Assembly: GCA_937949725.1 (NCBI GenBank) | Contig: CALECT010000048.1 | Coordinates: 6,626 to 70,625 of the forward strand | Origin: an uncultured Pseudanabaenaceae cyanobacterium | GTDB lineage: Bacteria; Cyanobacteriota; Cyanobacteriia; PCC-9006; JAAUQQ01 | Reading direction: 5' to 3' | Length of the DNA stretch: 64,000 bases | In this document: piece by piece, positions 1 through 64,000 of the stretch | How the letters are laid out: every line of letters begins with the position of its first letter | Position numbering within the stretch: position 1 is the stretch's first letter | Program-made: the position numbers and the translations under genes | Notes under the pieces: model-generated | What the model saw: the letters and a program-made list of their open reading frames with translations, nothing else | Database searches by the model: none | Told to the model about the DNA's origin: nothing

Positions 1-1404
1 CCCCACGTTATCTGCTCGACGTGAGAGAGAGGCAATGAGGATGTCTTTGGGCTGTTCGGCGAGGAAGCTGTAGAAGTTCTGGTAGCCCACGGTGACATAA
101 CCCGGTGAGATGAAGCGCTTGAGGGTCATGGGGTAAAGCGCCACGCTGGCTAGGAGTAAGCCAATGAGGCTGGTGGAGATTAGACGACGTTTGATGCGTC
201 CGGAACCGTTGAGTCCCAAACTTGCCCAGGTTGCGAGGGAGTGAATCCAGCTAGTGAGTAATATGGCTGCGCCGACAGCCAAAACGATGCGCAGGCTGTG
301 CTGCACGTAGCGGCTGGGTAAATGCAGCTTGAACAGCAGAAGATGGGCAATGAAGAACATGCCGATGGAGGTGAGGGTGAGCTGAGTCAAGATGCCCAGC
401 TTTTGAGTTTGCTTGAGGAGTGCTAAGCGAGGCTTGCCGAGGAAGAAGAAGGGAAGCAAGAGCCCCAATGCTTGGGTGGCTGGGGTGAAGAGTTTCCGGT
501 GGAGGATGCCGCTGCGGCCCCGGAGCCAATACTTGAAGAAATTGTCGCTGAAGAAGCTGGAGCGTCCGCCGGAGAAGAATTCTGGGAGCTGGAGGGCTTC
601 GGTTTTGGAGATGGTGGGGCCGTAGGCGGAGCTTTGCATGGCGTAGATTAGCAGGATGGCAAAGGCTGTGGCAAAGGCGATGAGACTGAAGCGGCGTTGG
701 GGGCGATCGCTCCAGGCCAGCTTTTTCCAAGGTTTAAGCCAAGGCAGCTCTTTGCGCCAGTGCACTAGGCGTAGAGTGAAGACGCCGAGGGAGAGCAGCA
801 AGGTTTGGGGGTAGAAGAGACCCTGGAGGATCAGGGTGATGAGGCAGGGGAAGAGTTTGTCTTGAACGACGTAGTAAAGAAAGGCGACGAGTAGTGGATA
901 GATGAAGGCGCGGGGAGTTGCAGAAGCAACATCTGAATTCATCCAGAGGGTTTGGTTGAGCAGGACGGTGCTGGTGAAGGCAGCAAAGGGAACAGGTAAT
1001 AGCGCGAAGGTGAGCCTGAAGCAGTAGAGGGTGATGATTAGGGTGATGGGCAGGGGCAGGAGCTTGTTGAAGGTGAAGGGCTCGATACCCAGCCAGGCAC
1101 CGATTTGGTAGAGCAGGCGGTAGCCCCAGGGAGCGACGGATTGGAAGTAGTCAGCGATGAGGTCGTTGGGGAATAGATCTGGATCGAGGAAGCGTTGCAT
1201 CCAGAAGACATGTTGGCGGGCATCATCTTGGACGGTGAAGGGAGCCGCGAAGGCTTGCTGGAGGGCGAGGCTGCTGTAGAGGATGCCAAAGGCGAAGCTG
1301 AGTGTGAGCCAGAACCAGACAATTTTTTTTCTGGGGTTGGGTTGGGTGAGGGACGCCCAGGAAAGTTGAGATAGGTGAGGTAGATGCAAGCGCTGGCTGG
1401 CCAT
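1..1404 (-). CDS. polytopic integral membrane protein; its C-terminal (3') end runs off the window edge
   Basis: Absent from the ORF track because it is open at the window edge. The reverse-strand frame starting at ATG 1404-1402 (MASQRLHLPHLSQLSWASLTQPNPRKKIVWFWLTLSFAFGILYSS...) stays open for all 468 codons down to position 1. It has many hydrophobic helices (LLPLPITLIITLYCF, FSLIAFATAFAILLIYA, LGLLLPFFFLG). Track ORFs 251-730, 413-625, 1038-1322 and 1223-1486 are alternative-frame artefacts. Confidence 0.6.
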   Translation of the reverse strand, partial: MASQRLHLPHLSQLSWASLTQPNPRKKIVWFWLTLSFAFGILYSSLALQQAFAAPFTVQDDARQHVFWMQRFLDPDLFPNDLIADYFQSVAPWGYRLLYQIGAWLGIEPFTFNKLLPLPITLIITLYCFRLTFALLPVPFAAFTSTVLLNQTLWMNSDVASATPRAFIYPLLVAFLYYVVQDKLFPCLITLILQGLFYPQTLLLSLGVFTLRLVHWRKELPWLKPWKKLAWSDRPQRRFSLIAFATAFAILLIYAMQSSAYGPTISKTEALQLPEFFSGGRSSFFSDNFFKYWLRGRSGILHRKLFTPATQALGLLLPFFFLGKPRLALLKQTQKLGILTQLTLTSIGMFFIAHLLLFKLHLPSRYVQHSLRIVLAVGAAILLTSWIHSLATWASLGLNGSGRIKRRLISTSLIGLLLASVALYPMTLKRFISPGYVTVGYQNFYSFLAEQPKDILIASLSRRADNVG

Positions 1405-1841
1405 TCAGGCGAAATTGACTAGGGGCTTTTTTATTTTCCCATGGGCGATCGCTTGGAAAATATTCAAACAGAACAGTAACTCTCAAATCATGGGACGATC
1501 ACCGATTTTCGGTATAAAAAAATACTCAACTGTAGGTTGATTGATGCACATAACTTAGCCGCAATTTTTATGGCTGTAATATTTTATGCTTCACCTGATG
1601 ACAAGTACTCTTACTATTCATTCACATAAGATTTCAACAAAATTAACCGAAATCTAGGTGTTCTCCACATACAATTCACACATGATTAATTAAGGGACCC
1701 TATTTATATATAGCTGAGACTGCTACAATTTGCCGACTACTTTTGTACTCCCAAACCCGTCACTTTGTGGTTTGAATTCTCTTGAAATCAATATCTTCAA
1801 ATGACTTTTGTAAGGAGCATTATCTGTTTTAACTTTTCGAA

Positions 1842-4457
1842 GTGGTCAAGCTGTGTGGTTTTAGAGAATCTTGCTCGCCTGTATGCGGTAAGCATACGAT
1901 TTATAATTCGCTGCGTGTAATGAAGAAAGATAGTAGGCCAATGCATTCTGATTTGATTGATGCAACTAGAGACGAAGTACTTCGGCTTTTAGGTAAGCAA
2001 GATGAGTTGCTTACTGATCTGTTAAAAGTGCCTGACTTAATTAGAGAAGATTCTCATGTTCAGGAGCATGGGACAACACGTAGAACTATTGATAACTGGC
2101 AGTCAATTCTCAGTAATGAAGCAAAGAAGGTTGGTCAATTAGAAATGGTTCTGACTGTCTTAGGAACAATGAAGGCGGGAAAATCCACAACAATCAATGC
2201 AATTGTGGGATATGAGGTTCTTCCAAACCGAAATTATCCGATGACGACTCTACCTACTCTTATCCGACACAAGGAAGGACAAAAAGAGCCGATTCTTCAT
2301 TTCCCGAAGCGCGTTCCAATCGAGGAAATGGTCGATCTCGTGAGAGAACGAGTCATAGCTTTAAAGAGAGAGGGGCAGCTTGATAGTGTCGGTTTATATG
2401 CTCAGGAAGATGGGCAAGAGCTTATAGATAAAATTCTGACATTTGAATTTGGGAACTTTAAGGAAACTTATATAGGTCAGGAAGAAATATTTCTCTTCTT
2501 GAAGTCTCTAAATGATCTGATGAGGTTGTCTCAGGATAAAAACATTGATGTGAATCCGCCCCTCGATGAGTACAAAAGCATAATAGATTTTCCATCCATT
2601 GAAGTTGAGTTTTTCCATCTTGCGCAATCAGCTAAGCTAACAAAAGGAAGCTTGGCTCTTTTAGACACTCCCGGTCCTAATGAGGAATTATTAGGACACA
2701 AACTCAGGAAAGTACTTACAGCACAATTAGAAAGAGCATCAGCAATTCTGGCTATTCTTGACTATACACAATTAGGTGGGGAAGCAGAAGGAGAAGTTAG
2801 ACGAGAAATTTCTCGCCAGGCCAATTCTCTTGAGGATCGCTCATTTTTTATAGTTAATAAATTCGATCAAAAAAACAAAAGAGGAATGAAAGCTGATGAA
2901 GTTAAGCGACGTGTTGCAGATGTTGTAATGGGAGGAAAAGTTTCTAAGGAGAGAGTTTATCCTGTCTCAGCACTATATGGCTATTTGTCCAACCGCGCAT
3001 TACGAGAATTAGCTACTCATAAAGGCTTACCAGAGGATGAAAATGATGGCTGGGTTGCTGACTTTGGGCAATTAGCAATGGGTGCATCCTGGGACCCTGA
3101 AGATATTTCTCTGGATGAAGTTAAAGTTGCAGCAGAAAGAGTTTGGAAATCTAGTCGCTTTGATTTACCCATTACAGAAGTCATCGTAAAAGCGGCAAAT
3201 ACTGCTGCTCTAGCTAGTATGCAGTCTGCTGCTGCTAAAATGATTGAAAATGGAAATCGTCTAGAAAATTTCTTAGAAATTCAGCGAGGTGGGTTAACCA
3301 AAACAGTTAGTGAGCTGCGTCACCTAATTGAGGGCTTAGCAAAGGATATCGCAGAAGTAGAGAAAGCCGAAGGTCAAGCTGAAAATGAATTGAATGGATT
3401 AATAGATAATTCATTGGAAATAGTTCAACTCCAGTACCAGACAACGAAAGAGAAACTAAGGCTTGCATTGGAAGGATACTTTCAGGAGGGAAAAAAACTC
3501 GAAGCTGATCAGCTGTTAGAAAGGACCAAAACAATAAAGGAAAAATATAATTTAAAGCTCAACCAAATGAGTACGCAAAGAAATCGAAGGTTCTCTGATC
3601 CATTCGCAAATTTTCATTTTTTTGGTGCAGAAGGAAAAGATGATAGAGAAGTTCAGCACCTTGAAGAGATGCTAGACTACCAGGCAAAAGAATCACTTGA
3701 TTTTGACCCCAAAAACCCTAAAATAAATTTTGAAACAGAACATGTTGCTAAATTTTTCTTAAGGCAGATAAATGAAAAAATAAGTTCCATTTTCAGTGAA
3801 TCGTCTCAAGAATTTGAATTGGCCCTTAAGGATTTATCTAAAGGGCTCGAAGAGACGATTCCTCAAATAATTGTAGAGGGAGTGGGGGAGATCTTAAAAA
3901 ATGCGCAAGAACGACTGAAAGACGAAGGCTTTTCTATTTCATTCGATGTTCCTGAGCCACGGTTTGAATCAGGAGAAATTGAAATCACAGAGCTTTTATT
4001 ATCTAGTGTAGAAGATTCTACTAGGACTACGGCAATAAGACGAAGAAGACAGAAAAGTGGTTGGCTTAATACTGCTAAGCGTTGGTTTGGTGATAAATTT
4101 GATGCTTACGATTGGGGGTACGAGGACTATGTCGATCATCAGACAGAGAGAATTTATGTAGTGGACATGACAAAAATCCAAGAAAGAGTATTGGATGGGC
4201 TAGATGACAGTGCAGAAAAGCTGAGTGACAGCAGTAAGCTTTTCTTTGACACAGTACTCAGACCATTAGTGGATAAATATTTTGAGGAGTTAACCAACTA
4301 TTTGGAAGATTTTAGGAGCAATTTGAGCGATGGAATAGATAAGCATAAACTTGATGAGCAAGCTCAGGAGATGTTGATGCAGAGTATCCTAGCTTTAAAG
4401 GAACGCACTGAGTTGCATACACAAGATGTGCTTGCGGTAAAAAACAACTTGACTTGA
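1842..4457 (+). CDS. bacterial dynamin-like GTPase (BDLP / Dynamin_N family)
   Basis: 871-aa ORF with a GTG start at 1842; the ATG at 1920 (MKKDSRPMH) is a plausible true start. G1 P-loop GTMKAGKS at 2163-2186, G3 DTPG at 2664-2675, G4 NKFD at 2856-2867. The GTPase domain is followed by about 500 aa of helical/coiled-coil-like sequence, as in dynamin-like proteins. Confidence 0.85.
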   Translation: MVKLCGFRESCSPVCGKHTIYNSLRVMKKDSRPMHSDLIDATRDEVLRLLGKQDELLTDLLKVPDLIREDSHVQEHGTTRRTIDNWQSILSNEAKKVGQLEMVLTVLGTMKAGKSTTINAIVGYEVLPNRNYPMTTLPTLIRHKEGQKEPILHFPKRVPIEEMVDLVRERVIALKREGQLDSVGLYAQEDGQELIDKILTFEFGNFKETYIGQEEIFLFLKSLNDLMRLSQDKNIDVNPPLDEYKSIIDFPSIEVEFFHLAQSAKLTKGSLALLDTPGPNEELLGHKLRKVLTAQLERASAILAILDYTQLGGEAEGEVRREISRQANSLEDRSFFIVNKFDQKNKRGMKADEVKRRVADVVMGGKVSKERVYPVSALYGYLSNRALRELATHKGLPEDENDGWVADFGQLAMGASWDPEDISLDEVKVAAERVWKSSRFDLPITEVIVKAANTAALASMQSAAAKMIENGNRLENFLEIQRGGLTKTVSELRHLIEGLAKDIAEVEKAEGQAENELNGLIDNSLEIVQLQYQTTKEKLRLALEGYFQEGKKLEADQLLERTKTIKEKYNLKLNQMSTQRNRRFSDPFANFHFFGAEGKDDREVQHLEEMLDYQAKESLDFDPKNPKINFETEHVAKFFLRQINEKISSIFSESSQEFELALKDLSKGLEETIPQIIVEGVGEILKNAQERLKDEGFSISFDVPEPRFESGEIEITELLLSSVEDSTRTTAIRRRRQKSGWLNTAKRWFGDKFDAYDWGYEDYVDHQTERIYVVDMTKIQERVLDGLDDSAEKLSDSSKLFFDTVLRPLVDKYFEELTNYLEDFRSNLSDGIDKHKLDEQAQEMLMQSILALKERTELHTQDVLAVKNNLT

Positions 4458-4461
4458 TGGA

Positions 4462-5397
4462 ATGACAAAAAAAGAAAGTCTCAGCAACAGCAATTCTCGG
4501 CTGTCAATCCTTACTTTGCAGAATATGCACCCCCAGATTAGGGAAAAGTGTATTTTTGACTATATAAATGGGCTTGAAGTATTGGAAGACCATTTGAGAG
4601 TTAGAAGTAAGAGCAATGAGCAGTTCTTCGGTAGAGTTTGGGAGTCCATAACTGGTCAAGCAATATCTCGCCAGCAACTGGTAGACCAAAATATTACAAC
4701 TTCACTGAACAGTGTTGCGATATGGCTGCAATCGCTTCAGCTTGAAAAGGCTGAAAGTGATTTGGCTATTTCTCATTTAGCAGATAAATTGTTGGAGACT
4801 CGTACAGCACTAGTGAATCAGAGAGGAGAACATAAAGCGCTTGCTGATAGATTGCATAATTTCTCATTGTATGTTTCTTCTCAATTGTCAGATTTAAAGA
4901 TATGCCTTTCTAATGTGGATGCTGCAAGACTAGCTAGTTCTCATTTAGAACAAGTGTTCGACAAATGGGAAGCAGGTCGCCTAGAGAAATATCCTCCACT
5001 CATTCGATTGTTTTTAACAATAGATGAATTACATTGGGGAAACTTTGGTACTTTCTTTCGTTTGTCTCAGAAAGAGGACGAGAAAGTACGCTTAAAACAT
5101 CAGTTAGTTGATAAATCTATTGTTCAAATGAAGAAAGATTTAGGGAAAGATCTTTCTAAACTTATGCTCTCGCAAGATTGGTTGTCTCCTATCCACAAGT
5201 TGTCGCCAGACTCTAAAGAAGCTGTACTTTATTTGAGTGATTGGGCTAGTCCTTCAAATGAACCAATTATTTCTGCAATGAGGTATGCAGCTTTGCCTGA
5301 ACAATATTTTCCTCATGATATGGGAGATTTTCCTTATGTATTGTCTGGAAGGCAAGTTATCAATCATATGATTTATGAAAACAACAATAGGAAATAG
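4462..5397 (+). CDS. hypothetical protein; possible RdcB/YjcZ-like partner of the dynamin-like GTPase
   Basis: 311-aa ORF starting 4 nt after the dynamin stop. I recognise no catalytic motif. The family suggestion rests only on size and on its position directly 3' of a dynamin-like gene, as in the E. coli yjdA(rdcA)-yjcZ(rdcB) pair. Confidence 0.6.
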   Translation: MTKKESLSNSNSRLSILTLQNMHPQIREKCIFDYINGLEVLEDHLRVRSKSNEQFFGRVWESITGQAISRQQLVDQNITTSLNSVAIWLQSLQLEKAESDLAISHLADKLLETRTALVNQRGEHKALADRLHNFSLYVSSQLSDLKICLSNVDAARLASSHLEQVFDKWEAGRLEKYPPLIRLFLTIDELHWGNFGTFFRLSQKEDEKVRLKHQLVDKSIVQMKKDLGKDLSKLMLSQDWLSPIHKLSPDSKEAVLYLSDWASPSNEPIISAMRYAALPEQYFPHDMGDFPYVLSGRQVINHMIYENNNRK

Positions 5398-5416
5398 TCT
5401 TGCTATTGTCTAAATT

Positions 5417-6388
5417 ATGCCATCAAACCTTTGTCGAGTTGGTCTGGTTTTGTCTGGAGGTGGTTCTGTAGGCGCTTATCATATCGGAATCCTTAAGTAC
5501 CTCGTGGAGCATTCTATTAGAGTTGATGCTCTTGCTGGAGCAAGCATTGGTGCCTTGAATGGCTCTATCATAGCTAGCTCGTCAAGTCTCGATAGTGCGA
5601 CAAAAAAGCTAGAAGAAATTTGGAGTTTGCTCGCGAATAACCATCCTCTTGAAGATCGTGACTCTTCAAATATTTATAAGATTTACAAGGTACTTAAAGA
5701 ACTCCTGTTATCTCCTAACAATATAGGTTTCTTTGATGATCATATGCTTCGCCAAATCCTCAAAGACTATTTGAATGTCTACAATTTGAATTCTGGAATT
5801 CCTTTTTATGTTTCTGCATATCAAAGTGAAGGTAGCTTGTTAGATATCTCCAAAGCCCTTCTTGGAAAGATGAATTTGAATAATACTCTTCCTTCCAATT
5901 TTTTTCACGTTCAATCGATGCATGGTACTGAGCAAATTAATGCTATTTTGGCCTCGGCATCTATTCCTCTAATTTTCAGAGCAAAAAAAATCGGGGGTAA
6001 TTATTATGCTGATGGAGGAATTGGTGGTATGAAGAGTGCACAGGGTAATACACCAATTACACCATTGATTAAACATGAGAGATGTTCTCATATTATTGTC
6101 AATCATTTAGGTGATGGTAGTTTTTGGAATAGACATGATTTCCCAGAAACAACAATCTTAGAAATACGACCGGGCAGGAATATTACACGAGATGGACTTG
6201 CCAGAGATCTTTTAGGTTTTAAGCCTATTAATATTAATTCATGGATTGAGCAGGGGTACGAAGATGCTTATAGATGCTTTAGTAATTTAGGGTCTGCATT
6301 ATCAAGTATAAAGATTGCAGATGCTGCTAGAGAAAAAAGAAACTTGTCAATAGATAGACTAAATGATGATGATTTTAAAGTATTTTGA
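5417..6388 (+). CDS. patatin-like phospholipase
   Basis: 323 aa. Oxyanion-hole motif GLVLSGGGSVGAYHIG, nucleophile elbow GASIG (5537-5551) and catalytic Asp in YYADGGIGG (D at 6011-6013). Starts 19 nt after the preceding stop. Confidence 0.9.
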   Translation: MPSNLCRVGLVLSGGGSVGAYHIGILKYLVEHSIRVDALAGASIGALNGSIIASSSSLDSATKKLEEIWSLLANNHPLEDRDSSNIYKIYKVLKELLLSPNNIGFFDDHMLRQILKDYLNVYNLNSGIPFYVSAYQSEGSLLDISKALLGKMNLNNTLPSNFFHVQSMHGTEQINAILASASIPLIFRAKKIGGNYYADGGIGGMKSAQGNTPITPLIKHERCSHIIVNHLGDGSFWNRHDFPETTILEIRPGRNITRDGLARDLLGFKPININSWIEQGYEDAYRCFSNLGSALSSIKIADAAREKRNLSIDRLNDDDFKVF

Positions 6389-7842
6389 GCTCAGGCTTTC
6401 ATCCTACTTTGCTCTTCCATTTAATTATTCATTTAGAAATAATGTCTGTCATTGCCAAGCACTTAGTCTGTAGTGACTGTCGAGTCTAGTAGAGTTTTTG
6501 AGTAAACAGATTGATTTTCAGGATCAGGTGACTGGAGGTTTATGGATGCCTAACAATCTCCCTTAAATGTCTAGACTTATACTTTTTGGCTCTCAACCAG
6601 TAGCTTCATCAGGGCTATTTCACGTTAATGCAAGGAAATCTAAGGCTACCAACCTCTTGTTGGAGATCGAGAGGTCGTTAGATGGAGGATTACTGGTTGA
6701 AAGCATCTTCCGATGAACGTGAAATACCCCTGGTAGTTTCATCGTCATGTCTAAATTATAGGATATCTTGTCTCCAAGCTCTAAGCTAGCTTCGCGCTCA
6801 ATATAGCATTTCCATGCTTGGTGAGGTACATTTTGACCTCTGAAAGCCTTGTATAGCAAGGAAGAATCCAAAGCTGGTTGCATCTCAAAGGTTCAGGAAA
6901 CGCTATATTCTAAGCTTGCTAAAGGATACCTCGATTAATTGCCAGATCTGCTTAAAAGAGAGGCTAGAATTATTGAGATCTCGTTGACGATCACATCAAA
7001 TTTTAAATTAGTAGAGGTGCTCTAAAGACAAAACTTCTATGACAGTTTATCCACCTATTTCCTGATCTAATACAGTATAGATACTGCCATGACTACCTTG
7101 ACTAGACAAGACTCAATGTCATAACGCCCTTGAAGTAAGGTTTGGCTGGTCAGGGGAGATGGTATGGAACATTTTTTATGCCATCATCCCTAAATAACTA
7201 ACAACGTATCGCAATCAAAATAGGATTACCTCTTACTGAGCCCACCATTCTAATCTGGACAGCAGTTACCTCCGTAAGTAATTCAGGGCGAGATGCAAAA
7301 AAAGGAGACCTCCTTGGAGATCTCCTAAGCACTCAGGGGTTATTCGTTCAGACAAGTTAACAGCAGCAGAGTAAGCAATTCGTTGAAATCAACAACGGCG
7401 CTTAGGGAGCTGCGGAGTTGGCTCCTCATCTGAGCCGTAGGCTCCTTGCCCGCAGCTCAGGTGATGTCTGTCTTTCGATGTCTACAGAATGCAATGTCGG
7501 GCTGAGTGAAATCTTGGAGAAAACTGAGCGTTGAATTGCGATCGCCTGAGGATTTGCCCAGACTGGCTGAGGATTGACTGAGAGCGCTGTGGAAAAAGCT
7601 GGCAAAAGCCTTATTCCCAAGGGCTTTTAGCGCTATAGCATTGGACTGTAGTGGTCCAATTAATCATGGAGCTGATAGAGGTGAACAAATGGATGGGAGT
7701 TCTCCTTCGCGATCGCTTCAAGCCCAGAGGCAGCAATCCGCTGGGAGCTGAGTGACAGTCACACTCTCTATTTCTCAATTCCTGTGTCTTCTCGCTGCCC
7801 TATCTTGACGGCATTATCCTGACCAAGCGATGTTGCTAACGG

Positions 7843-8538
7843 ATGGTGAGGGGTGAGACCCATCATTTAGGCGAAACCATCGCTGTTTTGCCCTTGAAAA
7901 TGGGAATTCTGAAGCCAGGTTATCTATCCCGAGGAGAGTCCATCGTGGCGAATCTAGAATTGTTGGAGCGCTTGAAAGCGATCGCTGGCAATGGCAGCAC
8001 TGACGCGATCGCTCAAGATCTCTCCCAGCTAGATTTTGCTGGAGCAGACCTATCCGGCCTCAACCTCAGCAGCGCAAACCTGCGTGGCGCCAACTTTAGT
8101 GGGGCGAACTTAAGTGGCACTGACCTGAGCGGTGCGAACCTCAGTCAAGCTCAGCTCCAAGGCAGCAACCTCAGCGGGGCAGAATTGCAAGGTGCAAACC
8201 TCAGTGGTACAGACCTGAGCGATGCCGAGCTTCGCAATGCCCGCTTGGATGGTTGCGACCTCCGCCGGGCCAATCTCCAGGGCAATGACCTCAGCGAGGC
8301 AACGCTCTACGAAGCCGACCTGAGCGAAGCCAATTTGAATGCGGTGAAGTTGAGCCGCGCGAATCTAGGCCGTGCCAACTTTAGCTGCGGCAATTTGACT
8401 GATGCGGACCTAGGTGAAGCTCGCTTGGCTGGGGCCAATTTTAGCGGAGCAAACTTAGGCGGCGCAACGCTTAGCCACGAAGCGAGTGAACGCTTGAGCC
8501 GCAGCGCCGCCAATCTGCAAGGGGCCGTTTTCATCTAG
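7843..8538 (+). CDS. pentapeptide-repeat protein
   Basis: Long run of A(D/N)LSG-type pentapeptides (ANLRGANFSGANLSGTDLSGANLSQAQLQGSNLSGAELQGANLSG...). The start is uncertain: GTG 7843 or ATG 7900. Confidence 0.85.
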   Translation: MVRGETHHLGETIAVLPLKMGILKPGYLSRGESIVANLELLERLKAIAGNGSTDAIAQDLSQLDFAGADLSGLNLSSANLRGANFSGANLSGTDLSGANLSQAQLQGSNLSGAELQGANLSGTDLSDAELRNARLDGCDLRRANLQGNDLSEATLYEADLSEANLNAVKLSRANLGRANFSCGNLTDADLGEARLAGANFSGANLGGATLSHEASERLSRSAANLQGAVFI

Positions 8539-8580
8539 CTCTTACCGCTCTCATTATTGAAGGTGGCTATGCAACTGACT

Positions 8581-8619
8581 AGCCCTATGGAGAAACTTCT
8601 CCATAGGGCTTTTGCTTTT
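8581..8619 (+). terminator. Rho-independent terminator after the pentapeptide-repeat gene
   Basis: Perfect 14-nt arms agccctatggagaa / ttctccatagggct (8581-8594 and 8597-8610), followed by ttttgctttt. Confidence 0.7.
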
Positions 8620-8737
8620 CTGATTTGGGTTTGGCAATCACATCTTCTATGGCCGACTTGAATTCAGATGCTATCTCCTACACTGGTCACGCTTCTGCTT
8701 TAGCCCAAGTCTGTTTGATCTCCAGATAGCCCCCGCT

Positions 8738-8851
8738 ATGGCCTGTATCCTTTTCCTTGCTGAACGCTTTCCGCCAGACATTGGCGGCGTGGCTCGCAGC
8801 GCCGGGCGCATATTAAGGATTGCATTCAAGCTGTGGGCACCGTCCTTGTAA
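8738..8851 (+). pseudogene. remnant of a glycosyltransferase N-terminus (GT4-like)
   Basis: A 37-codon ORF, MACILFLAERFPPDIGGVARSAGRILRIAFKLWAPSL*. The LFLxERFPPDIGGVARS pattern resembles group-1 glycosyltransferase N-termini, but the ORF stops after 37 aa with no downstream continuation. Confidence 0.35.
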
Positions 8852-8941
8852 CAACACCACTACGCAGCCAGTCAAGGTCAATGCGTCATGGTTGGTGTTC
8901 ATGTGGCGATCGCCCTGATCAGCCATCTCAATTAAGCGATT

Positions 8942-11533
8942 TTAGCTTTGCCCCATCAGCACAAAGGCCCCCCAATCCGCTGGGTCAGGATACTCCTCCA
9001 TGGTGGACAGCATTGCTTGGCGTAATGCCTGCCCCTTGTCCGGCTCGTCTTGCAAATTGACGTAAAACTCCTCCATCAGTTCTGCCGTGGAAAAGTCCGC
9101 CACGGGCCAGAGGGAAGACAAGATGCTGGGTACACCTGCCGCAAAGAAAGCGCGGGAGAGACCCACTACACCGTCGCCTGTAATCGCGCCGCGAGCGGTG
9201 TCACAGGCACTGAGAACTGCCAGGTCTGCCCGTAGTTTCAAGTCCATGATTTCTTCGGCGGTGAGGAATCCATCGCCGCCTTGGGCCGTTAGGGCTAGGG
9301 AGCTATTGAGACCATGTTGCTCGTCGAAGAGACCGTGGGTGGCAAAGTGAAGGATGGGAGCGGTCAGCATTTCCTGGCTAACCTTGCCTTCGTGGGCGAC
9401 TTCCCCAATTAACGGTTGAGTCTGCAACAGTGGAGAAATCTGCTGAGCTTCAAACTCTGACCCAGGTAAAGGTGCAAGTTGTTGCGGTGTTCTGCCCGGC
9501 ACTGCGGATAGGTGAGGCATGATGGGATTGCCCACGACCAGGGCTGCGACAGCTTCTGTTGCGGCTTGGCGAGTGGACTCAGCCACTTGCTTCTTCTTTT
9601 CGGTCAAGGCCAGGGCTTGAATGGAGGTGATGATGCGGGGGGTGTGCTGTTCAACCAAGAACTTTCGCTGCTGATCCTGGAGGGCTGGGAAAGGCACCAT
9701 CAGCAATGCCTTGTGGGGCACAATCACTACGGTTTCTTCGGGGTTGGCAGGTAGGGCATCTGCGATGGGCTCGATCAAGACCCGGTGGAGTTCTTGGAGT
9801 GCCCTATAGTTCTTGGTTTCTGCCTGCTTTGGTTCTGGCAGACTGCTTGCGATTAGTTGAGCTTGGGCTGCATTGAAGGCAAAGCCTCCACGAGTGTTGC
9901 CCCGGCTACTAATTTGTCCTCGCTGGGTAGCAACCCACTGGGCTAAGGAGCCATCGAGATTATCTAGGTCTTGCTGGTGAAAGGTGATTGTTCCGCTGGG
10001 GCGAACAACCCAGGTTAGTAAGCGCTCGGGAGCTTCAACATTGGGGGCATTGGAGGCCTCAATGTAGTTTTGCGTCAAAGGTTGGATGACTGCATATTGA
10101 AGCAGTGTCGCGTTTTCTGCGCGGGCGATCGCTCGAATCTTTTCTAGATTTGGAGGAGCTGAAATAGCTGCATGGTGATGATGACCGTTCACGACTGCAT
10201 GGTCGCTGTGGTTCTTGACGAGGCGCTGGGCCAATAGCTCATTGAAGGCACGGGCGCGACTTTGCTCCGAAACTACAAGGGCTTCTTCAACGCGGTCCTG
10301 GGCAATCAGGGTTTCTTGGAGGCGATCGTAGAGGGTCACATGGGCATCGAAGAGGGTGACTTTTTGTTGGTCCCACAACCCATGGCGAAGGTTCTCGAAG
10401 GATGCGATCGCCCCTCTAAATTCTGTCTCTGCTTGCTCCAGTTTGTTCTGCAACAAGTACACCTCGCCTCGCTGGCGCTGAAGCATGATGTTGGTCATGG
10501 CATTGCCCAGTGGTCTGGCTGGGTCATCCACGTTGGCATAGTCTGCTAGGGCCAGGTCAAACTCGCCTGCTTGAACGTGGGTTTGCCCCTTGAGCAGGTG
10601 CATGCGGGCTAGGACAGAGTTGGGCTGACCTTGGGCGATCGCTAGGGTCAAGATGCGCTGGGCCTTATCTAGCTGCCCTTGTTTGAGGGCGATCTGGCCT
10701 AGCTGTAGGCGTGCGGTCATTTGTCCCCGCACATCTTTAATGGCGAGGGATTGGTTGAGAGCCTGGGTATAGGCCATCTCTGAATCTTCCCAGCGGCTCA
10801 TTTCCTGGTAAATCCAGCCCAGGCGTTGCAATATACGACTTTGGCCAATGCTGTCTTTAATGCTGCGGTAGCCCACCAAAGCCTGGCGATAGTCCTTCTC
10901 CGCCGCTTGCATTTGCCGCAGGTCCCAGTTGACATCGGCACGAAGCTGGAGAGCACGGGCGCGATCTACGATGTCGCCATCTAGGGCCAGAGCAGACTCC
11001 GCAGTGGCCAGGGCATCGGCATAGCGGCCAAGGCTGCGATGGAGACTTCCCAGCAGTACTTCATATTGCAAGATGTCATTGGCTGTTTTAAGGCCTGGCC
11101 GCGCTTGGGCTAGTAGGGCTTCAGTCTCTGGAAATTTGCCTGTCATTAGGCGCAGTTGAGCTTGGCCGAGAGCATGCTGGGCTGCTAGGGAAGGAGACAG
11201 TGGTCCTAAGTCTTTGGCTTGATTGAGCAACGCTTGAGCAGGCCCCCCTTGACCCAGCCGACATTCCACTGTGGAGGCATCAATTAGAATGGCTTGCTGC
11301 AACGCAATATCCCTGGCTGCTTCTGCTTGCTGGAGCTCTTGCTGGAGGGCAATTCTTGCAGCGTTAAAGTTGCCTTGGCGCAGTAATGCTTGACCTGTTG
11401 TAACCGTTGCGGCTGCTTCTTGGGCCTCTTGAGCTGTGGCTGCAACCGGCGCAAAAGTGGTGAAGAGGGGGGCTGTGAAGCCCAGAAGCGCGATGCCAAA
11501 AAGATTTGCGGTCCAAAAACGGGAGAGCTGCAT
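8942..11533 (-). CDS. TPR-repeat + CHAT-domain (caspase-fold) protein with an N-terminal signal peptide
   Basis: The likely start is ATG 11533 (MQLSRFWTANLFGIALLGFTAPLFTTFAPVAATAQE); the track ORF extends to 11596. TPR-like repeats fill the central part. The C-terminal CHAT dyad is ILHFATHG ... LAVLSACDTARG. Confidence 0.85.
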   Translation of the reverse strand: MQLSRFWTANLFGIALLGFTAPLFTTFAPVAATAQEAQEAAATVTTGQALLRQGNFNAARIALQQELQQAEAARDIALQQAILIDASTVECRLGQGGPAQALLNQAKDLGPLSPSLAAQHALGQAQLRLMTGKFPETEALLAQARPGLKTANDILQYEVLLGSLHRSLGRYADALATAESALALDGDIVDRARALQLRADVNWDLRQMQAAEKDYRQALVGYRSIKDSIGQSRILQRLGWIYQEMSRWEDSEMAYTQALNQSLAIKDVRGQMTARLQLGQIALKQGQLDKAQRILTLAIAQGQPNSVLARMHLLKGQTHVQAGEFDLALADYANVDDPARPLGNAMTNIMLQRQRGEVYLLQNKLEQAETEFRGAIASFENLRHGLWDQQKVTLFDAHVTLYDRLQETLIAQDRVEEALVVSEQSRARAFNELLAQRLVKNHSDHAVVNGHHHHAAISAPPNLEKIRAIARAENATLLQYAVIQPLTQNYIEASNAPNVEAPERLLTWVVRPSGTITFHQQDLDNLDGSLAQWVATQRGQISSRGNTRGGFAFNAAQAQLIASSLPEPKQAETKNYRALQELHRVLIEPIADALPANPEETVVIVPHKALLMVPFPALQDQQRKFLVEQHTPRIITSIQALALTEKKKQVAESTRQAATEAVAALVVGNPIMPHLSAVPGRTPQQLAPLPGSEFEAQQISPLLQTQPLIGEVAHEGKVSQEMLTAPILHFATHGLFDEQHGLNSSLALTAQGGDGFLTAEEIMDLKLRADLAVLSACDTARGAITGDGVVGLSRAFFAAGVPSILSSLWPVADFSTAELMEEFYVNLQDEPDKGQALRQAMLSTMEEYPDPADWGAFVLMGQS

Positions 11534-11955
11534 AGCCAACTGTGTTGATCTCGGTGAGAGGTGGCGTTGATCGAGTGATGAAAATGCACAGAACAACGGA
11601 TGGGAGAGGGGGCTTGGCTAGGCGCTTGCTAGCGTTTCGCGGATTTCCTCTGACCAGTCCCAGACTCAAACGCCGGACAGGGTCCAGTTGGTAGATATAT
11701 GGTGTAACCCAAACGAATCATTCCCAGGGGGATGATGACGTTTAACAAAATTCAGGGAGTTCTCAGGTTGATGATTTAATTGCGGCTAGAAGCTAATTGG
11801 GATGGGCGTTTGAGGTGGTACTTTCCTGTTGCTAAAAGCTGGAAGCGTTGTGCGCCTGCTGCTGAAGGCAGCGATTTGCAGACCCTCTGGGCATCGATTA
11901 GCATGAAGGGGATTAAGCATTTCAGCTTGACGCCTTGAGCTGACAGGGAAAGCGC

Positions 11956-12741
11956 ATGATCGCCACCCAGCCGAACCCCCAGTCGCCGCAGCCTATTGCG
12001 CCTACGCAGATGCTGCTATCGGGTAATTGCTTGGGAGACTTTTCAAGGCCTAGTCCAGGATTTGGCATCCTAGCCGGGACAGCAGGGCTGATTCAAAGTC
12101 CGCAAAGAGAGTCTGCAATGCCTATTCCGTTGTTTGGCATTCTACTGGCTGATAACGATAGAGTAATGGTTCTAGGTTGTCTCATTTGAGAATGAATCAG
12201 CCCTGGCCGGGACAGCGGCTGACTTATAACGATGGCGCATTGGAGATTTGGATGCTTTTACCTCCCCATGATTCGGTATAAGAAGTTTTTGGCGCGTCTG
12301 GTGGAGATTTTGACGGAGGAGTTGGATTTAGAGATTTGTAGCCTGGGCTCTTGCACTTGGAATCGTTGAGATTTGGCTAAGGGGTTTGAGGCGGATGAAT
12401 GTTATTACATTCAAAATGAGCCTGTGATTTGGAGGCGGATGGAGATTGATTTAGAGGTGGACCCGCCGCCGGATTTGGCGGTTGAGGTGGATATTACGAG
12501 TTTGTCGATTCCTCGTCTGCCGATTTATGCGGCTTTGGGATTGCCTGAGGTGTGGCGGTTTGATGGGGAGCGGTTGGAGTTTTTGAGCTTGGTGGCTGGG
12601 GAGTATGGTGCGGTAGAGCAATCTTTGGTGTTACCTGGGGTGAGGCCCGATGATTTGATTATGTTGCTAGGGCAAGTCTCGGAGATGGGGGAGACGAGCT
12701 GGGCCAAATATGTGCGGCGTTGGATGCGAGAGAAGTTTTAG
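11956..12741 (+). pseudogene. Uma2-family (DUF820) endonuclease pseudogene, disrupted by a MITE, frameshifts and nonsense codons
   Basis: Uma2-like segments lie in different frames: ...MLLSG / VIAWETFQGLVQDLAS / PGQRLTYNDGALEIWM / KKFLARLVEILTEELDLEICSLGS / DLAKGFEADECYY...PPDLAVEVDITS...GLPEVWRFDG. There are in-frame stops at TAG 12071-12073 and TGA 12367-12369, plus the insertion at 12084-12204. Track ORF 12373-12741 is only the C-terminal piece. Confidence 0.75.
12084..12204. mobile_element. miniature inverted-repeat element (MITE, about 121 bp)
   Basis: Perfect 12-bp terminal inverted repeats agggctgattca (12084-12095) and tgaatcagccct (12193-12204). They are flanked by an 11-bp direct duplication gccgggacagc (12073-12083 and 12206-12216). 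Excising the element restores the Uma2 reading frame ...LAS(W)PGQRLTYNDG. It has no coding capacity. Confidence 0.8.
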
Positions 12742-12936
12742 TAGAGCTAATTATTTTTCAATACTCACATAAATTGGATAAGCTATAATGTCATCTCTCA
12801 CAGACTTTTTTGCTCATTCTGACAGGCTATTTCGTTGTAAAAAATTAGTTCTCTACCACATGAGAAGTTCGTAATATTTCAGTCAATTTGAAGGACTTTG
12901 TTCGGTTATCTTTCCATAATCAGCAATACTTATATT

Positions 12937-14850
12937 CTAAAGGATATGAGATAGGCAAGTACTTACATATTCTGCGTAACTTAAGTATTCACTGCGATCT
13001 ACAGGCCAAGCAAGAGTATCTGCATGAGAGATAGGATTTTTATTACGCCTATCAAATAAATTTCCTACTTGGACACATACCTCATGAGGAATAGTCTTAC
13101 TGTTTAAGAATTTCACTGCATCTTTAGCATTGTATTTTTTCTGCTTTTTAGATGGTGATTCTAATACATAGCAAATCGCATGAACCTCGTTGAGCAAGTG
13201 ATTTAAAGCTACTGAATAATGTCCTCGTCTTTCAGCTTTAATTCGCAATCGAATTTGCTCTAGAATATTAGGGTTATTAGAGATTCGAGCTATTTGCTTT
13301 TCCGTTAAATCAAAATATCCTGGCTTTGTTCTTGATGGATTTTTTCGAGAATATATGTCTATGATTGGCTTCATATGAATATTTTTCTTTAAAATTCTTA
13401 TGAGTGGCTTTGAATCGAACTCTTCTTGGCATAAATAGCTCAAAACCAAATGAGCATCACGAGAAGAAATTGATGTCTTTCTCAATAAGAAATCGGAGAA
13501 ATTTTTCGATGATTCCGAACTTTTCATCAGTATTATCAGAATTTCTCTTGGCTGTGCGATAACCAAGTCGAAATTGAATTCATCGAAGATGCTAGCAATT
13601 TTGTCTTTATTCTTAGGCTGTTGAAGTAACGCAGAAACTGATTTGTCATAAACCTGCTTTAATACTTCGTCGTCTAAATCACTCCTATCATCAAATGTCG
13701 GATCTAATGATCGTCTCTTTAATCTTTCAAGCTGTTTGAATATACGATCTAGCTGTCCTTGTGGTGTTTGAGAGTCTTCATCATCTGGTATCTCATAGCC
13801 TGGAGATGTCCGCTTTAAACTTTTTAGCAATTTTTGCTCATCATATTTCTGACAAAGCCAATAGAGCTGTGTCTTTGTATTGAGCCTTAATCCAAATTCG
13901 GAATAAAGTACATCTGCCAAAGTATTTGCTATTCGAGCGACATATACTTCTTGCTCAGCTGGCTTTAAGGAATTAGAGAACTCAATTGTTATATAAATAT
14001 CATCCATATAACGATCAATAAAATACGTAGAAATATCTTTAGAGTTTTTCCTCAGCTCCTCATCAAAGCGTAGATCTGCAAAAACCAAATACAGATATCC
14101 AATGTAGCTACATGTAATATCATTGTCAAACTGAGGTATGCCAGTTTCTTTCTTCGTAAAGTATTCAAATAAATTTAGAATTTGCTCTTGGGTAATTGCA
14201 TCAAATCTCATCTCCTTTTTAATACTAGGTTTCACATAGTGATCTAATAATTCCACTAGGTTACGGACTTGAATTTCCTCGTAGTAATTTTGGATGTCAA
14301 GATGTATGACGACTTTTTTGTTTTTTTCATCTTGAACATGCTTTCTGACCTGACGACGAAAGTCTTGATAGTGTTTTTTGTACCAAACACTATCGTATTT
14401 CAATACAACCTTATTTTGAGAGGAGTCAAATTTTAGACTTCCTCCATAATAGGAATTTATTTGACTATGGGGAAAATAGTGCTCTTGCAAAAAATCCTGA
14501 GAGAGCTTCACTATATACAGTCCTACGGAATAGCATAAAACTCTTGCAGGATAGGTAAAGAAGCAATATTTTCGAAGGCCTAAATTTGCTTTTGGAATGG
14601 GATATGAATGTATGGAGAACTCATTCTGAAGCCCATAAAATAGATTGTTTTCTACTTTCGATGTGAAATATTTTTGTGTGGCAACTTTACGCTTATATGT
14701 TTGAGTTAAATTCTCATAGTAGAACATACTCAACTTATTAAAGTGTCTGTTCCCTTGCTTCATTGAGAGCTGAAAGCCTAACAAACTGACGGCATTCTCC
14801 CAAAAGACAAAATCTAAAAAATAACCAACTTTTGCCAGACTTTGAGACAT
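12937..14850 (-). CDS. defence-type reverse transcriptase with a C-terminal HEPN-like motif (AbiA-like)
   Basis: RT motifs: VVIHLDIQNYYEEI (14272-14304 region), GIPQFDNDITCSYIGYLYLVFAD, and the catalytic YMDD in RYMDDIYI (13999-14010). There is a roughly 340-aa C-terminal extension containing DRRNKNPISH, i.e. an Rx6H HEPN-type motif at 13024-13050. The likely start is ATG 14850 (MSQSLAKV); the track ORF begins at TTG 14898. It is the only gene in AT-rich island 2. Confidence 0.8.
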   Translation of the reverse strand: MSQSLAKVGYFLDFVFWENAVSLLGFQLSMKQGNRHFNKLSMFYYENLTQTYKRKVATQKYFTSKVENNLFYGLQNEFSIHSYPIPKANLGLRKYCFFTYPARVLCYSVGLYIVKLSQDFLQEHYFPHSQINSYYGGSLKFDSSQNKVVLKYDSVWYKKHYQDFRRQVRKHVQDEKNKKVVIHLDIQNYYEEIQVRNLVELLDHYVKPSIKKEMRFDAITQEQILNLFEYFTKKETGIPQFDNDITCSYIGYLYLVFADLRFDEELRKNSKDISTYFIDRYMDDIYITIEFSNSLKPAEQEVYVARIANTLADVLYSEFGLRLNTKTQLYWLCQKYDEQKLLKSLKRTSPGYEIPDDEDSQTPQGQLDRIFKQLERLKRRSLDPTFDDRSDLDDEVLKQVYDKSVSALLQQPKNKDKIASIFDEFNFDLVIAQPREILIILMKSSESSKNFSDFLLRKTSISSRDAHLVLSYLCQEEFDSKPLIRILKKNIHMKPIIDIYSRKNPSRTKPGYFDLTEKQIARISNNPNILEQIRLRIKAERRGHYSVALNHLLNEVHAICYVLESPSKKQKKYNAKDAVKFLNSKTIPHEVCVQVGNLFDRRNKNPISHADTLAWPVDRSEYLSYAEYVSTCLSHIL

Positions 14851-15019
14851 AAAAATTGCGTGAAAGCCAAAGGCGTAGAAAATGAAAACGCCCAACAAAA
14901 TATAGGGTTGTCTGTCTCGTTAAATATAGCTTACGAGCAACATATTTTACTACAGTTGAGATTCCAGACTTACTACTGCCACGCGATAACAAAATACTTG
15001 TTGGTTAGATTCGATAGCA

Positions 15020-15697
15020 TTACGAAACCCTTAATTGCTGCATTAACCAATTCGCTGCTGCTGTATTTGTCTCAGTCTCTAGCCGCTCGATCGCCTGCTC
15101 CACCAGCCTCAGCGGCAACCCAGCTAAAACCCGCGACGCCTCAATCACCTCATAGCTGCCCCGCTCCGTCAAACCAAACCCAAACAACCGCCGCCCTTTA
15201 ACATCAATCACCCAATACTCAGAAATGCCCAAACTGGCATAGAGCTGCTTCTGCTCATCCAAATCCAGGCTCAACGTTGTATCTCCAATTTCCCCCACCA
15301 AATCCGGCAGGCGATGGCGAGTTGTACTAATCCGCCGAGGCTCACCTGGCTGCCACCGAGGAATATCATCACCGCGATACAGCACCAGATCTGGCGCACA
15401 GGCTTGAACGTCTGGCTTCTCAATTAGGCAACGGCCATAGGATTGCAACACCTCCTCTGGATGCAGCATCGCCCAGAGGAAAAAAATAGCCGTCATAAAA
15501 TCACTGAAAGCAGCGTGATTCGGACCTTCTTTCCCCATATCAGCCCAGAGCCAGCCATCATTAAACGAAATTTTTTGGCAATCTAAATCTGTGTCATCTC
15601 GCAACGCCACATAGTCCTGCCAAGTCGCGCCATGGCGTTGCAAATCCAGCGCTTGAGCAGGTGGCGTATTTCGAGAGCGTTCCAACGAGATTGTCAT
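15020..15697 (-). CDS. Uma2-family (DUF820) endonuclease, apparently intact
   Basis: Contains ...ATWQDYVALRD..., LPDLVGEIGDTTLSLDLDEQKQLYASLGISEYWVIDV. The likely start is ATG 15697 (MTISLERS); the track ORF extends to 15787. Confidence 0.75.
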   Translation of the reverse strand: MTISLERSRNTPPAQALDLQRHGATWQDYVALRDDTDLDCQKISFNDGWLWADMGKEGPNHAAFSDFMTAIFFLWAMLHPEEVLQSYGRCLIEKPDVQACAPDLVLYRGDDIPRWQPGEPRRISTTRHRLPDLVGEIGDTTLSLDLDEQKQLYASLGISEYWVIDVKGRRLFGFGLTERGSYEVIEASRVLAGLPLRLVEQAIERLETETNTAAANWLMQQLRVS

Positions 15698-15790
15698 CGT
15701 AGTAGCCACAGGGCTAGGGAGACCATTGCCTAGAGCCATCATATCGCAATAAAAAACCGGACCTCCCAAAGGAAGCCCGGCCATCAATCA

Positions 15791-15820
15791 AGCTATTAGC
15801 TCACAAGCTATTAGCTCACA
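15791..15820. repeat. perfect tandem duplication, 2 x 15 bp
   Basis: agctattagctcaca occurs twice (15791-15805 and 15806-15820) in the spacer between the rpe stop and the Uma2 gene. Confidence 0.9.
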
Positions 15821-15829
15821 AGCAATGGC

Positions 15830-16537
15830 TTATACAGCAGCCAGCTCACGCTCACCCGCAGGGCGCTTGCTGTTGCGAATGCCTTCGATCGCAGCCGCAT
15901 AATCAGGAGCCTTAAACACAGCAGAGCCAGCCACAATGGCATTGGCGCCCGCTTCAAGAACCTGCCAGGTATTGGCAGGCTTCAAGCCACCATCAACCTC
16001 AATCCAAGGATCAAGACCCCGCTCATCACACATCTTGCGTAGGTCAGCCACCTTCTGAACCGCAGAAGGAATAAAGCTCTGGCCACCAAAGCCAGGGTTC
16101 ACACTCATCAACAGCACCAAATCGCAAAGCTCCAGCACATGCTCAATCATGTTCAGGGGAGTACCGGGGTTCAGCACCACACCAGCCTGCTTGCCCAACT
16201 CCTTGATTTGACCCAAGGTGCGGTGCAGGTGGGGAGAAGCGGTGTGCTCAGCATGGACAGAAATGATGTCCGCGCCAGCTTTGGCAAAGTCAGCCACATA
16301 CTTCTCAGGCTCGACGATCATCAGGTGAACGTCCAAAGGCTTCTCGGTGTGGGGGCGAACCGCATCCACAATCATGGGGCCGATGGTGATGTTAGGAACG
16401 AAGCGACCATCCATCACATCAATGTGAATCCAGTCTGCACCGGCCTTATCAACCGCGCGAATTTCTTCACCCAACCGACCGAAGTCAGCCGATAGAATTG
16501 AAGGGGAGATGGCGATGGACTTGTCTGATTGGGTCAT
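15830..16537 (-). CDS. rpe: ribulose-phosphate 3-epimerase
   Basis: 235 aa with [35 protein letters not shown] and [13 protein letters not shown], all hallmark Rpe motifs. Confidence 0.95.
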
Positions 16538-16592
16538 GGCGGTTGTTCCTCTCTAATTTCCTGCAGCCTGGAATACTAATAAGTCTATCAAA

Positions 16593-18356
16593 ATGTGTAG
16601 GTTCCTTTACTACTCCCGCCGTTTCTTTATGCTAACCATTGGGGTCACCTCGATCCTCCCTATGGTTCTGGCCCCAAATTCTCGTCCCGTCCAGGCTCAA
16701 ACGAAGGCCCCAGTTAGGGCCATAACCAATGTGAAGCTGCCCCAGGGCCAACCGTTTCTCGGCCCCGCAGGCATTGATGCGCAAGTTTTGCATGAAGCTC
16801 CCTACAACCTCCTGGGCCGCAAAATCGCCATTGGTCAGGTGGAGCCCGGTCGCCCCGGTCTGTTTGGCTATGACAAAAATATTGCGACGGGTGTGCAGGG
16901 GCTTCAGCTAGCGGGGATTTTCTTTCGCGATCGCCTAGTCGAGCCCAACACCTTCGTCGATGCCCATGCCCATGGCGTCGCCTCCTTTATGGTGGGCCAA
17001 GGCAAAATCACCCGAGGCGTTGCCCCCGCCGCCAGGCTCTACTCCGGGGCCATGGGCTCCCGCAAGTTTCGCGGTGGCCAACCCGAGGAATGCCTCACCG
17101 TGGCCAATGTGGCGCGGCAAAATGGCGAAGACGTGCGGGCCATTAACCTCAGCTTTGGCGAATCGCTGAAACTGGACAAACGCGATCGCCCCATCCTCGA
17201 CGGCAACGCACACCTCACCCAATGCATCGACTGGCTCGCCCAGGAATACAACACGCTATTTACCGTGGCAGGCAACCAAGGCAAAGGCGGCATTCCCATC
17301 CCCACGGACCATTACAACGGCGTCACCGTCGCCTATACCAAATCCAATGCAGATCCCTTAAAGGGTGGTATCTACAACAAAGTTGACTTTGCCAACCTGG
17401 GCGATGAACTGCCCGGCGTGGCCTATCGCTTCATCGGTAAAGAGCGCAATTTAGATCGCCGCAGCTCCGTCAGTATCGTGGCACCGGGGCGAAAGCTTAA
17501 GGCGCTATTGCTCAACGGCGGTGAGCGAGTGTTGAGCGGGACTAGCTTTGCAGCCCCCCAAGTCACCGCAGCCGTGGCGCTGTTGCAGGAATATGGCGAT
17601 CGCCGCATCAACGACCTACTCCAGCAAAACGATTCCATTCCGCCCAACGCCCCCTGGAGCCTCAGCTCCCGCCGCCATGAAGTGATGAAAGCTGTTTTGC
17701 TCAACGCCAGCGACAAAATCCAGGACAAGCAAACTGCCTTTGGCAATAGCGGTAGCCGCCTGGGCATGACCAAAACCATCCTGGGGCAAAACAATAAAGA
17801 CTGGCTCTCATCCCGCGCTCACTACAGCCGGGACATGCCCCTGGACCCGCTATTTGGTGCAGGCCAGCTCAACCTCCACCGTGCCTATCAGCAGTTCAGT
17901 GCTGGGCAATATCGCCCCGATGATTCCCAAATTCCCCTGCAAGGTTGGGACTACAACAGTGTAGGCCTGGGCCAGGACTTGGATACCCTTTCCACCTACC
18001 GTGACTATCCGCTCAGTGAAACGCTTCAGCGAGGCAGTTATTTGGCCGCAACGCTGGCATGGAACCGAAAGCTTGAGCTAGTTGATCAAGATAAGGATGG
18101 GACATATAGTGTGGGCGATCGCTTCCAAGATCGCGGCCTCAACAATCTCAACCTTTACCTGATTCCTGCCGACGAAACCAGTACGAGCAAAAGCGTCTGG
18201 GCATCTAACAGTAAAGTGGACAGCGTGGAGCACATCTTCCACCGCATTCCCAAGACAGGGCAATATAAGTTGCGTGTGCAATTGGAGGGACAGGAAAATA
18301 CGCCCAGCCAGGATTACGCGATCGCCTGGTGGGGGGCGTCTGCCCAAACCCGATGA
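16593..18356 (+). CDS. S8-family (subtilisin-like) serine peptidase, secreted
   Basis: Ser motif LSGTSFAAPQVTAAVALL and His motif AHAHGVASFMVG, plus an N-terminal signal-like segment. I did not find a canonical DTG Asp motif; IGQVEPG sits where it might align. An alternative start is ATG 16629. Confidence 0.7.
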   Translation: MCRFLYYSRRFFMLTIGVTSILPMVLAPNSRPVQAQTKAPVRAITNVKLPQGQPFLGPAGIDAQVLHEAPYNLLGRKIAIGQVEPGRPGLFGYDKNIATGVQGLQLAGIFFRDRLVEPNTFVDAHAHGVASFMVGQGKITRGVAPAARLYSGAMGSRKFRGGQPEECLTVANVARQNGEDVRAINLSFGESLKLDKRDRPILDGNAHLTQCIDWLAQEYNTLFTVAGNQGKGGIPIPTDHYNGVTVAYTKSNADPLKGGIYNKVDFANLGDELPGVAYRFIGKERNLDRRSSVSIVAPGRKLKALLLNGGERVLSGTSFAAPQVTAAVALLQEYGDRRINDLLQQNDSIPPNAPWSLSSRRHEVMKAVLLNASDKIQDKQTAFGNSGSRLGMTKTILGQNNKDWLSSRAHYSRDMPLDPLFGAGQLNLHRAYQQFSAGQYRPDDSQIPLQGWDYNSVGLGQDLDTLSTYRDYPLSETLQRGSYLAATLAWNRKLELVDQDKDGTYSVGDRFQDRGLNNLNLYLIPADETSTSKSVWASNSKVDSVEHIFHRIPKTGQYKLRVQLEGQENTPSQDYAIAWWGASAQTR

Positions 18357-18368
18357 GACTCTACCCTA

Positions 18369-18484
18369 TCTGATGGGCTCCTGAATCCTCTGCGGGCGAA
18401 CGGCTGTTCGCCAATGGTGGTGGCGTTGCCCCGTGGACTGTCTGATGGGCTTCTGAATCCTCTGCGGGCGAACGGCTGTTCGCC
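18369..18484. repeat. two copies (72-nt period) of a 44-nt hairpin repeat between convergent genes
   Basis: tctgatgggc(t/c)tcctgaatcctctgcgggcgaacggctgttcgcc at 18369-18412 and 18441-18484, with 1 mismatch. Each copy contains the hairpin ggcgaac-ggct-gttcgcc. A third, inverted copy lies at about 24112-24150. These probably also act as a bidirectional terminator. Confidence 0.8.
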
Positions 18485-18485
18485 C

Positions 18486-20420
18486 CTACCGATCGCCGCC
18501 TTTGCGCATGTTGCGAAGGTCCTGCATGGAACTGCCCACGCCTTGCACTACGCCACGACCAATCAACCCAATGCCTCGCCCCACCACCTGGGTTAGAAGA
18601 TAAACCACCGCTGTCCCGGCCCAGCGGGTCACTACCTCAACCCTGGGGGCAACTGCATCTCGCACTTCCAGGGCGAGGGTCACGACTTGCTGGAAGGAAT
18701 TTAACTTCGCCATTTCCACCCGGCGCGGTGCATAGACCGAAGATTTAGAAATGCCGCCCATGCCGCCTTCTTCTAAGGGCTCGCTGAAATGCAGCAGGGC
18801 GTAGCGGCTTTCGTAGATGTCCTGAGCTTCTTTGAAGAGTGATCCCACTCGATATTTCCAGGACAGGTTATTGCGAAACTTCTCGATCTCTCTTGTGGAG
18901 AGCAGCCGCTTGTCGTAGAAGCTCTGCTTGATTACATCCACATCGGCAAAGTTGTTCAATAGCGGCTGCACGACACCGTTTGCCATTTGCAGGAGCAGGT
19001 TTTCGCTGAGTAACACCAGCCGCGTCATTGCTTCAGGCGATTCCGGACGATAGTCCACGCCATCAATGGCAACGGGGGTGCCAAACAATAGCGTTGAAAA
19101 CAGCATTTCCACGCTAGGAATATGGTTAAAAATTGCCGACTCTACAACAGGTTGCTCTTGCAACAAAATAGGCATTAGCTCTACGGATTCGTTTGTCACG
19201 CCATTGCTGATAGCTAAGGTGGAGTATTTGCCGAGGAAGTCGCCGATGGCTGTGGTCCACCAGTCAGCGAGAAGGGGCGATCGCCGCTCCACCAATTGCT
19301 CCTGTTCAAGATTCGACAATCGCAGATCGGTCAACAAGTCTCCCCAGCAGCGCAGCACGATGCTGAGCAATTCCTGGCGCTTGCCCTGGTTAAGGATGTC
19401 GATTTCTTGGGGATCTCCCGTCAAATTGACTAAACCCGGCGGCATTCGCAGACTAATTTGATTAAACAGTAGTGCCTGCAACTCCCGTCCCGCTGACTTG
19501 GAGCGAAGCGTGGGCTGAGGCGTCAGATCGGCCGGTCCTGCGACTAGGCTGCCGCCGCTGGTGCCTGTCGTACCACTCACGGTTCCACTTGAGGGATTAC
19601 TAAACTGGCCAGTTGAGCCCTGCCCCGAAGGTCCAATAAAGCCGCCTGCTGCAGCCACTGCATCAGAACTGGCCAAGCGGCCACCGGAATCTTCCCAGGG
19701 ATTCTTCAATGGCACCGAGGAACTGCCCTCTAATTCCCAGGGTTGGGAATCGGCGATTTGGGACAGGGCGCGATCGGCCCGGCTGGAAAAGCGTGTTAGT
19801 AACCAGCGTGTGGCCCGAAGCTCTCGCTGGGCACCATCCAGCCAGAGCTTCTCGACCCAAGAAGCTTGTTCCCGCTGACGTTGCAATGCATAGAGGCGCT
19901 CATCCACCTGAACCATGCCCGAGGCAACCTGGCCGCTCCACAGGCCCAGGCGAGGAATCTGCTGCCGCACCAGGGGAGCTTGGGGCCGCTCCGGCAGGGT
20001 CCAAACTTCGTAGCCCCGCTGCACTTGGAATAGCGCTTCCACTAATTCATCTAGGGAGCGGGCCCTGGACCAATAGCCCGCCATGGCCTGGCGGCGGCAC
20101 CAGAGGCCGAGGGTGGCGGGATGCTGATGTTCTAAACCCAGTAGTGGTAGGTCTGGCAGATTCCGTTGAAAAATCTCGATCGCCTGGGCCGCCCCTTCCA
20201 ATCCCAAGGACTCAACTGCAAAATTCAGATTCAGAATCACCACATCGAGAGGCAGCAGTCCATCTACACGCTGCTGCTCAACCAAAACTGCTGCTTCTTT
20301 AAGGCTATCGACTAGGGAGACCGCCCGCACTGACTCCTGTGCCGCCAAAGCAGCCTCTAACCCCAATCGAAAAATGGGGTCACCGTCAACCAGTAATAAA
20401 TTGAGGGGGCGAGGAGCCAT
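18486..20420 (-). CDS. receiver-like N-terminal domain + DUF3685-type protein
   Basis: The N-terminus MAPRPLNLLLVDGDPIFRLGLEAAL resembles a response-regulator receiver. A long Ser/Gly-rich linker and a conserved C-terminal region follow. The family assignment is tentative. Start taken as ATG 20420. Confidence 0.55.
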   Translation of the reverse strand: MAPRPLNLLLVDGDPIFRLGLEAALAAQESVRAVSLVDSLKEAAVLVEQQRVDGLLPLDVVILNLNFAVESLGLEGAAQAIEIFQRNLPDLPLLGLEHQHPATLGLWCRRQAMAGYWSRARSLDELVEALFQVQRGYEVWTLPERPQAPLVRQQIPRLGLWSGQVASGMVQVDERLYALQRQREQASWVEKLWLDGAQRELRATRWLLTRFSSRADRALSQIADSQPWELEGSSSVPLKNPWEDSGGRLASSDAVAAAGGFIGPSGQGSTGQFSNPSSGTVSGTTGTSGGSLVAGPADLTPQPTLRSKSAGRELQALLFNQISLRMPPGLVNLTGDPQEIDILNQGKRQELLSIVLRCWGDLLTDLRLSNLEQEQLVERRSPLLADWWTTAIGDFLGKYSTLAISNGVTNESVELMPILLQEQPVVESAIFNHIPSVEMLFSTLLFGTPVAIDGVDYRPESPEAMTRLVLLSENLLLQMANGVVQPLLNNFADVDVIKQSFYDKRLLSTREIEKFRNNLSWKYRVGSLFKEAQDIYESRYALLHFSEPLEEGGMGGISKSSVYAPRRVEMAKLNSFQQVVTLALEVRDAVAPRVEVVTRWAGTAVVYLLTQVVGRGIGLIGRGVVQGVGSSMQDLRNMRKGGDR

Positions 20421-20608
20421 GGCTATTGGGGGAAAGCTTTCGCCTAAATCCCCCACAGATTAGCATCCGAATTGGCGATCGCCCATGGCATCTGGGTACT
20501 GTGTTTGGCCCTTATTTCTAGGAGCTGAATCTGGGATGCTAATCCTATGGACCAACAACCCAGATTTCCCCAGTAGAGTGAGCCCTGGCAGACGAGCTGC
20601 CTGATGCT

Positions 20609-22141
20609 CTAACCCAGCAGGTTCACCACCTCGGCCGCACCATAGGCTGTCCCGGCGACTTCATATCGCTCCACACCGGTGATGGTTTGATTCCAAAAGT
20701 CGCTGTTGCCTAATTTATCCGTGCTGCCGCTAATGCGGATGCTGTCTGTTCCCAGCAGCGCGATCGCCATGGTGGTGTCGTCGAAGAAATCGAGCTTCAG
20801 CAAATCATTGCCGCGATCGCCAGAAATAATCGCGCCACCAACGCCAGTATCAAAGACATCAGCGCCATCGCCACCTTTCAGTACGGCATCTTCTAGGTCC
20901 AGACTCACCCCTCGAACGACAAAACTATCTTGGCCGCTGCCACCATCCAAGGTGCTCTGCTTCACTCCGATTGATGTTCCATTGGTCGCAGTACCCGTGA
21001 CGTCAACGGTGATTGCATCATCGCCGCTGCCCCCGGTGAGGGTGCCCTGAAAAACACCCAAATAGGCCGTGTTAGCTCCGCCGTTACCCGAAATATTGAC
21101 GGAGATCGCATCGTTACCGGCCCCCCCTTCTGCGACGCCTTTCTCCACCCCAACCACGCTTAGGGTGCTAAGCCCTACCACTGACCCCTGGGCGTTGATC
21201 TCCAGGGTGTCTGCCCCGCTGCCCCCACGCACGGCGCCTCCTGCAAAGATTCCACGAACCTCTGCCTGGTCTGAACTAATGCCAGTCTTTTGGGCGGATA
21301 CCGTAATCACATCACTGTTTGCGCCCCCATCAATGTTAGTCGTGCCAAATCCGACACCTACCGTTTGGCTTTCATTTCCATTAATCGTTTCAGCATCAAC
21401 GGTGATGGTGTCCATGCCGTCGCCTCCCTTGATGGAGGCATTGAAAGCAGCACCATAGCTTCGTACGAACTCAGTTGGACCGTTTATACCACTGTCGACA
21501 GTTGCTTTCGTCGCGATGGCGATTGCGTCGGCACCGTCTCCCCCTAGAATAGTGCTACCGGATACCCCTCTAGCCTCTGTCGTACCGGTGTTTGTGGCGC
21601 TTCTGGCCGCAGGGATGTCAGCGATAATGGAAATCTCGTCGTTGCCAAGTCCCAAGGTGACGAAACTATTGACCAAGCCAAAACTGGTGGCCGACACACT
21701 GGGGCCATCTTCGGCAAAGGGGTTGGATGGGTCAGCGTTGATGACGACTGCGAGGCTTGAAATTGTGACAACGTCACTGCCACTACCTGTGTCAAGTGTT
21801 GTTCTAATTACCCCAGTGCTGTCCGAGGCAGTGCCCGTCCCCTGGGAAACAAATAAGTCAGAAATGATACTACTACTCACCGTTAGCGTATCGCTGTCTT
21901 GACCTAGGTTGATGGTGGCATTCGTGATGCCAATGCCTTGCGCCACAGTGGGCTCAGTTGGATTTCGATTAATTTCGACAAGGGCCTCAAGGGTATCCTG
22001 GCCACCGAGGCTATCGACCGCTAACTGTGTTGCTGCGATCGCCACCAAGCGCTCATCAATGACGCCCTCCCCATTGAGTATCTCTCCAACATAGGTGTCG
22101 GACTGAGATGTGCCTTGCAACCGCCCTGTGAGTTGAGCCAT
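20609..22141 (-). CDS. RTX-like (GGxGxD) calcium-binding repeat protein, probably secreted
   Basis: Repeated GGDGADAI, GGDGMDTI, GGSGADTL, GGAGNDAI, GGSGDDAI, GGSGQDSF, GGDGADVF and GDRGNDLL motifs. There is no N-terminal signal peptide, which fits a type I secretion substrate. Confidence 0.7.
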   Translation of the reverse strand: MAQLTGRLQGTSQSDTYVGEILNGEGVIDERLVAIAATQLAVDSLGGQDTLEALVEINRNPTEPTVAQGIGITNATINLGQDSDTLTVSSSIISDLFVSQGTGTASDSTGVIRTTLDTGSGSDVVTISSLAVVINADPSNPFAEDGPSVSATSFGLVNSFVTLGLGNDEISIIADIPAARSATNTGTTEARGVSGSTILGGDGADAIAIATKATVDSGINGPTEFVRSYGAAFNASIKGGDGMDTITVDAETINGNESQTVGVGFGTTNIDGGANSDVITVSAQKTGISSDQAEVRGIFAGGAVRGGSGADTLEINAQGSVVGLSTLSVVGVEKGVAEGGAGNDAISVNISGNGGANTAYLGVFQGTLTGGSGDDAITVDVTGTATNGTSIGVKQSTLDGGSGQDSFVVRGVSLDLEDAVLKGGDGADVFDTGVGGAIISGDRGNDLLKLDFFDDTTMAIALLGTDSIRISGSTDKLGNSDFWNQTITGVERYEVAGTAYGAAEVVNLLG

Positions 22142-22588
22142 TTGGTGATTCCTTGTCGAACATACATTTTTGCTGGGCGTTTAGCGCAGCGTTCACACCC
22201 ATCTGCTTGGAGAGCTGGTGCTTGAGGGCATTTCATTGAGCAATGCACCTCTAAGATCATTCTTATAAAGGCTCCTGACTCGACTTCTTCGCGAAGCATC
22301 ATCAAAAACAGCAGAATTTTATAATGACGCGGAAAACGGTATTGAATTCTTGAATCTTCCGGCTTTTGTTAGACGTAAATATGCTGTTATTTGTGGTCGC
22401 TCCTCTGAGCTTTTCTGATGACCACAAAATTTTAAATTATGATTGCTATAACTCAACTCAAATAATCGCAATTTGCCTTAGCCAATGTGGATTTTGATGT
22501 AATAAAAAATACATACAGGCTGGCTGTAAACCCTCGAATTCATATCGCTGAATTCACCTATGGGCTGTGGCTGTAGACCTTAGTGGAT

Positions 22589-22775
22589 TAACGTGAATTC
22601 GACAATTACTGGCCCCCATTCTCTAACCCCTGTCCCCCAATTCTGGAGGAAGGTAAATCGAAAGCAACACCATTTTTAGGCTGTGTCTCCCCTCTCCCAT
22701 ACTTGAGATGAGGGGCTGAGGAAGAGGGCATTTTGCGGCTGTCGAACTCACGTTAGATTAGAAATTCTCCTAGAG
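22589..22775. repeat. MITE-like element with imperfect 16-bp terminal inverted repeats
   Basis: taacgtgaattcgaca (22589-22604) versus tgtcgaactcacgtta (22760-22775), matching 15 of 16 as an inverted repeat. They flank 155 bp containing C-rich/G-rich complementary tracts. Located in the long AT-rich spacer upstream of the RTX-like gene. Confidence 0.45.
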
Positions 22776-23012
22776 GTTATTTGAAAAGGAATTTAGCTGT
22801 AACAGATGCCTCTGTGAGATCTAGAAATCACAAAAATCCCAGCACTTTCTGATTGATTTGAGTATCAAATCTGACCCTTAGCCGAATTTTGAAACAACCT
22901 CTTAGGGCGGTGTGCGTTTTGTTCAAGAGGAAATATGCGATACGAGCAAGTGGGCTCTCTGCTACGAATAGCTCACCTGCTTGTATCGGATGATTGTTTT
23001 AACCCATTGCCC

Positions 23013-24035
23013 CTAAACCTCTACCGTTAGCAAATTCCAATGGACCCAGCAAGCCGCAGACTGGGCCGATCGCAAATAAGGCGGTACCCGCAACACATCC
23101 ATCACGCGGGTTTGAGCACAGCAACGCTTTAGCAGCAAAATCGGTTCTTCCAAACCGGCAATTTCTAGCTGAATCAAGCTGCTATTGTTCCAGTCATCTA
23201 TAACCTCACCTTCCAGCTCTTGTACCAATCGGCCATAGCCCACGCCCTCCATCAAGACCTGTTGCAAAAGGGAATCGGGCTCTTCAGCGATCCAGCGAGC
23301 CTGCCATTGGCGGGGATGAAGGCGACCGTAATGCTCCGGCAAACGCACTCCAGCATTGGCATAGAGGGAGAAGCCATCGCTGAAGGCCAGGGCCACTTCG
23401 CCTTCGCCATGGAGCTGGCCTTGGTTGTTGAGACGGAGCTGGCGAGGGCGATCGCTGACAAAGCAAACGCCTTCGTAGGGCAATAGCCAGCCGCAATGCT
23501 GAGCCACTGCACTCAAGGCTTTCCAGATCTGGTAGTTGTAATCACAACCTAAGACCTCCAGTGCAAATGCCTCCACCGCTAAAGACTCCAGCCACAGCTC
23601 CGGCTTGACGGCGGTTTGCCATAGGCTGGCTTGGCTGGGATGGTTGCGCTCTAGCTGTTCTAGGAGCTGAACGGTATGGGGGACTTCTAGCAAGGGATTG
23701 CGGAGGGATTCCTCCAGGGCCATTTGCACGGGCCAGCTGATTTGGGACTCGATGGACTGGGTGAAGCGATCGCGTTCCGCTTCGAGGCGATGGCCCAGAA
23801 ATTCACCCCAGCGCTTCGTAGGAACCGCTTCAAAATCCATGGAAACGGGGCTTTCTCCCCAGACCACGAGGGGGGCGGCCAGGCCTATGAGGTGATAGGC
23901 CTCCCGAATGGCAGCGCAGGCCTGGGCGAAGTTCACTGGCTGGGTGGAATGGAGCAGGGATAGGGCTCCCTGGCGATAGAGGGGCAGGGACTGTTGCTGG
24001 CAGGCGGTCAACGACAAAACCGTGGAAGTTGTCAT
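23013..24035 (-). CDS. hypothetical protein, DUF6745-like
   Basis: The likely start is ATG 24035 (MTTSTVLSLTACQQ). The C-terminal pattern CFVSDRPRQLRLNNQGQLHGEGEVALAFSDGFSLYANAGVRLP resembles DUF6745. The 5' part of the track ORF (to 24503) runs through a hairpin repeat and looks non-coding. Confidence 0.55.
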   Translation of the reverse strand: MTTSTVLSLTACQQQSLPLYRQGALSLLHSTQPVNFAQACAAIREAYHLIGLAAPLVVWGESPVSMDFEAVPTKRWGEFLGHRLEAERDRFTQSIESQISWPVQMALEESLRNPLLEVPHTVQLLEQLERNHPSQASLWQTAVKPELWLESLAVEAFALEVLGCDYNYQIWKALSAVAQHCGWLLPYEGVCFVSDRPRQLRLNNQGQLHGEGEVALAFSDGFSLYANAGVRLPEHYGRLHPRQWQARWIAEEPDSLLQQVLMEGVGYGRLVQELEGEVIDDWNNSSLIQLEIAGLEEPILLLKRCCAQTRVMDVLRVPPYLRSAQSAACWVHWNLLTVEV

Positions 24036-24599
24036 AAATAACGTTCGCGATGGTGACGGGAAAGTTGTTTCAGGAGAATTCAGTGAAACCCGATTCCCAA
24101 TCGTTGCTCTGTAGGGGCGAACCGCTGTTCGCCCGCTAAGGATTAGGAAATACAGCAATTCGGATTGGGCACCAGATGATGAGGCATTAGCGATGTTTGT
24201 GGCCCAAGCAGCCGCGCTGCCGAGCCTGTTGAATGACCGAGGCTTTTGAGCCTGGGTGATGTTGAGAACCCCGACGACCTGAACCGCGAGCGAGGTGGGC
24301 TGGAGCATAGGAATGGAATGGCATGGGCTTGGAGGCAGTGAGACGTTTGCGATGGCGATCCGGGCGTTTGCAATGGTCTCGGAGATGGCTTTTGGGGTGG
24401 CCTGGGAGAGTCGAGCGAGGGCTGAGAAATGAACCCCGAGCAGGGAAATCGGAATAACGGCAGGGGAAACGGTGGCCGTTCCTGAGGAACGACCGAAAAA
24501 CACTTGCCATGGGATAAAAGCTTTAAGGGGCGGGAGCTAGCAGCAAGCCCACGGGGAGCGGAAAGCCGATGAAAGGAACGAGCGGGCGGCTTTCTGGCG

Positions 24600-25124
24600 A
24601 TGCGGGTTTTCGATTGCTATAGTGTTAGTAGATTGCAAACTGTAGTTTGCTTTCTTGAATACCAATGTACCAATTCCGCGAGCAATTTGCAACCCAAAAC
24701 AGCAGAAAATGACAACCACAGTTGTCAAGAAATAAGCGCTGAGGGAGGCGTAGCCGATTTAGGCTTTGCTAAGCAGGTGCGCGATCGCCGCCGTCAGGAA
24801 GGGCTCAGCCAAGCTGCCCTTGCTGAACAGGTGGGCATTTCCCGCAATTACCTCTCCCAGATAGAACGGGGCAAAGCGACGAATCTGTCTTGGCAGGTGC
24901 GTCAATCCCTGGTGGACCTGCTGGGCATCGCTGCGACTGGCTCATCTGCGAGTAATGCAGCGACATCCCTGCCGGAAGGGCTAGCGGCCTTTGCCGAGAA
25001 AGCTCAGCTGCCCCAGGACGATGTGCTGATGCTGGCGGGGCTGAAGTACCGTGGCAAACAGCCCACGACCCCCGATAAGTGGGAACTGCTTTACAACGTC
25101 ATTAAAATGACCGTTGATACATAA
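24600..25124 (+). CDS. XRE-family helix-turn-helix transcriptional regulator
   Basis: HTH sequence FAKQVRDRRRQEGLSQAALAEQVGISRNYLSQIERGKATN. The true start is probably downstream of 24600 (non-ATG) and is left unresolved. Confidence 0.75.
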   Translation: MRVFDCYSVSRLQTVVCFLEYQCTNSASNLQPKTAENDNHSCQEISAEGGVADLGFAKQVRDRRRQEGLSQAALAEQVGISRNYLSQIERGKATNLSWQVRQSLVDLLGIAATGSSASNAATSLPEGLAAFAEKAQLPQDDVLMLAGLKYRGKQPTTPDKWELLYNVIKMTVDT

Positions 25125-25159
25125 GCACTGTTTAATCGCCGCCTGGGCCAACCGCCAAT

Positions 25160-26038
25160 TTGGGTCGCGCTCGCCCCATGCCCTATCGCCATCCCGGCTA
25201 TGCCTTCCTTGAGCATCACGGTCCCCTCAGTGGCGAGGCGGATGTGGAAGCCTATGGCAATTTTTTGCGGCGATCGGCCCAGCTCGACGACGATCGCCCC
25301 CCGGTTTCCCTAGAGCGTATTTACACCTGCTTCGGCATTCCCATTCCCCGCCAGGCTCCCCTTCAAGATCAGCAGGGCATTTTGGTAGATGGCGACAGCG
25401 GCTTGATTTTGATTAAGGAAGATGACCCCCTGGTGCGGCGGCGCTTTACGGAGGGTCATGAGCTGATGGAGTTGCTGTTTGACGCGCATTATCAGCAGGA
25501 AGGGTTGCCCCAAGAGACCGCGCCTCAACGGGGCGGGTTCAATCCTGAGGGGGCTTATAAGGAACGGTTGTGCGATCGCGGAGCCGCTGCTCTGCTGATG
25601 CCGGAGGCTTCATTTCGGGCGCGCTTGCAGATGCTCAGCATGTCGTTGCAGACGGGGCGAGCTTTGGCAAAGGATTACCAGACTTCCCTGGTGGCGACGC
25701 TTTTAAGGATGGTGCAGCTCAGCGGCGGAGCCCATGCCCTGGTGATGTGGCGTTTGGGGTGGGCCACGGCGGCGGAGAAGGCGAAGGGGAGTGAGCCACC
25801 GCTGTTGAGGCCGGGTTGGCAGGCGTTTAGTGCAAGTTGGTCTGTGGGGCGGTTAGGGCGGGAGCAGGTGGCGGGGCCGGGGTCGGTGGTGGCGATCGCG
25901 CCGCAGTTAGGTCAGCCTCTTACGGGGACGGAGGTGGTGATGGTGGGTGGGGTGGAGCGGCGTTGTCATTTGGAGGTGTTGCCGTTGCGAGGGGGGCGGC
26001 AGCAGTGTGTGTTGGCGTTGGTGCATTTGTTGGAGTAG
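25160..26038 (+). CDS. ImmA/IrrE-like (DUF955) protein with a degenerate metal-binding motif
   Basis: It immediately follows the XRE gene, the classic XRE-ImmA pairing. The motif region reads FTEGHELMELLFDAHY, so HELME replaces the canonical HExxH. The 3' third is strongly G+T-rich. Confidence 0.5.
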   Translation: MGRARPMPYRHPGYAFLEHHGPLSGEADVEAYGNFLRRSAQLDDDRPPVSLERIYTCFGIPIPRQAPLQDQQGILVDGDSGLILIKEDDPLVRRRFTEGHELMELLFDAHYQQEGLPQETAPQRGGFNPEGAYKERLCDRGAAALLMPEASFRARLQMLSMSLQTGRALAKDYQTSLVATLLRMVQLSGGAHALVMWRLGWATAAEKAKGSEPPLLRPGWQAFSASWSVGRLGREQVAGPGSVVAIAPQLGQPLTGTEVVMVGGVERRCHLEVLPLRGGRQQCVLALVHLLE

Positions 26039-26118
26039 TTTTTCTGGGTGAGCTGTTGAGCTTTGCTTTTTAATGAGGCAAGCGGGCAAATCTGGCAGCC
26101 GTGGAGGCAAAACGCAAT

Positions 26119-26614
26119 CCATGAGGGCCAGCCCTCAAACTCCCGCCCTATGGGACGAAGCGTCCCCTAAGGGATCACCCCTCCTACAACGGTGTCAAAG
26201 TATGGAAATGTTCTGTGATGCGGCCTTCGAAATTGGAGGTTTGGGCTGTCAGTTTGGGCTGGTTGGTCTGATGGGTTGCTGCTAGCGCAGTCGAAGTATG
26301 GCTTGTGAAAACCAGCGGTATTCAAATTTGGGGCAGGCAGATTTGCTTCTCAAGTTAGGGTTTTTGGATTTAGCCTCCAATCGAAGCATTGTTCTTGGGG
26401 CTAAGACCAAATCTCTCGGTCACTTCGCCCCAGCAATAAATGCTCGACTGCGAAGCAGATGCTCCATAATTCAACTAAACCCAAAGTACGCCGCCCATAA
26501 CGAATCTAAGAGGCCGCTCCACCACCCATATTCACCCACTCACCCAAGCTTGGGGGGTACCCGTAGGGGCGACTCTCGTCCCCTCGGCGGGAGTTTGAGG
26601 GCTGGCCCTCATGG
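26119..26614. repeat. pair of roughly 55-bp inverted repeats (29-bp perfect core) enclosing about 440 bp
   Basis: ccatgagggccagccctcaaactcccgcc (26119-26147) is the exact reverse complement of ggcgggagtttgagggctggccctcatgg (26586-26614). The arms continue imperfectly through gggacgaagcgtcccctaaggg and its counterpart cccgtaggggcgactctcgtccc. An 18-nt partial copy (gagggctggccctcatgg) lies at 50376-50393. Confidence 0.8.
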
Positions 26615-26696
26615 CTGTCGGTTTGCCTCTTTTGAGAAGGAGCTAATTGCATCGTTAGACATCGAACGCTGCTGCGGACATAGCGATGCCATATCC

Positions 26697-28007
26697 CTAC
26701 CGGATCCCCCGATACCACCGCGCCAAAACCTCCGGCGAAACCCCCAAAAAATACCCTAAAATCATCCCCTGATTCACCAACATCGTCCGCCCAACCCCCA
26801 AACTTTGCCACCGCCGCCCAGACGTAACAACTGCAGCGGGCGCGATCGCCACCTTCCCCTTTTTCCTCAACCGCTGCACCAACTCAAAATCCTCCATAAT
26901 CGGCAACTCAGCAAAGCCACCCAAAGCCTCAAACTGCGATCGCACCAAAAACAACCCCTGATCCCCATAAGGCCAACCGAAACGTCGAGATCGCTGCCTC
27001 ACCCCCCACTCCACCCGCCGCAACCCCGCTCCCTCTCCATCAATAAGCAGCTCAAAAGCACCCGCCGCCACATTCGCTGGAGCCAGAGTTTGACTAATTT
27101 GAGACTCGAAACCTTCAGGAAGGCGGGTATCGCCATGGAGAAACAAGAGGATTTTGCCAATAGCGATCGCAGCACCCGCATTCATCTGTTGGGCTCGGTT
27201 AGCAGGGCCTTCTACTACCCTCGCCCCTAACGCCTTGGCGAAAGTTACACTCTGGTCATTGCTGTGGCCATCTACCACAATAACTTCGCTGTTATGAGCC
27301 TGCTGAAGCAGCTCAGGCAAGTAAGCTCCCAAGGCAGCCGCCTCATTGCGCACCGGCATGATAATGGAAATGAGCGGCTCAGAAGCCGGAGGCAAATTGC
27401 TGTGATACGACGTCCATTGGGGTAAGTCTTCAGGGTTGTCCACATCGCTCAGCACTTCTAGCTGGGCAACCTTTAAGCCAGCAGTGGCAGCACGGGTGAG
27501 GCTGTCCGCTAGAACCGTCTCAGTGCTCCAATTCATGTCTTCGAATAGCTCGGGCACTAATCGCTGGAGACCAATTAGATAGTAGCCACCATCGCTAGCG
27601 GGACCAAGGACGACCCCTTGGTGGTTGAGTTTGTCGAAGGCTTCCACGAGCAGATCCGCTGTGATGTCGGGGCAATCAATACCAATCGTGACTACCCGTT
27701 TTGCCTCCCGGCTAAAGGCATGGGTGAAAGCCGCCGCCATGCGATCGCCCAAGTCCCCCTCTGCCTGGGGCAAATAATCCCACGTCTCCCCTAGCCAATC
27801 GCGAAACGCAGCTTCCGCCTCCCCTGCATAACAAACCCAGACCTGAACGGGCCGCTGCTGCTGAAGCGCCTTCACCGTCCTCAAACAATGCTCCGTCATT
27901 TGGCGCTGTACCAAAGCAGCACCAGCGCCTCCCAATGCAGGTTCAAGGCGCGTCTTCGTTTTGCCCGGCTCTGGGTAACGGGTGAAGACAATTAGATGCT
28001 CGTTCAA
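26697..28007 (-). CDS. fusion of a DUF2064 (TIGR04282-like) domain and a family-2 glycosyltransferase
   Basis: The N-terminus MNEHLIVFTRYPEPGKTKTRLEPALG is the DUF2064 signature. The C-terminal half has ISIIMPVRNEAAALGAYLPEL...VIVVDGHSNDQS (GT2). Confidence 0.75.
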   Translation of the reverse strand: MNEHLIVFTRYPEPGKTKTRLEPALGGAGAALVQRQMTEHCLRTVKALQQQRPVQVWVCYAGEAEAAFRDWLGETWDYLPQAEGDLGDRMAAAFTHAFSREAKRVVTIGIDCPDITADLLVEAFDKLNHQGVVLGPASDGGYYLIGLQRLVPELFEDMNWSTETVLADSLTRAATAGLKVAQLEVLSDVDNPEDLPQWTSYHSNLPPASEPLISIIMPVRNEAAALGAYLPELLQQAHNSEVIVVDGHSNDQSVTFAKALGARVVEGPANRAQQMNAGAAIAIGKILLFLHGDTRLPEGFESQISQTLAPANVAAGAFELLIDGEGAGLRRVEWGVRQRSRRFGWPYGDQGLFLVRSQFEALGGFAELPIMEDFELVQRLRKKGKVAIAPAAVVTSGRRWQSLGVGRTMLVNQGMILGYFLGVSPEVLARWYRGIR

Positions 28008-28064
28008 TGCTTGAAATTCCCTTCAAAAATGCTTGGCATGATGATCAGCGATGTCATTGAGGTC

Positions 28065-28661
28065 CTAACGGTTCGATGCTGGCTCATCTCGCCGTGACAG
28101 TCGCTCTAAGAACTCAATTTCTGAGACTAAATCTTCAGCCTTTTCTACCCGATCTGGAAAGAGAATTCCATCTAAATGATCCAGCTCATGCTGAAAAATC
28201 CGGGCAATGAAACCTTGGAGGCGAGTGGTTTGGCGATCGCCTCGACGATCCCAATATTCCACCTGTATCTCATCTGCACGAGGCACCCAGCCGCGCTGCC
28301 CTGGGACACTTAAGCAACCCTCCCAGCCCGAAACGATCTTGTCTGATCGATCCAACAGCTTTGGGTTGATCATGGCGGTGGGCTCCATCTCCGGCGCATC
28401 GGGATAACGAGCATTGGGACGAGAAGCTACAATCATCAGCCGTTGGCCAATGCCCACTTGGGGGGCAGCAATCCCAACGCCATTGGACTGGACCGTCAGC
28501 GCTAGTAGATCATCAATGAGCTGCTGCAAATCCCCACTGGATTGACCGCCTAGGGTCGGAGAAGAACCGAGGAAAATAGATGTCGTTGCAACTAATTGGG
28601 CCTGTCGGCGCAGCAGTGGATTGCCCTGTTGGAGAATTGAATCAGAACTAAGCATAGTCAA
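28065..28661 (-). CDS. def: peptide deformylase
   Basis: The three deformylase motifs are present: GIAAPQVG, EGCLSVPG and QHELDHL. Confidence 0.95.
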   Translation of the reverse strand: MTMLSSDSILQQGNPLLRRQAQLVATTSIFLGSSPTLGGQSSGDLQQLIDDLLALTVQSNGVGIAAPQVGIGQRLMIVASRPNARYPDAPEMEPTAMINPKLLDRSDKIVSGWEGCLSVPGQRGWVPRADEIQVEYWDRRGDRQTTRLQGFIARIFQHELDHLDGILFPDRVEKAEDLVSEIEFLERLSRRDEPASNR

Positions 28662-28770
28662 AGTCTAACGGTGGTTCGGCTGAACGACAGCGTTTCCTCA
28701 AGTCATGCTGTATGGCCAGCAGTCCGACTTAAAAAATCTGACTTCTCAAAACTCAATACAGCCTGCGTTT

Positions 28771-30159
28771 CTAACTACGGCGTGACTGAGGCGCAAATTC
28801 TTCAGGCTCAACTAAAACACTCAAGGTCTTACCCGCACGATTGACCTCAATGGCTAATGCCTCGCCCACCTCGCTTTCTGCAACGCGGTCCTGAACGTCT
28901 TGGGCTGTGGTGATGGATTGATTGCCCACCTTTTGAATCACATCACCTGCCTGGAGACCCGCAGTTTCGGCAGGGGAACCCTCTAAAACTCTGGCAATCA
29001 ACACGCCTTGTTCAATGCTCAGGTCAAAGCCTGCATTGGGGGTTTCGCGGAATTGCTCCGCGACTTCAGGCGTGAGCGTCAGCATTTGGATGCCGAGGAA
29101 AGGATGCTGAACCCTGCCTTTGCTAATTAACTGATTGGCAAGGCGCTGGGCTTGATTGATGGGGATTGAGAAGCCTAGGCCCTGGGCATCACCAATGATG
29201 GCGGTGTTCATGCCCACCACTTCGCCTCGGCCATTCAGCAGCGGTCCACCGGAGTTGCCGGGGTTGATGGCGGCATCGGTTTGGATGAAGCCTACCCGCT
29301 TGTCCGGTACGCCCACTTCCAGGCTGCTGCGGCCCGTGGCGCTAATGATGCCAACCGTCACAGTGTTGTCGAGGCCCAGGGGGTTGCCGATCGCGATCGC
29401 CCATTCCCCCGGCATCAGCTCGTCCGAATTGCCAATAGGCACCACTGGCAAAGTATCCGCATCAATCTTGATCACCGCCACATCGGTCACAGGGTCCTGG
29501 CCCAGGACCTCACCAGAGAAGCTGCGGCCATCCTTCAGCTTCACTGCCACCTCATCAGCTCCCTCTACCACATGGGCATTGGTTAGAATCAAGCCATCTT
29601 CGCGAATGATAAAGCCGGAGCCAGAGCCCTCTTGCACTCGCTCCCCACTGGGAGCTTCCAGCCCTTGCCGACCGAAGAAATCCCTGAAGAAGGGATCTTC
29701 CAAAATATCGGGGACGCCACTCCGCACCGTGCGGGAGGCATCAATGCGCACCACTGCTGGACCGACTCGCTGGACCGCACTGACGATGAAGTTCCCTTCT
29801 GTTGATCCATCTACAGCATTAAAGATGGGAGAGCGCGTTCCAGGGACCGGTGAAGCCCCTGATCCGTTGCCATTCCCCCCTAGGGCTGGAATGATTCCAT
29901 CCCGGCCCGCTTCCGAGGGCTGAGAGGGGGGAGTTTGGCCCTGAGCCTGTTCCGTCGTCTGGTCGCCGCCCAGCAATCTACGGGATAGCCAGCCTTGCTG
30001 GGAGTCTGGCTTGAGCGATCGCGTTCCGGCCAGGGCTGCTCCTGCTGCTCCAAGAAGAACCAGGGCTCCTGCTAGCCACAACCGTTTAGAACCAGGTCCC
30101 TGGGAAGGAGATGGCGGGAAATTCTCAGAATCAGCAGGGTCAGATGAACGGCGTTCCAT
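28771..30159 (-). CDS. HtrA/DegP-family serine protease with a PDZ domain
   Basis: TNAHVV (His), DVAVIKI (Asp) and TDAAINPGNSGGPLLN (Ser), plus a C-terminal PDZ-like region (GSPAETAGLQAGDVI). Confidence 0.9.
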   Translation of the reverse strand: MERRSSDPADSENFPPSPSQGPGSKRLWLAGALVLLGAAGAALAGTRSLKPDSQQGWLSRRLLGGDQTTEQAQGQTPPSQPSEAGRDGIIPALGGNGNGSGASPVPGTRSPIFNAVDGSTEGNFIVSAVQRVGPAVVRIDASRTVRSGVPDILEDPFFRDFFGRQGLEAPSGERVQEGSGSGFIIREDGLILTNAHVVEGADEVAVKLKDGRSFSGEVLGQDPVTDVAVIKIDADTLPVVPIGNSDELMPGEWAIAIGNPLGLDNTVTVGIISATGRSSLEVGVPDKRVGFIQTDAAINPGNSGGPLLNGRGEVVGMNTAIIGDAQGLGFSIPINQAQRLANQLISKGRVQHPFLGIQMLTLTPEVAEQFRETPNAGFDLSIEQGVLIARVLEGSPAETAGLQAGDVIQKVGNQSITTAQDVQDRVAESEVGEALAIEVNRAGKTLSVLVEPEEFAPQSRRS

Positions 30160-31048
30160 AAATGCAGCGATCGCTTAATCGAAATAATAGCGGTGACGGC
30201 TTGCCCCAGATTAGCGTAGGACGCCAACTCCCGTTGTCTAGCCTAGTCTCCCAATAATTCCCGGTGGTTCAAGTGTGACTGGATTTGATTGGATTTCTAG
30301 CCAAGCTAACCCAGTTGTTGACTGAATCCCCAGGGGGAACTGGATACATGCTGGCGGGAGCAGAGGCCCCCCAGTTGAGCATTCTTACTCTGAAGCTTCT
30401 GCATGGAACTAGACCATAGAGTTTTGGGAAAATTACCTGTGATGAGTGGGCTTTCCTGGAACCTTCACTCACTCGAAGGTTTATCGAACCATAATAATTC
30501 TCGTCATTTATTCACATCGCCAGCATGGTATGTCTGGCAGCTCCAATCCAGATGTCTCGGGGGTCAAGTCTCCACGGGACTAAAGACCTGCTACGGCTTA
30601 GAAATAGAAGCCCCTTGAATTTGGCTTCTGTGATGAACTGATGCATTTGAACGTTTTGGTAATGCCGGGTCTGTCTCCTGGCTTGGGAAAATCAAGATTC
30701 AATTTGTTGAGCTTCGCACTGTCTCAGATGCCGTATTTCTACGGTGGGAAATGACTCCAAGCCCCCAAAATACGATGCTGCATATCACATATTTCACGAG
30801 AAAATGTGATCGGAATATGCACTATTTCTCAGCCTTTCCCCAGGCCCAAAGAAGGGATATGCTGGGAATCCACGCGAAATAGAGGCCGATTACCCTGAGC
30901 GATTCAACCCCGGTCAGGTCCGAATTGTTCTACTAGCCTCTCAGTGGAGCTGCGTATATTCCCTTAATGAAGGCTTCGGCCCTCAATCCGGCCAAGGCAG
31001 CCTGCAAGTATTGTGCGTTCCCAGCCCGGCTTCGGCAGGAAATGAAAA

Positions 31049-32491
31049 GTGACTCGTTCTCCCCAGGAAATTTGGAACGCGGTATTAGAGCGACTTCAAG
31101 AGCAGCTCAGCCGACCCACCTTTGAAACTTGGATCAAAACTGCCAGCGCAGACAAGCTGGAGGGAAATTGCCTGCAAATCATTACTCCCAACCCCTTTGC
31201 TCGCAATTGGTTGCAGAAGTACTATCTAGCGACTATTTCTGATGCGATTTTTGAAACGCTGGGTGAGCACTTGGAGATCAAGTTTGTCGTAGCGAGTGCC
31301 GACAGTGACATTGCCGATGAGAAAGTGGGCAATGACCTCTGGGCTGCACCAGCCACCATGCCCCAGTCTTCCCCTATCAGTCAGCCCACTGCTGCAACGC
31401 CGCCACCGGAGCCCATGGTGGGCGATGCCAAGCGGGCGCGCCAAACGGCCCTAAATAATCGCTACGACTTCTCTCGCTTTGTTGTGGGTGCCAATAGCCG
31501 CATGGCCCATGCTGCTGCCCTGGCTGTTGCGGAGTCTCCTGGTCGTGAATTTAATCCGCTGTTTATCTGCGGCGGTGTTGGGCTGGGCAAGACTCACTTG
31601 ATGCAGGCGATTGGTCAGTATCGTTTGCAAATTGATCCCAACTCGCGCATTTTCTACGTCTCTACAGAGCAGTTCACCAATGATCTGATTACCGCCATTC
31701 GTCGAGATGGCATGCAAGCCTTCCGGGAGCATTATCGGGCTGCGGATGTGCTGCTGGTAGACGACATTCAGTTCATTGAAGGGAAGGAATATACCCAGGA
31801 AGAGTTTTTCTATACCTTCAATACTCTCCATGAATCGGGTAAGCAGGTGGTCCTGGCTTCGGACCGTCCGCCTAATCAGATTCCTCGCCTTCAGGAGCGC
31901 CTCTGTTCGCGCTTTTCCATGGGCCTGATTGCCGATATCCAGGCACCGGACTTGGAAACTCGTATGGCGATTCTGCAAAAGAAGGCGGAGTACGAGAACC
32001 TGCGACTACCTCGGGAGGCAATCGAATACATCGCCACCAATTACACCTCCAACATTCGTGAACTGGAGGGCGCCCTCACCCGCGCCGTGGCCTATATCTC
32101 CATTTCTGGGATGCCCATGACCGTTGAGAACATTGCCCCGGTGCTCAATCCGCCCAGGGAGCAGGTGGAAGTGTCTCCTGAAATCATCCTAGCCACGGTG
32201 GCTGAGACCTTTGGGGTGAGTATTGATGATTTGTTGAGTAGCTCCCGCCGTCGGGAGATTAGCCAGGCTCGCCAGGTCGCCATGTTCATGATGCGCCAGC
32301 ACACAGAGCTGAGCCTGCCGAAGATTGGCCAGGCCTTCGGAGGCAAGGACCATACGACGGTGATGTATAGCTGCGAGAAGATCTCAAAGCGTAAAGAAAC
32401 TGATACGCAGCTTCAATCTACGCTGCGGGACATTGATCAGCAGCTGTTTAATAACAGCCAGCTCCAGAGTGCTCCTCCCGCGAAGCGCTAG
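31049..32491 (+). CDS. dnaA: chromosomal replication initiator protein DnaA
   Basis: GTG start. N-terminus [14 protein letters not shown], Walker [16 protein letters not shown], and LLVDDIQF. The C-terminal DNA-binding domain has [18 protein letters not shown]...[13 protein letters not shown]. Confidence 0.97.
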
Positions 32492-32506
32492 TTTAGGTGC
32501 TTGTGC

Positions 32507-32645
32507 TTGAGAGGTTGTTTGAGAATTCGGCCAAGCGTCAAATTTGAAACCTCGACTAGCAATGAAACGTCGGGATTTCGTTAACTTTGGCAGCATCATA
32601 GGTCATCCTGCTACAGCAAGATGCCTTTCTCAAACAACCTCTGAA
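32507..32645. repeat. 19-nt inverted repeat (1 mismatch) spaced about 100 nt, downstream of dnaA
   Basis: ttgagaggttgtttgagaa (32507-32525) and ttctcaaacaacctctgaa (32627-32645). The reverse complement matches 18 of 19. Confidence 0.7.
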
Positions 32646-32912
32646 CGAGCCTGGCTTGCATCATCACCGCAGGCCAGCCAACTTCAGCTATGGCAGAGGG
32701 GGGCTGCTTGATTTGTTTGTGAGCTTGCCTCTAGAGAAGCTTCAGCTTTGATCTTTGCCCCAGTGATTCTGGTGGAGGGACTGTTGCGATCGCTTTACAG
32801 TTCAGCGATCAGCGGCCTGAATTTCACTGCAAAATCAAATCAATATTGCAATTTCTGGCATTGACCAAAAATTGAGCTAGAATCCCCAAGAATCAATCTG
32901 TCCCTGTGTAGG

Positions 32913-33884
32913 ATGATGGCACCGTTGGAGGGTGAACTGATGTTGGCGAGCAAGTGGAAGCAGTTGGTGAACGAAAGAGTAGCGGGCATGGCGTTAGCTG
33001 GCCTAGCCACGAGCTTAATCATTGGTAGTCCAACTCTGGCCCAGTCGGTTCCGTCGATCCCGTCCAGTACGCCCAGTTCAACCCTGGCTCAGGTGAATGA
33101 TCCGGAGGTTACTGCTGATCAATATTTAGATCGCGGGTTGGGGTTTGTTAAGGCGAAGCGTTTGCCTGAAGCGATCGCCTCTTTCCAGCAAGCTGTCCGC
33201 ATTAACCCCAGCCTGGCTCCAGCCCATTACAACCTTGGCCTGGCTTATCGCCAGAGCGATCGCCTCCAGGATGCCGCCAACTCCTTCTACGCTGCCACCC
33301 AGGTTGACCCCCAATTTGGCTTGGCCTACGCGAACCTTGGAGCTGTACTCCTCGAAGGCGGTAACCCCGAGCGTGCCCTTAGCTACTTGGACCAAGGCGT
33401 CCGTGTCAGCCCTGCCCTGGGCATCCTCCATTACAACCGTGGCCTCACCCTGCGGGAATTAAAGCGCAATAGTGATGCATTGGCTGCCTTCCAGCGGGCC
33501 GTGCAGTTTAGCCCCGACTCTCCTGAGGCTGCGTTTTATCTGGGCTTGGGCTACCAGGAGCAAAATCAGCCTGTGGAAGCCAAGCGGAGTTTTGAGCGGG
33601 CGATCGCCCTCAATGGCAATTACGCTGAAGCCTTCTACAGCCTGGGCAGTGTGCAGTTGCAAAACCAAACTTGGTTAGATGCCCTGGAGTCTTTCAAGAA
33701 ATCGGCTGAAGCCAACCGCTCCTATGCCAATGCCTATTACGGTGCGGGTCTTTCATTTATGGCTTTGGGCAATAACAAAGAAGCGGAGCAGATGTTTACC
33801 TATGCTCGGGATTTGTTTGAGTATCAGCGCAATCAAGAATGGGTGAACCGCTCGAATTCTCTGTTGCAGCAGGTGTCGAGCTAG
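32913..33884 (+). CDS. TPR-repeat protein with a signal peptide
   Basis: Repeated 34-aa TPR units (AIASFQQAVRINPSLAPAHYNLGLAY, AANSFYAATQVDPQFGLAYANLG, and others). Confidence 0.8.
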   Translation: MMAPLEGELMLASKWKQLVNERVAGMALAGLATSLIIGSPTLAQSVPSIPSSTPSSTLAQVNDPEVTADQYLDRGLGFVKAKRLPEAIASFQQAVRINPSLAPAHYNLGLAYRQSDRLQDAANSFYAATQVDPQFGLAYANLGAVLLEGGNPERALSYLDQGVRVSPALGILHYNRGLTLRELKRNSDALAAFQRAVQFSPDSPEAAFYLGLGYQEQNQPVEAKRSFERAIALNGNYAEAFYSLGSVQLQNQTWLDALESFKKSAEANRSYANAYYGAGLSFMALGNNKEAEQMFTYARDLFEYQRNQEWVNRSNSLLQQVSS

Positions 33885-34058
33885 ATCGTTGACTCAAGCG
33901 TCATTAGCCTCATCGGTGTCGATAGGGCTAGGTTGCAGAAAGGCTTGAGCACCGTCGGTCTGTTGCTCAAGTCTCTCGTTGGGAGCCTCGTATACTAAAA
34001 GAGTCGCGGTTGGAGACGAGTGATGGTTGCATTATAGACTCGGCTGATCACGGTTTAG

Positions 34059-34574
34059 GATTATCACCGCATGATCGAGGCGGAGATTTTTGGCCCTGAG
34101 GAACGAATTGAATTAATTTCAGGGTAGTTAGTTCCTATGGCAGCTAAAGGGGCTCCTCACCGGGCGGCGGCGACTAGAACCCGTCGGGTTTTAGAAGCGC
34201 GGTTGGGCGATCGCGTCTTAGTCCGTGTCCAAGACCCCGTGACGCTGGGTGATTTGTCGGAGCCGGAGCCGGAGCCGGATGTCTCGGTTGTCCGCCGAGG
34301 GTCACCCCAAGGCTGAGGATATGTATCTGCTGGTTGAAATCGCGAATAGTTCGCTGAAGTACGATCGCGAAGCCAAGTCTTTAGCCTACGAAAAGGCTGG
34401 GGTGCTGGAATATTGGGTGCTGGATATTCAGAATCGCAGGCTGCATGTGTATCGTTCGCCCCAAGAAAAGGGCTATAGCGTGGAGTGGAGACACTAGAGG
34501 CGTCGGAGCAGGCGGCGCTGTTGGCGTTTCCGGATTGTGTGGTTGGGGTAGCAGAATTGATGGGCCCAGAGTGA
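34059..34574 (+). pseudogene. Uma2-family (DUF820) endonuclease pseudogene
   Basis: DYHRMIEAEIFGPEERIELISG*LVPMAAKGAPH has an in-frame TAG at 34125-34127, and there is a TGA at 34314-34316. The core LLVEIANSSLKYDREAKSLAYEKAGVLEYWVLDIQNRRLHVY lies in a second frame (track ORF 34249-34497). The tail LEASEQAALLAFPDCVVGVAELM lies in a third frame. Confidence 0.75.
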
Positions 34575-34676
34575 GCGGCTCCTGCCGCCAGTATGAAGAA
34601 GCCAAGTCTTAGGCCGGAGCCTCAAGCAAGCCGTTTCAAGGCAGAGCCTAAAAATCAGCAGAGCCAAGAAGAAAAG

Positions 34677-35468
34677 TTACTCATCACTCAAAGCAGCCTC
34701 CCCATAAATGACATATGAGTGAGAGTAATACTTGTAAGCAGAGTAAATGAGTCCGCTCAACAACCAGTAGTTGATTCCACCAGAAACTGCCCCGCCTATA
34801 ATTGGAATCCAACCTACACCTATCTTGGCAGCCACTTTGGTTGTCACCTTTTGAACACCAGTACCAACCACTTTCGAGGCAATCTTGCCAGCCACTTTTG
34901 ACCCACTTTTGAGAGCTGTTTTCTTTAAGGCTACGCAAGTTACGTTACTAGCCACTTGACCAGCTATCTTGCCAGCGAACTTTGGTATACCCTTGGTACC
35001 AAGTTTCAGCACTACTTTGGGGGAGGACTTGACGCCCACCTTTCCAGAAATTGCTCCTCCGGGAGCCAAACTCAATTTCCTATAAGTTTTCCCGCTGTCT
35101 TCATCATAAACTTTTCCTTCAGGTGGGGAGTTTGTCGCGGAAGCTACGTCAGCCCAGATGGCAAGTATATGGTTCATATCAGAGAGAAAGTCAACCTCTC
35201 GATCTAAGATGTAGCCAACTCCCAAGCATGCCTGGGGAGCTACTTGTCTACACCAAAGCAAGTCAGCACCAACAGCAGCGACAGACCACCAGCCCCCTGT
35301 TAACCCTGCGGCGACACCACTAACAGAGACTGCAAGCAAATGTTCTCTTTCCCATTCTGGATAGCTGTATCGCCTAGCCTTCGCTTCCAGCTCCCGCCTC
35401 TCAGCAGCAAACATTCCTGAGCCCCAATCCCTAAACATTGAGGCCAACATCTCTTGTAATTCGTCCAT
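34677..35468 (-). CDS. EcsC-like membrane-associated protein
   Basis: 263 aa. It has a Gly-rich hydrophobic segment (VSGVAAGLTGGWWSVAAVGADLLW), repeated K-x-AGKIA-type basic stretches, and a C-terminal IGVGWIPIIGGAVSGGINYW. The family call is tentative. Confidence 0.5.
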   Translation of the reverse strand: MDELQEMLASMFRDWGSGMFAAERRELEAKARRYSYPEWEREHLLAVSVSGVAAGLTGGWWSVAAVGADLLWCRQVAPQACLGVGYILDREVDFLSDMNHILAIWADVASATNSPPEGKVYDEDSGKTYRKLSLAPGGAISGKVGVKSSPKVVLKLGTKGIPKFAGKIAGQVASNVTCVALKKTALKSGSKVAGKIASKVVGTGVQKVTTKVAAKIGVGWIPIIGGAVSGGINYWLLSGLIYSAYKYYSHSYVIYGEAALSDE

Positions 35469-36028
35469 GTTTAATTTTCAGAAGAAATGGATCAATAAGA
35501 AGTTGTCTTTAACTCAAAATATCTATCTTCAGCTAGCTGACAGAATCGCATTCTTTACCTTTGAAGTCGTCACCTAATGAACCCAAAACTTTGATTTTGA
35601 GAGAAAAGACACCCACATATTAAATGGGAGTCGGCTGGGTACTGGTCTGCTTCGTGGGGAGGATTTGCAATATCCGATGCTTAGTAAGGATTTCAGGGAC
35701 TTCTGCTTTAAAAGCTGCTAACCCTTGGCTGGACAAGGCTTTCATTCAAGCATCCCCTACTTTCCAGACCAGTGCAGTCGGCTAGAACAGCAGCCTTCCG
35801 ATTAGTCCTTACCGGTAAAGATATTTGTACAATAGATATCGATCATGAGTGAACTCCCTATCTTGATGCTAATAAGTAGAGAAGTGGAATGGATACAAAA
35901 GTCACAAAAATAAAAAAACAGACCTCTTATCAGAGCTCGAGAAATTCCATTAACTTAGACAAAGATTCAATCTTGTCCAGGGCTAATTCACTTTCAAAAG
36001 ACATAAACTGCAACCCTCATCCGATATC

Positions 36029-37903
36029 ATGTTTGCATTGAGAAAAATAATTGTTCTTGTTACAGTTTTGCTTTTCTTGTTACCTCATGGCTTGGCTTAC
36101 GCAGACGCTGGCTTGATGTCAAGTACGCCAGATAAGTGTAAATTAGTTAGCCCTTCTCAAATGAGGCCCGAGCTAACTCAAGCTATCCAGGATTTCTTTG
36201 AAGCTGAGAATTCCTTTAACTTTGACGCAAAAGTTGGCCGAGAGTGGAAGCTTCTCAAAATTGACAAAATTCTTAATGACTCTGTATCAGCGGCTGTTAC
36301 AGAGATCGGAGTTGATACGAAGTGGCAAGATAAATTCATGAGTAGCTGGAACTCTGGAAAAGCAGAGCAGCTGGCAGCCCAAGTGATATCTCAAACCTTT
36401 GATAATCCTGACCTAAAGCGTTCATTGCAGCGTCTCGCAAACAATGTTGGTAGGCAGGTGGCTGATGAGATAGAGCTGGCAACAGTGCAATCCTCGTCTT
36501 ACGGAATGCAATGCTTGCAAACATTTATTGGAGATCAATACTCAACCACATTCCTGGATCTCTTTAATCAAAAAGCAGAAGAGTCTGCACAGCAGGGATC
36601 AGTTGATTTCTCTGCATCCTTTACTCCGGAGAGTAAAAAATACTTGTTATCTCGCAATGTAGCTGCTGTTGGAATTGGCACCTTCATTATTGGGAGAATC
36701 ACTAGAGAGGTAACCAAGAAATTTGCTGAACGCGTAATAGGTCAAGTAGGCAAAAGGTTACTGGGCAGGCTGGGAGCAGGGGCTATTCCTTTCGTTGGCG
36801 AAATCGTAGGTGTTGGTTTACTAGCAGCAGACGTTGCCCAGAGCTTTTCGGGGTCCTTTGAAGAAATTGAGACTCAGCTAAAGTCTCCTAATGTCAAAAA
36901 TTCTCTGCGTCAATCTATTTCAGATGTTTTACAAGATGAAATTGGTGGACAATCCTCTCAAATTGCATCAGAGATTTCAAACGAACTCTACGCAGAATGG
37001 TTGGATTTTCAGAAGGATTATCGCGAAACCCTTAATCTAGCCAGTGAGATACCTGAGTTCAAGCAGCTCCTAACAGAAGAAGGAGATATGCCCAAGGTGA
37101 CATCTTTGGTCGGTATTGCCCTAAATAATATGGGGCGCCGTAAGCTGATTGATGCTATCCAGGATGGAAGCTTTGCTCAAGCTCTGAACCTACCCATCAT
37201 TGCTCGACCAATCATTCAATACACTGGCAGTATTCAAGAGGCTGTATCTTGGTCAAAGATATCTGGCAATTTTCTTGAACGTGTTGTAGATCTAGAGATC
37301 TACAAACATTTATCTTTGGAAGGTTTAGAACATCGCTTACTGGTAGACCTCCTAGCTTTAGAAGATGCTGATGCCATCTCCAAGATGTCATTGTTGCAAA
37401 ACTCGGAAATTCAACAACTCCTAGCCATATCTAGTCCAAACTTAATTCCTCTAGCAAAGGTCGTATCTGCGCAGGATCTCCAAAGGCTTTCAGGCTACAT
37501 AGAACAGTTAGATAAGTCAGAAACTAATGATTTGATCAGATTTTTACTCGATGACAGTAAGAGCACGATTAAAAATACAGATGTAATGACACATATTGTT
37601 CAGAGTGGCAACATAAGTCGCGCAACGAAGTTTTGGCAAAGGCAGACAAGTCCTTTAAGCCTTGCATTCAGCCTCTGGCCTATTGCCATGGGGGAAATTT
37701 CATGGAGATTAGCATGGGTTAAATACGGTAGTACTTTTCTTGGTGAAGCCTTTGTGGCCATTGCCGTTGCGCTGTCATTAACCTTAGGGCTTGGCTTTAA
37801 GCTTTATGGAAGCATCTTAGATGTGAAGTACAAACAAGCGAAGCTCGCTGGTGTTCCGCAAGATACCGAAGTACAAGATTCTGACGAAAACAATGTTGAT
37901 TAG
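36029..37903 (+). CDS. large signal-peptide / C-terminal TM protein of unknown function (paralog A, AT-rich copy)
   Basis: 624 aa with signal peptide [25 protein letters not shown] and C-terminal TM helices. It aligns along its whole length with the product of 54958-56841. Shared blocks include [11 protein letters not shown](S/A)SYGM(Q/S)CLQTFI, SFSGSF(E/S)EIE(T/S)QL(K/Q)SP, W(L)[10 protein letters not shown] and VGIAL(N/D)NMGRR. Confidence 0.8.
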
Positions 37904-38213
37904 CCTTGATCACGCCCCAGATTCATCAATGGAAATTGGTGAACTGCTTACTGTAGTCACGATTCGAGCAGCAAACGTTGTTAAAGATATTCGTGAAAAT
38001 ATTAAGAATCTGACAGGAGGTCGCCTGACTCATTATGAACAGTTAATTAGTCAATCCGTTGATAATGCCTTGAGTGAATTAGAGCAAAAAGCACTGACAA
38101 AAGGTTACGACGGTGTGATAGGCGTCAAAATAGCCAATCCCTCTGTTGTCGAAGGAGGTGTGGAAATCATTGTTTACGGCAATGGCTTTAGGAAAAGAGT
38201 ATCTGAGCAATGA
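37893..38213 (+). CDS. YbjQ-family (UPF0145/DUF74) protein (paralog A)
   Basis: [10 protein letters not shown]...[35 protein letters not shown]...[29 protein letters not shown]. The ATG at 37893 overlaps the upstream stop (37901-37903) by 11 nt, suggesting translational coupling. The track ORF start at 37851 lies inside the upstream gene. Confidence 0.85.
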
Positions 38214-38350
38214 GATGTCCTCCAATCCCAATTACCCTCAAGCTTGCAGCATTTGATTCGCAGAGGCCTGTCCTTACTCACAGGTCGCTTCCAGAAAACC
38301 GCTGTACCATTAAGAAGAAGCACTACACCGCTAGTTTTAGCTAGACAACC

Positions 38351-38590
38351 ATGGAAGCACTCGCCCTAACCAACGAAAATGTCGAAACCGTCCTCGACGA
38401 ACTCCGCCCTTACCTCATGGCCGACGGTGGCAACGTCGAGCTAGTCGAAATCGACGGCCCCATCGTTAAAGTCCGCCTCCAAGGCGCTTGCGGCTCTTGC
38501 CCCAGCTCTGCCATGACCCTGAAGATGGGCATTGAGCGTAAGCTGCGCCAAATGATTCCTGAAATTGCTGAGATTGAGCAGGTTCTCTAG
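38351..38590 (+). CDS. NifU C-terminal-domain (Nfu-type) iron-sulfur cluster assembly protein
   Basis: 79 aa with [45 protein letters not shown], including the CxxC motif. Confidence 0.9.
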
Positions 38591-38619
38591 ACAGAGCTTC
38601 ACTGAAAGTCATTTGAAAA

Positions 38620-38656
38620 GCGTGGGTTGGCAAGGGTTGCCGACCCACGCTTTTTG
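38620..38656 (+). terminator. Rho-independent terminator after the nfu-type gene
   Basis: Stem gcgtgggt (38620-38627) pairs with acccacgc (38643-38650), followed by ttttt (38651-38655). Confidence 0.75.
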
Positions 38657-38766
38657 GTATTCGAATAAGCTTTTCCCATTGAAGCGATTTCTTCCCCAAG
38701 CCGCAGCCAGAGCGGGTATGCTGGTTTACTGGAGTTTCCAATCCATCGGCCCCATCCGAGATCTGA

Positions 38767-40053
<1,287 letters not shown>

Positions 40054-40195
40054 GTGTCAAGCTTGGCACTGGTGGATCTTGGCCAGCTCCTCCCCATAGC
40101 GAGGATTTGGGGAGGCGCGCCAATGGTTATGTCTGCGCATTCCCACCCCAGGGCCTAAAATGTGTAGATAACTTAACGAACGAGTCCCAACACCT

Positions 40196-41293
40196 ATGTC
40201 CGTTCTGGCAGCCATCGGCGTCCTAGCCCTTTTGATCTTCGTCCATGAATTGGGCCATTTCCTCGCCGCTCGGCTCCAGGGGATCTATGCCAATAAGTTC
40301 TCCATCGGTTTTGGTCCTGCGCTACTGAGCTACCAAGGACCGATGACGGAGTATGCGCTGCGGGCGATTCCCCTAGGCGGCTATGTGGGCTTTCCAGAGG
40401 ATGACCCGGAGAGTGGCATTGAGCCCACGGATCCCAACCTGTTGCAGAACCGGCCTATTTTGGACCGGGCGATCGTGATCAGTGCAGGCGTCATTGCCAA
40501 TCTGGTGTTTGCCTATGCCATTTTGGTGGCGCAATCCACCATTGTAGGTTTGCCCCAGGGGTACGATCTCAAGCCCGGTGTGTTGATTCCCCAAGTGGTG
40601 GATAACAGCTCAGCGGCAACGGCGGCGGGGATTAAAGCTGGTGATGTGGTGCTCAAGGCAGACTCCAAGGTTTTTGATGCTTCGGAGAGCTCCGTGCAGG
40701 AGCTGATTGCCATTATTAAGTCCAGCGCCGAGAAGCCGGTTTCCTTGACCGTTGAGCGTGGCGAAAACATCGTCGATCTCACGGTGACGCCCAGGACTGG
40801 GGCGGATGGAAATGGACTGATTGGCGTCCAGCTAGAACCCAACGGTAGCCCCATCTTTCGTCGCCCCAATAGCTTCGCTGAGCCATTTCGGGCGGGCGCT
40901 AGACAGTTTGAATTTTTGGGACGCCAGATTGTTGATGGTTTTCGTCAGCTGGTGACCGACTTTACCAACGTTGCACCTCAGCTCAAGGGGCCTGTAAAGA
41001 TCGTTGAGTTTGGGGCCGATATTGCAAAGTCTGATTCAGGCAACCTGTATTTCTTTGCTGCATTCATTAGCATTAACTTGGCTTTCATCAATATCTTGCC
41101 TCTCCCTGCGCTAGACGGTGGTCAGCTTGCCTTCTTGCTATTTGAAGCGATACGCGGCAAGCCCTTGCCTCAGAAGTTTCAAGATGTGGTGATGCAGTCT
41201 GGATTGATGCTGTTGTTGGGCCTAGGGGTGTTCTTGATTATCAAGGATACGACCCAACTCAATTTTGTTAGGCAGTTCTTTTCCCAGTCGTAG
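40196..41293 (+). CDS. rseP: RIP (site-2) zinc metalloprotease RseP
   Basis: HELGHFLAAR (HExxH) in the first TM segment, a central PDZ (AAGIKAGDVV), and C-terminal NILPLPALDGG. Confidence 0.9.
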   Translation: MSVLAAIGVLALLIFVHELGHFLAARLQGIYANKFSIGFGPALLSYQGPMTEYALRAIPLGGYVGFPEDDPESGIEPTDPNLLQNRPILDRAIVISAGVIANLVFAYAILVAQSTIVGLPQGYDLKPGVLIPQVVDNSSAATAAGIKAGDVVLKADSKVFDASESSVQELIAIIKSSAEKPVSLTVERGENIVDLTVTPRTGADGNGLIGVQLEPNGSPIFRRPNSFAEPFRAGARQFEFLGRQIVDGFRQLVTDFTNVAPQLKGPVKIVEFGADIAKSDSGNLYFFAAFISINLAFINILPLPALDGGQLAFLLFEAIRGKPLPQKFQDVVMQSGLMLLLGLGVFLIIKDTTQLNFVRQFFSQS

Positions 41294-41430
41294 TCGTTTC
41301 TGGGTTGATAGTTGCTGAGTGAACTGTGCTTCGTTGGGACAATGTTTGAGTGCTGAAGCTTAGGGGTGGACGGTGGTTCGCCCCTCTTTTGTGTCTAGCT
41401 TGTTGTTGAGTGCTTCTTTGGGTGAGATCT

Positions 41431-42177
41431 ATGGCTGCGTCAAAGCAATCTTCTTCAAACAAGGTGTCAGCGATCGCCAAGAAAGGCGGTAAAACGTCTG
41501 CAAAGCCTCGCAAAGGGCGGGTCACCCAAAAACAACTGCGCGCTTTAGCCATCCTGGAAGAACTCAAGCGACTCTATCCTGAAGCACCTTGCTCCTTGGA
41601 TTTTGAGAACCCGTTACAGCTAATGATTGCCACGATGCTGGCGGCTCAATGTACGGATGAGCGAGTTAACAAGGTGACGCCAGCTCTGTTTGAGCGCTAT
41701 CCCGATGTGGAGGCTTTTGCGGGGGCAGAGTTGGAGGAGCTGGAGAAATATGTGAAGTCCACAGGCTTCTATCGAAATAAGGCCAAGAACATTCGTCTCA
41801 ACTGCCAGCGCTTAATCGAGGTCTATGGCGGGGAGGTGCCCCAGACCATGGAGGATTTGGTTTCCCTGGCCGGTGTTGCTCGCAAAACGGCCAATGTGGT
41901 GCTGGCCCATGGCTTTGGAATTAACGGTGGTGTGACGGTGGATACCCATGTAAAGCGGATTACAAATCTGCTGAAGCTGACGAAGTCGGATAATCCGGTG
42001 CAGATTGAGCGAGACTTGATGAAGCTGTTGCCCCAGCCCGATTGGGAGAATTGGTCGATTCGGTTGGTGTATCACGGGCGGGCGGTTTGTGTGGCGCGGC
42101 GACCGGACTGCGATCGCTGCACGCTAATTGAGCATTGCCCCTCAGGCCCCAAGATTTTGGCCGGCAAAAAGCCCTAG
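41431..42177 (+). CDS. nth: endonuclease III
   Basis: HhH motif LVSLAGVARKTANVVL, catalytic-region DTHV, and Fe-S cluster CVARRPDCDRCTLIEHC. ATG 41431 (MAASKQ) is preferred over the track start at 41410. Confidence 0.9.
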   Translation: MAASKQSSSNKVSAIAKKGGKTSAKPRKGRVTQKQLRALAILEELKRLYPEAPCSLDFENPLQLMIATMLAAQCTDERVNKVTPALFERYPDVEAFAGAELEELEKYVKSTGFYRNKAKNIRLNCQRLIEVYGGEVPQTMEDLVSLAGVARKTANVVLAHGFGINGGVTVDTHVKRITNLLKLTKSDNPVQIERDLMKLLPQPDWENWSIRLVYHGRAVCVARRPDCDRCTLIEHCPSGPKILAGKKP

Positions 42178-42243
42178 GAGCTGTGAAGTGAAACCTAGGG
42201 CTTTTGGAGTTTAGGTTGGAATAGAAGGAGCTGTTATATCGAC

Positions 42244-42456
42244 CTAACTAGCTGTGGCGAGGCTAGAGTGATGAACGAGCTGTTTTGCAGAGACTAGAGC
42301 ATTAGAAACATTAGGCTGGATGGGTTCAGCAATTTCAAATTTGCAGCTTAGGGAAACGAGGGGCATTTCTTGCCAACAGCTGCGGCAGAACCAATGAATT
42401 TCGCCGCTACGAATGCGACGTAGTAATTGATCTTCACAGCAAGGACATTGGCCCAT
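42244..42456 (-). CDS. small zinc-ribbon protein (hypothetical)
   Basis: MGQCPCCEDQLLRRIRSGEIHWFCRSCWQEMP carries two CxxC pairs. Start ATG 42456 is chosen; the track ORF extends to 42570. Confidence 0.4.
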   Translation of the reverse strand: MGQCPCCEDQLLRRIRSGEIHWFCRSCWQEMPLVSLSCKFEIAEPIQPNVSNALVSAKQLVHHSSLATAS

Positions 42457-42789
42457 GGGCTTTTCTCCAGTATTGAGACGTGATCCCCGATGGGATCTCT
42501 CCATATCTGGATGGTAGTCGTCTAATTTCTTCTTGTACGGAATTGGGCAAGGGATGTTAAGAAAAGACAATCAAGCACATACTTCGTTTCACACTTTCGA
42601 ACAAAGGAAAAAAGAAAGTAAAGTTTTCTGGAAATTGTGCGTCTTTCTGTTATTCACATCGCTGAGTTGGGAATCTATCTTTGAGCTGGGGATCACCTAC
42701 TACAAAAGGCTCTCAGCCAAATCTCGCAATAGACTACGACGAGCAAAAAAGAACGATTCTAAGCTCGGATGTAACCAGAAACTTATAAT

Positions 42790-43533
42790 TCATTCCATCC
42801 AATAGGGCACTTGATAATGGCCTTTTTTTAGCTCTGCTTTGAGGGTCTCATAGCGGGACTCATGGCGGCTGACAAGGTTCCAGAATTCAGGAGAGTGGTT
42901 GAAGTGGATGGTGTGGCAGAGCTCGTGGACGAGGACGTAGCGGACGATCGCGGGGCGCAGAAAGAGCAGTTTGCTGTTGAGACTGATGCTGTGCTTACTG
43001 GAACAGCTGCCCCAGCGGGTTTTGGGCGATCTAATGGTGACGCGGGTATAGTCGAGGCCGACTTGATCGCTGATGCGGGCGAGCCAAGGAGAAAGCTGCT
43101 GTTTGGCAGTTTGAACCAGCCACTGCTTAAGGGCTAGGCGGCACAGTTCCCAGTCGTCAGTGGCACCGATGAGTACGAGCTGACAATTGGGATGGACAAT
43201 GTATCGGATGCCTTGGGCAGCAGTGGGGCGATAGCTGACCTGCCAGATTTGGTCTAGGGCGGCCAGGTCAACGCTATCGGGGAAGGGACTCACTAGGGTG
43301 GGATCGGCTTCGGATTGACGCAGGGCCATTTTGCGCTGGACCCGGTCAATCCAGCTTTGCTTTTTGGCGAGGATGCTGGGGATGTGGCTACAGTCGAAGC
43401 CTTTGGGGACGATAACTTCTAGCTGACCTTGGGCTGATACACGCAGGGAGACATGTTTGGCCCTTGCGCTCTCCCGCACGGCGTAGTCAGGGGTTTGAGT
43501 TGAGCCTGTGAGGGGAGCTTGGGACATTCGCAA
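42790..43533 (-). CDS. YgjP-like M48/DUF45 metal-dependent hydrolase
   Basis: YVLVHELCHTIHFNHSPEFW (HExxH plus a downstream His/Glu), which is typical DUF45. Confidence 0.8.
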   Translation of the reverse strand: MRMSQAPLTGSTQTPDYAVRESARAKHVSLRVSAQGQLEVIVPKGFDCSHIPSILAKKQSWIDRVQRKMALRQSEADPTLVSPFPDSVDLAALDQIWQVSYRPTAAQGIRYIVHPNCQLVLIGATDDWELCRLALKQWLVQTAKQQLSPWLARISDQVGLDYTRVTIRSPKTRWGSCSSKHSISLNSKLLFLRPAIVRYVLVHELCHTIHFNHSPEFWNLVSRHESRYETLKAELKKGHYQVPYWME

Positions 43534-43691
43534 GGGCGCTGCTGCCTGGAGAGACGGGGAGCGATGGATATGAGGCTTATACTAGCTCGATCCTAGCGAG
43601 ATTCCTGCTGGCTTGTCTAGGCTGAAATCTTCTGCAAGAAAGGCTGGTTGGGAGAGTTGCGCATTTCTTGCAGGAGGTGGGCCAATTGGCC

Positions 43692-45218
43692 TTAGCCCAG
43701 CAGTTGTTGCCACATGGTCATGACATCCCAGCGAGACTGGCTGGTGTTTTCTTCGTGGCGTTTCCAGAAGTCGGACCACCAGCCGGGGGGCTGATCTTTG
43801 GGGCCATCGTATTCGGTGGGGCGGTTGGTGTTGCCGCCGGTGACGAGGCTACCAACGTAGTCGGCATCGCTGTAGACCTGGGCAATTTGGTCGTTGATTT
43901 CGCGCATGTCGGCTTCGGAGACGACGCCGTTGCTGGTGGCTTTGTAGAACTGGACGGTGGCGCGGATGGGGAAGTTGGGGTCGCGTTCAATGGCGAGGTT
44001 ATCAATCTCAGTGAAGGGGCCTTCAACTTCGCCATGGCCAATAACGGCGGCTTCGACGTCGCTGCGTTCAAGCTTGGCTGATTCTTCCATGGGAGCTGAT
44101 GCCGATGGCATGGCCAGCATGTCGTTTTCCATGGCTCCACCCCAGAGTTGGCGAGGCTGCTCTTTTTGTTTGAGGGGGACTTGAATCATGACGACCATAT
44201 TGAGGCCATCTTTTTCGGTGGCGGCGGGCTGGTCTTCGCCACCGTTGCCCCGTCCATCGCCGTAGCGGTTGTAGTCGCTGAGGCGCTGGCCGGTGAAGCT
44301 GGCCCGCTCTCCATCCTTATTGAAAAATAAGCGTTGTCCCCAGCTCTGCCCGGCTTCAAAGCCATCGCGGGTGTTGTCGATGATGGTCATGCTGGTGCCT
44401 TCACGGGTGGCCATGATGGTGAGCACGGCGGGGTTTTCTTGGTAGGACTGGTAGTTGAAGAGGACGGGGTTGAAGGTGGCGTCGCCTGCTTGGGGGATGG
44501 GCAGGAATGCGGCTTGGGCGCTGGTGAGGACGTGGCTATCGCGGGGGGCGAGGAGGGAGTTGCGGCGGCCTTTCCAGGAGTCGGGTTCGTGGAGGTAGCT
44601 GCGCAGGTCGCCGAGGAGTTCTTTGAGGGAGACGCGCTCTAGGTCGTCGCCTTTTTCGTTGCCGACGAGGACGAAGAATTTGTCGAGGTCAATGTCGGCG
44701 GTTTCGTCGGAGAAGTTGGGTTTGCGAATGACGGGCATGAGGCTGAGGTTGTATTGCCCTGTTTCGGGGTTGCGCTGTTGGACTTGGATGGTCATGTCGC
44801 TGATGTTGGGGCCGACGGAGGAGTTTTTGTAGCGGCCGGTGTCTTCCCAGGTGACGTTGAGGATGTCGAGGCCGAAGTTGTCGGCGAGGCGTTGGGCAGC
44901 GCTGTTGCTGACCATGGATGCGGTTTTTTGGATGACGTTGGCGTAGCGGCGGTGGTTGGCGATGGCGAGGCGTTGTTCTGCGATTTCGACTTCGAGGACG
45001 TCGGTTGGCTTGTTGGCAGGATTTTGGGGTTCCACGCTTTCTGCCGCTGTGGTGTTCTCTTCGCTGTCGCTGACGATGCCCCAGCCTTGAGCGATTTGTG
45101 CATCAGCTTTCACGGGGCTGAGGGCCTGGCTGGGTGAGGAGAAGGCGGGGAGGAGGCTGAGGCCGAGGGCAAGGGCAAACCAGCGAGGAGCAGATGGAGA
45201 AGTCATGGCCAATTCCAA
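43692..45218 (-). CDS. secreted hypothetical protein
   Basis: 508 aa with signal peptide (M)TSPSAPRWFALALGLSLLPAFSSPSQA. I recognise no motif. The coding strand is C+A-rich, and many overlapping track ORFs here are artefacts. Confidence 0.6.
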   Translation of the reverse strand: MELAMTSPSAPRWFALALGLSLLPAFSSPSQALSPVKADAQIAQGWGIVSDSEENTTAAESVEPQNPANKPTDVLEVEIAEQRLAIANHRRYANVIQKTASMVSNSAAQRLADNFGLDILNVTWEDTGRYKNSSVGPNISDMTIQVQQRNPETGQYNLSLMPVIRKPNFSDETADIDLDKFFVLVGNEKGDDLERVSLKELLGDLRSYLHEPDSWKGRRNSLLAPRDSHVLTSAQAAFLPIPQAGDATFNPVLFNYQSYQENPAVLTIMATREGTSMTIIDNTRDGFEAGQSWGQRLFFNKDGERASFTGQRLSDYNRYGDGRGNGGEDQPAATEKDGLNMVVMIQVPLKQKEQPRQLWGGAMENDMLAMPSASAPMEESAKLERSDVEAAVIGHGEVEGPFTEIDNLAIERDPNFPIRATVQFYKATSNGVVSEADMREINDQIAQVYSDADYVGSLVTGGNTNRPTEYDGPKDQPPGWWSDFWKRHEENTSQSRWDVMTMWQQLLG

Positions 45219-45416
45219 TTCAATGGTAGCTTCAATGTATGTGGAGAAATACTGATGAGATGGCAGGTTTCGTTTTTTGAAACCGGGTATGGATATCCCA
45301 TCTGGACCAAACTCTCTCTGGGCTCTGGTTCATGTGACGTTTCCGCATTTGGCTCAGAGAGTAGGTCATTCTTCCTGGGAATATCGCTAGGATGAGGGTG
45401 ACGGTTTTGACTGAGC

Positions 45417-48400
45417 TTGGCGGGAGTGGCGGTTGTGGGGGAGCAGGTAGACACGGGGCGGGAGCAGGCGCTGCGGCTGATTGAGCAGGCTGCGGCTGAG
45501 GGGTGGACGGAGCTGGATCTATCTGAGATGGATTTGGTAGAGCTGCCTACTGAGATTGTTAACCTAACTCAGCTTGAGGTACTGATCTTAGGGAGAAAGA
45601 AACAGAAGACCCCTGAAGAGCAAATTACCGAGCTTGTATTTGATTTCCTATTCTCTTTGTTGCCCCCTATCATCGAAACTCTGAGGTCGCTGCAGGCAGA
45701 TTTCAGCAAAACTCAGTTATCCGAGGTGCCGGAAAGCATCGCGCAGCTGAGCAATCTACGAGTTCTTGACCTCAGAGGAACCCAGATATCGGAGTTACCG
45801 GAGAGCATCACACAGCTGAGCAATCTACAAGTCCTCAACCTCGGTTCATCTCAGATATCGGAGTTACCGGAGAGCATCACACAGCTGAGCAATCTACAAG
45901 TCCTCAACCTCGATTCAACTCAGATATCGGAGTTACCGGAGAGCATCACACAGCTGAGCAATCTACAAGTCCTCAACCTCGGTTCAACTCAGATATCGGA
46001 GTTACCGGAGAGCATCACGCAGCTGAGAAATCTACAAGTCCTCTACCTCGATTCAACTCAGATATCGGAGTTACTGGAGAGCATCACGCAGCTGAGCAAT
46101 CTACAAGTCCTCAACCTCGGTTCAACTCAGATATCGAAGTTACCGGAGAGCATCACGCAGCTGAGCAATCTACAAGCTCTCAACCTCGATTCAATTCAGA
46201 TATCGGAGTTACCGGAGAGCATCACGCAGCTGAGCAATCTACAAGTTCTCAACCTCGATTCAATTCAGATATCGGAGTTACCGGAGAGCATCACGCAGCT
46301 GAGCAATCTACAAGTTCTCAACCTCGATTCAACTCAGATATCGAAGTTACCGGAGAGCATCACGCAGCTGAGCAATCTACAAGTTCTCAACCTCGATTCA
46401 ACTCAAATCTCGGAGTTACCGGGGAGCATCACGCAGCTGAGCAATCTACAAGTTCTCGACCTCTCTTCAACTCAGATATCGGAGTTACCGGGGAGCATCA
46501 CGCAGCTGAGCAATCTACAAGTTCTCGACCTCTCTTCAACTCAAATCTCGGAGTTACCGGAGAGCATCACGCAGCTGAGCAATCTACAAGTCCTCTACCT
46601 TGGTTCAACTCAGATATCGGAGTTACCGGAGAGCATCACGCAGCTGAGCAATCTACAAGTTCTCAACCTCGGTTCAACTCAGATATCGAAGTTACCGGAG
46701 AGCATCACGCAGCTGAGCAATCTACAAGCTCTCAACCTCGATTCAACTCAAATCTCGGAGTTACCGGAGAGCATCACTCAGCTAACGAGTCTCCAATCCC
46801 TCAACCTCAGCGGAACGAAGATATCAGAGCTGCCCGAGAGCATCACTCAGCTAACGAGTCTCCAATCCCTCGACCTCAGCGGAACGAAGATATCAGAGCT
46901 GCCCGAGAGCATCACTCAGCTGACGAGTCTCCAATCCCTCGACCTCAGCGGAACGAAGATTTCCGAGCTGCCCGAGAGCGTCACTCAGCTATCGAGTCTC
47001 CAATCCCTCAACCTCAGCGGAACGAAGATATCAGAGCTGCCCGAGAGCATCATTCAGCTAACGAGTCTCCTCCAATCCCTCTACCTCAGCGGAACGAAGA
47101 TTTCCGAGCTGCCCGAGAGCGTTACTCAGCTATCGAGTCTCCAATCCCTCAACCTCAACAGTACGCAGATTTCTGAGCTGCCCGAGAGCGTCACTCAGCT
47201 ATCGAGTCTCCAATCCTTCAACCTCAGCGGAACGAAGATTTCCGAGCTGCCCGATAGCGTCACTCAGCTATCGAGTCTCCAATCCCTCAACCTCATGCAA
47301 ACTCAAATCTCGGTGTTTCCTGAGATTGTTACTCAACTCCCGAGTCTGCAAGAACTTGACCTTGATGGAACAGCAATCTCAAAACTGTCCGACAGCATTA
47401 GTCAGCTTACGAACTTGACCTCCCTTGATATAAGAAACACTCAAATATCAGAGCTACCCCAGAGCATTACTCAGCTCTCAGGTTTACAGTCTCTCTACCT
47501 TATGTCCTGCCGAATTTCCCAACTTCCCAACTGGTGGAAAACTTGGTCAACTCCTGCCTCAATAGGACTGAGCGGTAATCCATTACCGATTCCCGAGGCA
47601 CTCTTAAGCTCAACTGACCCTGATTCTTTGCAAGCTATTATTAATTTCTATTTCCAAACCCAAGACCCCGAAGCCAAACCTCTCTACGAAGCCAAACTCC
47701 TGATCGTCGGTGAGGGAGAAACCGGTAAAACCACCTTGGCTAAGAAGCTCCAAGACCGAGACTACAAACTTAAACTGATCGACAGCGACAATCCCGAAAA
47801 ATCCACCGAAGGCATCGACATCATTCAGTGGCAATTCGACCAAGCTGACGGCACCCCTTTCCGCGTCAACGTCTGGGACTTCGGCGGTCAGGAAGTCTAC
47901 CATGCAACCCACCAATTCTTCCTCACCAAACGCTCCCTCTATGCCCTCGTCGTCGATAACCGCCGCGAAAACCCCAACTTCTACTACTGGCTTAACGTTG
48001 TCCGCCTACTCAGTGACAACAGCCCCGTCTTCATCGTCAAAAACGAGAAACAAAACCGCCAGTGCGAAATTAACGAAGGTCAACTGCGAGCCGAATTCAA
48101 AAGCCTGATCAACCAAACCATCTGCGTCAATTTCGCCGAAAATCGGGGCCTCGACGAACTAGAGACCATGATCAAAACCCAAATGGTCCAACTCCCCGAA
48201 GTTCAACAGCCCTGGCCCCCCAGATGGGTGAGAATTCGCAACGTCCTCGAAAACTACGATCGCAACTACATCGACCTCGCCGAATACCTCACCCTCTGCA
48301 ACACCAACGGCGTCCCCGACAAAATCGAAGCTCTTCAGATCAGCGCTCAACTCCATGAACTTGGCATCTGCCTCCACTTCCAAAAAGAACCCGGCCTCAA

Positions 48401-50003
48401 ACAATACGTCATCCTCAAACCCGCCTGGGTCACCAACGCCGTCTATCAAGTCACCGACTACCCCAAAGTCAAAAACGACATGGGTCGCTTCAGCCAAGAT
48501 GATCTCGAAGACATCTGGAGCGACAGCGAATACGCAGAGTTGCGGGAAGAACTGCTTAGCCTGATGCAGATGCGAAAATTCAGCATCTGCTACCCCCTCA
48601 AAGACCGCCCCGACACCTACATCGTCCCCAGCCTGCTCTCCCATCAGCGTCCAACCTACGAATGGGACTACCAGCAAAACCTGATCCTGCGCTACGAATA
48701 CGGCTTTATGCCCAAGGGCATCATTCCCCGGCTCGTCGTCGAAATGCATCGCTACATTGAAGACAGCCCTCGCCCAGAATCGCCAGAGGAACAGGCAGAA
48801 AAAATTGGCCTCGTCTGGAAAACGGGCGTTATCCTACGCGATGGCGACGCCCGCGCCCAGGTCGTCGAAACCTACGACAGACGCGAAATCACCATTCACG
48901 TTTCAGGCCATCAGCGTAAGCAACTGCTCTACTACATCCGCTACGAACTGCGACAAATCCACGACACCTATCCCAACCTGGACTACCAAGAATTTATTCC
49001 CTGCAACTGCGAACAGTGCGACGGTTCCGAGCACCCCTACACCTACCGTCTCAGCGACCTAGAACGTCGCCTCACGAACCAACGCTACGAAGTGGAATGC
49101 GAGAAAAGCTACGACATGGTCAGCGTCCAGCGCTTAATCAGTGACGTCATCATTGAGCCAGAATTGCAGCGCGATCACTGGGGCTTGGAGAATGATGCAG
49201 GGTTTTCCGACATCAACATCAGCATCAACCAATCTAGCGATGATCACCGCGACCTGAGCAAAACCTTCAACCAAACCAACAGCGGCGGCACCAACTTTCA
49301 AAACAACATCAGCGGTGGCAAAGTCAACCAAGCTAAAGCAATCAACCTCAACCCCAACGCATCAGCAGATGCCCATACACCCAACGCCGACGCCCGCACC
49401 ATCCTTTTCCTCGCCTCCAACCCCAAACAAACCGGCAGACTCCGCCTCGACCAAGAACTGCGCGAACTCGACGAAAGCCTCCGCCGCGCCCAACGCCGCA
49501 GCCAATTCAAACTCGAAAACAAAGGTGCCATCCGCACCCGTGACTTCACCCGCGCCCTCCTCGACATCAACCCCCACATCGTCCACTTCTCCGGCCACGG
49601 CAAAGACAGCACCGCCTCCAACGACAGCCGCCCCCCCGAGTCAGAACACCAACCTCTTCAAGGACTCCTCTTCGAAGACGAAACCGGCAACCCCCAACTC
49701 GTCAGTGGCGAACAACTCGCCGATGTCTTCGAACTCTTCGCCGACCAAGTCGAATGCGTCCTAATCAACGCCTGCCACTCCCACAACCAGGCCGACGCCA
49801 TCGCCCAACATATCCCCTACGTCATCGGCATGAACCGCCCCATCTCCGACAAAGGCGCGATTGAATTTGCCATTGCCTTCTACGACGCCATCGGCGCAGG
49901 CCGCGACATCCCCTTCGCCTTCAAACTCGCCCGCACCCAACTCACCCACCGGGGCGAAAAAGACATCCCTCAGTTGTGGAGCAATAGTTCCAGCGCATCC
50001 TAA
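45417..50003 (+). CDS. ROCO protein: LRR array + Roc GTPase + COR + C-terminal caspase/CHAT-like domain
   Basis: 1528 aa. About 26 LRRs span 45747-47543. The Roc domain has G1 LLIVGEGETGKTTLAKKL (about 47709-47737), G3 VWDFGGQE and a degenerate G4 (VKNEKQ). The COR-like region has RWVRIRNVLENYDRNYIDLAEYLTLC...LHELGICLHFQ. The C-terminal domain (from about 49401) has a His-Cys dyad: IVHFSGHG (His 49596-49598) and VLINACHS (Cys 49773-49775). The start is ambiguous (TTG 45417, GTG 45426 or GTG 45435). Confidence 0.85.
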   Translation: MAGVAVVGEQVDTGREQALRLIEQAAAEGWTELDLSEMDLVELPTEIVNLTQLEVLILGRKKQKTPEEQITELVFDFLFSLLPPIIETLRSLQADFSKTQLSEVPESIAQLSNLRVLDLRGTQISELPESITQLSNLQVLNLGSSQISELPESITQLSNLQVLNLDSTQISELPESITQLSNLQVLNLGSTQISELPESITQLRNLQVLYLDSTQISELLESITQLSNLQVLNLGSTQISKLPESITQLSNLQALNLDSIQISELPESITQLSNLQVLNLDSIQISELPESITQLSNLQVLNLDSTQISKLPESITQLSNLQVLNLDSTQISELPGSITQLSNLQVLDLSSTQISELPGSITQLSNLQVLDLSSTQISELPESITQLSNLQVLYLGSTQISELPESITQLSNLQVLNLGSTQISKLPESITQLSNLQALNLDSTQISELPESITQLTSLQSLNLSGTKISELPESITQLTSLQSLDLSGTKISELPESITQLTSLQSLDLSGTKISELPESVTQLSSLQSLNLSGTKISELPESIIQLTSLLQSLYLSGTKISELPESVTQLSSLQSLNLNSTQISELPESVTQLSSLQSFNLSGTKISELPDSVTQLSSLQSLNLMQTQISVFPEIVTQLPSLQELDLDGTAISKLSDSISQLTNLTSLDIRNTQISELPQSITQLSGLQSLYLMSCRISQLPNWWKTWSTPASIGLSGNPLPIPEALLSSTDPDSLQAIINFYFQTQDPEAKPLYEAKLLIVGEGETGKTTLAKKLQDRDYKLKLIDSDNPEKSTEGIDIIQWQFDQADGTPFRVNVWDFGGQEVYHATHQFFLTKRSLYALVVDNRRENPNFYYWLNVVRLLSDNSPVFIVKNEKQNRQCEINEGQLRAEFKSLINQTICVNFAENRGLDELETMIKTQMVQLPEVQQPWPPRWVRIRNVLENYDRNYIDLAEYLTLCNTNGVPDKIEALQISAQLHELGICLHFQKEPGLKQYVILKPAWVTNAVYQVTDYPKVKNDMGRFSQDDLEDIWSDSEYAELREELLSLMQMRKFSICYPLKDRPDTYIVPSLLSHQRPTYEWDYQQNLILRYEYGFMPKGIIPRLVVEMHRYIEDSPRPESPEEQAEKIGLVWKTGVILRDGDARAQVVETYDRREITIHVSGHQRKQLLYYIRYELRQIHDTYPNLDYQEFIPCNCEQCDGSEHPYTYRLSDLERRLTNQRYEVECEKSYDMVSVQRLISDVIIEPELQRDHWGLENDAGFSDINISINQSSDDHRDLSKTFNQTNSGGTNFQNNISGGKVNQAKAINLNPNASADAHTPNADARTILFLASNPKQTGRLRLDQELRELDESLRRAQRRSQFKLENKGAIRTRDFTRALLDINPHIVHFSGHGKDSTASNDSRPPESEHQPLQGLLFEDETGNPQLVSGEQLADVFELFADQVECVLINACHSHNQADAIAQHIPYVIGMNRPISDKGAIEFAIAFYDAIGAGRDIPFAFKLARTQLTHRGEKDIPQLWSNSSSAS
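45747..47543 (+). repeat. in-frame 69-bp tandem repeat array (26 units) encoding 23-aa LRRs
   Basis: Units 1-15 (45747-46781) encode LSNLQVLNL(G/D/S)STQISELPESITQ with very high nucleotide identity. Units 16-22 (46782-47336) form a second subfamily, L(T/S)SLQSLNLSGTKISELPES(I/V)TQ. One unit is 72 bp (LTSLLQSLYL). Units 23-26 are more diverged. Confidence 0.95.
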
Positions 50004-50658
50004 TTGGGCTCAGTCGCTGACAGAGGCTGACTATAACAACTCCAAAAACAGTCATCAGTCCCCCTCGTTTGAGTCATCTGATTGAATATCTTGGCCAGCC
50101 TGAGCCCCCTCGCTCTCGGCATTGGCCTGCACCTGAAAGCCAGTGGCATCGCCGGCGTTTTGCTGTCCAAAGGAAGGGGTTAACTTCACACCCATTAAGG
50201 TAAACCCCAGCACTTCGATCCGCGTAGCGATAGCCCCACAGATCAAACCAGCCCAGAGAAATGCTAGGCACCCCCAATACGCACCATCCCAGAATCTATG
50301 GACCGCTAGGTTGGGAGGGGGGAATCTATAGGGGGAAGCAGTCGGCCCCCTTTGGCGGGCCAGAAAACAACTGCGGAGGGCTGGCCCTCATGGATTTGAG
50401 GCTGTTGGCTTTGAGGCTGCCTGGATTTGAGGTCGTTGGCTTTATCGCAGTGAGACAGAGTTTCCAAACGGTTCAAACAAAACCTACCCGTTATTCCCCA
50501 CATTGCCAATCCTCCGCAAAAACGCGGCATTTTCCTCTGGACGATGCTCTGTTTTACTTCCTGGGAATCTTAAATCTACTGGGTCACTCTATCTATATGC
50601 GGCTTCACCGCCAACCAAATCTCGGCTTTACCGCCTGCCAATATTTCCTTTGTTCCCT

Positions 50659-52305
50659 ATGCAACTCTCTCTCTCGGTTTGGCAGCAACTGCGCCGTCGT
50701 GAACTCTCCTGTCAAGCTGCATTGTCGCTGCTCGTGGATGAAGCGGGGGACGTGAGCTTGCCATTGCTGGATGGGGAGGTGAGTCAACGTTTCTTTCGGG
50801 AGTTTCAGCAGCCTCAGCTACTGCCGCCGCTCTTGCCCCTGTTGCTTTGGCAAAACTGCTATTACGTGGGCTCGCCAGTGACGTTGGATGAGCCAGTGCT
50901 GGCTGGGCTGCGCGCAAGCCTGCTGACTGAACTGCGTATTATTCCAATCAATGAGAAGAGCTATCGCACTTGGTTTCACAGCCAGAATGCAGACCCCAGT
51001 GGTATTAGTGCTGAACCGTTGGTGAATCCCATTACGGGAGAGACGGAACAGGAGGATATTGGTGAGGTTACGGAGCTATATTTAGCCCAGGCTGCGGACC
51101 AGATGGGGCGGCTGAATACGATTATTTCCGGAGCTTTGCGTAATCGGGCGAGTGATATTCATTTGGAACCGGGGCTGGATGGGCTGCGGGTGCGTTATCG
51201 CATTGACGGGGTTCTGCGGGACATTACAACACTGCCGCGAGAGCTGAATCGCCGCGTGATTGCGGCGCTGAAGGTGATGGCAGAAATGGATATTTCCGAG
51301 AGTCGGCGGCCCCAGGATGGTCGCATTGGTCAGCAGTACAGTAGCCAAACTGAGGCTCCGGTGGGGCTGGATATGCGGGTGAGTACTTTGCCCTGTATGG
51401 GCGGTGAGAAGGCGGTGATTCGGTTGCTGCCCCAACAAAATCCGTTTGAGTCTTTAGAAGATTTAGGCTTTGAGCCAGAGCCTCTGGAAATTTTTCAAGG
51501 TTGGCTGTCTCAGCCCCAGGGCATGGTGGTGCTGACGGGGCCAACGGGGTCGGGGAAGACGAGTACGCTGTATACGAGCTTGCAGGCGATCGCCCAGGAA
51601 TCGGTCAACGTCGTCACCGTAGAAGATCCTGTCGAATACGTTCTACCTCGCATCACCCAAACCCAGGTCCAAGAAAAAGCCGGCATGACCTTCTCGGCTG
51701 GCCTACGAGCAATTCTGCGCCAAGACCCCGATGTGATTATGGTGGGGGAGATTCGCGATGAGGCGACGGCAGAGACGGCGGTGCGGGCGGCTCTAACAGG
51801 ACATCTTGTACTGACAACTTTGCATACGAATGATGCGGTGAGTACGATTCCTCGGTTGAAGGATGTGGGGCCAGATCCGGGCTTGCTGAGTGATGCGCTG
51901 TTGGGGATTGTGGGGCAGCGGCTGGTGCGGCGGGTTTGCCCCCATTGTGCAACGCCTTATATGCCGACAGAGCGGGAATTGCGATCGCTCCATTTATCCC
52001 CCAAGGATGCCAATCTAAGCCAGTGGCGTAAGGGGCGGGGATGCCACCGCTGTTTTTATTCAGGGTATTTGGGACGGGAGGCGATCGTGGAACTGCTGGA
52101 TGTGGATGATGCGGTGCGGCGCTTGATCTATAAGGGAGATCAAGAAGCCTTGCAGGATCACCTCTTGAAAATTGGCTTTTACTCGTTCAGGGAATCGGCA
52201 CTGATGAAAGTTTGCCAAGGCAAGACGACTTCGGAGGAGGTGCTGCGGGCTTTGCCTCGTAGTGCATTGGAGCAGCCTCAGGTCATCGAGGCTTCACCCG
52301 CTTAA
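50659..52305 (+). CDS. GspE/PilB-family secretion ATPase
   Basis: Walker A LTGPTGSGKTSTLYTSL, Asp box DPDVIMVGEIRD, His box GHLVLTTLHTNDA, and a tetra-Cys motif CPHC...CHRC. ATG 50659 is preferred over the track start at 50503. Confidence 0.85.
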   Translation: MQLSLSVWQQLRRRELSCQAALSLLVDEAGDVSLPLLDGEVSQRFFREFQQPQLLPPLLPLLLWQNCYYVGSPVTLDEPVLAGLRASLLTELRIIPINEKSYRTWFHSQNADPSGISAEPLVNPITGETEQEDIGEVTELYLAQAADQMGRLNTIISGALRNRASDIHLEPGLDGLRVRYRIDGVLRDITTLPRELNRRVIAALKVMAEMDISESRRPQDGRIGQQYSSQTEAPVGLDMRVSTLPCMGGEKAVIRLLPQQNPFESLEDLGFEPEPLEIFQGWLSQPQGMVVLTGPTGSGKTSTLYTSLQAIAQESVNVVTVEDPVEYVLPRITQTQVQEKAGMTFSAGLRAILRQDPDVIMVGEIRDEATAETAVRAALTGHLVLTTLHTNDAVSTIPRLKDVGPDPGLLSDALLGIVGQRLVRRVCPHCATPYMPTERELRSLHLSPKDANLSQWRKGRGCHRCFYSGYLGREAIVELLDVDDAVRRLIYKGDQEALQDHLLKIGFYSFRESALMKVCQGKTTSEEVLRALPRSALEQPQVIEASPA

Positions 52306-52729
52306 GGGACTTCCAAGGAATAAAGCATCCGCAGTCAAACCGTTCCAACAGAGCTGCATTCAACTCTTGCCAGTTTGGCTTCGCTTGGCTGCTGTGAGCT
52401 AAAGTTCACAGCTCAAAGCTCAAGTCCGTTAAAACGGACTGAAAATCCCTAGGCGCTTGGATTTCAGCCCACTTTAGTGGGCTTTCGCTCTTAGCCTGAG
52501 GATTGATCCCCAGGCGTTTCGGCGAGGAATTCCAATCGCTATCAGACCAAGGTTGGGATGCTTTATTTCTGGGACCTCCCTAATTTGCCTTTTACAACAA
52601 CTTTCATGGGATTGGCTTGTCCGACTTCTGAGGTGGAGATTGTGAACAAATATGCCAACTGCGTTGCATCGCTCCGGTGCCGAAACCAAGCTAAGTAGAG
52701 GTTAATTCCAGAACGGAGAGCTTGTCAGC

Positions 52730-54223
52730 ATGGCTAAGAAGAAAGGGAAAAAGCGAGCATCCAAGTCTTCTTCTGGTCAAAGCCGCTCTGGTGGTGGTTT
52801 TGGCACTAAGCAAAACTTTGAGCAAGAGATCAATAAAGTTAAGCGACTGCTGAGCCGAGCGGAAGATCAAGCTGTTCTCGATTATCTCCAAGAATTGACC
52901 CAGCGTTATCCCGGCCAAGCCGAGCTGCTAGAGCTTCAGATGACGATCGCCGCAGAGCTTCAGGAAGGGCTCACCTGCGGCAAAGCAGCTGCGCAGCTGC
53001 TGGAGCTAGATCCCAACCATGGCGATGGCCTCTACATTATGGCCAGCATGGCATTGCAGAAAATCCATCCCGTCTTGGCCTGGCATTTGAGCCAGCGAGC
53101 CCTGGCCCAGGATGACGAACACCCAATGACTGAAGGGATTCTGGCAGTGATGGGGAAGATTGAAGAAGGCCTGGATGAACTGGTGGCTGAGGTTGAGGGC
53201 CTGCCTCGGGAGGAGGCCATTGAACTCCTGATTAACCATGAGTGGGGGCAGTTGTATCTGGGCTGGGGGGAGTATGAGAAATGCAAGGCTGCAGAACTCA
53301 GGGTCATTGCCCAAAAGCCTGACTTTATGCCCGCTTACAACAACCTCAGCTTAATTGCCCTGACAACTGGGGATGTGGAGGAGGCAATCGTCCAGGCCGA
53401 AAAAGTCCTTAGCTTCGAGCCCGAGAATGTTCATGCCCTCGCCAATCTCATCCGCTATTGCTTTCTACAGGGCCAGCCGGAGCAGGCCCAACCGTTTGGT
53501 GAGCAGCTTAAAGCCAGCCAGGCTGATGCTTGGGACCCTTACACCAAGAAGATTGAAGGCTTGACTTATTTGGGCGATACGGCGGGCGTTTTGGAGATTT
53601 GGCAGCAGGCTGAGGCTGCGGGAGAAGCTTCCTCTGATTTATTGGGAGGTGTGGTTTTCCATTGGGTCGCCGTGGCCCAGGCGAGAATGGGGAATCTCAC
53701 AGTGGCGAAACAACTCTGGAGAGAAGCGCTGAAGCGATCGCCAGATCTAAAGCTGGCCCAGGCAAATTTGGATGACTTGCTTCTACCGCTGGGCCAACGC
53801 AATGGGCCATGGGAGTTTGAAGGTCACGATTGGATGTCTCCACCGCTGCAAACGGGCCTTCTGGAGATCCTGTCGTCTCTGAGCAAAAATAGTGATGACC
53901 CCCGCTTTTTGCCTAAAGCATTTCATCGGCTTTGCGCAGACTATCCAGGCTTGACGACCTGGCTCGAAACGATGCTCACGCGAGGGGATTTGTTTGGGCG
54001 GCAGATGGCAGTGGAGTTGATTAAAGAGGTGCGATCTCCTGAGCTTTTAGACATCCTCAAATCGTTTGCCCTTAGCGCCCATGGTCCTGATCGTTTGCGT
54101 AATCAAGTGGCAGAATTCTTGGTGGAAGAAGATGTGCTGACGTCGGGAAATATTCCTATGTGGTCTAATGGGGAGCAAACAAATGTGGCTCTGTCGGAAT
54201 TTTCAAATGCATGCAGCGTGTGA
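52730..54223 (+). CDS. TPR-like helical-repeat protein (hypothetical)
   Basis: 497 aa. It has a Lys/Ser-rich N-terminus followed by TPR-like helical pairs (AELRVIAQKPDFMPAYNNLSLIAL, AIVQAEKVLSFEPENVHALANL). Confidence 0.6.
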   Translation: MAKKKGKKRASKSSSGQSRSGGGFGTKQNFEQEINKVKRLLSRAEDQAVLDYLQELTQRYPGQAELLELQMTIAAELQEGLTCGKAAAQLLELDPNHGDGLYIMASMALQKIHPVLAWHLSQRALAQDDEHPMTEGILAVMGKIEEGLDELVAEVEGLPREEAIELLINHEWGQLYLGWGEYEKCKAAELRVIAQKPDFMPAYNNLSLIALTTGDVEEAIVQAEKVLSFEPENVHALANLIRYCFLQGQPEQAQPFGEQLKASQADAWDPYTKKIEGLTYLGDTAGVLEIWQQAEAAGEASSDLLGGVVFHWVAVAQARMGNLTVAKQLWREALKRSPDLKLAQANLDDLLLPLGQRNGPWEFEGHDWMSPPLQTGLLEILSSLSKNSDDPRFLPKAFHRLCADYPGLTTWLETMLTRGDLFGRQMAVELIKEVRSPELLDILKSFALSAHGPDRLRNQVAEFLVEEDVLTSGNIPMWSNGEQTNVALSEFSNACSV

Positions 54224-54230
54224 GTTCACG

Positions 54231-54563
54231 TTAGGTGGATGAGTTTGGGCTGGGCCGATTGCGCTTGAAGCCGTTGCCGTAGACGATGATTTCGACGCCG
54301 CCTTCGACAACTGATGGGTTGGCGATTTTGACGCCGATGACGCCGTCGTAGCCTTTGGTTTTGGCTTTTTGTTCGAGTTCTTTGAGGGCGTCGTCGAGGG
54401 CGGTGCTGATGAGTTGTTCGTAGTGGACCATGCGTCCGCCGGTGAGGTTTTTGAGGTTTTCGCGGATGTCGTTGACGACGTTGGCGGCGCGGATGATGAC
54501 GACGGTGAGGAGTTCGCCGATTTCTAGGTTGGGGTCGGGGGAGTGGTCGAGGCTGATGAGCAT
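54231..54563 (-). CDS. YbjQ-family (UPF0145/DUF74) protein (paralog B)
   Basis: [51 protein letters not shown]...[29 protein letters not shown] is highly similar to 37893-38213. Start ATG 54563; the track extension to 54710 runs through a dispersed repeat. Confidence 0.85.
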
Positions 54564-54957
54564 AGTGAGCGGTGCCTTGGCTGTTGAGTGCTTGGCTTGG
54601 TTCCCCGCTCCTTTAGGAGAGGGGCTAGGGGAGAGGATGTCTTGTCTCTTGTTGGTTTGGGTTTGAGCTTGGCTTGTCCGAGCCGCAAATCCGTGGGGAA
54701 CTCTCCCCACACCCCAGCCGTAGGGACGGAAGGCCGTCCCTGACGGGTCACCCTCGCTAATGTTTGGGTTGCTTCACCTAAAGATTACTTGGCGTTTGAC
54801 CAACTGAGGAACGTTCAAATTTAAAGGACTATGCGGGAGCGGATTGGGTCTTTACCAAATGCTTGACGCCAACAGATCAACTGCTCCTCCCATTTTCCAA
54901 GGGGAGGCTGGGAGGGGTGGATTTCGATTCCGGCTAGCTGATGGTCTAAGCTTCATC

Positions 54958-56841
54958 TCAGTCTTTAGGCTCGATGGTGTTTTTGCTTGCTCTGAGTTGA
55001 GCAAGCTTCTGGCGGATGGTGAGGATTTGGCGGTAGAACCAGAGACCGATCGCCAACAACAGCAACAAGCCCCCTACAATCCCTGCGCCCAGTAATCCAA
55101 TGGACAACCCACCATATTTGGTCAGGACGAGTTGCCAGGCGATCGCCCCTACAGCAACTGGCATAGCACTCTTCAACAAGTCCACAACACTCGACGGTTG
55201 CTGCCAAAACTGTATCGCAGCGTTGATGTCTTGGCTTTGGACGATGTGGGTCATAGCTTCGGCGTTTTTGATGGTGGCGGAGCCGTTGTCGAGGAGGTAT
55301 TTGATCAGGTCGTTGGCGTCACTTTGTTGGAGGTCGGTGATGTAGCCGGAGAGGCGTTGGAGATCTTGGGCGGTGACGTGGGTGGTGAGTTGGATGAGGT
55401 TGGGGGTGGCGATGGTGAGCAGTCTGCGAATGTCGCTGTTGTTGAGCAGGGATAGTTTGGCGATCGCAGTGGCATCATCCAGGCTGAGGATGTCTAGCAG
55501 TAGTGAACGATCCAATCCATCGCGGGATAGATGCTTATACAGCTCTAGCTCGACGACTTGATTAATCTGGTTTCCGGCTAGCTCGCTCCAGGCGACGGCT
55601 TCGGGGATGCTGCCGGTGGTTTTGATGATGTCGCGGCTGCTGGGGGGTAGGGTGAGAGCCTGGGCAAAGCTGCCGTCTTGGATGGCGGCGATGAGGTTGC
55701 GGCGGCCCATGTTGTCGAGGGCGATGCCGACGAGGGCGGTGATGCTGGCTAGGTCAGTTGTGTCACCAAGTAGGGCTTGGAATTCGGGAAGGTCTTCGGC
55801 GAGGGTGAGGGTTTCGCGGTAGTCCTTTTGGAAGTCGAGCCAGTTGGCGTAGAGGTCGGTGGCGATTTCGCGGGCGATTTGGGGGGATTCGCCGCCGATG
55901 TCCTGTTCGATGCTGTTGCTAATGGCGTTGCGGAGGGTTTGCTTGACGATGGGGGATTGCAGTTGGCTTTCGATTTCGCTGAAGGAACCGGAGAAGCTTT
56001 GGGCCAGGTCGGAGACGATGAGGGCGCCGCCGAGGATTTCGCCGACGAGGGGCAGGGCAGTGGTGCCGAGGCGACCGAGGACTCTGCCGCTAAGTTGGGA
56101 GAAGACGCGTTTGGCCATGCCTCGGGTGACGCGGCGGGTGATTTGGGCGATCGCAATACTGGTAACGCCGCCTGCTGCCAGGCCGTAGGAGCTGATGTAT
56201 TTGCGGCTTTCGGGGGAGAAGCTGGTGATGATGTCGGCGGCGCTGGCTTCGGCGGTGGCGTCGGTGCGTTGGTCGAAGCGGTCGAGGAAGGTTTGGGAAT
56301 ATTGGCCGCTGATAAAGGTTTGCAGGCAGCTCATGCCGTAGGAGGCGGATTGAACGGTGGCGAGTTCGATTTCATCGGCGAGCTGTTGGCTGACGTTGTC
56401 GGCGAGTTTTTGCAGGGCGGTTTGGAGGGTGGGGTCGTTGAAGGTGGCGGTGGTGATGCGATCGCCCAGTTCCTCTGCTTTGCTGGGGCTCCAACTGCTG
56501 GCGAATTTGTCGAGGAGTTTGGTGTCGCCTTGGAGGGTGGCGACGGCTTGGCTAGCGGCGTTGTCAATCTTGCTGTCGAGGTTGAGGAGTTGCCATTGGC
56601 GATTGACTTGGGCCTGGAAATCAAAGTGGGTTTCGTTGTCGAAGAAGCCCTGGATGGTGCGGGTGAGTTCGGGGCGCAGTTCGGCTTCGCTGATGGCTTG
56701 GCATTGCTCTGGGGTGATGCTGCTGCTCTGACCGGTCTCTGGGCTGGTGAGGACGGCGGCGTAGGCGAGGCTGGGCTGGAGCCAGAGACTTAGGGCCAGG
56801 AGAAAGGCGATGAGCTTTTGGCCAGGGAGAGGCAGCAACAT
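54958..56841 (-). CDS. large signal-peptide / C-terminal TM protein of unknown function (paralog B, GC-rich copy)
   Basis: 627 aa. It has a signal peptide (LIAFLLALSLWLQPSLAYA) and a C-terminal TM segment (LSIGLLGAGIVGGLLLLLAIGLWFY). Collinear with 36029-37903. The many overlapping track ORFs on both strands are skew artefacts. Confidence 0.8.
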   Translation of the reverse strand: MLLPLPGQKLIAFLLALSLWLQPSLAYAAVLTSPETGQSSSITPEQCQAISEAELRPELTRTIQGFFDNETHFDFQAQVNRQWQLLNLDSKIDNAASQAVATLQGDTKLLDKFASSWSPSKAEELGDRITTATFNDPTLQTALQKLADNVSQQLADEIELATVQSASYGMSCLQTFISGQYSQTFLDRFDQRTDATAEASAADIITSFSPESRKYISSYGLAAGGVTSIAIAQITRRVTRGMAKRVFSQLSGRVLGRLGTTALPLVGEILGGALIVSDLAQSFSGSFSEIESQLQSPIVKQTLRNAISNSIEQDIGGESPQIAREIATDLYANWLDFQKDYRETLTLAEDLPEFQALLGDTTDLASITALVGIALDNMGRRNLIAAIQDGSFAQALTLPPSSRDIIKTTGSIPEAVAWSELAGNQINQVVELELYKHLSRDGLDRSLLLDILSLDDATAIAKLSLLNNSDIRRLLTIATPNLIQLTTHVTAQDLQRLSGYITDLQQSDANDLIKYLLDNGSATIKNAEAMTHIVQSQDINAAIQFWQQPSSVVDLLKSAMPVAVGAIAWQLVLTKYGGLSIGLLGAGIVGGLLLLLAIGLWFYRQILTIRQKLAQLRASKNTIEPKD

Positions 56842-57008
56842 TAGCGATGGAGCAGTGTTGATAGCAGAGGTTGGGATGGGCGCTAGGGCTTAGACAGCGC
56901 TTAGCCTCTAGGCTTTACCACTATGGCAGAGTCGTGATTATTTTTGCTGGAGGCGATGGAGAAGTTGATGATGTCTCAATTCGTTATGCTAGGGCTAGTA
57001 CGTGAGGC

Positions 57009-57311
57009 ATGATCATGACTCCCCGAGAACAGTTAATTCAGGAGGTGTTGCAGGCACCCGATTCTTTGGTGAGTGCTTTGCTGAAGTTACTGCGTTTGGT
57101 CAGTGCTGGACAGGTTGGCATTGCTCATCGGTTGGCTCAGCTTGTTGAGAGCTTTGATGAATCGGCTTCTGTTGAGGATGATCGTGCTCCAGCCTTGATT
57201 TATAAAGATGGTGCTTTGGTTGTCGGTGGGGAGTTATCTGAGAATTTGGATGTGAACCAGTTCATCTCCGATTTGCGTGAGGAACGTATTCAAGAGCAGA
57301 TGGGGCTGTGA
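57009..57311 (+). CDS. putative antitoxin of a VapBC-type pair
   Basis: 100-aa ORF whose stop overlaps the downstream PIN gene start by 4 nt (GTGA at 57308-57311). Confidence 0.6.
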   Translation: MIMTPREQLIQEVLQAPDSLVSALLKLLRLVSAGQVGIAHRLAQLVESFDESASVEDDRAPALIYKDGALVVGGELSENLDVNQFISDLREERIQEQMGL

Positions 57312-57742
57312 AGGTTTTATTTGATACGTCTGTCCTGGTTTCGGCGTTGGTTGTTAGCCACCAGGTCCATGAGTTGTGTTTACCGTGGCTTTTGCAAGCT
57401 CAGCGTGGGGAAGTTGACGGTTTGGTTTCGACGCACACGTTGGCAGAGCTGTATTCGGTGCTGACTCGTTTGCCTTACCGTCCGAAGGTTCGTCCTGAGC
57501 AGGCTCAACAATTGATTGCGGAGAACCTGAAGGATTTTGACAAGGTGGTTTTGGATGAGGGTGATTATCAAGTGGCGATCGCTCAAATGGCGCAGCTCAA
57601 TTTACCGGGTGGCGGTATTTTTGATGCGTTGATTGCTCGGGCTGCGGTGAAGGCTGATGTAGAGGTGCTGTTGACGCTCAATGCGAAGCATTTTGTGCGT
57701 TTGGGTGAGGATGTGGCTAGCCGAGTCCAAACGCCATCTTGA
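57308..57742 (+). CDS. vapC: PIN-domain toxin (VapC family)
   Basis: MKVLFDTSVLVSALV has the N-terminal acidic PIN residue. Conserved FDALIA and LLTLNAKHF are typical VapC motifs. Confidence 0.8.
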   Translation: MKVLFDTSVLVSALVVSHQVHELCLPWLLQAQRGEVDGLVSTHTLAELYSVLTRLPYRPKVRPEQAQQLIAENLKDFDKVVLDEGDYQVAIAQMAQLNLPGGGIFDALIARAAVKADVEVLLTLNAKHFVRLGEDVASRVQTPS

Positions 57743-57753
57743 ATTGCTGCTTG

Positions 57754-58113
57754 CTAGGTAGAAAATACCAACTCGCGTTCAACGGCAACCTGTAAGGCTT
57801 TGGCTTTGCGCACCATGCCGGAACGGTAGAGCTTCATAAGGAAGTCCAGCTCTTGGGTTTCGGTGTTGGTGATTTGGCCTTCGCTTTGGCGTTCTAGGAG
57901 GTGGCTGAGGTTTTGTTGTTGGGGCTCGTCGAGCTGTAGGTCGCAAATGGCTAGGACTTGGCTGTCGGGCAGGGTTTCGATGGGGAGTTCGGTGAAGCTG
58001 TGGGTGAGCCATTCGAGGAGGATGTCTTCGAAGCGCTGCTGGGTTTGGCTGGCGAGTTGTCGGGCTTGCTGGGCGATGGATTCTGGGATTTCGAGGGTGA
58101 CGGATTCAGCCAT
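57754..58113 (-). CDS. hypothetical small protein
   Basis: 119-aa ORF (MAESVTLEIPESIAQQARQLASQTQQRFEDILLEWL...). The coding strand is C+A-rich and I recognise no motif. Confidence 0.5.
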   Translation of the reverse strand: MAESVTLEIPESIAQQARQLASQTQQRFEDILLEWLTHSFTELPIETLPDSQVLAICDLQLDEPQQQNLSHLLERQSEGQITNTETQELDFLMKLYRSGMVRKAKALQVAVERELVFST

Positions 58114-58260
58114 GGGGATTCTCCTCGGCGCATTTGCCTGGTTAAAGTTTAGCCTGACTGGAATGGCTCGGGTTTGAGTTTGTACGACGCTTTACGGGCA
58201 GATAGGAGATGCAAGCTAAACTAAGGCTGTGTCTCGTTTTTGTGAGCGGAGCCCCTTGCC

Positions 58261-59052
58261 ATGCCCTCGCCGTTTCCTGGCATGAATCCCTATTTAGAGA
58301 GCAAGGCGCTGTGGCCGGAGGTTCACCATTGGCTGATTACGTTGCTGGCTGGGTCTTTGGTGGCGGAGCTGCGGCCTAAGTATCGTGTGGCGATCGAGCA
58401 TCGGGGTTACGAAATGGTGGATGGGGAGTCGCTGATGGTGGGGATTCCGGATGTGACGGTGGCGCGGGGAAGTGCGGTGCCCCAGCATCCTGCTGGGGTG
58501 GCGACTGCGCCAACCTTGCCTCAGCCCTATAAGGTTTCGATTCCGATGCCTGAAGAGGTGCGGGAGGGTTATTTGGAGGTGCGGGAGGTAGCGACGGGGT
58601 TGGTGGTGACGGCGATTGAGCTGTTGTCGCCGAAGAATAAGCAGGCGGGGGCAGGGCGAGCGGCCTATGAGGAGAAGCGGCTGAAGGTGTTGGGCAGTCA
58701 GGCGAATTTTGTGGAGATTGATTTGTTGCGAGGGGGGCGGGCGATGCCGACGGTGGGGGCTGGGGCTCCGGAGCGGGATTATCGGATTGTGGTGAGTCGG
58801 GCGAAGCAGCGGCCTGGGGCTGATTTATATGCGTTTGGGTTGCAGGAGGAGATTCCTCGGTTTTTGTTGCCGTTGCGGGCTGGGGATGTGGAGCCGGTGG
58901 TGGATTTACAGGCGTTGGTGCATCGGGTGTATGAGGAGGCGGGGTTGGATTTGGCGGTGGATTATGGGGAGGCCGCGCCACCGCCGAAGCTTTCGGCTGA
59001 GGATTTGGAATGGAGCCAGGCTTTGATTGCAGATGCCGTTGATTTGGAATAA
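58261..59052 (+). CDS. DUF4058-family protein
   Basis: The N-terminal MPSPFPGMNPYLE...WPEVHHWLI signature is typical of DUF4058. Codon usage is G/T-ending. Confidence 0.75.
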   Translation: MPSPFPGMNPYLESKALWPEVHHWLITLLAGSLVAELRPKYRVAIEHRGYEMVDGESLMVGIPDVTVARGSAVPQHPAGVATAPTLPQPYKVSIPMPEEVREGYLEVREVATGLVVTAIELLSPKNKQAGAGRAAYEEKRLKVLGSQANFVEIDLLRGGRAMPTVGAGAPERDYRIVVSRAKQRPGADLYAFGLQEEIPRFLLPLRAGDVEPVVDLQALVHRVYEEAGLDLAVDYGEAAPPPKLSAEDLEWSQALIADAVDLE

Positions 59053-59061
59053 CGGTCTCAG

Positions 59062-59412
59062 TTAGCTGACAAGTCTAAACTGTTGTAACAGCCACTGCCC
59101 GACTTGGGATTGGTCTTGGCTGCGGCTGAGGCGGAGGGCTTCTTGGAGGGTGTCGATGCTGAGGCCGGGGAGGACTTGGGATTGAGCGATGCGTTGGCTG
59201 CCGTTTTGGCCGTTGTGGTGGGTGATGGCGAAGGCGACGATGCGGGCGTTTTGGACGTCGATGACCCAGTATTCGGGGATGTTGAGGTCTTCGTAGAGGA
59301 GGCGTTTTTGGCCGAGGTCGTCGGAAAGGCTGGTTTTGGAGATTTCGATGACGAGGTCTGGTGGCTCGTTTTGGTCGAGGTCGATAATGCCGCCTTGGGG
59401 GATAAGGGGCAT
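59062..59412 (-). pseudogene. 5'-truncated Uma2-family (DUF820) endonuclease fragment
   Basis: Only the C-terminal core is present (PPDLVIEISKTSLSDDLGQKRLLYEDLNIPEYWVIDVQNARIVAF). The expected N-terminal region of about 80 aa is replaced by a MITE end at 59411-59451, which also supplies part of the apparent ATG. Confidence 0.7.
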
Positions 59413-59451
59413 GGCTGATTCATTCTCAAATGAGACAAGCTGGAACCATTA
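59411..59451. mobile_element. solo end of the 12084-12204 MITE family (inverted orientation)
   Basis: atggctgattcattctcaaatgagacaagctggaaccatta matches the reverse complement of 12164-12204 at 38 of 41 positions. Similarity ends after about 41 nt, and I found no second TIR downstream. Confidence 0.75.
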
Positions 59452-59541
59452 AACGGACAGATCTAGAGATTGCGGGTGATGATGCGGGTCGCAAGCATCC
59501 TAACAAGTGAGGCCGTTGCTACAAAGGGATAGATGCTTTGC

Positions 59542-60918
59542 TCAGGTCACAATATTTGAAACAAAGTCTTCGTACTTGCCACTTTTAGAACGCAAAATTT
59601 CATCAACGTAGGTTAATGAAAATTTGAAATTCCTATCTAAATCCTGGGTAATTGCTTTGCGCAATCGTGCTTCTACTTCAGGTTCCATCGATTGCTTTAA
59701 CACCATCTTGACCTCAATTTTTGCACGAGTATGCTGAATAACCTGTAGCTGCCTAATGGGGGCAATTTTAGCCCAGTTACTTAAGATAAAAGAAGGCCAG
59801 AGCTTTTCACCTGAAGGTAGCACTAGCATATTGCGCGTTCGCCCCAGCACTTGCTTTAATACAGGCAATTTTCGTTGACAAGCGCAAGCATCACCAACCT
59901 CTGCATAGTCCCCAATCTCATATCGAATGAGGGGCATCGCATAGTTGTGCAAGTCTGTTAGCACTACTCGCCCGATCTGACCGGGCTGACAGGGAAGATC
60001 GTGGTCGTCTAAAATTTCAACGATGACGCTCTCGGATTGAATGTGGTAGTGCTCATTGTCGGGACATTGGAGTGCTAAGACTCCCATCTCCTGGCAGCTA
60101 TATATATCAACAATCGTTAATCCCCAAACCTCTTGACAAATTTGACGAACCTCTGGAGTGAGGACTTCACCAAAAGTACTAATGCTTCTGAGATTAGGTA
60201 GAGTAATACTATCCGCTAAAGCCTGTTTTGCTAGAGCTTTCAGGTTTGAAGGATAGGTCAGTAAGTGATCAGGATTTTTTTGCTGTAACCAAGCCAGTTG
60301 CTCTGTGATCGTTTTACCGCTATCAAATTCAATAGCAATTCCACTGGGAAAGCAATCTGCCCAGTGGATAGCTACTTTTTGATTTGTCTCAGTCGTAGAC
60401 TTCCCGGATGCTTCCCAACGCGCTCGTGGAACTTTAATCGCTGCAACTTTAGCGGTTAGATTATGCTGATGCCAGAGATGGCTGCGCAAATTGAGTGCTC
60501 GATAGAATAAGCTGTTAATCTGGGTTGTTTGAAAGGTAACAGGCTTTCCGGTTGAACCTGAAGTGGTATTTTGGGTCGTGGGAAGGTGATCTTGGGGAAT
60601 ATTGGTACTGTGCAGTTCCTGGGCATGCTCCTGCAATGCTTGACGACTAAGAATCGGGATCTGACGCAACTCGTCGTAATTGAGTAAACGGCTTTGTCCT
60701 TTCGCTAAGAACTCCAATCGTTCTCTATAAAAGGGAACTGTCTGGTAAGCATGGGCTAACAAAGCTGTTAACTGGAGCATCTGTTGGCTTTCAAGAGTAT
60801 CCAACGAGGACCATTGGCTATGTTCTAGCTGGTATAGAATAGATAGTAATAGGGCATTTCGGGGATTAGGCAATGCTGGCCATAGAATGCCTTGAGCTGC
60901 CGATAGGGGAGTTAGCAT
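59542..60918 (-). CDS. adenylate-forming enzyme, phenylacetate-CoA ligase (PaaK/CapK/F390 synthetase)-like
   Basis: 458 aa with the AMP-binding motif TTSGSTGKPV. Size and layout resemble the PaaK family. AT-rich codon usage. Confidence 0.7.
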   Translation of the reverse strand: MLTPLSAAQGILWPALPNPRNALLLSILYQLEHSQWSSLDTLESQQMLQLTALLAHAYQTVPFYRERLEFLAKGQSRLLNYDELRQIPILSRQALQEHAQELHSTNIPQDHLPTTQNTTSGSTGKPVTFQTTQINSLFYRALNLRSHLWHQHNLTAKVAAIKVPRARWEASGKSTTETNQKVAIHWADCFPSGIAIEFDSGKTITEQLAWLQQKNPDHLLTYPSNLKALAKQALADSITLPNLRSISTFGEVLTPEVRQICQEVWGLTIVDIYSCQEMGVLALQCPDNEHYHIQSESVIVEILDDHDLPCQPGQIGRVVLTDLHNYAMPLIRYEIGDYAEVGDACACQRKLPVLKQVLGRTRNMLVLPSGEKLWPSFILSNWAKIAPIRQLQVIQHTRAKIEVKMVLKQSMEPEVEARLRKAITQDLDRNFKFSLTYVDEILRSKSGKYEDFVSNIVT

Positions 60919-61007
60919 TTATAGTCTTATCTCTATTCATCTGTAGATTTTTGAAAATTAGGCTTGAAGAATTTGAGGTTATCTCTATAACTCAAACTCA
61001 ATAAGAC

Positions 61008-61775
61008 CTAAAGTGAGCTTTGTACTAGAGGTTTGATTGCTTGGAAAAAATATAGCTCCCAGTTTAGATAATATTTATCTTCAATGATTTCATATCCCAG
61101 ATATTCTTGGATTCCTTTAAGGATGTCGCTTTCACTAGCTTGATCAATACCGAATAAAAGCCGACAAAAATCTATCATTTCGAGAAGGCTTTCAAATATC
61201 CAATAAAATTTGATTGATTCGTCGTGAGTGATCTTAAACCCAATAGAGGAGAGTGTCTCAGCTGTCGCCTCTGTCAAGAAGTCTCCCTGGTGTCCCATTG
61301 AACTATTTTGATTGACGAAGGTATTTAGGAAGCCATCCACTTCCGAATCTTTTCTGACATCAGCAAGGCAGAAAACACCAGTCGGCTTAAGAATCCGATG
61401 TACCTCATTATAAAAAATATGTTTGTCTTCTAGATGATGGGAGCCTGCTAGGCTAATAACTCGATCAATCGTATTGGATAATAGGGAGATATTTCCTAGA
61501 TCTTCACAGATGAGAGCTGTTTCATTTGGATGGGACTGAGCACATTGCATAAATTCAGCAGACGTCTCGATGGATAACAACTTAACCTTAGGGTTAAGAA
61601 AAGTACTGATGTAGGATCCACCAGAGGGAATATCACACAGGATTTGGCCGGCTTCTAATTTTGCGAATTGAATCGCATAATCAAATTCCGATTTCCGAGC
61701 CCATGGGTATTTCAACATAGCCTGGTGGTACATCTTCCCCCGCTGATTAAATATTTCTGGATAGGTATAAAACAT
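61008..61775 (-). CDS. class I SAM-dependent methyltransferase
   Basis: 255 aa. Motif I-like ILCDIPSGGSY, followed by acidic and post-I motifs (LLSIETS..., VISLAGSHHL, LKPTGVFCLADV). Confidence 0.65.
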   Translation of the reverse strand: MFYTYPEIFNQRGKMYHQAMLKYPWARKSEFDYAIQFAKLEAGQILCDIPSGGSYISTFLNPKVKLLSIETSAEFMQCAQSHPNETALICEDLGNISLLSNTIDRVISLAGSHHLEDKHIFYNEVHRILKPTGVFCLADVRKDSEVDGFLNTFVNQNSSMGHQGDFLTEATAETLSSIGFKITHDESIKFYWIFESLLEMIDFCRLLFGIDQASESDILKGIQEYLGYEIIEDKYYLNWELYFFQAIKPLVQSSL

Positions 61776-62836
61776 GGTGAGCCTAAAATTTAAAATAACG
61801 AACTAAACGGACTCTTAACTAGCAGGCAATCAATAGGATCGAAGCTTCTACATAGAAGACCGTGCAATCACATAGTATTACAACAATAAAAATAGATAAG
61901 TATATATAATTATTTGTGAGTGAGCGACATAGGTTGACTAACTTTTAGGATCTTGAGTTGAGATACATTATTACTCCAAGCGGCGTAGCTCCTTGCAAAG
62001 CTTTGACTGGCTGAGTTGTCACTTGCTTGCAAAGCCCTCCTGGTAATACTCCGGACAGTTTTTGATCGGCAACGACAGAATAAGGGTTTCAGCCCTCTAT
62101 GAGGCAGTGTTCAGCAACGAGGAATCAAGGGTTTCAGGCTCTTAATTTAAAACTGTCCGAACTGTTGTCCTGGGAACTATCCCTATAAAAGAATGGTTTA
62201 GGATATCTTTATAAATAAGTATTGCTTGTGTTAAATAAACTATCTATCTTGACAGTCTTACTGACGCAAGGGTAAATATACTTAAGCAGCTTGTACGATC
62301 ATAACTTTACTCGATAAACTAGGCGATCTTTTCTCTCTTTAATGAAGATAGATGGTCCTAAAAAATTGCTTGTAGAGGAATATTTTTAGGATTGCTGTCT
62401 GAGTAGAGAATAACAAGGTCTCGGGTTTGCTATGCAGGTATCTGACAATATGAAGAGCAGCAATAGTGAAAGCTAGGCCGGTTTTCTCTATTCAACTTTT
62501 TATTTGGTTGGTGTCTAAAGTAGACGGCTGTCGGCTTTAGGGCTGTGCTAAGGATATCTGTATGGTTTTGAGTGAGTTCGCGAAAAGCTTTTGATTGTAT
62601 TAGTGATTATTGTCGCTCCATTTATTTGGCTTTTTAAAGGGACTAATGACGACTGCTCATGATTAGAAATTGGGTTTTAGTTGTCATATAGATAGGCTTG
62701 CTCGTTGATTCTTCTTCTCAAGAGTTAAGTCTTGATTCGGATCTTGAGTGCCACTCTTTTCAATGGACATTTTGCTAATTAGCTTTGTGTAGCTTCTCGG
62801 TTTCGGGTCCGTGCTCTCTAGCTTTGTAATTGCTCT

Positions 62837-64000
62837 ATGGCAAGCTTTACCGTTACGAATACGAATGATAGTGGTGCTGGGTCTCTACGTCAGGCACTTT
62901 TGGATGCGAATTCTACGCTTGGTGCAGATATTATTAGATTTGATTCCAGCCTTAGCGGTCAGGTCATTCGCCTAACGAGTGGTGAGTTAACTGTTGCTGA
63001 TGATCTGACGATTGAAGGTGATCTAGATGGTGATGGAACGCCTGATATAACTGTGGCACGAGATAGTACCGCCGGTAACTTTAGGGTGTTCAGGATTAGT
63101 GACGGCGATTTTGGGTCTGACAAAACTGTGAGTTTCCAAGGTCTGACCATCACCGGGGGGATGAGCCGAGAAGACGGTGGTGGCATCTTTAATTACGAGA
63201 GTCTAACTCTAACTAACAGCATCGTGTCGGGTAACTCCACCATTGGAGATTTCGCAGATGGCGGTGGCATATTTAGCTCAGGAAATAGTCTTACCCTAAA
63301 CAACAGTACGGTTTCAGGTAACTCTACCACTGGAGAGAGGTCACGAGGGGGCGGTATTTCTAGCTTTTATAGTACTGGCGGTGTTGTTCTGAATAACAGC
63401 ACTGTCTCCGGTAATTCAACTTCTGGAGAAGAAGCAGAAGGCGGTGGTATCTTCAGCGAAGGTAGCGGTGATCTGACCCTGAATGACAGCACAGTTGTGG
63501 GCAATGCCACTTCTGGAGCCTTTGCAGATGGTGGCGGTATCTTCAGTGAAGGTAGTGATTTAATTCTGAAAAATAGTACTGTTTCTGATAACTCTACAAC
63601 TGGGGATGGTGCAGATGGTGGTGGCATTTTCCGCTACGCTGGCCGCGGGAGCTCTAGGTTTGATAGCAAAACGGTTATAGCTGACAGTAAGGTATCAAAT
63701 AATTCTACTGCTGGGATCAACGCAGATGGCGGCGGTATCTCTATCGAAGATAACCTGGATTTGAGCAGCAGCGAAGTCTCAAATAATTCCACAACTGGAG
63801 ACTCTGCCGTTGGTGGCGGCATATACAGCACTGGTAATTCCTCTGAGAAAATCATCCTGCGCAACAGCGATATTTCTGATAACTCCACCGCTGGTGACGG
63901 CTCAGCAGGGGGCGGGCTCTACTTCTCTGACAACGGCATTATCATTTTTAGTGACAGTACGGTGTCAGGCAACTCTACCGCTGGTCAAGACGGTTCAGGT
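62837..64000 (+). CDS. secreted parallel beta-helix repeat protein (CSLREA / choice-of-anchor-Q-like N-terminus); its C-terminal (3') end runs off the window edge
   Basis: Absent from the ORF track because it is open at the window edge. From ATG 62837: MASFTVTNTNDSGAGSLRQALLDANS..., then at least 11 repeats of about 22-25 aa of the form (L)xNSTVSGNSTxGxxADGGGIFS. The frame stays open for 388 codons to position 64000. Minus-strand track ORFs 62959-63186, 63367-63627 and 63634-63888 are antisense artefacts. Confidence 0.8.
   Translation, partial: MASFTVTNTNDSGAGSLRQALLDANSTLGADIIRFDSSLSGQVIRLTSGELTVADDLTIEGDLDGDGTPDITVARDSTAGNFRVFRISDGDFGSDKTVSFQGLTITGGMSREDGGGIFNYESLTLTNSIVSGNSTIGDFADGGGIFSSGNSLTLNNSTVSGNSTTGERSRGGGISSFYSTGGVVLNNSTVSGNSTSGEEAEGGGIFSEGSGDLTLNDSTVVGNATSGAFADGGGIFSEGSDLILKNSTVSDNSTTGDGADGGGIFRYAGRGSSRFDSKTVIADSKVSNNSTAGINADGGGISIEDNLDLSSSEVSNNSTTGDSAVGGGIYSTGNSSEKIILRNSDISDNSTAGDGSAGGGLYFSDNGIIIFSDSTVSGNSTAGQDGSG

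Follow-up and report, generated by a model that had tools for sequence, protein, structure and literature searches.

An RdcA/YjcZ-type GTPase pair encoded with a patatin phospholipase in a mobile operon: most likely a membrane-degrading module gated by the GTPase, with a possible role in anti-phage defence

Eleos and the DynA protein of Bacillus subtilis are dynamin-superfamily GTPases that have been implicated in phage resistance. CBASS has as its effector a membrane-degrading lipase that stays dormant until a sensor module turns it on, and the lipases CapV and CapE are gated by cyclic nucleotides. Legionella VipD and Pseudomonas ExoU become active only on binding a protein partner, which is a GTPase, Rab5, for VipD and ubiquitin for ExoU.

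In Escherichia coli K-12, RdcA is a GTP sensor with a Km of about 0.6 mM, in which the N-terminal domain regulates and the C-terminal domain binds and activates a client; the protein goes to the membrane at low GTP, and RdcB binds RdcA and is required for client activation (PMC6510439; PMC13463826). Experimentally, the pair is known to sense the GTP/(p)ppGpp pool and to activate a client enzyme; membrane remodelling is not among its demonstrated properties (PMC6510439; PMC13463826).

Here, we describe a locus in which homologues of both proteins are encoded directly upstream of a patatin-like phospholipase. It was analysed within a window of 64,000 nucleotides (the whole stretch of DNA examined) from an uncultured Pseudanabaenaceae cyanobacterium, and the three genes are referred to together as the trio.

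The operon and its island

The features of the locus are as follows.

1500-7200, no strand assigned: low-GC block devoid of HIP1 sites, a horizontally acquired island bearing the operon (from GC and HIP1 count)
1500-1919, plus strand: AT-rich stretch 5' of gene 1, putative promoter and leader (GC 0.34)
1920-4457, plus strand: gene 1, RdcA/CrfC-type dynamin-like GTPase, 845 aa (Dynamin_N, NCBIfam CrfC)
4462-5397, plus strand: gene 2, YjcZ/RdcB-family partner protein, 311 aa (Pfam YjcZ)
5417-6388, plus strand: gene 3, patatin-like phospholipase, presumed effector, 323 aa (Patatin profile)

The three genes lie on the same strand and, according to the ORF list, are separated by 4 nt (4458-4461) and 19 nt (5398-5416); the original prediction gave the same spacing. 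In that list gene 1 opens with a GTG at 1842 and runs for 871 aa to the same end at 4457. The ATG at 1920 (845 aa) is the likelier start, because it is used by the gene callers on three identical metagenome contigs and because an identical 845-aa protein is already on record.

The GC content of the block at about 1500-7200 is 0.34-0.43 and that of the flanks is 0.52-0.59, and none of the window's 49 HIP1 sites (GCGATCGC) falls within the block, where 4.4 would be expected. This AT-rich block is a foreign, horizontally acquired island. The trio had been described as the only convincing genes in it, and the sole other candidate found was a minus-strand ORF of 87 aa that matched no family. A tRNA search and an Rfam search of the block returned nothing, and no convincing att repeats were found. 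Upstream of gene 1, a TATAAT hexamer can be read at 1902-1907; a consensus promoter scan of this region was uninformative, with fewer sites than in shuffled sequence.

The three encoded proteins

Gene 1 belongs to Pfam Dynamin_N (PF00350; 3.5e-16, 60.1 bits, cutoff 27) and its translation carries GTMKAGKS (G1), DTPG (G3) and NKFD (G4), in agreement with the dynamin-type GTPase proposed from these motifs; a G2 motif, PMT(T), is also kept. All trio dynamins retain the GTPase motifs, and gene 1 has the equivalents of RdcA K82 and T103. Positions 11-712 of the 742 in the NCBIfam CrfC model (NF007368) were matched (5.9e-131), with 438 bits against an equivalog cutoff of 1146 bits; judged by this match, gene 1 is homologous to E. 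coli RdcA/CrfC over its full length but is not an equivalog.

Compared directly to K-12 RdcA, gene 1 is 38% identical over 511 aa (1e-104). In the N-terminal sensor half the trio dynamins are 36-56% identical to K-12 RdcA (41% for gene 1) and in the C-terminal client-binding half 11-24% (14% for gene 1), the C-terminal half of K-12 RdcA being about 50-90 residues shorter than theirs. The N-terminal half of gene 1 is presumed to be the GTPase and sensor and the divergent C-terminal half to bind the client, and the pattern of divergence would fit a client different from that of K-12 RdcA. Neither a transmembrane segment nor a hydrophobic paddle was predicted in gene 1. [quoted passage not shown]

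Gene 2 had been guessed to be YjcZ/RdcB-like from its size and position alone, and a search against Pfam bore this out, with a match to YjcZ (PF13990) at 2.6e-31 (109.4 bits, cutoff 27) over model positions 2-241 of 272. All gene 2 homologues found carry PF13990 too. On this match gene 2 is a clear member of the YjcZ (RdcB) family, its identity to RdcB itself being 22% over 114 aa only. With gene 1 RdcA/CrfC-like over its whole length, the proposed resemblance of genes 1 and 2 to the E. coli rdcA-rdcB pair stands. The YjcZ family is small: in a set of 1.84 billion proteins it makes up 518 clusters at 50% identity. The AF2 model of gene 2 is all-helical (mean pLDDT 82), with a long N-terminal helix and a confident C-terminal domain, and no structural relative of it was found in the PDB or BFVD.

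Gene 3 is a member of Pfam Patatin (PF01734; 9.9e-30, 104.6 bits, cutoff 27.7) with all three of the motifs originally noticed, namely GGGSVG (oxyanion hole), GASIG (Ser43) and DGG (Asp199). Across 121 patatin homologues there is no variation in the GGGxxG glycines, Ser43 or Asp199, and the catalytic set of the predicted enzyme is intact. The patatin fold was upheld by the AF2 model (pLDDT 88, pTM 0.87) and by a structure search, in which the closest folds were PlpD, CapV, CapE, VipD and ExoU. Transmembrane segments were predicted in neither gene 2 nor gene 3.

Linkage, spread and genomic surroundings

The original prediction had asked whether the three genes occur together beyond their source genome, and they were found to do so widely. 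The trio was present in every context sampled, over Cyanobacteriota and many Gammaproteobacteria, and in the same order in all full-length contexts sampled (Tolypothrix, Methylococcales, Acinetobacter and Enterobacter); because the order recurs in all sampled relatives, it is more than chance. Three bacterial phyla have the three genes arranged in this way. The trio was found in 12 species-level genomes, and it is also present in Allochromatium, Pseudomonas putida, Yersinia, Budvicia and Methylomonas, on two Nostoc plasmids and in an E. coli island. Enterobacterial plasmids carry two genes of the trio side by side, and a YjcZ-patatin variant without the dynamin occurs in Campylobacterota. The arrangement is not rare: nearly half of the complete E. 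coli genomes (about 2,440-2,610 of 5,426) have it under generic names, with as many as 5 copies per genome.

In a metagenome scan, YjcZ was directly upstream of all 18 patatins of the gene 3 subfamily and of none of 62 more distant patatins (Fisher p = 2.8e-18); gene 3 belongs to a patatin subfamily dedicated to the RdcA-type/YjcZ operon. The YjcZ and patatin reading frames overlap at 18 of 23 loci, and the pairwise divergences of the three proteins are correlated (r = 0.84-0.89). The three genes are inherited as a unit, with a strict and ancient linkage, and the trio is one horizontally mobile operon. The sole patatin-less form seen is K-12 rdcAB, an isolated long branch, in which the dynamin is followed by YjcZ as in all trio loci and proP comes next.

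Defence and mobile-element genes are frequent around the trio, and individual defence-island contexts are clear. In the window, a gene for an AbiA-type defence reverse transcriptase lies 6.5 kb away. The P. putida trio has an MmeI-type enzyme, GmrSD and BrxR as neighbours, that of Enterobacter adjoins an integrase and Mrr/PDDEXK nucleases, the Aliarcobacter variant adjoins Shedu, and Drt4, a Mokosh-like helicase and PDC-M37B/DolB adjoin three other copies. Directly upstream of the trio in Acinetobacter and Enterobacter are wHTH-WYL-WCX regulators of the CapW/BrxR type, a family which accompanies defence systems (PMC9122601, PMC9122588, PMC11662680). The E. coli copy sits in a CP4-type integrative island at tRNA-Ser, E. 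coli copies lie in pathogenicity-type islands beside the Cah/Ag43 autotransporter, and plasmid and island copies are often beside toxin-antitoxin and anti-restriction genes. Several copies have ordinary surroundings, among them nif, ars, FecIR/TonB and ribosomal-protein genes.

At E <= 1e-10, 97 PADLOC families were matched among trio neighbours and 8 among those of control loci drawn from different taxa, an outcome that depends on the threshold and in which 30 of the 97 families stem from a single reverse transcriptase. When neighbours were counted as distinct proteins at 1e-10, the two sets were similar and the difference was not significant. Strong PADLOC matches occurred in the trio set only, and three were placed on specific ORFs. 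No copy of the trio was found in phage collections, which speaks neither for nor against a defence role.

Proposed role and comparison with known systems

The trio most likely acts as a membrane-degrading module under the control of its GTPase, and it may serve anti-phage defence. Genes 1 and 2 together would form a nucleotide-state switch, with the patatin as its client or effector. By analogy with RdcA-RdcB-DgcE, the GTP-bound GTPase would be kept inactive in the cytosol at high GTP; a drop in GTP, a rise in (p)ppGpp or another trigger would lead to GTP hydrolysis and free the GTPase to move to the inner membrane. Together with the YjcZ protein, the divergent C-terminal half of the GTPase would then assemble and activate the lipase, which would hydrolyse membrane phospholipids. 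On balance, we lean towards such gating of the co-encoded patatin as a means of conditional self-damage during conflict, in an abortive-infection-type anti-phage or related mobile-element function.

By the same analogy, the patatin is probably a client encoded alongside an RdcA/RdcB-type switch, and the activator-gated phospholipases among the structural neighbours of gene 3 (CapV, CapE, VipD and ExoU) are a precedent. GTP sensing by gene 1 is extrapolated from RdcA through the 41% identical sensor half. The original prediction had the dynamin sensing or remodelling the membrane; sensing of the GTP state and gating of the lipase appears better grounded, because GTP/(p)ppGpp sensing with client activation is the experimentally known property of RdcA/RdcB. 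From genetics only, we infer that the lipase contacts the GTPase and YjcZ proteins. Activation as the direction of control is likewise putative, as is the triggering signal, and the pair could restrain rather than activate the lipase; a defence role is plausible.

The lipase might instead serve physiological lipid remodelling, in which a starvation or stationary-phase switch (low GTP, high (p)ppGpp) controls a non-lethal enzyme that recycles membrane phospholipids. E. coli RdcA is a sensor of growth phase and energy state (PMC13463826), some trio copies lie among ordinary metabolic genes, and all three proteins, being without transmembrane segments, are predicted to be soluble like RdcA/RdcB; but the trio is patchy and mobile, on plasmids and integrative islands and in multiple copies per E. 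coli genome, and the window copy lies in foreign low-GC DNA. With CapW/BrxR-type regulators and defence genes adjoining several copies, and with cytotoxic, activator-gated enzymes among the lipase's nearest structural relatives, we regard this explanation as unlikely, though a serious one. Addiction or inter-element conflict seems rather improbable. The lipase would here be a toxin restrained by the GTPase and YjcZ protein, which stabilises the carrier plasmid or island or excludes competitors and does not act against phage, and both the toxin-antitoxin and anti-restriction genes frequently beside plasmid and island copies and the overlapping gene junctions, which resemble those of toxin-antitoxin operons, would be in keeping with it. 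However, a classical addiction module is small, with two genes and a labile antitoxin, the 845-aa GTPase has kept all its catalytic motifs, which suggests signal sensing and not simple neutralisation, and many chromosomal copies lie outside recognisable mobile elements.

Little probability is given to membrane remodelling with vesicle release or virulence, as proposed for LeoA of ETEC, where the dynamin would reshape the membrane and the lipase aid vesicle or toxin release. LeoA has been described as OMV-related (PMC9950537), gene 1 is of the dynamin family, a genome paper calls the trio genes 'membrane modeling genes' (PMC13182975) and E. coli copies occur by Cah/Ag43 in pathogenicity-type islands. 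However, the RdcA lineage is a signalling switch with no known membrane-binding element (PMC13463826), and gene 1 has neither paddle nor transmembrane segment; moreover, free-living cyanobacteria and methanotrophs commonly have the trio, and the LeoA/LeoBC models match the homologues weakly at best and the window protein not at all. That genes 1 and 2, as homologues of RdcA/RdcB, regulate a diguanylate cyclase as in K-12 with the patatin as an unrelated downstream passenger is strongly disfavoured and very improbable. The subfamily-specific linkage (18/18 against 0/62), the overlapping frames and co-divergence of all three proteins and the arrangement kept across phyla all stand against it, as do the client-binding C-terminal half, which is the part of the GTPase that differs from K-12 RdcA, and the long, isolated branch of the patatin-less K-12 rdcAB.

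As to described systems, the original prediction knew of none with the composition of the trio. This is consistent with PADLOC-DB v2.0.0 (known and candidate systems), in which the trio is absent, YjcZ is unmatched and the dynamin and patatin have marginal cross-matches only; with NCBIfam, where the trio proteins bear no anti-phage name; and with the literature searched, in which neither the trio nor its function is described. The function is undescribed in that literature even though almost one in two complete E. coli genomes has the trio.

Like Eleos (LeoA/LeoBC), the trio has a dynamin-superfamily GTPase and an island location, but Eleos consists of two or three dynamin-like genes without a lipase or YjcZ. 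Gene 1 matched none of the LeoA, LeoB and LeoBC models, and the E. coli and P. putida trio dynamins gave weak LeoA/LeoBC matches (9e-6 and 5e-3). With a single dynamin and no Leo match to gene 1, assignment to Eleos was rejected. Gene 3 shares the patatin fold and Ser-Asp dyad with CapV and CapE of CBASS, both among its top structural matches, but scored 22.8 bits against the lipase model, which has a cutoff of 200 (PADLOC 2.7e-5). Neither the operon nor its annotated neighbourhood was found to contain a CD-NTase cyclase, and the module upstream of the lipase is a GTPase pair, in contrast to the cyclic-nucleotide synthase of CBASS; a CapV-type CBASS was rejected on the sub-cutoff lipase score and the missing cyclase. 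VipD and ExoU, patatin-fold phospholipases, were also significant structural matches to gene 3. They are secreted, much larger proteins with extra domains that are activated by host proteins, whereas the putative activator and the lipase of the trio are both bacterial, cytosolic and co-encoded.

The likeness to RdcA-RdcB-DgcE extends to homologous genes 1 and 2 in the same order with tight junctions, to the same GTPase motifs with the key Lys and Thr, and to the lack of transmembrane segments in both proteins. As in RdcA/RdcB, the N-terminal GTPase domain likely senses, and the C-terminal domain and YjcZ partner likely act on a client. Both the divergence of the C-terminal half and the linkage to a patatin point to a client other than a MASE1-domain cyclase: that of RdcA-RdcB is the unlinked MASE1 diguanylate cyclase DgcE, and that of the trio is probably the co-operonic patatin lipase.

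Gene content and low-GC island of the operon

The ORF listing of the window recovered the three co-directional ORFs exactly as the original prediction had placed them, on the plus strand and separated by gaps of 4 nt and then 19 nt:

1842-4457, + strand: gene 1, RdcA/CrfC-type dynamin-like GTPase, 871 aa from GTG
4462-5397, + strand: gene 2, YjcZ/RdcB family, 311 aa
5417-6388, + strand: gene 3, patatin phospholipase, 323 aa

An ATG at 1920, giving an 845-aa gene 1 product, was chosen by the gene callers on three metagenome contigs that match the window exactly across the operon, and the exact 845-aa protein is already on record; the start at 1920 is therefore likelier. Records of the exact proteins of this trio come only from metagenome and MAG contigs.

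Gene 1 matched Dynamin_N (3.5e-16) and the NCBIfam CrfC/RdcA model (E = 5.9e-131, 438 bits, model positions 11-712 of 742). In a BLAST comparison with E. coli K-12 RdcA, identity was 38% across the first 511 residues (1e-104) with almost none beyond. By alignment, all trio dynamins retain motifs G1-G4 and residues equivalent to K82 and T103; their N-terminal halves are 36-56% identical to K-12 RdcA and their C-terminal halves 11-24% identical, that of K-12 being roughly 50-90 residues shorter. Such half-by-half divergence is the pattern that would be expected if the sensor were shared and the client, i.e. the enzyme acted on by the RdcA/RdcB pair (DgcE in K-12), were different. An assignment of gene 1 as a CrfC equivalog or clamp-binding CrfC was rejected since its 438 bits fall short of the equivalog cutoff of 1146 bits and QLALP, the clamp-binding motif of CrfC (PMC6374313), is missing at the aligned position in gene 1 and in every trio dynamin. 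None of the three trio proteins has a transmembrane segment.

Gene 2 scored 109 bits against Pfam YjcZ, the family of E. coli RdcB (cutoff 27), with just 22% identity to K-12 RdcB over 114 residues. Its predicted model consists of helices throughout: a long one at the N-terminus, followed by a C-terminal domain modelled with confidence. No significant structural relative of YjcZ was found with Foldseek (best E = 0.65 in the PDB and 0.74 in the viral BFVD); several lipid-binding helical domains were among the weak matches, none significant, and no inference was drawn from them. PDB sequence matches were discarded as coiled-coil noise. With 518 clusters at 50% identity in a set of 1.84 billion proteins, this is a small family, and no YjcZ homologue was found in the phage collections INPHARED and IMG/VR.

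Gene 3 matched Patatin (9.9e-30), and the GGGxxG glycines, Ser43 and Asp199 are invariant across 121 of its homologues. The nearest structural relatives of its AlphaFold model (pLDDT 88, pTM 0.87) were PlpD, then CapV and CapE of CBASS, VipD and ExoU. CapV, CapE, VipD and ExoU are phospholipases that lie dormant until an activator binds; in the case of VipD the activator is a GTPase. The identities of the three genes are established and the catalytic residues intact: the predicted dynamin-type GTPase was upheld by the Dynamin_N and CrfC/RdcA model matches, the suspected kinship of gene 2 with YjcZ/RdcB by its Pfam score, and the patatin with catalytic motifs by the Pfam match and the invariant Ser43 and Asp199.

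Four low-GC blocks lie in the window:

~1500-7200: block 1, containing the trio
~12700-15000: block 2
~35000-38000: block 3
~60000-63000: block 4

The GC content of the trio block is 34-43%, against 52-59% in its flanks. The cyanobacterial HIP1 palindrome GCGATCGC occurs 49 times in the window, with 0 copies in the trio block where 4.4 were expected, and none of the 49 sites lies in the four low-GC blocks (14 kb total; p = 5.6e-6), a result that is supportive and not independent proof, as HIP1 is itself GC-rich. Low GC together with missing HIP1 points to a recent foreign origin of the trio block, and native DNA appears to be interspersed in this genome with AT-rich cassettes of recent acquisition. 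HIP1 and the pentapeptide-repeat, Uma2 and DUF3685 proteins of the window are signs of a cyanobacterial host.

At the borders of the trio island no tRNA, Rfam element or convincing att repeat was found; the sole flanking direct repeat (1436, 7700) is built on HIP1, is probably due to chance and was not accepted as a border. A consensus promoter and terminator scan of 1200-7900 returned fewer sites than shuffled sequence and no intergenic terminator, and was uninformative either way. The 1.4 kb 3' of the patatin gene (6389-7842) holds no convincing gene, its 87-aa minus-strand ORF having no family match; nested inverted repeats (pairs I3 and I10) lie at 6589-6732. Elsewhere in the window, genes for a PaaK-like ligase and a methyltransferase lie in block 4, a 624-aa ORF in block 3 had no PDB sequence match, and an IrrE/Peptidase_M78-domain protein is encoded at 25160-26038 (+).

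Linkage of the three genes across genomes

Genomic context was sampled both ways, from patatin homologues and from YjcZ homologues, and the query of the genome scan was the closer subset of a 15-sequence alignment. Starting from patatin homologues, the order dynamin-YjcZ-patatin on one strand was found in Tolypothrix, a Methylococcales MAG, Acinetobacter rudis and Enterobacter asburiae. Starting from YjcZ homologues, it was found in Brasilonema, three Scytonema, Nostoc, Methylobacter and other methanotroph genomes, Allochromatium, Pseudomonas putida, Yersinia kristensenii, Budvicia aquatica and Methylomonas koyamae, as well as on two Nostoc plasmids and one E. coli integrative island. The trio thus co-occurs outside this genome, in cyanobacteria and proteobacteria, as the original prediction requires. 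On enterobacterial plasmids, Klebsiella and Enterobacter among them, YjcZ and patatin are adjacent in essentially every record, the one apparent exception being a patatin interrupted by an IS3 element.

The specificity of the linkage was evident along a gradient of patatins, 48% down to 25% identical, collected by a metagenome scan with generic patatin motifs. YjcZ lay directly upstream in 18/18 patatin loci scoring at least 222 bits against the profile of the subfamily (patatins of the gene 3 type), and dynamin was detected in all 14 high-scoring loci with any sequence beyond the YjcZ gene, compared with a YjcZ or dynamin partner in 0/62 lower-scoring loci (Fisher p = 2.8e-18 for 18/18 versus 0/62). 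On this result chance adjacency of the patatin was rejected. In 18 of 23 loci the reading frame of YjcZ runs 1-20 nt into that of the patatin (start codons were assigned heuristically), and the pairwise divergences of the three proteins correlate (r = 0.84-0.89, 19 loci). The linkage is strict, ancient and subfamily-specific.

In E. coli the trio was found by megablast in 2,613 of 5,426 complete genomes (about 45-48%; 2,443 at ≥ 80% coverage); a single genome can carry as many as five copies, and nearly all copies are chromosomal. With the Enterobacter asburiae trio as megablast query, no match was obtained in E. coli genomes; the E. coli copies belong to a different allele family, which is found with an E. 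coli query. PGAP names the E. coli proteins 'dynamin family protein', 'diguanylate cyclase regulator RdcB family protein' and 'patatin-like phospholipase family protein'. One sampled copy (locus L034) is the following:

9001-13354: trio of the E. coli UMNK88 chromosome, in a CP4-type integrative island at tRNA-Ser beside ghrA

It is flanked by the Cah autotransporter gene and by DUF932, anti-restriction protein, RadC and CbtA/CbeA genes; its three proteins are WP_000544679.1, WP_000203531.1 and WP_000102676.1.

Several variant architectures were observed among the sampled loci. On the Aliarcobacter cryaerophilus plasmid pACRY43158 (L032, 5254-8944), YjcZ and patatin follow unknown proteins of 161 aa and 397 aa in a neighbourhood with a Shedu nuclease and integrases, and a profile search found no dynamin within about 7 kb either side. 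Several methanotroph loci carry a small extra ORF between the dynamin and YjcZ genes (L005, 5572-6186; L030, 7617-7916). In this clade the extra ORFs (99-204 aa) may encode a fourth component of the unit. None of the additional ORFs that some loci have between the trio genes or behind them gave a significant Pfam match, with one far sub-threshold Wzy_C match. Gaps of 400-750 nt separate the dynamin and YjcZ genes in L015, L022 and L024, and in the first two an apparent dynamin frameshift may be the cause. The dynamin gene looks truncated or frameshifted beside an intact YjcZ and patatin in L014, L017 (Scytonema), L015 and L022, which could be sensor decay or assembly error. In Acinetobacter rudis (L007, 2162-9101) two further genes lie ahead of the trio, one for a CapW/BrxR-type WYL regulator and one for a truncated 491-aa dynamin paralogue in which every GTPase motif is retained. 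The order is rearranged on metagenome contig Ga0315904_10022043 (L046) to YjcZ, dynamin, gap, patatin. Among individual proteins, YjcZ is fused behind a DUF3944 and Ubiq_cyt_C_chap domain in P0311, a dynamin N-terminal fragment is joined to YjcZ in P0136 (E. coli), probably via deletion or frameshift, and P0081 is a 521-aa patatin of the subfamily with an N-terminal extension.

A putative GTPase-lipase switch and its possible role in defence

The best-supported reading, by analogy with the K-12 pair, is that the patatin is the client, encoded in cis, of a switch of the RdcA/RdcB type. Membrane association of the gene 1 GTPase would be gated by its nucleotide state, the C-terminal half of the GTPase would assemble with YjcZ and activate the lipase, and the activated lipase would hydrolyse membrane phospholipids. 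In this scheme we infer that the proteins interact physically, in which direction control runs and what triggers it. A single lipase unit gated by the GTPase and made up of all three genes is much more likely than a defence role for the unit.

For a defence role we consider the case to be roughly evenly balanced, on account of mixed neighbourhood evidence. In favour, the window copy sits in a foreign island, and a defence gene some 6.5 kb away from it is found in low-GC block 2, which likewise lacks HIP1:

12937-14898, - strand: AbiA-type defence reverse transcriptase, 653-aa ORF (PADLOC AbiA/DRT model)

This ORF matched the PADLOC AbiA/DRT model over its full length at E = 1.5e-85 (model positions 3-591 of 595) and had no Pfam match. 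Around the P. putida trio are genes for an MmeI-type enzyme, GmrSD, a BrxR regulator and a helicase; the Enterobacter copy adjoins an integrase and Mrr/PDDEXK nucleases, the Aliarcobacter variant a Shedu nuclease, and other copies a Drt4 reverse transcriptase, a Mokosh-like helicase and a PDC-M37B/DolB protein. Regulators of the wHTH-WYL-WCX architecture, CapW/BrxR type, are directly upstream of the trio in Acinetobacter and Enterobacter, and this regulator family accompanies defence systems (PMC9122601, PMC9122588, PMC11662680). Many copies are on plasmids or integrative islands, but several sit among ordinary genes, which counts against a defence role or is neutral. When the two nearest ORFs each side of 36 trio loci were compared with the same sample around unlinked patatins, 97 PADLOC families were matched at E ≤ 1e-10 versus 8 in the control, one reverse transcriptase making up 30 of the 97; counted as distinct proteins at 1e-10, the two sets were similar. 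Cross-matches included NifS to the DndA and SspA models and TnpB to Cas12f models, and at least three strong matches were assigned to specific ORFs. A more specific proposal, which we regard as rather unlikely, is that the trio is a widespread and as yet unnamed abortive-infection system in which the GTPase would read a phage-caused GTP collapse or (p)ppGpp rise and, with YjcZ, unleash the lipase on the cell's own inner membrane, K-12 RdcA/RdcB being a domesticated patatin-less offshoot of what would be an older conflict module. If the trio is a defence system, it would represent a new sensor type, with GTP state read by a dynamin-like protein, and a new way to gate a patatin effector.

Also in this part of the window are a TPR and CHAT (caspase-like protease) protein, encoded between the trio and AbiA islands at 8942-11596 (-), and Uma2-family nuclease genes near the AbiA island, one at 15020-15787.

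Relation to RdcA/RdcB and other known systems

[quoted passage not shown] The K-12 rdcA-rdcB operon has two genes, followed by proP, and no patatin; K-12 probably lacks the trio. When 132 YjcZ proteins were placed in a neighbour-joining tree, K-12 RdcB fell on a long branch of its own next to the proteobacterial trio clade. Only one of 146 representatives retrieved from the top-150 list of the census was closest to K-12 RdcB, a count that is based on sequence and was obtained with a profile built from trio-type members. The patatin-less form is likely a minor derived lineage. Over the range of sequences in the family, linkage to a patatin appears to be the norm and the cyclase-regulating K-12 pair the exception, which reframes the E. 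coli RdcA/RdcB story and suggests that the sensor module has been rewired to different clients.

Searches with PADLOC and NCBIfam models excluded CBASS, and those with PADLOC models Eleos, the defining feature of each failing in the trio. No system in PADLOC v2, candidate systems included, matched the trio proteins, and NCBIfam (June 2026) gave them no anti-phage name. No description of the trio was found in the literature on dynamin with patatin, YjcZ/RdcB and cyanobacterial dynamin-like proteins, within a scope mostly outside subscription journals, nor is it mentioned in two surveys of WYL-regulated defence. The initial statement that no system of this composition had been described agrees with these negatives, within the limited scope of the literature. 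The sole mention found was a genome paper on an E. coli O118 island, in which the trio genes are listed as 'membrane modeling genes' (PMC13182975).

The reading of a nucleotide-pool-sensing GTPase switch wired to a membrane lipase offers a way into the mechanism of a very common but functionally undescribed unit, which reaches almost half of complete E. coli genomes, Klebsiella and Enterobacter plasmids, cyanobacteria and methanotrophs. The trio is open to direct testing, as an E. coli copy is available and informative point mutants (RdcA K82A and T103D) have been defined by the work on RdcA. In comparison with RdcA/RdcB-DgcE of K-12, genes 1 and 2 are homologous to the pair and the type of switch is known, whereas the trio adds a cis-encoded phospholipase, and it is this putative phospholipase client on an RdcA/RdcB-type GTPase switch that is new.

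Follow-up and report, generated by a model that had tools for sequence, protein, structure and literature searches.

The closest described counterpart of the gene analysed here is AbiA of Lactococcus lactis, which is encoded on a plasmid of the pTR2030 type and corresponds to 'AbiA-large' of UG/Abi class 1 (Mestre et al., 2022). Template- and primer-independent, protein-primed DNA synthesis, a HEPN-mediated dimer and anti-phage activity are established only for this lactococcal protein, whose polymerisation requires no template and whose priming Tyr298 is conserved among the five AbiA sequences of the L. lactis study (PMC11077055). AbiK and Abi-P2 (PDB 7R06-7R08) are likewise protein-primed, untemplated Abi polymerases that act as stand-alone defence and, as in the protein described below, consist of a thumbless reverse transcriptase (RT)-like palm and fingers followed by a helical domain. 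They carry no HEPN domain and form trimers or hexamers, not dimers, and in AbiK the priming tyrosine sits in the N-terminal fingers (PMC11077055). The two-gene variant of AbiA-small and SLATT (Mestre et al., 2022) has an RT lineage in common with the protein studied here; however, AbiA-small lacks a fused HEPN domain and is paired with a SLATT membrane protein (PMC9226505), whereas here the HEPN domain is fused and no neighbour is conserved. DRT2, DRT9 and retrons are also defence-associated RTs, but they require a conserved structured ncRNA beside the RT gene; DRT9 is, in addition, protein-primed.

The window, by which we mean the whole stretch of 64,000 nucleotides that was analysed, holds on its minus strand an ORF (12937-14898) that begins with a TTG and stays open over 653 codons. 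Initiation at the ATG at 14850 gives a CDS at 12937-14850 encoding 637 aa plus the stop, and the length and N-terminus of this product are consistent with those of about 200 relatives. The gene is chromosomal in a cyanobacterium, whereas L. lactis AbiA is plasmid-borne, and the encoded protein, of the AbiA-large type with RT-like, helical and HEPN domains in one chain, is identical to one already present in public collections (P0001). We estimate at roughly 80% the probability that this intact gene belongs to the AbiA family (AbiA-large, UG/Abi class 1), in which a single protein makes up the anti-phage system, and that it was horizontally acquired as a one-gene cassette and operates by a mechanism like that of L. 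lactis AbiA.

Membership of the family is evident from profile comparisons. The window protein scores 380.3 bits on TIGR04499, the curated AbiA model, against a curated cutoff of 250 bits and over profile positions 1-615 of 615; L. lactis AbiA, used as a positive control, scores 705.6 bits, so that both lie above the cutoff. Similarly, the AbiA models of PADLOC give 286 and 89 bits, as against 28.9 bits for RT_UG21, the best non-AbiA UG/DRT model, with all others at or below 29 bits. The PDB entry 8OZ7, the crystal structure of L. lactis AbiA, was never retrieved from the PDB chains by phmmer with the protein, by hmmsearch with three clade profiles or by phmmer with the HEPN domain by itself, and a local hmmsearch, run with filters off, yielded only 10-36 bits with high compositional bias. 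Alignment of the family profile to L. lactis AbiA with hhalign, for which the sequence on plasmid pUCCL629C was used, gave a probability of 97.4% and an E of 1e-11 over 569 collinear columns. The link to AbiA is thus established by the structural match to 8OZ7 reported below, by hhalign and by the common TIGR04499 model. The first-pass annotation had described an AbiA-like RT that stands alone and carries a HEPN-type motif at its C-terminus, and had pointed to Abi/UG profiles and PADLOC as a check; TIGR04499, PADLOC, the structural match and hhalign all agree with that description. Its further suggestion of a diverged subtype did not hold up, because the clade falls within the model by which NCBI assigns the AbiA name and many relatives from cyanobacteria already bear that label. 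The gene is an ordinary member of an already annotated family, and would be a sensible choice for assays of anti-cyanophage activity.

The predicted structure extends this assignment to the whole chain. The AlphaFold model (pLDDT 87.2, pTM 0.89) has 8OZ7 as its first Foldseek match, with an E of 1.2e-17, a TM of 0.67-0.73 and about 670 aligned columns spanning all three domains. The next matches, Abi-P2 and DRT9, lie at about 1e-7 with a TM of about 0.3, so that 8OZ7 is ten orders of magnitude better than the other RTs. Within this second tier, AbiK and Abi-P2 rank next after 8OZ7 (E 2e-7 to 2e-5, whole-chain TM about 0.3) and the DRT9 structure 9vma is a distant one (E 4e-7). The RT-like fingers and palm (approximately residues 1-330, 13861-14850, minus strand) include IHLDIQNYYEEI, which carries the motif A aspartate D185 (codon at 14298-14296), the GIPQ...FADL stretch, and YMDD (Y281-D284, 14010-13999). 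From residue 335 to about 505 the model is wholly helical, and superposition on 8OZ7 and the model's secondary structure place this all-helical Abi-type domain (13336-13848, minus strand) after the palm, in the position of an RT thumb, which is absent. A C-terminal helical domain of the HEPN type (approximately residues 515-637, 12940-13308, minus strand) completes the chain. The RT motifs and the Rx6H motif reported at first pass (GIPQ...ADL, YMDD at 13999-14010 and the latter at 13024-13050) were all found in place.

Residue by residue, D283 and D284 lie opposite D240 and D241 of L. lactis AbiA in the hhalign alignment, and all 199 full-length relatives have D185, D283 and D284. Three of the four DNA-stacking tyrosines (Y27, Y130, Y134 and Y363) are kept: Y157 and Y161 are the counterparts of Y130 and Y134, and VY401DK matches VY363NK, while Y27 is opposite H36. 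The two proteins have in common, besides TIGR04499, their length (628 aa in L. lactis, 637 aa here) and the RT-like/helical/HEPN order, the catalytic D...Y[VM]DD, counterparts of Y130, Y134 and Y363, an acidic and flexible priming loop, the RNxNP[VI]SH motif and their occurrence as single-gene systems. They differ in having YVDD versus YMDD, Y27 versus H36 and, as discussed below, in the residue conserved in the loop. The transfer of mechanism nevertheless spans a long evolutionary distance, since identity between the two is 15-17% and 8OZ7 was missed by plain HMMER with a clade profile.

On either side of the CDS lie the 5' flank (14851-15033, minus strand), which comprises the untranslated leader and promoter region, and the 3' flank (12742-12936, minus strand). 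Both are non-coding and AT-rich (169-183 nt and 195 nt), and it had been proposed at first pass that they might hide a small ncRNA template. The gene would then be part of a system resembling a DRT or retron, with that ncRNA as the template of the RT, in the manner of DRT2, DRT3 and DRT9, which use an adjacent ncRNA (PMC12489045; PMC12596737). Rfam, however, returned nothing at gathering threshold across the window, its best match in the region of the flanks being not below E 0.4, and the folding energies of the flanks resembled those of shuffled sequence (z-scores of 0.07 for the 5' and 0.65 for the 3' flank). Across 42 related loci the flanks share no sequence, save between near-identical genomes, whereas functional DRT ncRNAs are conserved. 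Further, the low-GC tract measures 1.9-2.6 kb in all 25 loci in which it was delimited, so that the gene takes up nearly all of it, and AbiA works without a template (PMC11077055). An ncRNA-dependent DRT was rejected on the lack of flank conservation and on the distance between RT_UG21 and AbiA in the PADLOC scores, and we consider a template encoded in the flanks very improbable.

If the gene were a mobile retroelement encoding a retron RT or the maturase of a group II intron, that would account for the generic RT similarity of the protein, which Pfam RVT_1 matches weakly (E 0.003, residues 182-320 of the 653-aa translation, or 166-304 in the 637-aa numbering) and for which profile searches of the PDB gave RT-domain matches to retron and intron RTs. 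That similarity does not extend further: the structures of intron and retron RTs match the RT core alone (E 1e-6 to 1e-4, TMq 0.25-0.33), the protein has neither a thumb nor an X domain, and the group II RT/maturase model TIGR04416 reaches only 20.5 bits where the cutoff is 300. In addition, no intron family matched in 12300-15400 even with E allowed up to 10, Rfam found neither intron domain V/VI nor retron msr/msd, and no meaningful inverted repeats surround the gene. A group II intron RT and a retron were accordingly rejected as candidates, and we give a retroelement practically no weight. The first reading of the locus, with no msr/msd, Cas or intron partner, is borne out in that Rfam finds none of these RNAs and no neighbouring gene is kept across phyla, beyond closely related genomes. 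The outcomes named at first pass as refuting that view did not materialise, as the TIGR04416 score and the lack of intron or retron RNA show. We regard the annotation as settled: this is an AbiA-type single-gene defence system and not a retroelement, and a hidden ncRNA need not be looked for.

The C-terminal domain was examined separately. RRNKNPISH is encoded at 13050-13024, and R602-NKNPIS-H609 (13047-13024) aligns with R581-NSNPVS-H588 of L. lactis AbiA (R581-N582...H588). Both R602 and H609 are kept in 192 of 199 full-length relatives; at R602 the other seven all have a gap in the alignment. Pfam HEPN families, including HEPN_AbiA_CTD, the profile named at first pass as a check, matched neither the full protein nor the isolated C-terminal domains of 21 clade members. 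A model of the HEPN domain by itself (pLDDT 83) had 2hsb as its top match in a fold search (probability 0.92, TM 0.56-0.61), followed by 1ufb, 1wol, 7ae9 and 3o10, all non-significant with E above 1. The full-length match to 8OZ7, as far as the predicted model goes, implies a HEPN fold for this domain.

Whether such a fold makes the domain an RNase is a separate matter. The first-pass annotation had read the Rx6H arrangement as a HEPN RNase signature; the motif and its alignment with L. lactis AbiA stand; as for the RNase part, such activity was not detected in lactococcal AbiA on several substrates (PMC11077055). One could suppose that the family member in the window has a HEPN domain that is an active, infection-triggered RNase, with RNA degradation as the effector and the polymerase as a sensor or regulator. 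Conservation of R-N-x5-H resembles that of the polymerase catalytic residues among the same relatives, which are 24-53% identical; the motif persists between lineages at about 17% identity, and conservation of this kind is hard to explain through a purely structural role in dimerisation. HEPN domains with Rx4-6H are, moreover, usually RNases (PMC3710099). Against this, the anti-phage activity of L. lactis AbiA in E. coli was fully retained by the R581A, H588A and double mutants but lost by polymerase mutants (PMC11077055), and no sequence feature tells HEPN domains that are active from those that are not. We therefore hold an RNase effector to be unlikely and prefer polymerase activity as the basis of defence.

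The priming site of that putative polymerase activity is expected at the boundary between the RT-like and helical domains, in a flexible acidic linker loop (approximately residues 345-362, 13765-13818, minus strand; LKRTSPGYEIPDDEDSQT), which is our candidate protein-priming loop. Residues 348-359 have pLDDT values under 50. By hhalign the loop aligns with the 290-310 loop of L. lactis AbiA, which bears the priming tyrosines Tyr298 and Tyr303; Y298 and Y303 are paired with K346 and G351, with the register within the loop uncertain by 1-3 residues. Y352 (codon at 13795-13797) lies in this disordered acidic loop, and three codons upstream S349 (13804-13806) forms part of a K-[KR]-[VT]-S-P motif and is conserved in 191 of 199 relatives. 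A tyrosine occurs anywhere in the loop in 131 of the 199, the other 68 having none, and Tyr298 of L. lactis is without a fixed counterpart in this set. Bacillota AbiA keep Tyr298, whereas the clade of the window protein keeps Ser349, with tyrosine optional.

By analogy with L. lactis AbiA, we infer polymerase activity, a priming residue, dimerisation and an anti-cyanophage function for the window protein, and a mechanism may be sketched as follows. The protein would dimerise through its C-terminal HEPN domain, and the RT-like palm (D185, D283 and D284) would join the first deoxynucleotide to a hydroxyl-bearing residue of the loop, Y352 and/or S349. Single-stranded DNA of random sequence would then be extended without template or primer, the nascent strand being guided along the stacking tyrosines Y157, Y161 and Y401 and along the helical domain that stands in for the thumb. 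It would be this untemplated synthesis, rather than an associated ncRNA, that blocks phage DNA replication or recombination. A tentative variant of this scheme, which we find conceivable though doubtful, is that the environmental AbiA clade primes from serine, with S349 as the candidate, rather than from tyrosine, and that it also retains a catalytically relevant HEPN site, the latter being suggested by the conservation of R-N-x5-H, which equals that of the polymerase active site. In that case the clade would be a mechanistic variant of AbiA and more than a mere homologue, and the conserved loop serine bears on the question of whether Abi polymerases can use only tyrosine for protein priming.

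The genomic setting indicates a foreign origin. An AT-rich tract of 2.3 kb extends from about 12750 to 15000 with a GC content of 0.33-0.37, compared with 0.50-0.58 on either side in a chromosome of about 55% GC. The gene itself has a GC of 0.34 (0.55 in the flanking DNA) and a GC3 of 0.31, as against 0.53-0.66 in neighbouring genes, and it is the sole ORF of substance in the tract. The initial description of the gene as the only cargo of a 2.3-kb AT-rich island was confirmed by the GC profile, GC3 and the list of ORFs. The HIP1 element occurs 49 times in the window and not once between 10643 and 16926. The right border of the island is a host gene of the Uma2 family encoding a putative endonuclease (15020-15787, minus strand; Pfam Uma2 3e-23; PADLOC candidate PDC-S03 1e-10; host-like GC3 of 0.53), and the junction, at about 15033, falls within its last codons. 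The left border is a Uma2-family remnant (12177-12741, plus strand), in which the ORF at 12373-12741 represents the C-terminal half only (Pfam Uma2 positions 70-151 of 172); pieces that are Uma2-like by eye and derive from the N-terminal part lie upstream in other frames (ORFs 12177-12281 and 12232-12369). In a related strain (L061, 88% nucleotide identity) homology ends at 15033 and different DNA lies beyond; its contig stops 272 bp past this junction, and that DNA matches nothing else in the window. No tRNA, flanking direct or inverted repeats, integrase or transposase was found alongside the gene, and a simple scan detected no terminator-like site in the 3' flank. The cassette was most likely acquired horizontally, into a strain-variable spot between two Uma2 genes, given the foreign GC and GC3, the gap in HIP1, the nearest relatives outside the cyanobacteria and the divergence of the related strain at 15033.

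A recently transferred gene could be intact and still a silent passenger, unexpressed or inactive in its host. The composition of the gene has not ameliorated, and a simple sigma-70 scan found no promoter-like site upstream, although such a scan is crude and was not adapted to the promoters of cyanobacteria. Among the relatives, several show visible decay, four with internal stops or frameshifts (L017, L018, L044 and L048) and a fifth truncated at 283 aa (L053). The window gene, however, retains a full-length ORF with every catalytic and motif residue intact, and the identical protein is present in three metagenome assemblies from the source organism, so that we judge silence to be improbable and retain the reading of an intact AbiA defence gene.

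Clustering of relatives of the protein at 50% identity gives about 390 clusters, which come from cyanobacteria, Chloroflexota, Nitrospirota, Poribacteria, Bacteroidota and some Bacillota, and many of their records are named 'AbiA family abortive infection protein'. A tblastn search of phage and plasmid collections gave no members of the clade, just weak matches at the level of the RT. The nearest relatives, at 50-53% identity, are from metagenome-assembled genomes of Caldilineales and Nitrospirota and not from cyanobacteria. More broadly, the loci compared show that AbiA-large genes are carried from host to host in minimal cassettes roughly 2 kb long, crossing phylum boundaries, and that these cassettes remain strongly AT-rich in any host, as seen in 41 of 42 loci.

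The proposal made in the first-pass annotation, a stand-alone AbiA-like reverse transcriptase (RT)-HEPN defence gene that is the only gene of an AT-rich island, is supported by family profiles (TIGR04499 and PADLOC), by the structure of Lactococcus lactis AbiA (PDB 8OZ7), by hhalign and by tests of the flanks and neighbouring genes. The minus-strand ORF extends from 14898 (TTG) to 12937, and a start at the ATG at 14850 gives a protein of 637 aa. An identical 637-aa protein (P0001) exists in public collections, carried by three metagenome contigs with 99.98-100% nucleotide identity to the window. All of the quoted motifs are in place, including the RT motifs IHLDIQNYYEEI with D185 (14298-14296, minus strand), GIPQ...FADL and YMDD (14010-13999, minus strand), and the HEPN-type motif RRNKNPISH (13050-13024, minus strand). 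The single gene was likewise confirmed to lie in an AT-rich tract (~12742 to ~15033) of 33-37% GC, with 50-58% GC to either side. Its GC3 is 0.31 compared with 0.53-0.66 in adjacent genes, and hence the difference is one of codon usage, beyond amino-acid composition alone. The tract contained no second gene, tRNA or Rfam family and had no repeats flanking it; nor is the cassette marked by an integrase, a transposase or repeats.

Pfam gave only a sub-threshold RVT_1 match to the protein. TIGR04499, which NCBIfam names 'AbiA family abortive infection protein', matched it over all 615 profile positions with 380.3 bits (E 1.9e-113; cutoff 250 bits), while the positive control, the authentic 628-aa L. 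lactis AbiA from plasmid pUCCL629C, scored 705.6 bits and agreed with the published numbering (Y27, Y130, Y134, D240, Y298, Y303, Y363, R581, H588). Two PADLOC AbiA models scored 286 and 89 bits, and all remaining PADLOC UG/DRT, Cas-associated and generic RT models 29 bits or less. A confident AlphaFold2 model (32 relatives in the alignment; pLDDT 87.2, pTM 0.89) predicted a mixed alpha/beta domain at the N-terminus and an all-helical remainder, with residues 348-359 forming a disordered loop between them. In Foldseek searches of the PDB with this model, four chains of 8OZ7 ranked first (E 1.2e-17 to 6.7e-17; TM 0.65-0.73 across ~670 alignment columns), followed by Abi-P2, DRT9, DRT6, DRT4, AbiK, group II intron RTs and retron RTs at E values of at least 2e-7 and TMq of at most 0.38. 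Further, hhalign, comparing L. lactis AbiA with a divergent family profile, returned a probability of 97.4% (E 1e-11) over 569 collinear columns with 17% identity. The first-pass suggestion of a diverged subtype does not formally hold as a new one, because the curated AbiA model covers the protein and the AbiA annotation is already in use for relatives in cyanobacteria; the gene is a further member of AbiA.

The hhalign alignment pairs D283/D284 of the window protein with D240/D241 of L. lactis AbiA, Y157/Y161 with the DNA-stacking Y130/Y134, VY401DK with VY363NK, and R602-N603...H609 with R581-N582...H588. The sole listed residue without a counterpart is Y27, which lies opposite H36. The HEPN motif, RNKNPISH here and RNSNPVSH in the lactococcal protein, is identical in spacing and nearly so in sequence, and is kept in 192 of the 199 full-length relatives. 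Pfam HEPN families did not detect the C-terminal domain. The C-terminal 138 residues modelled alone (pLDDT 83) had HEPN proteins as top PDB matches (2hsb, 1ufb, 1wol, 7ae9, 3o10, 7bxo), which are suggestive, with TM up to 0.61 yet every E-value above 1. Taken together, the motif, the collinearity of the alignment and the structural match over the full length lead us to conclude that this is probably an AbiA-type HEPN domain. Conservation of R-N-x5-H is nearly as strict as that of the polymerase site, which is awkward for a purely structural role and would suit the less likely reading of a domain that cleaves RNA in native settings; against such activity, L. lactis AbiA has no detectable RNase activity and its HEPN R/H residues are dispensable for defence in E. 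coli (PMC11077055).

L. lactis AbiA has a three-domain structure, dimerizes via the HEPN domain and carries covalently attached ssDNA. It produces A/C-rich DNA without template or primer, with Tyr298 or Tyr303 of a flexible loop as the priming residue; deletion of the HEPN domain abolishes polymerase activity, and defence in E. coli requires the polymerase and priming residues (Gapinska et al., PMC11077055). Phages that escape the system have their mutations in genes for single-strand annealing and recombination (PMC13064643). Since the catalytic aspartates and the HEPN motif are kept, along with the disordered acidic loop and three of the four tyrosines that contact DNA, the best-supported inference is that the window protein would work by the same mechanism, a transfer across ~17% identity.

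The priming residue may be different. Tyr298 is conserved among five Bacillota AbiA sequences (Gapinska et al., PMC11077055), whereas 68 of the 199 full-length members of the window protein's clade have no loop tyrosine at all. A serine at S349 (K-[KR]-[VT]-S-P) is present in 191 of the 199, and the eight members without it in the alignment mostly resemble alignment shifts. The loop of the window protein carries S349 as well as Y352. The residues that hhalign sets against Y298 and Y303 are K346 and G351, which leaves an uncertainty of 1-3 residues in the register of the loop. Other protein-primed polymerases can start from a serine, as with the phi29 and adenovirus terminal proteins, which makes priming of DNA synthesis from S349 in this clade a modest but testable possibility.

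The first-pass annotation had also allowed for an ncRNA hidden in the flanks, for which Rfam, folding and flank conservation gave no support, and which AbiA chemistry does not need. Rfam at gathering thresholds had no match in the whole 64-kb window and only chance-level matches (E at least 0.4) in 12300-15400. Neither the 5' flank (14851-15019) nor the 3' flank (12742-12936) folded better than dinucleotide shuffles (z-scores 0.07 and 0.65). Among 42 related loci from GTDB genomes, flank similarity was confined to closely related genomes or to comparisons running into the coding region, and the window flanks matched none. Clustering of ORFs within 3 kb of the AbiA gene at 43 loci revealed no neighbour common beyond close relatives. 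The low-GC tract was 1.9-2.6 kb, the gene and little more, in 25/25 loci with sufficient flank. In 41 of the 42 related loci, and likewise in the window, the gene was lower in GC than the host flank, typically by 10-30 points (Herpetosiphon 0.23 vs 0.53; Pannus 0.30 vs 0.56). These observations indicate that the single-gene AT-rich cassette is the family norm, not a locus peculiarity, and that the family travels as a minimal cassette.

Many cyanobacterial genomes are strongly enriched in the HIP1 octamer, GCGATCGC. The window has 49 copies (expected 1.0), none of which lies between 10643 and 16926, the AbiA region. The HIP1 excess and the genes around the locus (Uma2, pentapeptide-repeat, CHAT/TPR) point soundly to a cyanobacterial chromosome as host, to which the AbiA island is foreign in composition. 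Other long HIP1-free gaps lie at 42118-51585 and 34215-38897. A related strain (contig L061) shares 88% nucleotide identity with the window over rpe and Uma2; the similarity stops wholly at 15033, four codons ahead of the Uma2 stop, and unrelated DNA (L061:2719-2990, to the contig end) stands where the AbiA cassette starts. The Uma2 3' end is thus an insertion spot that varies between strains. On the other side, the left-hand Uma2 gene (12177-12741, plus strand) is an apparent frameshifted remnant: its 122-aa ORF spans only positions 70-151 of the 172-position Uma2 profile, and N-terminal pieces that look Uma2-like by eye occur in two further short ORFs just upstream.

A word-indexed search found 151 relatives. 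Many already bear the name 'AbiA family abortive infection protein', among them proteins of Sphaerospermopsis, Anabaena, Nostoc, Pannus, Synechocystis PCC 7509 and Symploca. When 1.84 billion cluster representatives were searched exhaustively with a profile, 392 clusters reached E <=1e-3, and 227 reached E <=1e-30. Genome matches came from Cyanobacteriota, Chloroflexota, Nitrospirota, Poribacteria, Bacteroidota, Bacillota, Leptospirales and others; phage and plasmid collections yielded no relative from the clade. In a rough neighbour-joining tree, the protein clustered with Caldilineales and Nitrospirota MAG copies (50-52% identity), whose contigs are devoid of HIP1, and outside the main cyanobacterial clades (43-44%). 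Some copies elsewhere appear decayed, with stops in the matched frame at loci L017 (1), L018 (3), L044 (18) and L048 (30), and the copy in Herpetosiphon (L053) is truncated at 283 aa. At five Poribacteria loci (L027, L028, L030, L034, L045), the gene lies directly downstream of a ~960-aa and a small protein, by eye type I restriction R subunit-like and metallopeptidase-like, respectively. In the Calothrix group (L017, L018, L032), a ~600-aa protein, DUF262/GmrSD-like by eye, lies upstream. These neighbours suggest a defence-island context.

Elsewhere in the window, a second AT-rich island (1842-6388, plus strand; 37-40% GC, GC3 0.27-0.33) holds three co-directional genes, which encode a dynamin-family GTPase of 871 aa, a YjcZ-like protein of 311 aa and a patatin-like phospholipase of 323 aa. 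The only PADLOC match there is a weak one to 'phospholipase effector', and the island could represent a conflict or defence module of an uncharacterised type. A lower-GC tract at ~35-38 kb (42-45% GC) includes a 624-aa ORF (36029-37903, plus strand) with no Pfam or PADLOC match; an adjoining 263-aa ORF (34677-35468, minus strand) matches the PADLOC candidate family PDC-S30. Two large CHAT-protease proteins are also encoded, LRR-Roc-COR-CHAT (1528 aa; 45417-50003, plus strand) and TPR-CHAT (884 aa; 8942-11596, minus strand).

Follow-up and report, generated by a model that had tools for sequence, protein, structure and literature searches.

A probable xenologous large-protein/YbjQ module alongside a resident copy in a marine cyanobacterial genome

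We analysed a stretch of 64,000 nucleotides (hereafter, the window) from an uncultured Pseudanabaenaceae cyanobacterium, whose genome is a marine metagenome-assembled genome (MAG) of 237 contigs and 88% completeness. The window holds two copies, A and B, of a module consisting of a large-protein gene and a YbjQ gene. The two modules are old homologues, of which copy B is the resident one, while copy A is very probably a xenolog carried on an insert of approximately 4.4 kb from an unsampled cyanobacterial gene pool. The evolutionary event itself is routine, an ordinary horizontal gain of a xenologous second copy of the module. HIP1 density, GC3, the empty site of a congener, the gene neighbourhood and the approximately unbiased (AU) test agree, making this a clean and well-controlled marine MAG example.

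Layout and divergence of the two modules

Copy A lies on the plus strand and comprises a large-protein gene (36029–37903, translated as 624 aa) and a YbjQ gene (37893–38213, 106 aa from its ATG; Pfam YbjQ_1, E = 8.1e-16). The two genes overlap by 11 nt, between the YbjQ start codon at 37893 and the large-gene stop at 37903. Copy B lies on the minus strand, with a large-protein gene (54958–56841, 627 aa), a spacer of 394 nt (54564–54957) and a YbjQ gene (54231–54563, 110 aa from the ATG at 54563; Pfam YbjQ_1, E = 2.6e-15). The inverted arrangement and the spacer length were thus as given in the preliminary description. The segment between the copies contains the nfu, serS, rseP, nth and ROCO genes listed there, but measures 16.0 kb (38214–54230) and not approximately 16.7 kb. 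After the small NifU-like gene nfu (38351–38590, plus strand), a native block at 38770–54223 encodes, according to Pfam, SerS, RseP, Nth, YgjP (minus strand), a 508-aa ORF (minus strand), a ROCO-CHAT protein (45417–50003), a T2SSE ATPase and a TPR protein.

The proteins of the two copies are collinear over their full length, so that their similarity is not confined to short motifs. Identity was 52% for the large proteins (620 aligned residues, E = 0) and 83% for the YbjQ proteins (102 residues), in keeping with the earlier estimate by eye of roughly 80% for YbjQ and a lower value for the large pair. Third-position identity was only 28.5% for the large genes and 31% for the YbjQ genes; dN was 0.42 and 0.18, respectively, and dS was undefined. 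Synonymous sites are therefore saturated, as had been suspected. Since dS is saturated and the AU test speaks against a grouping of copy A with the genus-level clade of copy B (see below), the divergence of A and B is old and does not reflect a recent duplication.

The contrast in composition was also borne out. The GC content of copy A was 0.43 for the large gene and 0.41 for the YbjQ gene, with GC3 values of 0.38 and 0.33, compared with 0.59 and 0.57 for copy B, with GC3 values of 0.74 and 0.78. The whole genome has a GC content of 52.3% and a median GC3 of 0.59. When the 2735 genome ORFs with a length of 200 aa or more were ranked by GC3, copy A fell within the lowest 4.4% and copy B within the top 1.4%. 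Codons of copy B end mostly in C or A (78% in the large gene and 95% in the YbjQ gene), C alone accounting for 0.62 and 0.75 of third positions, respectively.

The island carrying copy A

Copy A is located on an island of approximately 4.4 kb (approximately 33885–38279), between a TPR gene and nfu, which is missing at the same site in the congener G001. In the G001 contig L027, the positions equivalent to 33883 and 38280 of the window are separated by 196 bp of unrelated sequence; homology stops near 33885–33905 and restarts at approximately 38276–38280. The gene order in G001 is dnaA, TPR gene, 196-bp spacer, nfu, serS and rseP, and the proteins encoded on either side are closely related to those of the host (TPR 87%, Nfu 100% and SerS 97% identity). 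On the right-hand side of the island, the native genes begin with nfu. The 196-bp spacer specific to G001 was not present in the source metagenome runs X1–X3. In the wider comparison, nfu is not beside serS in G005 and G006, and G003 shows a rearrangement upstream of nfu. We infer that the difference represents an insertion here and not a deletion in G001, a polarity that stands without an outgroup anchor. A search for RNA runs covering copy A found none.

The left edge of the island is GC-rich and carries a remnant of a Uma2-family gene (PF05685; 34249–34497, plus strand; Pfam E = 6.2e-15), which covers only profile positions 88–146 of 172 and is surrounded by broken frames. The remainder forms an AT-rich, HIP1-free core (approximately 34600–38279), and the GC content of the island is 0.42–0.45. 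Besides copy A, the core contains a 263-aa ORF in divergent orientation (34677–35468, minus strand; GC3 0.45). This ORF showed a partial match to the PADLOC candidate PDC-S30 (E = 3.1e-9, residues 158–236) and no significant match to Pfam. Its C-terminus carries a Gly-rich hydrophobic motif (G-W-IP-IIGG) resembling the C-terminus of EcsC; assignment to EcsC (PF12787) was rejected, with a score of 12.2 bits (E = 0.14) against a gathering score of 30.4 bits. The same motif is also similar to a stretch in the interior of the large proteins.

The window contains 49 HIP1 sites (approximately 0.8 per kb), where chance alone would give 1, and no site was detected at 34215–38897 (approximately 4.7 kb), a span that includes the AT-rich part. 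Together with the empty site in G001, this HIP1-free, AT-rich part identifies copy A as the one that arrived with the island, the preliminary description having proposed a xenolog without saying which copy it was. As in genomic islands generally, the GC content is atypical, HIP1 has been lost, a close relative lacks the insert at the same site, and the gene tree departs from vertical descent. Island 3 differs from them in that it lacks mobility machinery, extends over only approximately 4.4 kb and duplicates a function that the host already encodes. No integrase or transposase was found on it, no tRNA in the window and no direct or inverted terminal repeats at its borders.

Next to composition, phylogeny bears on the origin of copy A. 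In the tree of large proteins, copy B grouped with P0007 and the G001 and G005 proteins, while copy A was the sister of P0006 from the congener G003 (SH-aLRT 92), inside one clade with 100% support. A grouping of copy A with distant taxa, raised earlier as a possibility, was not recovered; copy A stays with copy B within one cyanobacterial clade of 10 rows. A tree joining copy A to the genus-level clade of copy B was rejected by the AU test (p = 0.0104), a result that speaks against recent in-paralogs and a duplication within the genus. The YbjQ proteins, with identities of 79–83% among all lineages, gave no phylogenetic resolution. The related genomes used in these comparisons are incomplete MAGs (62–93% complete).

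The G003 cassette closely resembles copy A in form, with a GC content of 0.43, a GC3 of 0.39 and the same gene overlap. As an insert of 3.1 kb, it separates a lipoprotein gene from nfi, two genes that sit 40 nt apart in the host genome. HIP1 sites were absent from both copy A and this cassette, whereas the large gene of copy B contains 4 and its L007 and G005 orthologues 5 each. Identity between copy A and P0006 is only 55%, although that between the SerS proteins of their hosts is 92%; because of this low identity, the source pool common to the two would itself be old. A search of 5.8 billion clustered proteins and 1.84 billion representatives for a donor found no protein whose identity to copy A exceeded 57%.

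These results also weigh against the main alternative, an ancient duplication within the lineage that predates the genus, followed by deletion of copy A in G001, with the AT-richness attributed to local mutation bias or relaxed selection. Such a history could account for the position of copy A inside the clade of copy B and for the absence of mobility genes and target-site repeats; the unanchored polarity of the G001 difference and the strongly regional composition of the host genome would also fit. However, long residence should have provided copy A with HIP1 sites, of which B-type genes carry 4–5 per full-length gene, and with a host-like GC3. The low identity to P0006 relative to that of the hosts, the presence of an unrelated AT-rich ORF on the same island, and the occurrence of the G003 sister copy at another locus, as a clean insert of the same foreign composition, are likewise not expected, and we consider this duplication unlikely.

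Under the favoured reading of copy A as a xenolog, both overlapping genes would have entered as a unit on one insert, between the TPR gene and the nfu promoter. The donor would be an unsampled, lower-GC cyanobacterial gene pool, which would also have supplied the sister cassette of G003. Since no mobility genes are present, the route of insertion was probably DNA uptake followed by recombination in the intergenic region.

The resident copy B, assembly support and orientation

Copy B is the vertically inherited native copy, because its neighbourhood is conserved in the relative L007 and it clusters with the orthologues of G001, G005 and P0007. The order in L007 (large gene, YbjQ, TPR, T2SSE, 507-aa ORF, YgjP and nth) matches the copy B locus, except that ROCO is missing. 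The large protein is 94% identical to P0007, 92% to the partial G001 protein and 66% to that of G005, following kinship (92–94% for congeners and 66% for the sister genus), and the YbjQ protein is 95% identical to its L007 orthologue. Copy B orthologues are thus present in G001 and G005, and the copy A island is missing in G001. The repeats that had been noted in the spacer are native elements dispersed in the genome: by blastn, an element of approximately 130 nt (spacer positions 150–280) has at least 15 other genomic copies and one of approximately 50 nt (positions 305–368) has more than 30, and no tandem array was found in the spacer. The orthologous spacer is approximately 355–360 nt long in both G001 and L007 and shorter, at 110 nt, in G005.

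The converse history, in which copy B was acquired and copy A is native, would draw on the likewise extreme GC3 and C3 of the copy B large gene, but is already contradicted and highly improbable. GC3 skew follows the DNA strand: for neighbours on opposite strands, r was −0.42 along the coding strand and +0.39 along the plus strand, and every gene in the skewed block at 41410–59052 is affected except ROCO, on both strands. The preference of copy B for C- and A-ending codons is a regional effect of DNA strand and not a property of the gene, and so this codon dialect is no sign of foreign origin. The HIP1 sites and native repeats of copy B, its conserved gene order and the agreement of its identities with species divergence point in the same direction.

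Could the AT-rich segment be a chimeric join within a contig, arising during assembly or binning? The fragmentation and incompleteness of the MAG, together with a sequencing depth in X2 of 11 on the island against 130–230 on the flanks, might suggest so. Nevertheless, Logan contigs from an independent assembler (6976 nt in X1 and 4548 nt in X2) cross both island junctions with zero differences, and both flanks are collinear with a single G001 contig. The depth step is explained by co-occurring relatives that have the flanks only, suggesting that the island is polymorphic in the samples, and an artefact is accordingly very improbable.

Finally, the inverted orientation and collinear proteins might allow the two copies to act as recombination arms and so invert the intervening 16-kb block, but the chance of this is negligible, as the DNA identity judged too low in the preliminary description proved to be 54% for the large genes and 67% for the YbjQ genes with no exact run longer than 11 nt, the L007 block keeps the same orientation relative to copy B, and no strand-switching joints occurred in the contigs examined. 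Near-identical stretches of DNA are absent, and these values lie well below the needs of RecA-dependent recombination.

The large-protein/YbjQ family

The module would consist of a secreted, membrane-anchored, all-helical protein of approximately 625 aa followed by a specialized cytoplasmic YbjQ/UPF0145 protein. Sequence features of the copy A large protein indicate a signal peptide, an all-helical fold, a hydrophobic hairpin around residues 215–280 and a C-terminal transmembrane helix. The AlphaFold2 model of the copy B protein is likewise all-helical (mean pLDDT 79, pTM 0.57), and Foldseek returned nothing from the PDB for it at E ≤ 0.001. A sequence-profile search of the PDB gave no match, and searches of Pfam, NCBIfam, PADLOC and PHROGs gave only a match to MusI in the transmembrane region, which fell far below the threshold. 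Ten distant family members also had no Pfam family, the only matches being spurious, weak ones on a 2212-aa repeat form.

Together with 17 other members, the two copies give a 19-sequence alignment that spans the proteins from end to end; it has 58 invariant columns, all of which copy A retains. The family profile detected the two copies in the genome at E = 1.6e-280 and 3.3e-265. The family comprises 470 representatives at 50% clustering, and of the 401 cyanobacterial species sampled, only the host and one other carried it at E ≤ 1e-20.

Both small proteins match nearly the whole YbjQ domain (UPF0145/DUF74, PF01906), at approximately 105 aa without a signal peptide, scoring 59 bits (copy A) and 57.3 bits (copy B) against a gathering score of 23 bits. 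A YbjQ gene lies directly downstream of the large gene, on the same strand, in both copies, in all nine related loci first examined and in L038, L039 and L041; the short contig of L040 contains none. Relative to the general family, the module YbjQ proteins form a specialized subgroup downstream of the large protein, 60–63% identical even in loci of non-cyanobacterial appearance. On this sequence comparison, the pairing is conserved and reaches such loci. No conserved third gene was found across the module loci. The 252-aa gene after YbjQ in L007, considered as a counterpart of the island 263-aa ORF, is unrelated to it. rpiA is a frequent neighbour of the module in other cyanobacteria and is not found at the host locus.

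Thus, a large helical membrane protein with a dedicated YbjQ represents a conserved, uncurated system, and the YbjQ family, for which our literature search under the names YbjQ, DUF74 and UPF0145 found no functional study or description of mechanism, gains a recurrent partner. Solved members of the YbjQ_1 family form pentameric assemblies. Judging from sequence and model, the large protein may use a basic cytoplasmic loop and tail to couple its periplasmic or lumenal helical domains to a YbjQ oligomer, giving a membrane complex.

In other bacteria, a three-gene form (large1–YbjQ–large2) occurs between leuA and gltB, with full-length homologous large proteins (hmmsearch E = 1e-77 to 1e-151), an adjacent YbjQ, and genes that overlap or abut. 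Cyanobacterial loci differ in having a single large gene per module. The second large gene of the host is not in tandem; it is paired with a YbjQ gene of its own in an imported module, which lies 16 kb from the first and in inverted orientation. Two pairs that are 52% and 83% identical within one cell provide natural material for tests of partner specificity.

More speculatively, and rather doubtfully, the pair may belong to the flexible genome as an exchangeable cassette that is complete in itself, whose diverged AT-rich versions inserted independently, and without mobility genes, at different intergenic sites of two congeners, with copy A serving as a second subunit or specificity variant of an envelope complex, perhaps under diversifying selection by phage or surface recognition. 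If so, copy A would be non-interchangeable with copy B as a subunit, or would differ from it in specificity. Two side observations touch on this idea: other bacteria normally use two paralogous large subunits around one YbjQ, and the 263-aa companion ORF on the island partially matches a candidate defence family.

The two gene pairs and their base composition

Two modules, each composed of a gene for a helical membrane protein of about 625 aa (the large gene) and a YbjQ gene, were confirmed in inverted orientation by ORF listing and translation. The large gene of copy A (36029-37903, plus strand; 624 aa) overlaps its YbjQ gene (ATG at 37893, end at 38213) by 11 nt, and that of copy B (54958-56841, minus strand; 627 aa) is separated from its YbjQ gene (ATG at 54563, end at 54231, minus strand) by a 394-nt spacer. 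The distance between the copies, initially put at about 16.7 kb, was slightly shorter when measured (16.0 kb). In BLASTP comparisons, the large proteins were 52% identical over 620 residues and the YbjQ proteins 83% identical over 102 residues, in agreement with the preliminary description, which had judged the YbjQ pair by eye to be roughly 80% identical and the large pair lower. This similarity spans the full length rather than being confined to short motifs. Both small proteins passed the Pfam YbjQ_1 threshold, and no family in Pfam or NCBIfam was matched by either large protein.

The synonymous sites proved to be saturated, as had been supposed: third-position identity in codon alignments was 28.5% for the large genes and 31% for the YbjQ genes, and dS was not computable for either pair (dN 0.42 and 0.18, respectively). 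The idea that the inverted pair could mediate inversion by recombination was rejected as not credible, while the accompanying remark that DNA identity is too low was upheld by a longest identical nucleotide run of only 11 nt.

The assignment of copy A as AT-rich and copy B as GC-rich also held. The GC content of the large and YbjQ genes was 0.43 and 0.41 in copy A and 0.59 and 0.57 in copy B, with GC3 of 0.38 and 0.33 against 0.74 and 0.78, and third-position C of 0.18 in both genes against 0.62 and 0.75. The host genome (5.24 Mb in 237 contigs, 88% complete, 52.3% GC) has a median GC3 of 0.59, and among its 2735 long ORFs copy A falls within the lowest 4.4% and copy B within the highest 1.4%. 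These two extremes of GC3 have separate causes. Copy A is low in GC and essentially free of skew. The minus-strand neighbours of copy B (YgjP and a 508-aa ORF) are equally rich in third-position C, and its plus-strand neighbours (T2SSE, TPR, nth and DUF4058) are rich in third-position G and T; the plus strand is thus G-rich at silent sites across 41410-59052, except in the ROCO gene. Genome-wide, the GC3 skew of opposite-strand neighbours correlated at r = -0.42 when read on the coding strand and at r = +0.39 when read on the plus strand. The skew belongs to multi-gene blocks of a DNA strand, not to single genes, and the C/A-ending codon usage of copy B is this regional strand skew. The same dialect is common to its orthologues in congener G001 and on contig L007 of a relative. 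Such strand-following skew is unusually strong for a cyanobacterium, reaching +0.83 in a single gene (DUF4058, 58261-59052); dnaA (31049-32491) lies nearby.

The window contains 49 occurrences of HIP1, the cyanobacterial signature octamer GCGATCGC, versus one expected by chance, with four sites in the large gene of copy B and none across 34215-38897. HIP1 is also lacking in 42118-51585, around the ROCO (LRR-Roc-COR-CHAT) gene at 45417-50003. This gene, missing from the otherwise syntenic L007, is the only one in the 41-59 kb block with a C-rich plus strand (GC3 skew -0.36), and seems to have been inserted separately or to have arrived inverted.

Copy B and the island carrying copy A

A word-indexed search returned only 21 relatives; in the genome collection the nearest are labelled uncultured 'Pseudanabaenaceae' MAGs, and a Rivularia MAG is among those farther away. 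Copy B is 92% identical to its partial counterpart in G001, 94% identical to P0007 (the large protein on L007) and 66% identical to that of G005, which is from a sister genus. These values follow those of serS, which is 97% identical in G001 and 77% in G005. The gene order on L007 (large gene, YbjQ, TPR, T2SSE, 507-aa ORF, YgjP, nth) is that around copy B minus ROCO. Copy B is the resident copy. Its spacer, described earlier as repeat-filled, does hold dispersed repeats with many copies elsewhere in the host genome: an element of about 130 nt (~54678-54807) has at least 15 copies in the genome, 76-90% identical, and one of about 50 nt (~54590-54652) has more than 30. Both families look like MITE- or REP-type elements. 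The corresponding spacer measures approximately 355-360 nt in G001 and L007, and 110 nt in G005.

Both flanks of copy B are variable relative to L007. The product of the TPR gene adjoining its YbjQ gene (52730-54223) is 497 aa long, against 701 aa in L007, where a 252-aa gene is present in addition; upstream (57009-57742), a VapBC-like pair (a 100-aa protein and a PIN-domain protein) stands where L007 has an HNH gene. In G005 and three distant cyanobacteria (L003/L032, L034-L036), the module is convergent with rpiA, and rpiA of the host genome is on another contig (C161), indicating that this genus relocated its resident module.

Copy A lies on an island (~33885-38279). In G001, dnaA, the TPR gene, nfu, serS and rseP are together on one contig (L027); positions 32832-33883 of the window align to L027 5449-6498, and 38280-38589 to L027 6694-7004. 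When the presence of copy A in relatives was checked, as the preliminary description had proposed, these alignments thus placed an insert of about 4.4 kb here against 196 unrelated bp in G001. From its left edge, the island contains a GC-rich Uma2 (PF05685) gene remnant (34249-34497), an AT-rich 263-aa ORF (34677-35468, minus strand) oriented divergently from copy A, and the copy A module (36029-38213, plus strand). The 263-aa ORF had no significant match in Pfam (EcsC only at E = 0.14); residues 158-236 gave a partial PADLOC match to the phage-defence candidate PDC-S30 (E = 3.1e-9), and its lysine-rich, repetitive C-terminus ends in a G-W-IP-IIGG motif. No tRNA, terminal repeat or integrase was found in the island. 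Truncated Uma2 genes mark the left edge of two AT-rich islands (34249-34497 and 59062-59412); the fragments are 43% identical, and neither extends beyond the C-terminal half of the profile.

In two marine metagenome runs, X1 and X2, a Logan contig (6976 nt and 4548 nt, respectively) spans both junctions with zero differences. The depth in X2 was 130-230 on the flanks and 11 over exactly the island, which suggests that more abundant relatives in that run have only the flanks in common. The 196-bp spacer of G001 itself was not present in the metagenome runs.

Phylogenetic position and source of copy A

A tree of 23 rows recovered the expected clade of copy B, P0007 and the G001 and G005 proteins, with copy A and P0006 (the large protein of a cassette in congener G003) on separate long branches. 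The AU test rejected a union of copy A with the copy B clade at genus level (p = 0.0104), which argues against recent in-paralogues, and did not reject its grouping with P0006 (p = 0.41). In a second tree, rooted on tandem-type systems of other bacteria, copy A was sister to P0006 (SH-aLRT 92); the two belong to a clade of 10 rows, supported at 100%, which includes the B-type lineage as well. Copy A therefore does not group with distant taxa, a possibility raised at the outset, but derives from an old sister lineage inside this cyanobacterial clade.

The cassette in G003 is a second and independent island-borne copy. Although G003 is congeneric (serS 92% identical), its module is just 55-56% identical to copy A or copy B. 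Its genes overlap like those of copy A, and its composition is near that of copy A (GC 0.43; GC3 0.39; third positions A 0.29, C 0.19, G 0.19, T 0.33; no HIP1), within HIP1-rich flanks of 57-62% GC. It forms a 3.1-kb AT-rich insert between a lipoprotein gene and nfi (L004/L008), which are adjacent and 40 nt apart in the host genome (contig C28, 46164-47276). A-type cassettes thus occupy different intergenic sites in two congeners, lipoprotein gene/nfi in G003 and TPR/nfu here.

The proposal that one copy is a xenolog brought in with the island was supported by the empty site in G001, the composition and the AU test, with copy A as the import. An exhaustive profile search found no sequence more than 57% identical to copy A; its source is a currently unsampled gene pool of related cyanobacteria with lower GC. 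The arrival of such a xenolog on an island is an ordinary event. The original observation is confirmed and its interpretation supported, with refinements concerning the import, the donor and the skew.

The module family and its predicted proteins

The gene pair is an uncharacterized conserved system of moderate interest. In each of the nine related loci that were examined, YbjQ directly follows the large gene. The profile search indicated a larger family than the first search had suggested, with 470 representatives at 50% clustering (251 at E <= 1e-30). Among 401 sampled cyanobacterial species, however, just 2 carry it, the host genome included. Two loci in non-cyanobacterial-looking contexts (GC 0.53-0.62; L041 5001-9142 and L038 206-4446) have a three-gene operon in the order large1-YbjQ-large2, with ilvBNC-leuA upstream and a GATase_2 (gltB-like) gene downstream. 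Both of their large genes are family members, and the YbjQ there is still 63% identical; large1 and large2 are paralogues in separate clades.

The AlphaFold2 model of the copy B large protein is all helical (mean pLDDT 79, pTM 0.57), and no match was found in the PDB by fold or sequence. As judged from the sequence, the protein has a predicted signal peptide whose cleavage motif is AYA, and the invariant cysteines C47 and C172 of its N-terminal domain suggest an extracytoplasmic location. Residues ~215-280 are predicted to form a hydrophobic, basic, hydrophobic hairpin; further predicted features are a second helical domain, a transmembrane helix at the C-terminus and a basic tail. As a working model, the large protein would cross the membrane three times, leaving both helical domains on the extracytoplasmic side, and a cytoplasmic YbjQ oligomer would bind its basic loop, at about residues 235-258, or its tail. 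In one cyanobacterial MAG (L035, 5947-7761), three ORFs (342, 86 and 157 aa) stand in place of a single large gene, reflecting either a pseudogene or assembly errors; the gene is whole in the Rivularia locus L036, which is 93% identical.

Follow-up and report, generated by a model that had tools for sequence, protein, structure and literature searches.

In the 64,000-nucleotide stretch of DNA from an uncultured Pseudanabaenaceae cyanobacterium that was analyzed here (the window), we found a gene that encodes an LRR array, a Roc-COR core, and a C-terminal CHAT domain in a single polypeptide. The open reading frame (ORF; 45417..50003, forward strand, 1528 aa) is present exactly as described in the initial annotation. 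All of the motifs quoted there were also found, namely, GEGETGKT (aa 765), DFGGQ (aa 821), NEKQ (aa 876), IPCNCEQCDG (aa 1194), ECEKSYDMVSVQRLI (aa 1227), HFSGHG (aa 1390), and NACHS (aa 1451). The GTG at 45426 is probably the true start, giving 1525 aa, because the called start of the closest homolog (P0001; MAVVGEQ) aligns there. Exact-sequence look-ups returned no record of this protein with either the TTG or the GTG start. For the region 44900-50700, neither the promoter and terminator predictions nor the Rfam search rose above background. The features of the locus are:

45417..50003, +, complete LRR-Roc-COR-CHAT coding sequence (ORF list; 1528 aa from the TTG at 45417)
45426..45755, +, N-terminal cap with 2-3 irregular LRRs and a ~35-aa insertion (repeat layout; third codon positions strongly G-rich)
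45756..47345, +, array of 23 phased 23-aa LRRs, a 69-bp tandem repeat (TRF, repeat finding, and repeat table)
47346..47651, +, 3-4 degenerate C-terminal LRRs and the LRR C-terminal cap (sequence layout; Pfam LRR families)
47694..48092, +, Roc (Ras of complex) G domain (Pfam Roc, aa 760-877, E = 2e-22; Pfam Ras, 1.6e-6; PDB matches)
48216..48638, +, COR-A domain (Pfam PF16095, aa 934-1074, E = 1.5e-41)
48675..49145, +, COR-B domain, including a conserved C-terminal CxCxxC...C element (Pfam PF25497, aa 1087-1243, E = 3.6e-42)
49002..49100, +, cluster of four cysteines (C1196, C1198, C1201, and C1228) at the end of COR-B (homolog conservation)
49161..49385, +, disordered low-complexity tether, aa 1249-1323, containing FNQTNSGGTNFQNNISGGKVNQ (pLDDT <50, model residues 510-584)
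49386..49982, +, compact CHAT domain of the caspase-hemoglobinase fold (Pfam, PADLOC, AF2, and Foldseek)
49596..49598, +, codon of the predicted catalytic His1394, the second His of HFSGHG (invariance; position after a beta-strand in the model)
49773..49775, +, codon of the predicted catalytic Cys1453 in LINACHS (invariance; position after a beta-strand in the model)

The neighborhood consists of housekeeping genes, including those for SerRS, an M50 protease, endonuclease III, and a T2SSE ATPase, with DnaA ~14 kb away, and is not a defense island. The flanking genes encode an uncharacterized secreted protein (508 aa), YgjP, the T2SSE ATPase, and a TPR protein. The 3′ end of the gene and the genes downstream are syntenic in a related Pseudanabaenaceae MAG, and two homolog loci have different, unrelated neighbors. 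Based on Pfam and PADLOC, no gasdermin or other candidate substrate is located beside this gene or the two homologs. PADLOC gave no gasdermin match in the 20 ORFs scanned (19 from the window and one from locus L004), and the Pfam and PADLOC searches of an unannotated 244-aa ORF upstream of homolog P0023 identified neither a gasdermin nor a substrate. A second CHAT protein, a TPR-CHAT, is encoded at 8942-11596 of the same window, which suggests that CHAT proteins are numerous in this genome.

Domains of the predicted protein

The LRR region has 23 perfectly phased 23-aa repeats (aa 114-643), flanked by ~5-7 irregular ones. The earlier count of about 26 LRRs is thus a fair description of a total of ~28. 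The phased repeats belong to two sub-types (LSNLQVLNLxSTQISELPESITQ and LTSLQSLxLSGTKISELPESxTQ), which at the DNA level form a 69-bp tandem array (17.6 + 7.6 copies, ~90% identity). The number of LRRs differs greatly between this protein and its nearest relative P0001 (~4 LRRs), and its 1528 aa exceed the length of all 120 closest homologs (maximum 1380 aa). A homolog search with the N-terminal cap alone returned only four weak matches. The variation from repeat to repeat, a new observation of this analysis, is centered on positions 3, 5, 7, and 8, i.e., the x positions of LxxLxLxx, and these residues are predicted to sit on the concave binding face. The dN/dS ratio is ~1.4 at these positions compared with ~0.16 elsewhere, as estimated from non-independent repeat pairs and few sites. 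Matches to the NCBIfam models XopL, XopAE, XopAC, and fibronectin-binding all scored far below the cutoffs; we attribute them to LRR similarity only and rejected the reading of the protein as a secreted type III effector.

For the Roc domain, the G1 motif, the switch I Thr797, and the G3 motif are intact and invariant among 121 sequences. The G4 motif is KNEKQN (aa 875-880) and not NKxD. However, describing it as degenerate, as was done initially, does not fit its distribution. N876 and E877 are present in 121/121 relatives and K878 in 119/121, such that NEKQ is a conserved, clade-wide variant and not a lesion or decay of a single gene. Because the Lys and Asp that are canonical in NKxD are missing from this G4, it would be unsafe to assume that the domain is specific for guanine. 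The Roc region matches several solved structures (MbRoco 4WNR; CtRoco 3DPU, 6HLU, and 8R4B; and LRRK2), and the homology over Roc-COR is strongest to MbRoco 4WNR (E = 6e-55), followed by CtRoco (~1e-45) and LRRK2 (1e-22).

According to Pfam, Roc, COR-A, and COR-B are contiguous over aa 760-1243, which is the domain order of ROCO proteins. The segment previously taken for a Cys-rich linker is actually the structured and conserved end of COR-B: it lies inside the Pfam envelope, it is modeled confidently (block mean pLDDT of COR-B ~76-96, mostly 83 or higher), and the four cysteines are invariant in an alignment of 43 homologs. The motif was found in 119/120 homologs. It is possibly a metal-binding knuckle.

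The low-complexity spacer that follows is real and comprises ~75 residues (1249-1323) with pLDDT <50 in the AlphaFold model. Its motif FNQTNSGGTNFQNNISGGKVNQ also precedes the CHAT domain in the small EAD1-CHAT proteins P0122 and P0123. The Pfam CHAT match (aa 1324-1522, E = 2.5e-12) covers profile positions 81-282 of 289 and is above threshold (47 bits vs. a cutoff of 24). PADLOC agrees, with a match to its model "chat" (1.7e-17) and one to SAVED_CHAT (1e-5) that is limited to the CHAT part (profile positions 285-443); Pfam found no SAVED domain in this protein. The AF2 model of the domain (pLDDT 88, pTM 0.85) has the SAVED-CHAT 8TL0 as its best PDB match in Foldseek (E = 1e-13, TM 0.74, 24% identity; phmmer 2.8e-13), followed by caspase-9, caspase-4, caspase-7, Csx29, and MALT1 (E = 3e-5 to 1e-3). 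In this model, His1394 (model residue 79) follows the strand of residues 73-77, and Cys1453 (model residue 138) follows the strand of residues 132-136. Both are invariant in 27/27 aligned Roc-COR-CHAT tails (this protein and 26 homologs) and also in alignment A1.

Taken together, Pfam, PADLOC, the fold model, the invariant dyad, and the effector swapping described below support the proposed fusion of LRR-Roc-COR to a caspase/CHAT-like domain. The initial annotation had named outcomes that would contradict this architecture, and the three that were looked into all left it standing.

Effector cassettes and mosaic ancestry

The effectors are swapped at the C-terminus of the Roc-COR scaffold. Among the best 120 Roc-COR homologs, 27 carry CHAT and 34 carry TIR, and others have EAD-type tails or a second Roc-COR. 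This tally was taken from the Pfam domain lists of the homologs because single-linkage clustering placed all post-COR tails into one cluster. Small EAD1-CHAT, TIR-CHAT, and standalone CHAT proteins (e.g., P0121-P0123, P0126, and P0182) share 55-70% identity with the linker and CHAT domain of this protein. This level of identity, together with the same upstream motif in the EAD1-CHAT proteins, suggests that linker-CHAT is a shared cassette.

The change of codon dialect along the gene is confirmed, with strong statistical support. Measured as (C-G)/(C+G) at third positions, the bias is -0.94 at aa 1-46 and between about -0.1 and +0.2 across the LRR array; it reaches +0.4 to +0.9 over Roc-COR and +0.9 to +1.0 over linker-CHAT. 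The codon bias of the LRRs differs from that of Roc-COR (chi-square p = 1e-17). As a sole proof of modular assembly, this shift was rejected as insufficient, because the LRR part amounts to a 23-codon unit repeated ~23 times, the unrelated neighbor genes (43692-45218 and 54958-56841) are also C-rich at third positions, and the COR-B/CHAT junction has only a moderate difference (p = 0.008) with no sharp break. The proposal of modular assembly nonetheless holds on better evidence, namely, the dS mosaic against the gene of the closest relative P0001 (cap 0.21, Roc 2.66, COR 1.97, and CHAT 0.15). This pattern, newly reported in this analysis, indicates module exchange by recombination. The sensor cap, the Roc-COR core, and the linker-CHAT cassette appear to differ in evolutionary history, and the gene is likely a recombinant mosaic.

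Relationship to known systems

This architecture has been described before. In prokaryotic AP-GTPase proteins, LRRs and an AP-GTPase with COR are combined with at least 24 C-terminal effector domains, including caspase and TIR, and these proteins were predicted as counter-invader systems (Kaur, Iyer, Burroughs, Aravind; Kaur et al., 2021, eLife; PMC8195603, Fig. 6D). The protein found here is a member of this LRR-Roc-COR-effector class. It shares with the class the rapidly varying N-terminal LRRs, the Roc and COR core, and the variable C-terminal effector (caspase-like, TIR, or EAD); the class occurs in multicellular and filamentous bacteria with multiple paralogs per genome (PMC8195603). Nothing essential sets it apart, and its peculiarities are the unusually long array of ~28 LRRs and the housekeeping context. 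The novelty implied in the initial annotation was therefore overstated, as the LRR-Roc-COR-effector architecture, caspase included, had already been published (PMC8195603; bioRxiv 10.1101/2021.06.07.447441).

The Roc-COR-CHAT protease of Runella zeae cleaves its gasdermin in a His/Cys-dependent manner, 43 of the 50 bacterial gasdermin genes adjoin a protease gene, and LRRs are present in some of the proteases associated with gasdermins (Johnson et al., bioRxiv 10.1101/2021.06.07.447441). By domain description, the Runella protease resembles the present protein in having Roc-COR followed by CHAT, with a His and a Cys that are needed for activity in a cell-death pathway; it adjoins the gene of its gasdermin substrate, whereas no linked gasdermin was found here. 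The gasdermin study reportedly appeared later in Science.

Mechanistic models for nucleotide-dependent dimer/monomer cycling are provided by CtRoco (3DPU, 6HLU, and 8R4B) and Methanosarcina barkeri Roco2 (4WNR), which share the LRR-Roc-COR organization and Roc-COR sequence homology with this protein; for CtRoco, GTP-driven monomerization has been described (PMC11052575). Both have the canonical G4 NKID and no enzymatic effector after COR-B, whereas KNEKQN and a CHAT cassette are present here. Among solved structures, the SAVED-CHAT of type III CRISPR-Cas (8TL0) comes closest to the C-terminal domain; it is a caspase-fold protease that becomes active when its sensor drives assembly. However, its sensor is the filament-forming, cyclic-oligoadenylate-binding SAVED, and it lacks LRR, Roc, and COR. 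The small cyanobacterial EAD1-CHAT proteins have the same low-complexity motif (FNQTNxGGxNFQNNI) just upstream of CHAT, but they, the TIR-CHAT proteins, and the standalone CHAT proteins lack LRR-Roc-COR. These small proteins are presumably recruited to a separate sensor by EAD-EAD contacts (Kaur et al., 2020; PMC7159879) or are TIR-driven.

In eukaryotes, the Roc-COR core is also found in LRRK2 (E = 1e-22) and DAPK1, and the output of ROCO proteins is a kinase. The logic of a repeat sensor, an NTPase switch, and a death effector is also that of STAND NLRs. However, the NLR switch is a STAND ATPase (NB-ARC or NACHT), whereas Pfam found no STAND family match (NB-ARC, NACHT, or nSTAND) in this protein, and its switch is a Ras-like Roc. 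The description "NLR-like" thus holds as an architectural analogy and not as membership. The literature searched contained neither an experimental test of an anti-invader or death function for LRR-Roc-COR-CHAT proteins nor experimental evidence that bacterial Roco proteins act against phages.

Predicted function and alternative readings

By analogy with these systems, we infer that the protein may act as an immune or conflict executioner. The reading that we favor, with fair but not high confidence, is that of a single-polypeptide, NLR-like, GTPase-based conflict or immune sensor of the AP-GTPase class, with a switch-to-protease mechanism and a mosaic gene. In the resting state, the LRRs would fold back on Roc-COR, and the nucleotide state would fix the oligomeric arrangement via COR-B, both by analogy with CtRoco. 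An invader- or stress-derived ligand that binds to the LRRs would then shift the nucleotide cycle of Roc and the quaternary state. This shift may allow the tethered CHAT domains to reach an active arrangement, as in caspase and CHAT enzymes, and the active domains would cleave one or more cellular targets in trans, resulting in growth arrest or death of the infected cell.

Several observations were counted against the immune-sensor reading. These are the housekeeping setting in place of a defense island, the synteny of the 3′ end and downstream region with the related Pseudanabaenaceae MAG, the lack of an adjacent gasdermin or other candidate substrate here and at two homologs, the G4 without the canonical NKxD Lys and Asp, the dependence of the LRR copy number on one assembly, and the use of non-independent repeat pairs and few sites in the dN/dS comparison.

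A broader proposal, which we put forward only tentatively, is that cyanobacterial LRR-Roc-COR receptors constitute a recombining repertoire in which the cap with LRRs, the Roc-COR core, and the linker-effector cassette are exchanged between paralogs or strains. In this repertoire, the clade-wide KNEKQ would replace NKxD, such that the switch is possibly not guanine-specific, and an orphan CHAT without gasdermin would act on other cellular targets.

The chromosomal housekeeping context, the conserved synteny with the related MAG, and the TPR-CHAT protein in the window are also compatible with a non-immune signaling or developmental protease, similar to HetF-type CHAT proteins or the orthocaspases of filamentous cyanobacteria, with LRRs that bind an endogenous partner. 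We consider this unlikely. The LRR array is hyper-repetitive and varies on the binding face, CHAT, TIR, and EAD tails are swapped on the same scaffold, the gene shows mosaic recombination, and the neighborhoods are not conserved among homologs. Such LRR variation, effector swapping, mosaicism, and shifting neighborhoods are features of conflict systems (PMC8195603) and would not be expected of a fixed housekeeping pathway.

Slightly less likely still is a Runella-type protease that activates a gasdermin encoded elsewhere in the genome, leading to membrane pores. The sole experimentally characterized Roc-COR-CHAT protein does cleave a bacterial gasdermin, LRRs occur on some gasdermin-associated proteases, and the PADLOC model named "chat" matches the present protein. 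However, the gasdermin-protease pair is normally linked, as inferred from the 43 of 50 gasdermin genes that adjoin a protease gene, and no gasdermin-like or PADLOC-positive gene was found flanking the ORF or among the other window ORFs scanned; the neighbors at the two homolog loci are different and unrelated.

It is improbable that the CHAT domain is merely an oligomerization or adaptor module, or is limited to self-processing (e.g., cutting in the tether), and not a trans-acting executioner. In its favor, TIR-CHAT fusions, in which TIR could be the effector, are among the cassette's closest relatives, the domain is compact (only profile positions 81-282 of 289), and a long disordered tether lies directly upstream. 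On the other hand, two CHAT clades with only ~24% identity to each other both keep His1394, Cys1453, and the surrounding HFxGHG and LNxC motifs without variation, a pattern that argues for retained catalysis, and known CHAT enzymes (e.g., SAVED-CHAT, Csx29, and the Runella protease) cut other proteins.

Lastly, we regard it as very improbable that the long ORF is an assembly artifact, i.e., a chimera or an inflated repeat array from contigs joined through the 69-bp repeats, as the frame is open over 4.6 kb across repeats that differ by ~10% from each other, the region 47097-54638 with the LRR-to-Roc junction is independently confirmed by the primary metagenome contig L001 (99.85% identity), the order of cap, LRR, Roc, COR, and CHAT is found independently in P0001, and the architecture is common in isolate genomes (e.g., Pseudanabaena sp. 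ABRG5-3), even though the exact protein is absent from records with either start, P0001 shares the cap yet has only ~4 LRRs, and the primary contigs break on both sides of the array (L007 ends at ~44950 and L001 begins at 47097). Due to these breaks, the repeat copy number rests on one assembly, and realistically it is only this number, and not the architecture, that is at stake.

With the architecture already catalogued and one relative characterized biochemically, this discovery is incremental, and the protein is a well-documented addition to a described kind of protein rather than a new kind of system. The recombinational exchange of modules, the variation on the LRR binding face, and the invariant but unusual G4 are directly testable observations. 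The Roc-COR core is the same as that in LRRK2, the Parkinson's-disease kinase, and a tractable Roc-COR from bacteria whose protease output is easy to assay could report how signals are transmitted from Roc-COR to an effector. If the predicted function is true, this protein would be a compact equivalent, in bacteria, of the way in which eukaryotes link a repeat sensor, an NTPase switch, and a caspase.

Domain architecture and predicted nucleotide switch of the ROCO protein

The ROCO gene occupies 45417..50003 (+), an ORF of 1528 aa that was found exactly as the initial annotation gave it, with all the motifs quoted there in place. Because the start of its closest homologue, P0001 (MAVVGEQIETGREQALRLIEQAAAEGW), aligns with GTG 45426, the true product probably has 1525 aa and starts at this GTG; residues are numbered here from TTG 45417.

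Pfam domains of the ROCO protein
aa 35-740 (roughly): LRR, many overlapping models
aa 760-877: Roc, E = 2e-22
aa 934-1074: COR-A, E = 1.5e-41
aa 1087-1243: COR-B, E = 3.6e-42
aa 1324-1522: CHAT, E = 2.5e-12 (47 bits; gathering cutoff 24)

The PADLOC 'chat' model also hits the protein (1.7e-17). NCBIfam matches (XopL and similar) were rejected, as they fall far under the cutoffs and reflect LRR similarity only.

The Roc-COR part is homologous to Methanosarcina barkeri Roco2 (4WNR; E = 6e-55), Chlorobium tepidum Roco (3DPU, 6HLU, and 8R4B; E about 1e-45), and LRRK2 (E = 1e-22). Across 121 aligned Roc domains, the P-loop, switch I Thr797, and DFGGQ do not vary, and all three are intact in this protein. 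The G4 motif is NKID in CtRoco and MbRoco but KNEKQN in this protein. It had been described as degenerate; KNEKQ instead characterises the entire cyanobacterial clade, with N876 and E877 present in 121/121 sequences, K878 in 119, and Q879 in 106. The residue after Q879 is Asp in 83 sequences and Asn in 18, the ROCO protein among the latter. Such conservation argues for function over decay, and since KNEKQN is conserved in place of NKID, guanine specificity cannot simply be assumed.

An AlphaFold model of aa 740-1528 has a mean pLDDT of 81. The segment that had been called a Cys-rich linker lies inside the Pfam COR-B envelope and is confidently modelled (block mean pLDDT about 83-96), so it is not a linker. 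CxCxxC...C is present in 119/120 homologues, the four Cys at the end of COR-B are invariant in a 43-sequence alignment, and a putative metal-binding knuckle is a reasonable inference. Residues 1249-1323 have pLDDT <50 and are predicted to form a flexible tether of ~75 residues.

A model of the last 213 residues, built with 19 homologous tails, reaches a pLDDT of 88 and a pTM of 0.85. This model resembles caspase-fold/CHAT structures: its top PDB match is CHAT from the activated filament of SAVED-CHAT (8TL0; E = 1e-13, TM 0.74, 24% identity), followed by caspase-9, caspase-4, caspase-11, caspase-7, Csx29, MALT1, and DdvA. In clan CD peptidases, the catalytic His and Cys each lie just past a beta-strand, and the predicted catalytic His1394 and Cys1453 each directly follow a beta-strand in the model. 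Both are invariant in 27/27 aligned Roc-COR-CHAT tails (the ROCO protein and 26 homologues), which fall into two clades sharing only about 24% identity. The proposed architecture, LRR-Roc-COR with a caspase/CHAT-like tail, is upheld by Pfam, PADLOC, the fold model, and the conserved His and Cys, and none of the contrary outcomes named by the initial annotation was found among those that can be checked in silico.

Modular evolution and a variable repeat sensor

Effector swapping is evident among homologues, with CHAT, TIR, and EAD-type tails on Roc-COR. Among the best 120 Roc-COR homologues, 27 have a CHAT tail and 34 a TIR tail; other tails are EAD-type domains or a second Roc-COR. The CHAT tail of the ROCO protein shares 55-70% identity with small standalone CHAT, EAD1-CHAT, and TIR-CHAT proteins, versus 40-46% and about 24% with the CHAT tails of other Roco proteins, P0001 excepted. 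The 'FNQTNxGGxNFQNNI' motif also occurs in the EAD1-CHAT proteins, immediately ahead of CHAT, and the linker and CHAT therefore form a shared cassette.

The strongest evidence for modularity is the comparison with P0001, whose gene (locus L006, from a sibling sequencing run) has a different genomic context and adjoins a Uma2 gene.

ROCO protein and gene compared with P0001 (amino acid identity; dS)
N-terminal cap: dS 0.21
Roc: identity 84-92%; dS 2.66
COR: identity 62-78%; dS 1.97
aa 1187-1280: identity 22-39%
Linker motif: dS 0.64
CHAT: identity 94-100% (78% in the comparison window holding the ROCO loop insertion); dS 0.15

Judged by these substitution levels, both ends of the two genes share recent common ancestry and the core is saturated. 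The contrast between ends (0.15-0.21) and core (1.97-2.66) bears out the earlier proposal of modular assembly and indicates that the ROCO gene is a recombinant mosaic.

That proposal had been drawn from a change in codon usage along the gene. The shift is quantitatively correct but weak evidence for modularity by itself, because the LRR segment is one amplified 23-codon unit, two unrelated neighbour genes have the same C-rich, G-poor bias, and the COR-B/CHAT junction shows only a modest step (p = 0.008). These two ORFs, 43692-45218 (-) and 54958-56841 (-), have third-position C of about 0.61 and G of about 0.12, like the Roc-COR-CHAT part; neither has a Pfam or PADLOC match, and the former starts with a signal-peptide-like sequence. 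The opposite bias (third-position G 0.35-0.41) is found in the genes 50503-52305 and 52730-54223, which are interleaved with them. The bias tracks the coding strand rather than the replication strand, and long antisense ORFs (e.g., 55777-56793 and 48159-48749) are its by-product. Third positions pass from G-rich to C-rich in the 5'-to-3' direction in the ROCO gene and two homologues from other genomes: third-position G falls from 43% to 3-7% along the P0001 gene (L006 604-3492) and, more mildly, from 0.25 to 0.07 along the gene of P0023 (L004 8001-11189), which belongs to an AT-rich genome. In the P0001 gene, third-position C jumps sharply at the linker-CHAT boundary (about 0.35 to 0.63-0.72, with G down to 0.03-0.07), which fits a linker-CHAT cassette of separate origin.

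The sensor contains 23 perfectly phased LRRs of 23 aa (aa 114-643) in two sub-types, preceded by 2-3 irregular repeats, one with a ~35-aa insertion, and followed by 3-4 degenerate repeats and a cap. The ROCO protein is unusually repeat-rich among its known class. At the DNA level the array is a 69-bp tandem repeat with neighbouring copies ~90% identical. Differences between units cluster at positions 3, 5, 7, and 8. These are the x positions of LxxLxLxx, whose side chains form the concave surface of LRR structures. In a crude test, with non-independent pairs and few sites, these positions have pooled dN of 0.65 and dS of 0.46, and the remaining positions dN of 0.09 and dS of 0.58. Such a pattern would be expected of a conserved scaffold whose binding surface has diversified. 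Of the primary metagenome contigs (ENA assembly ERZ6864376), L007 stops near 44950 and L001 (99.85% identical) begins at 47097. Short-read assemblers thus break at the 69-bp repeats, and because these contigs end and begin on both sides of the array, the LRR copy number rests on a single assembly.

Genomic context and candidate conflict genes

A DnaA gene (31049-32491, +; Pfam Bac_DnaA, E = 4.9e-66) places the window on the chromosome. The neighbours of the ROCO gene are housekeeping genes or genes of unknown role: seryl-tRNA synthetase, M50 protease, endonuclease III, YgjP, a T2SSE/PilB-type ATPase, a TPR protein, and a divergently transcribed secreted protein of 508 aa whose family is unknown. 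No gasdermin or PADLOC-positive gene was found beside the ROCO ORF, nor any gasdermin elsewhere among the window ORFs scanned. Synteny with an uncultured Pseudanabaenaceae MAG covers the ROCO 3' end and the ATPase and TPR genes downstream of it (84-89% nucleotide identity), which points to the likely source lineage. The 500-bp gap between the ROCO and T2SSE ATPase genes is ~73% conserved in this related MAG, has no Rfam match, and contains a 15-bp tandem repeat (3.5 copies, 50391-50443).

P0023, from Pseudanabaena sp. ABRG5-3, sits among several toxin-antitoxin genes and adjoins a 1702-aa nSTAND1-WD40 protein (L004 12818-17926 region), a neighbourhood of conflict genes unlike the ROCO surroundings; the further homologue P0049 sits among cell-wall genes. 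Since the neighbours at these loci are unrelated, the ROCO gene seems to form a complete system by itself, with its substrate encoded at an unlinked locus.

Second CHAT gene and candidate conflict genes in the window
1842-6388 (+): AT-rich three-gene block (GC 0.37-0.39) encoding a dynamin-family GTPase (871 aa), a YjcZ-like protein, and a patatin-like phospholipase with weak PADLOC 'phospholipase effector' matches
8942-11596 (-): second CHAT protein of the window, TPR-CHAT, 884 aa, full-length CHAT E = 2.8e-68
12937-14898 (-): AbiA-like defence reverse transcriptase (PADLOC AbiA/DRT E = 1.5e-85; no Pfam match), AT-rich (GC 0.35 vs about 0.55 in most genes), adjoining a Uma2 gene
34677-35468 (-): weak PADLOC match to candidate defence protein PDC-S30 (3e-9)
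61008-61775 (-): weak PADLOC match to candidate defence protein mad2 (3e-8)

The reverse transcriptase gene probably represents a defence islet gained by horizontal transfer, and the 1842-6388 block may be another acquired conflict module.

Relation to known systems

The protein has the defining features of ROCO proteins, with a non-canonical G4, and those of CHAT/clan CD and of the AP-GTPase class. It belongs to exactly the class described by Kaur et al. (eLife 2021; PMC8195603), whose members begin with fast-evolving LRRs, continue with an AP-GTPase (Roc) and COR, and end in one of at least 24 different domains, TIR, caspase, trypsin, and EADs among them; these LRR-AP-GTPase-COR proteins are predicted to be counter-invader systems. 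In contrast, gasdermin systems have a linked gasdermin, STAND NLRs a STAND ATPase, and SAVED-CHAT a SAVED domain, all of which are absent from the ROCO locus or protein. Johnson et al. (bioRxiv 10.1101/2021.06.07.447441) call the Runella gasdermin-activating enzyme 'Roc-COR-CHAT', and its cleavage and toxicity require the catalytic His and Cys. The literature searched yielded no experimental test of any LRR-Roc-COR-CHAT protein in phage defence.

By analogy, a plausible model is that LRR sensing would alter the Roc-COR state, which would in turn switch on the tethered CHAT protease. CtRoco provides a mechanistic model for the switch, namely, GTP-driven monomerisation (PMC11052575). Our additions to this class are modest: the recombination mosaic, the binding-face bias of LRR variation, and the clade-wide KNEKQ G4.
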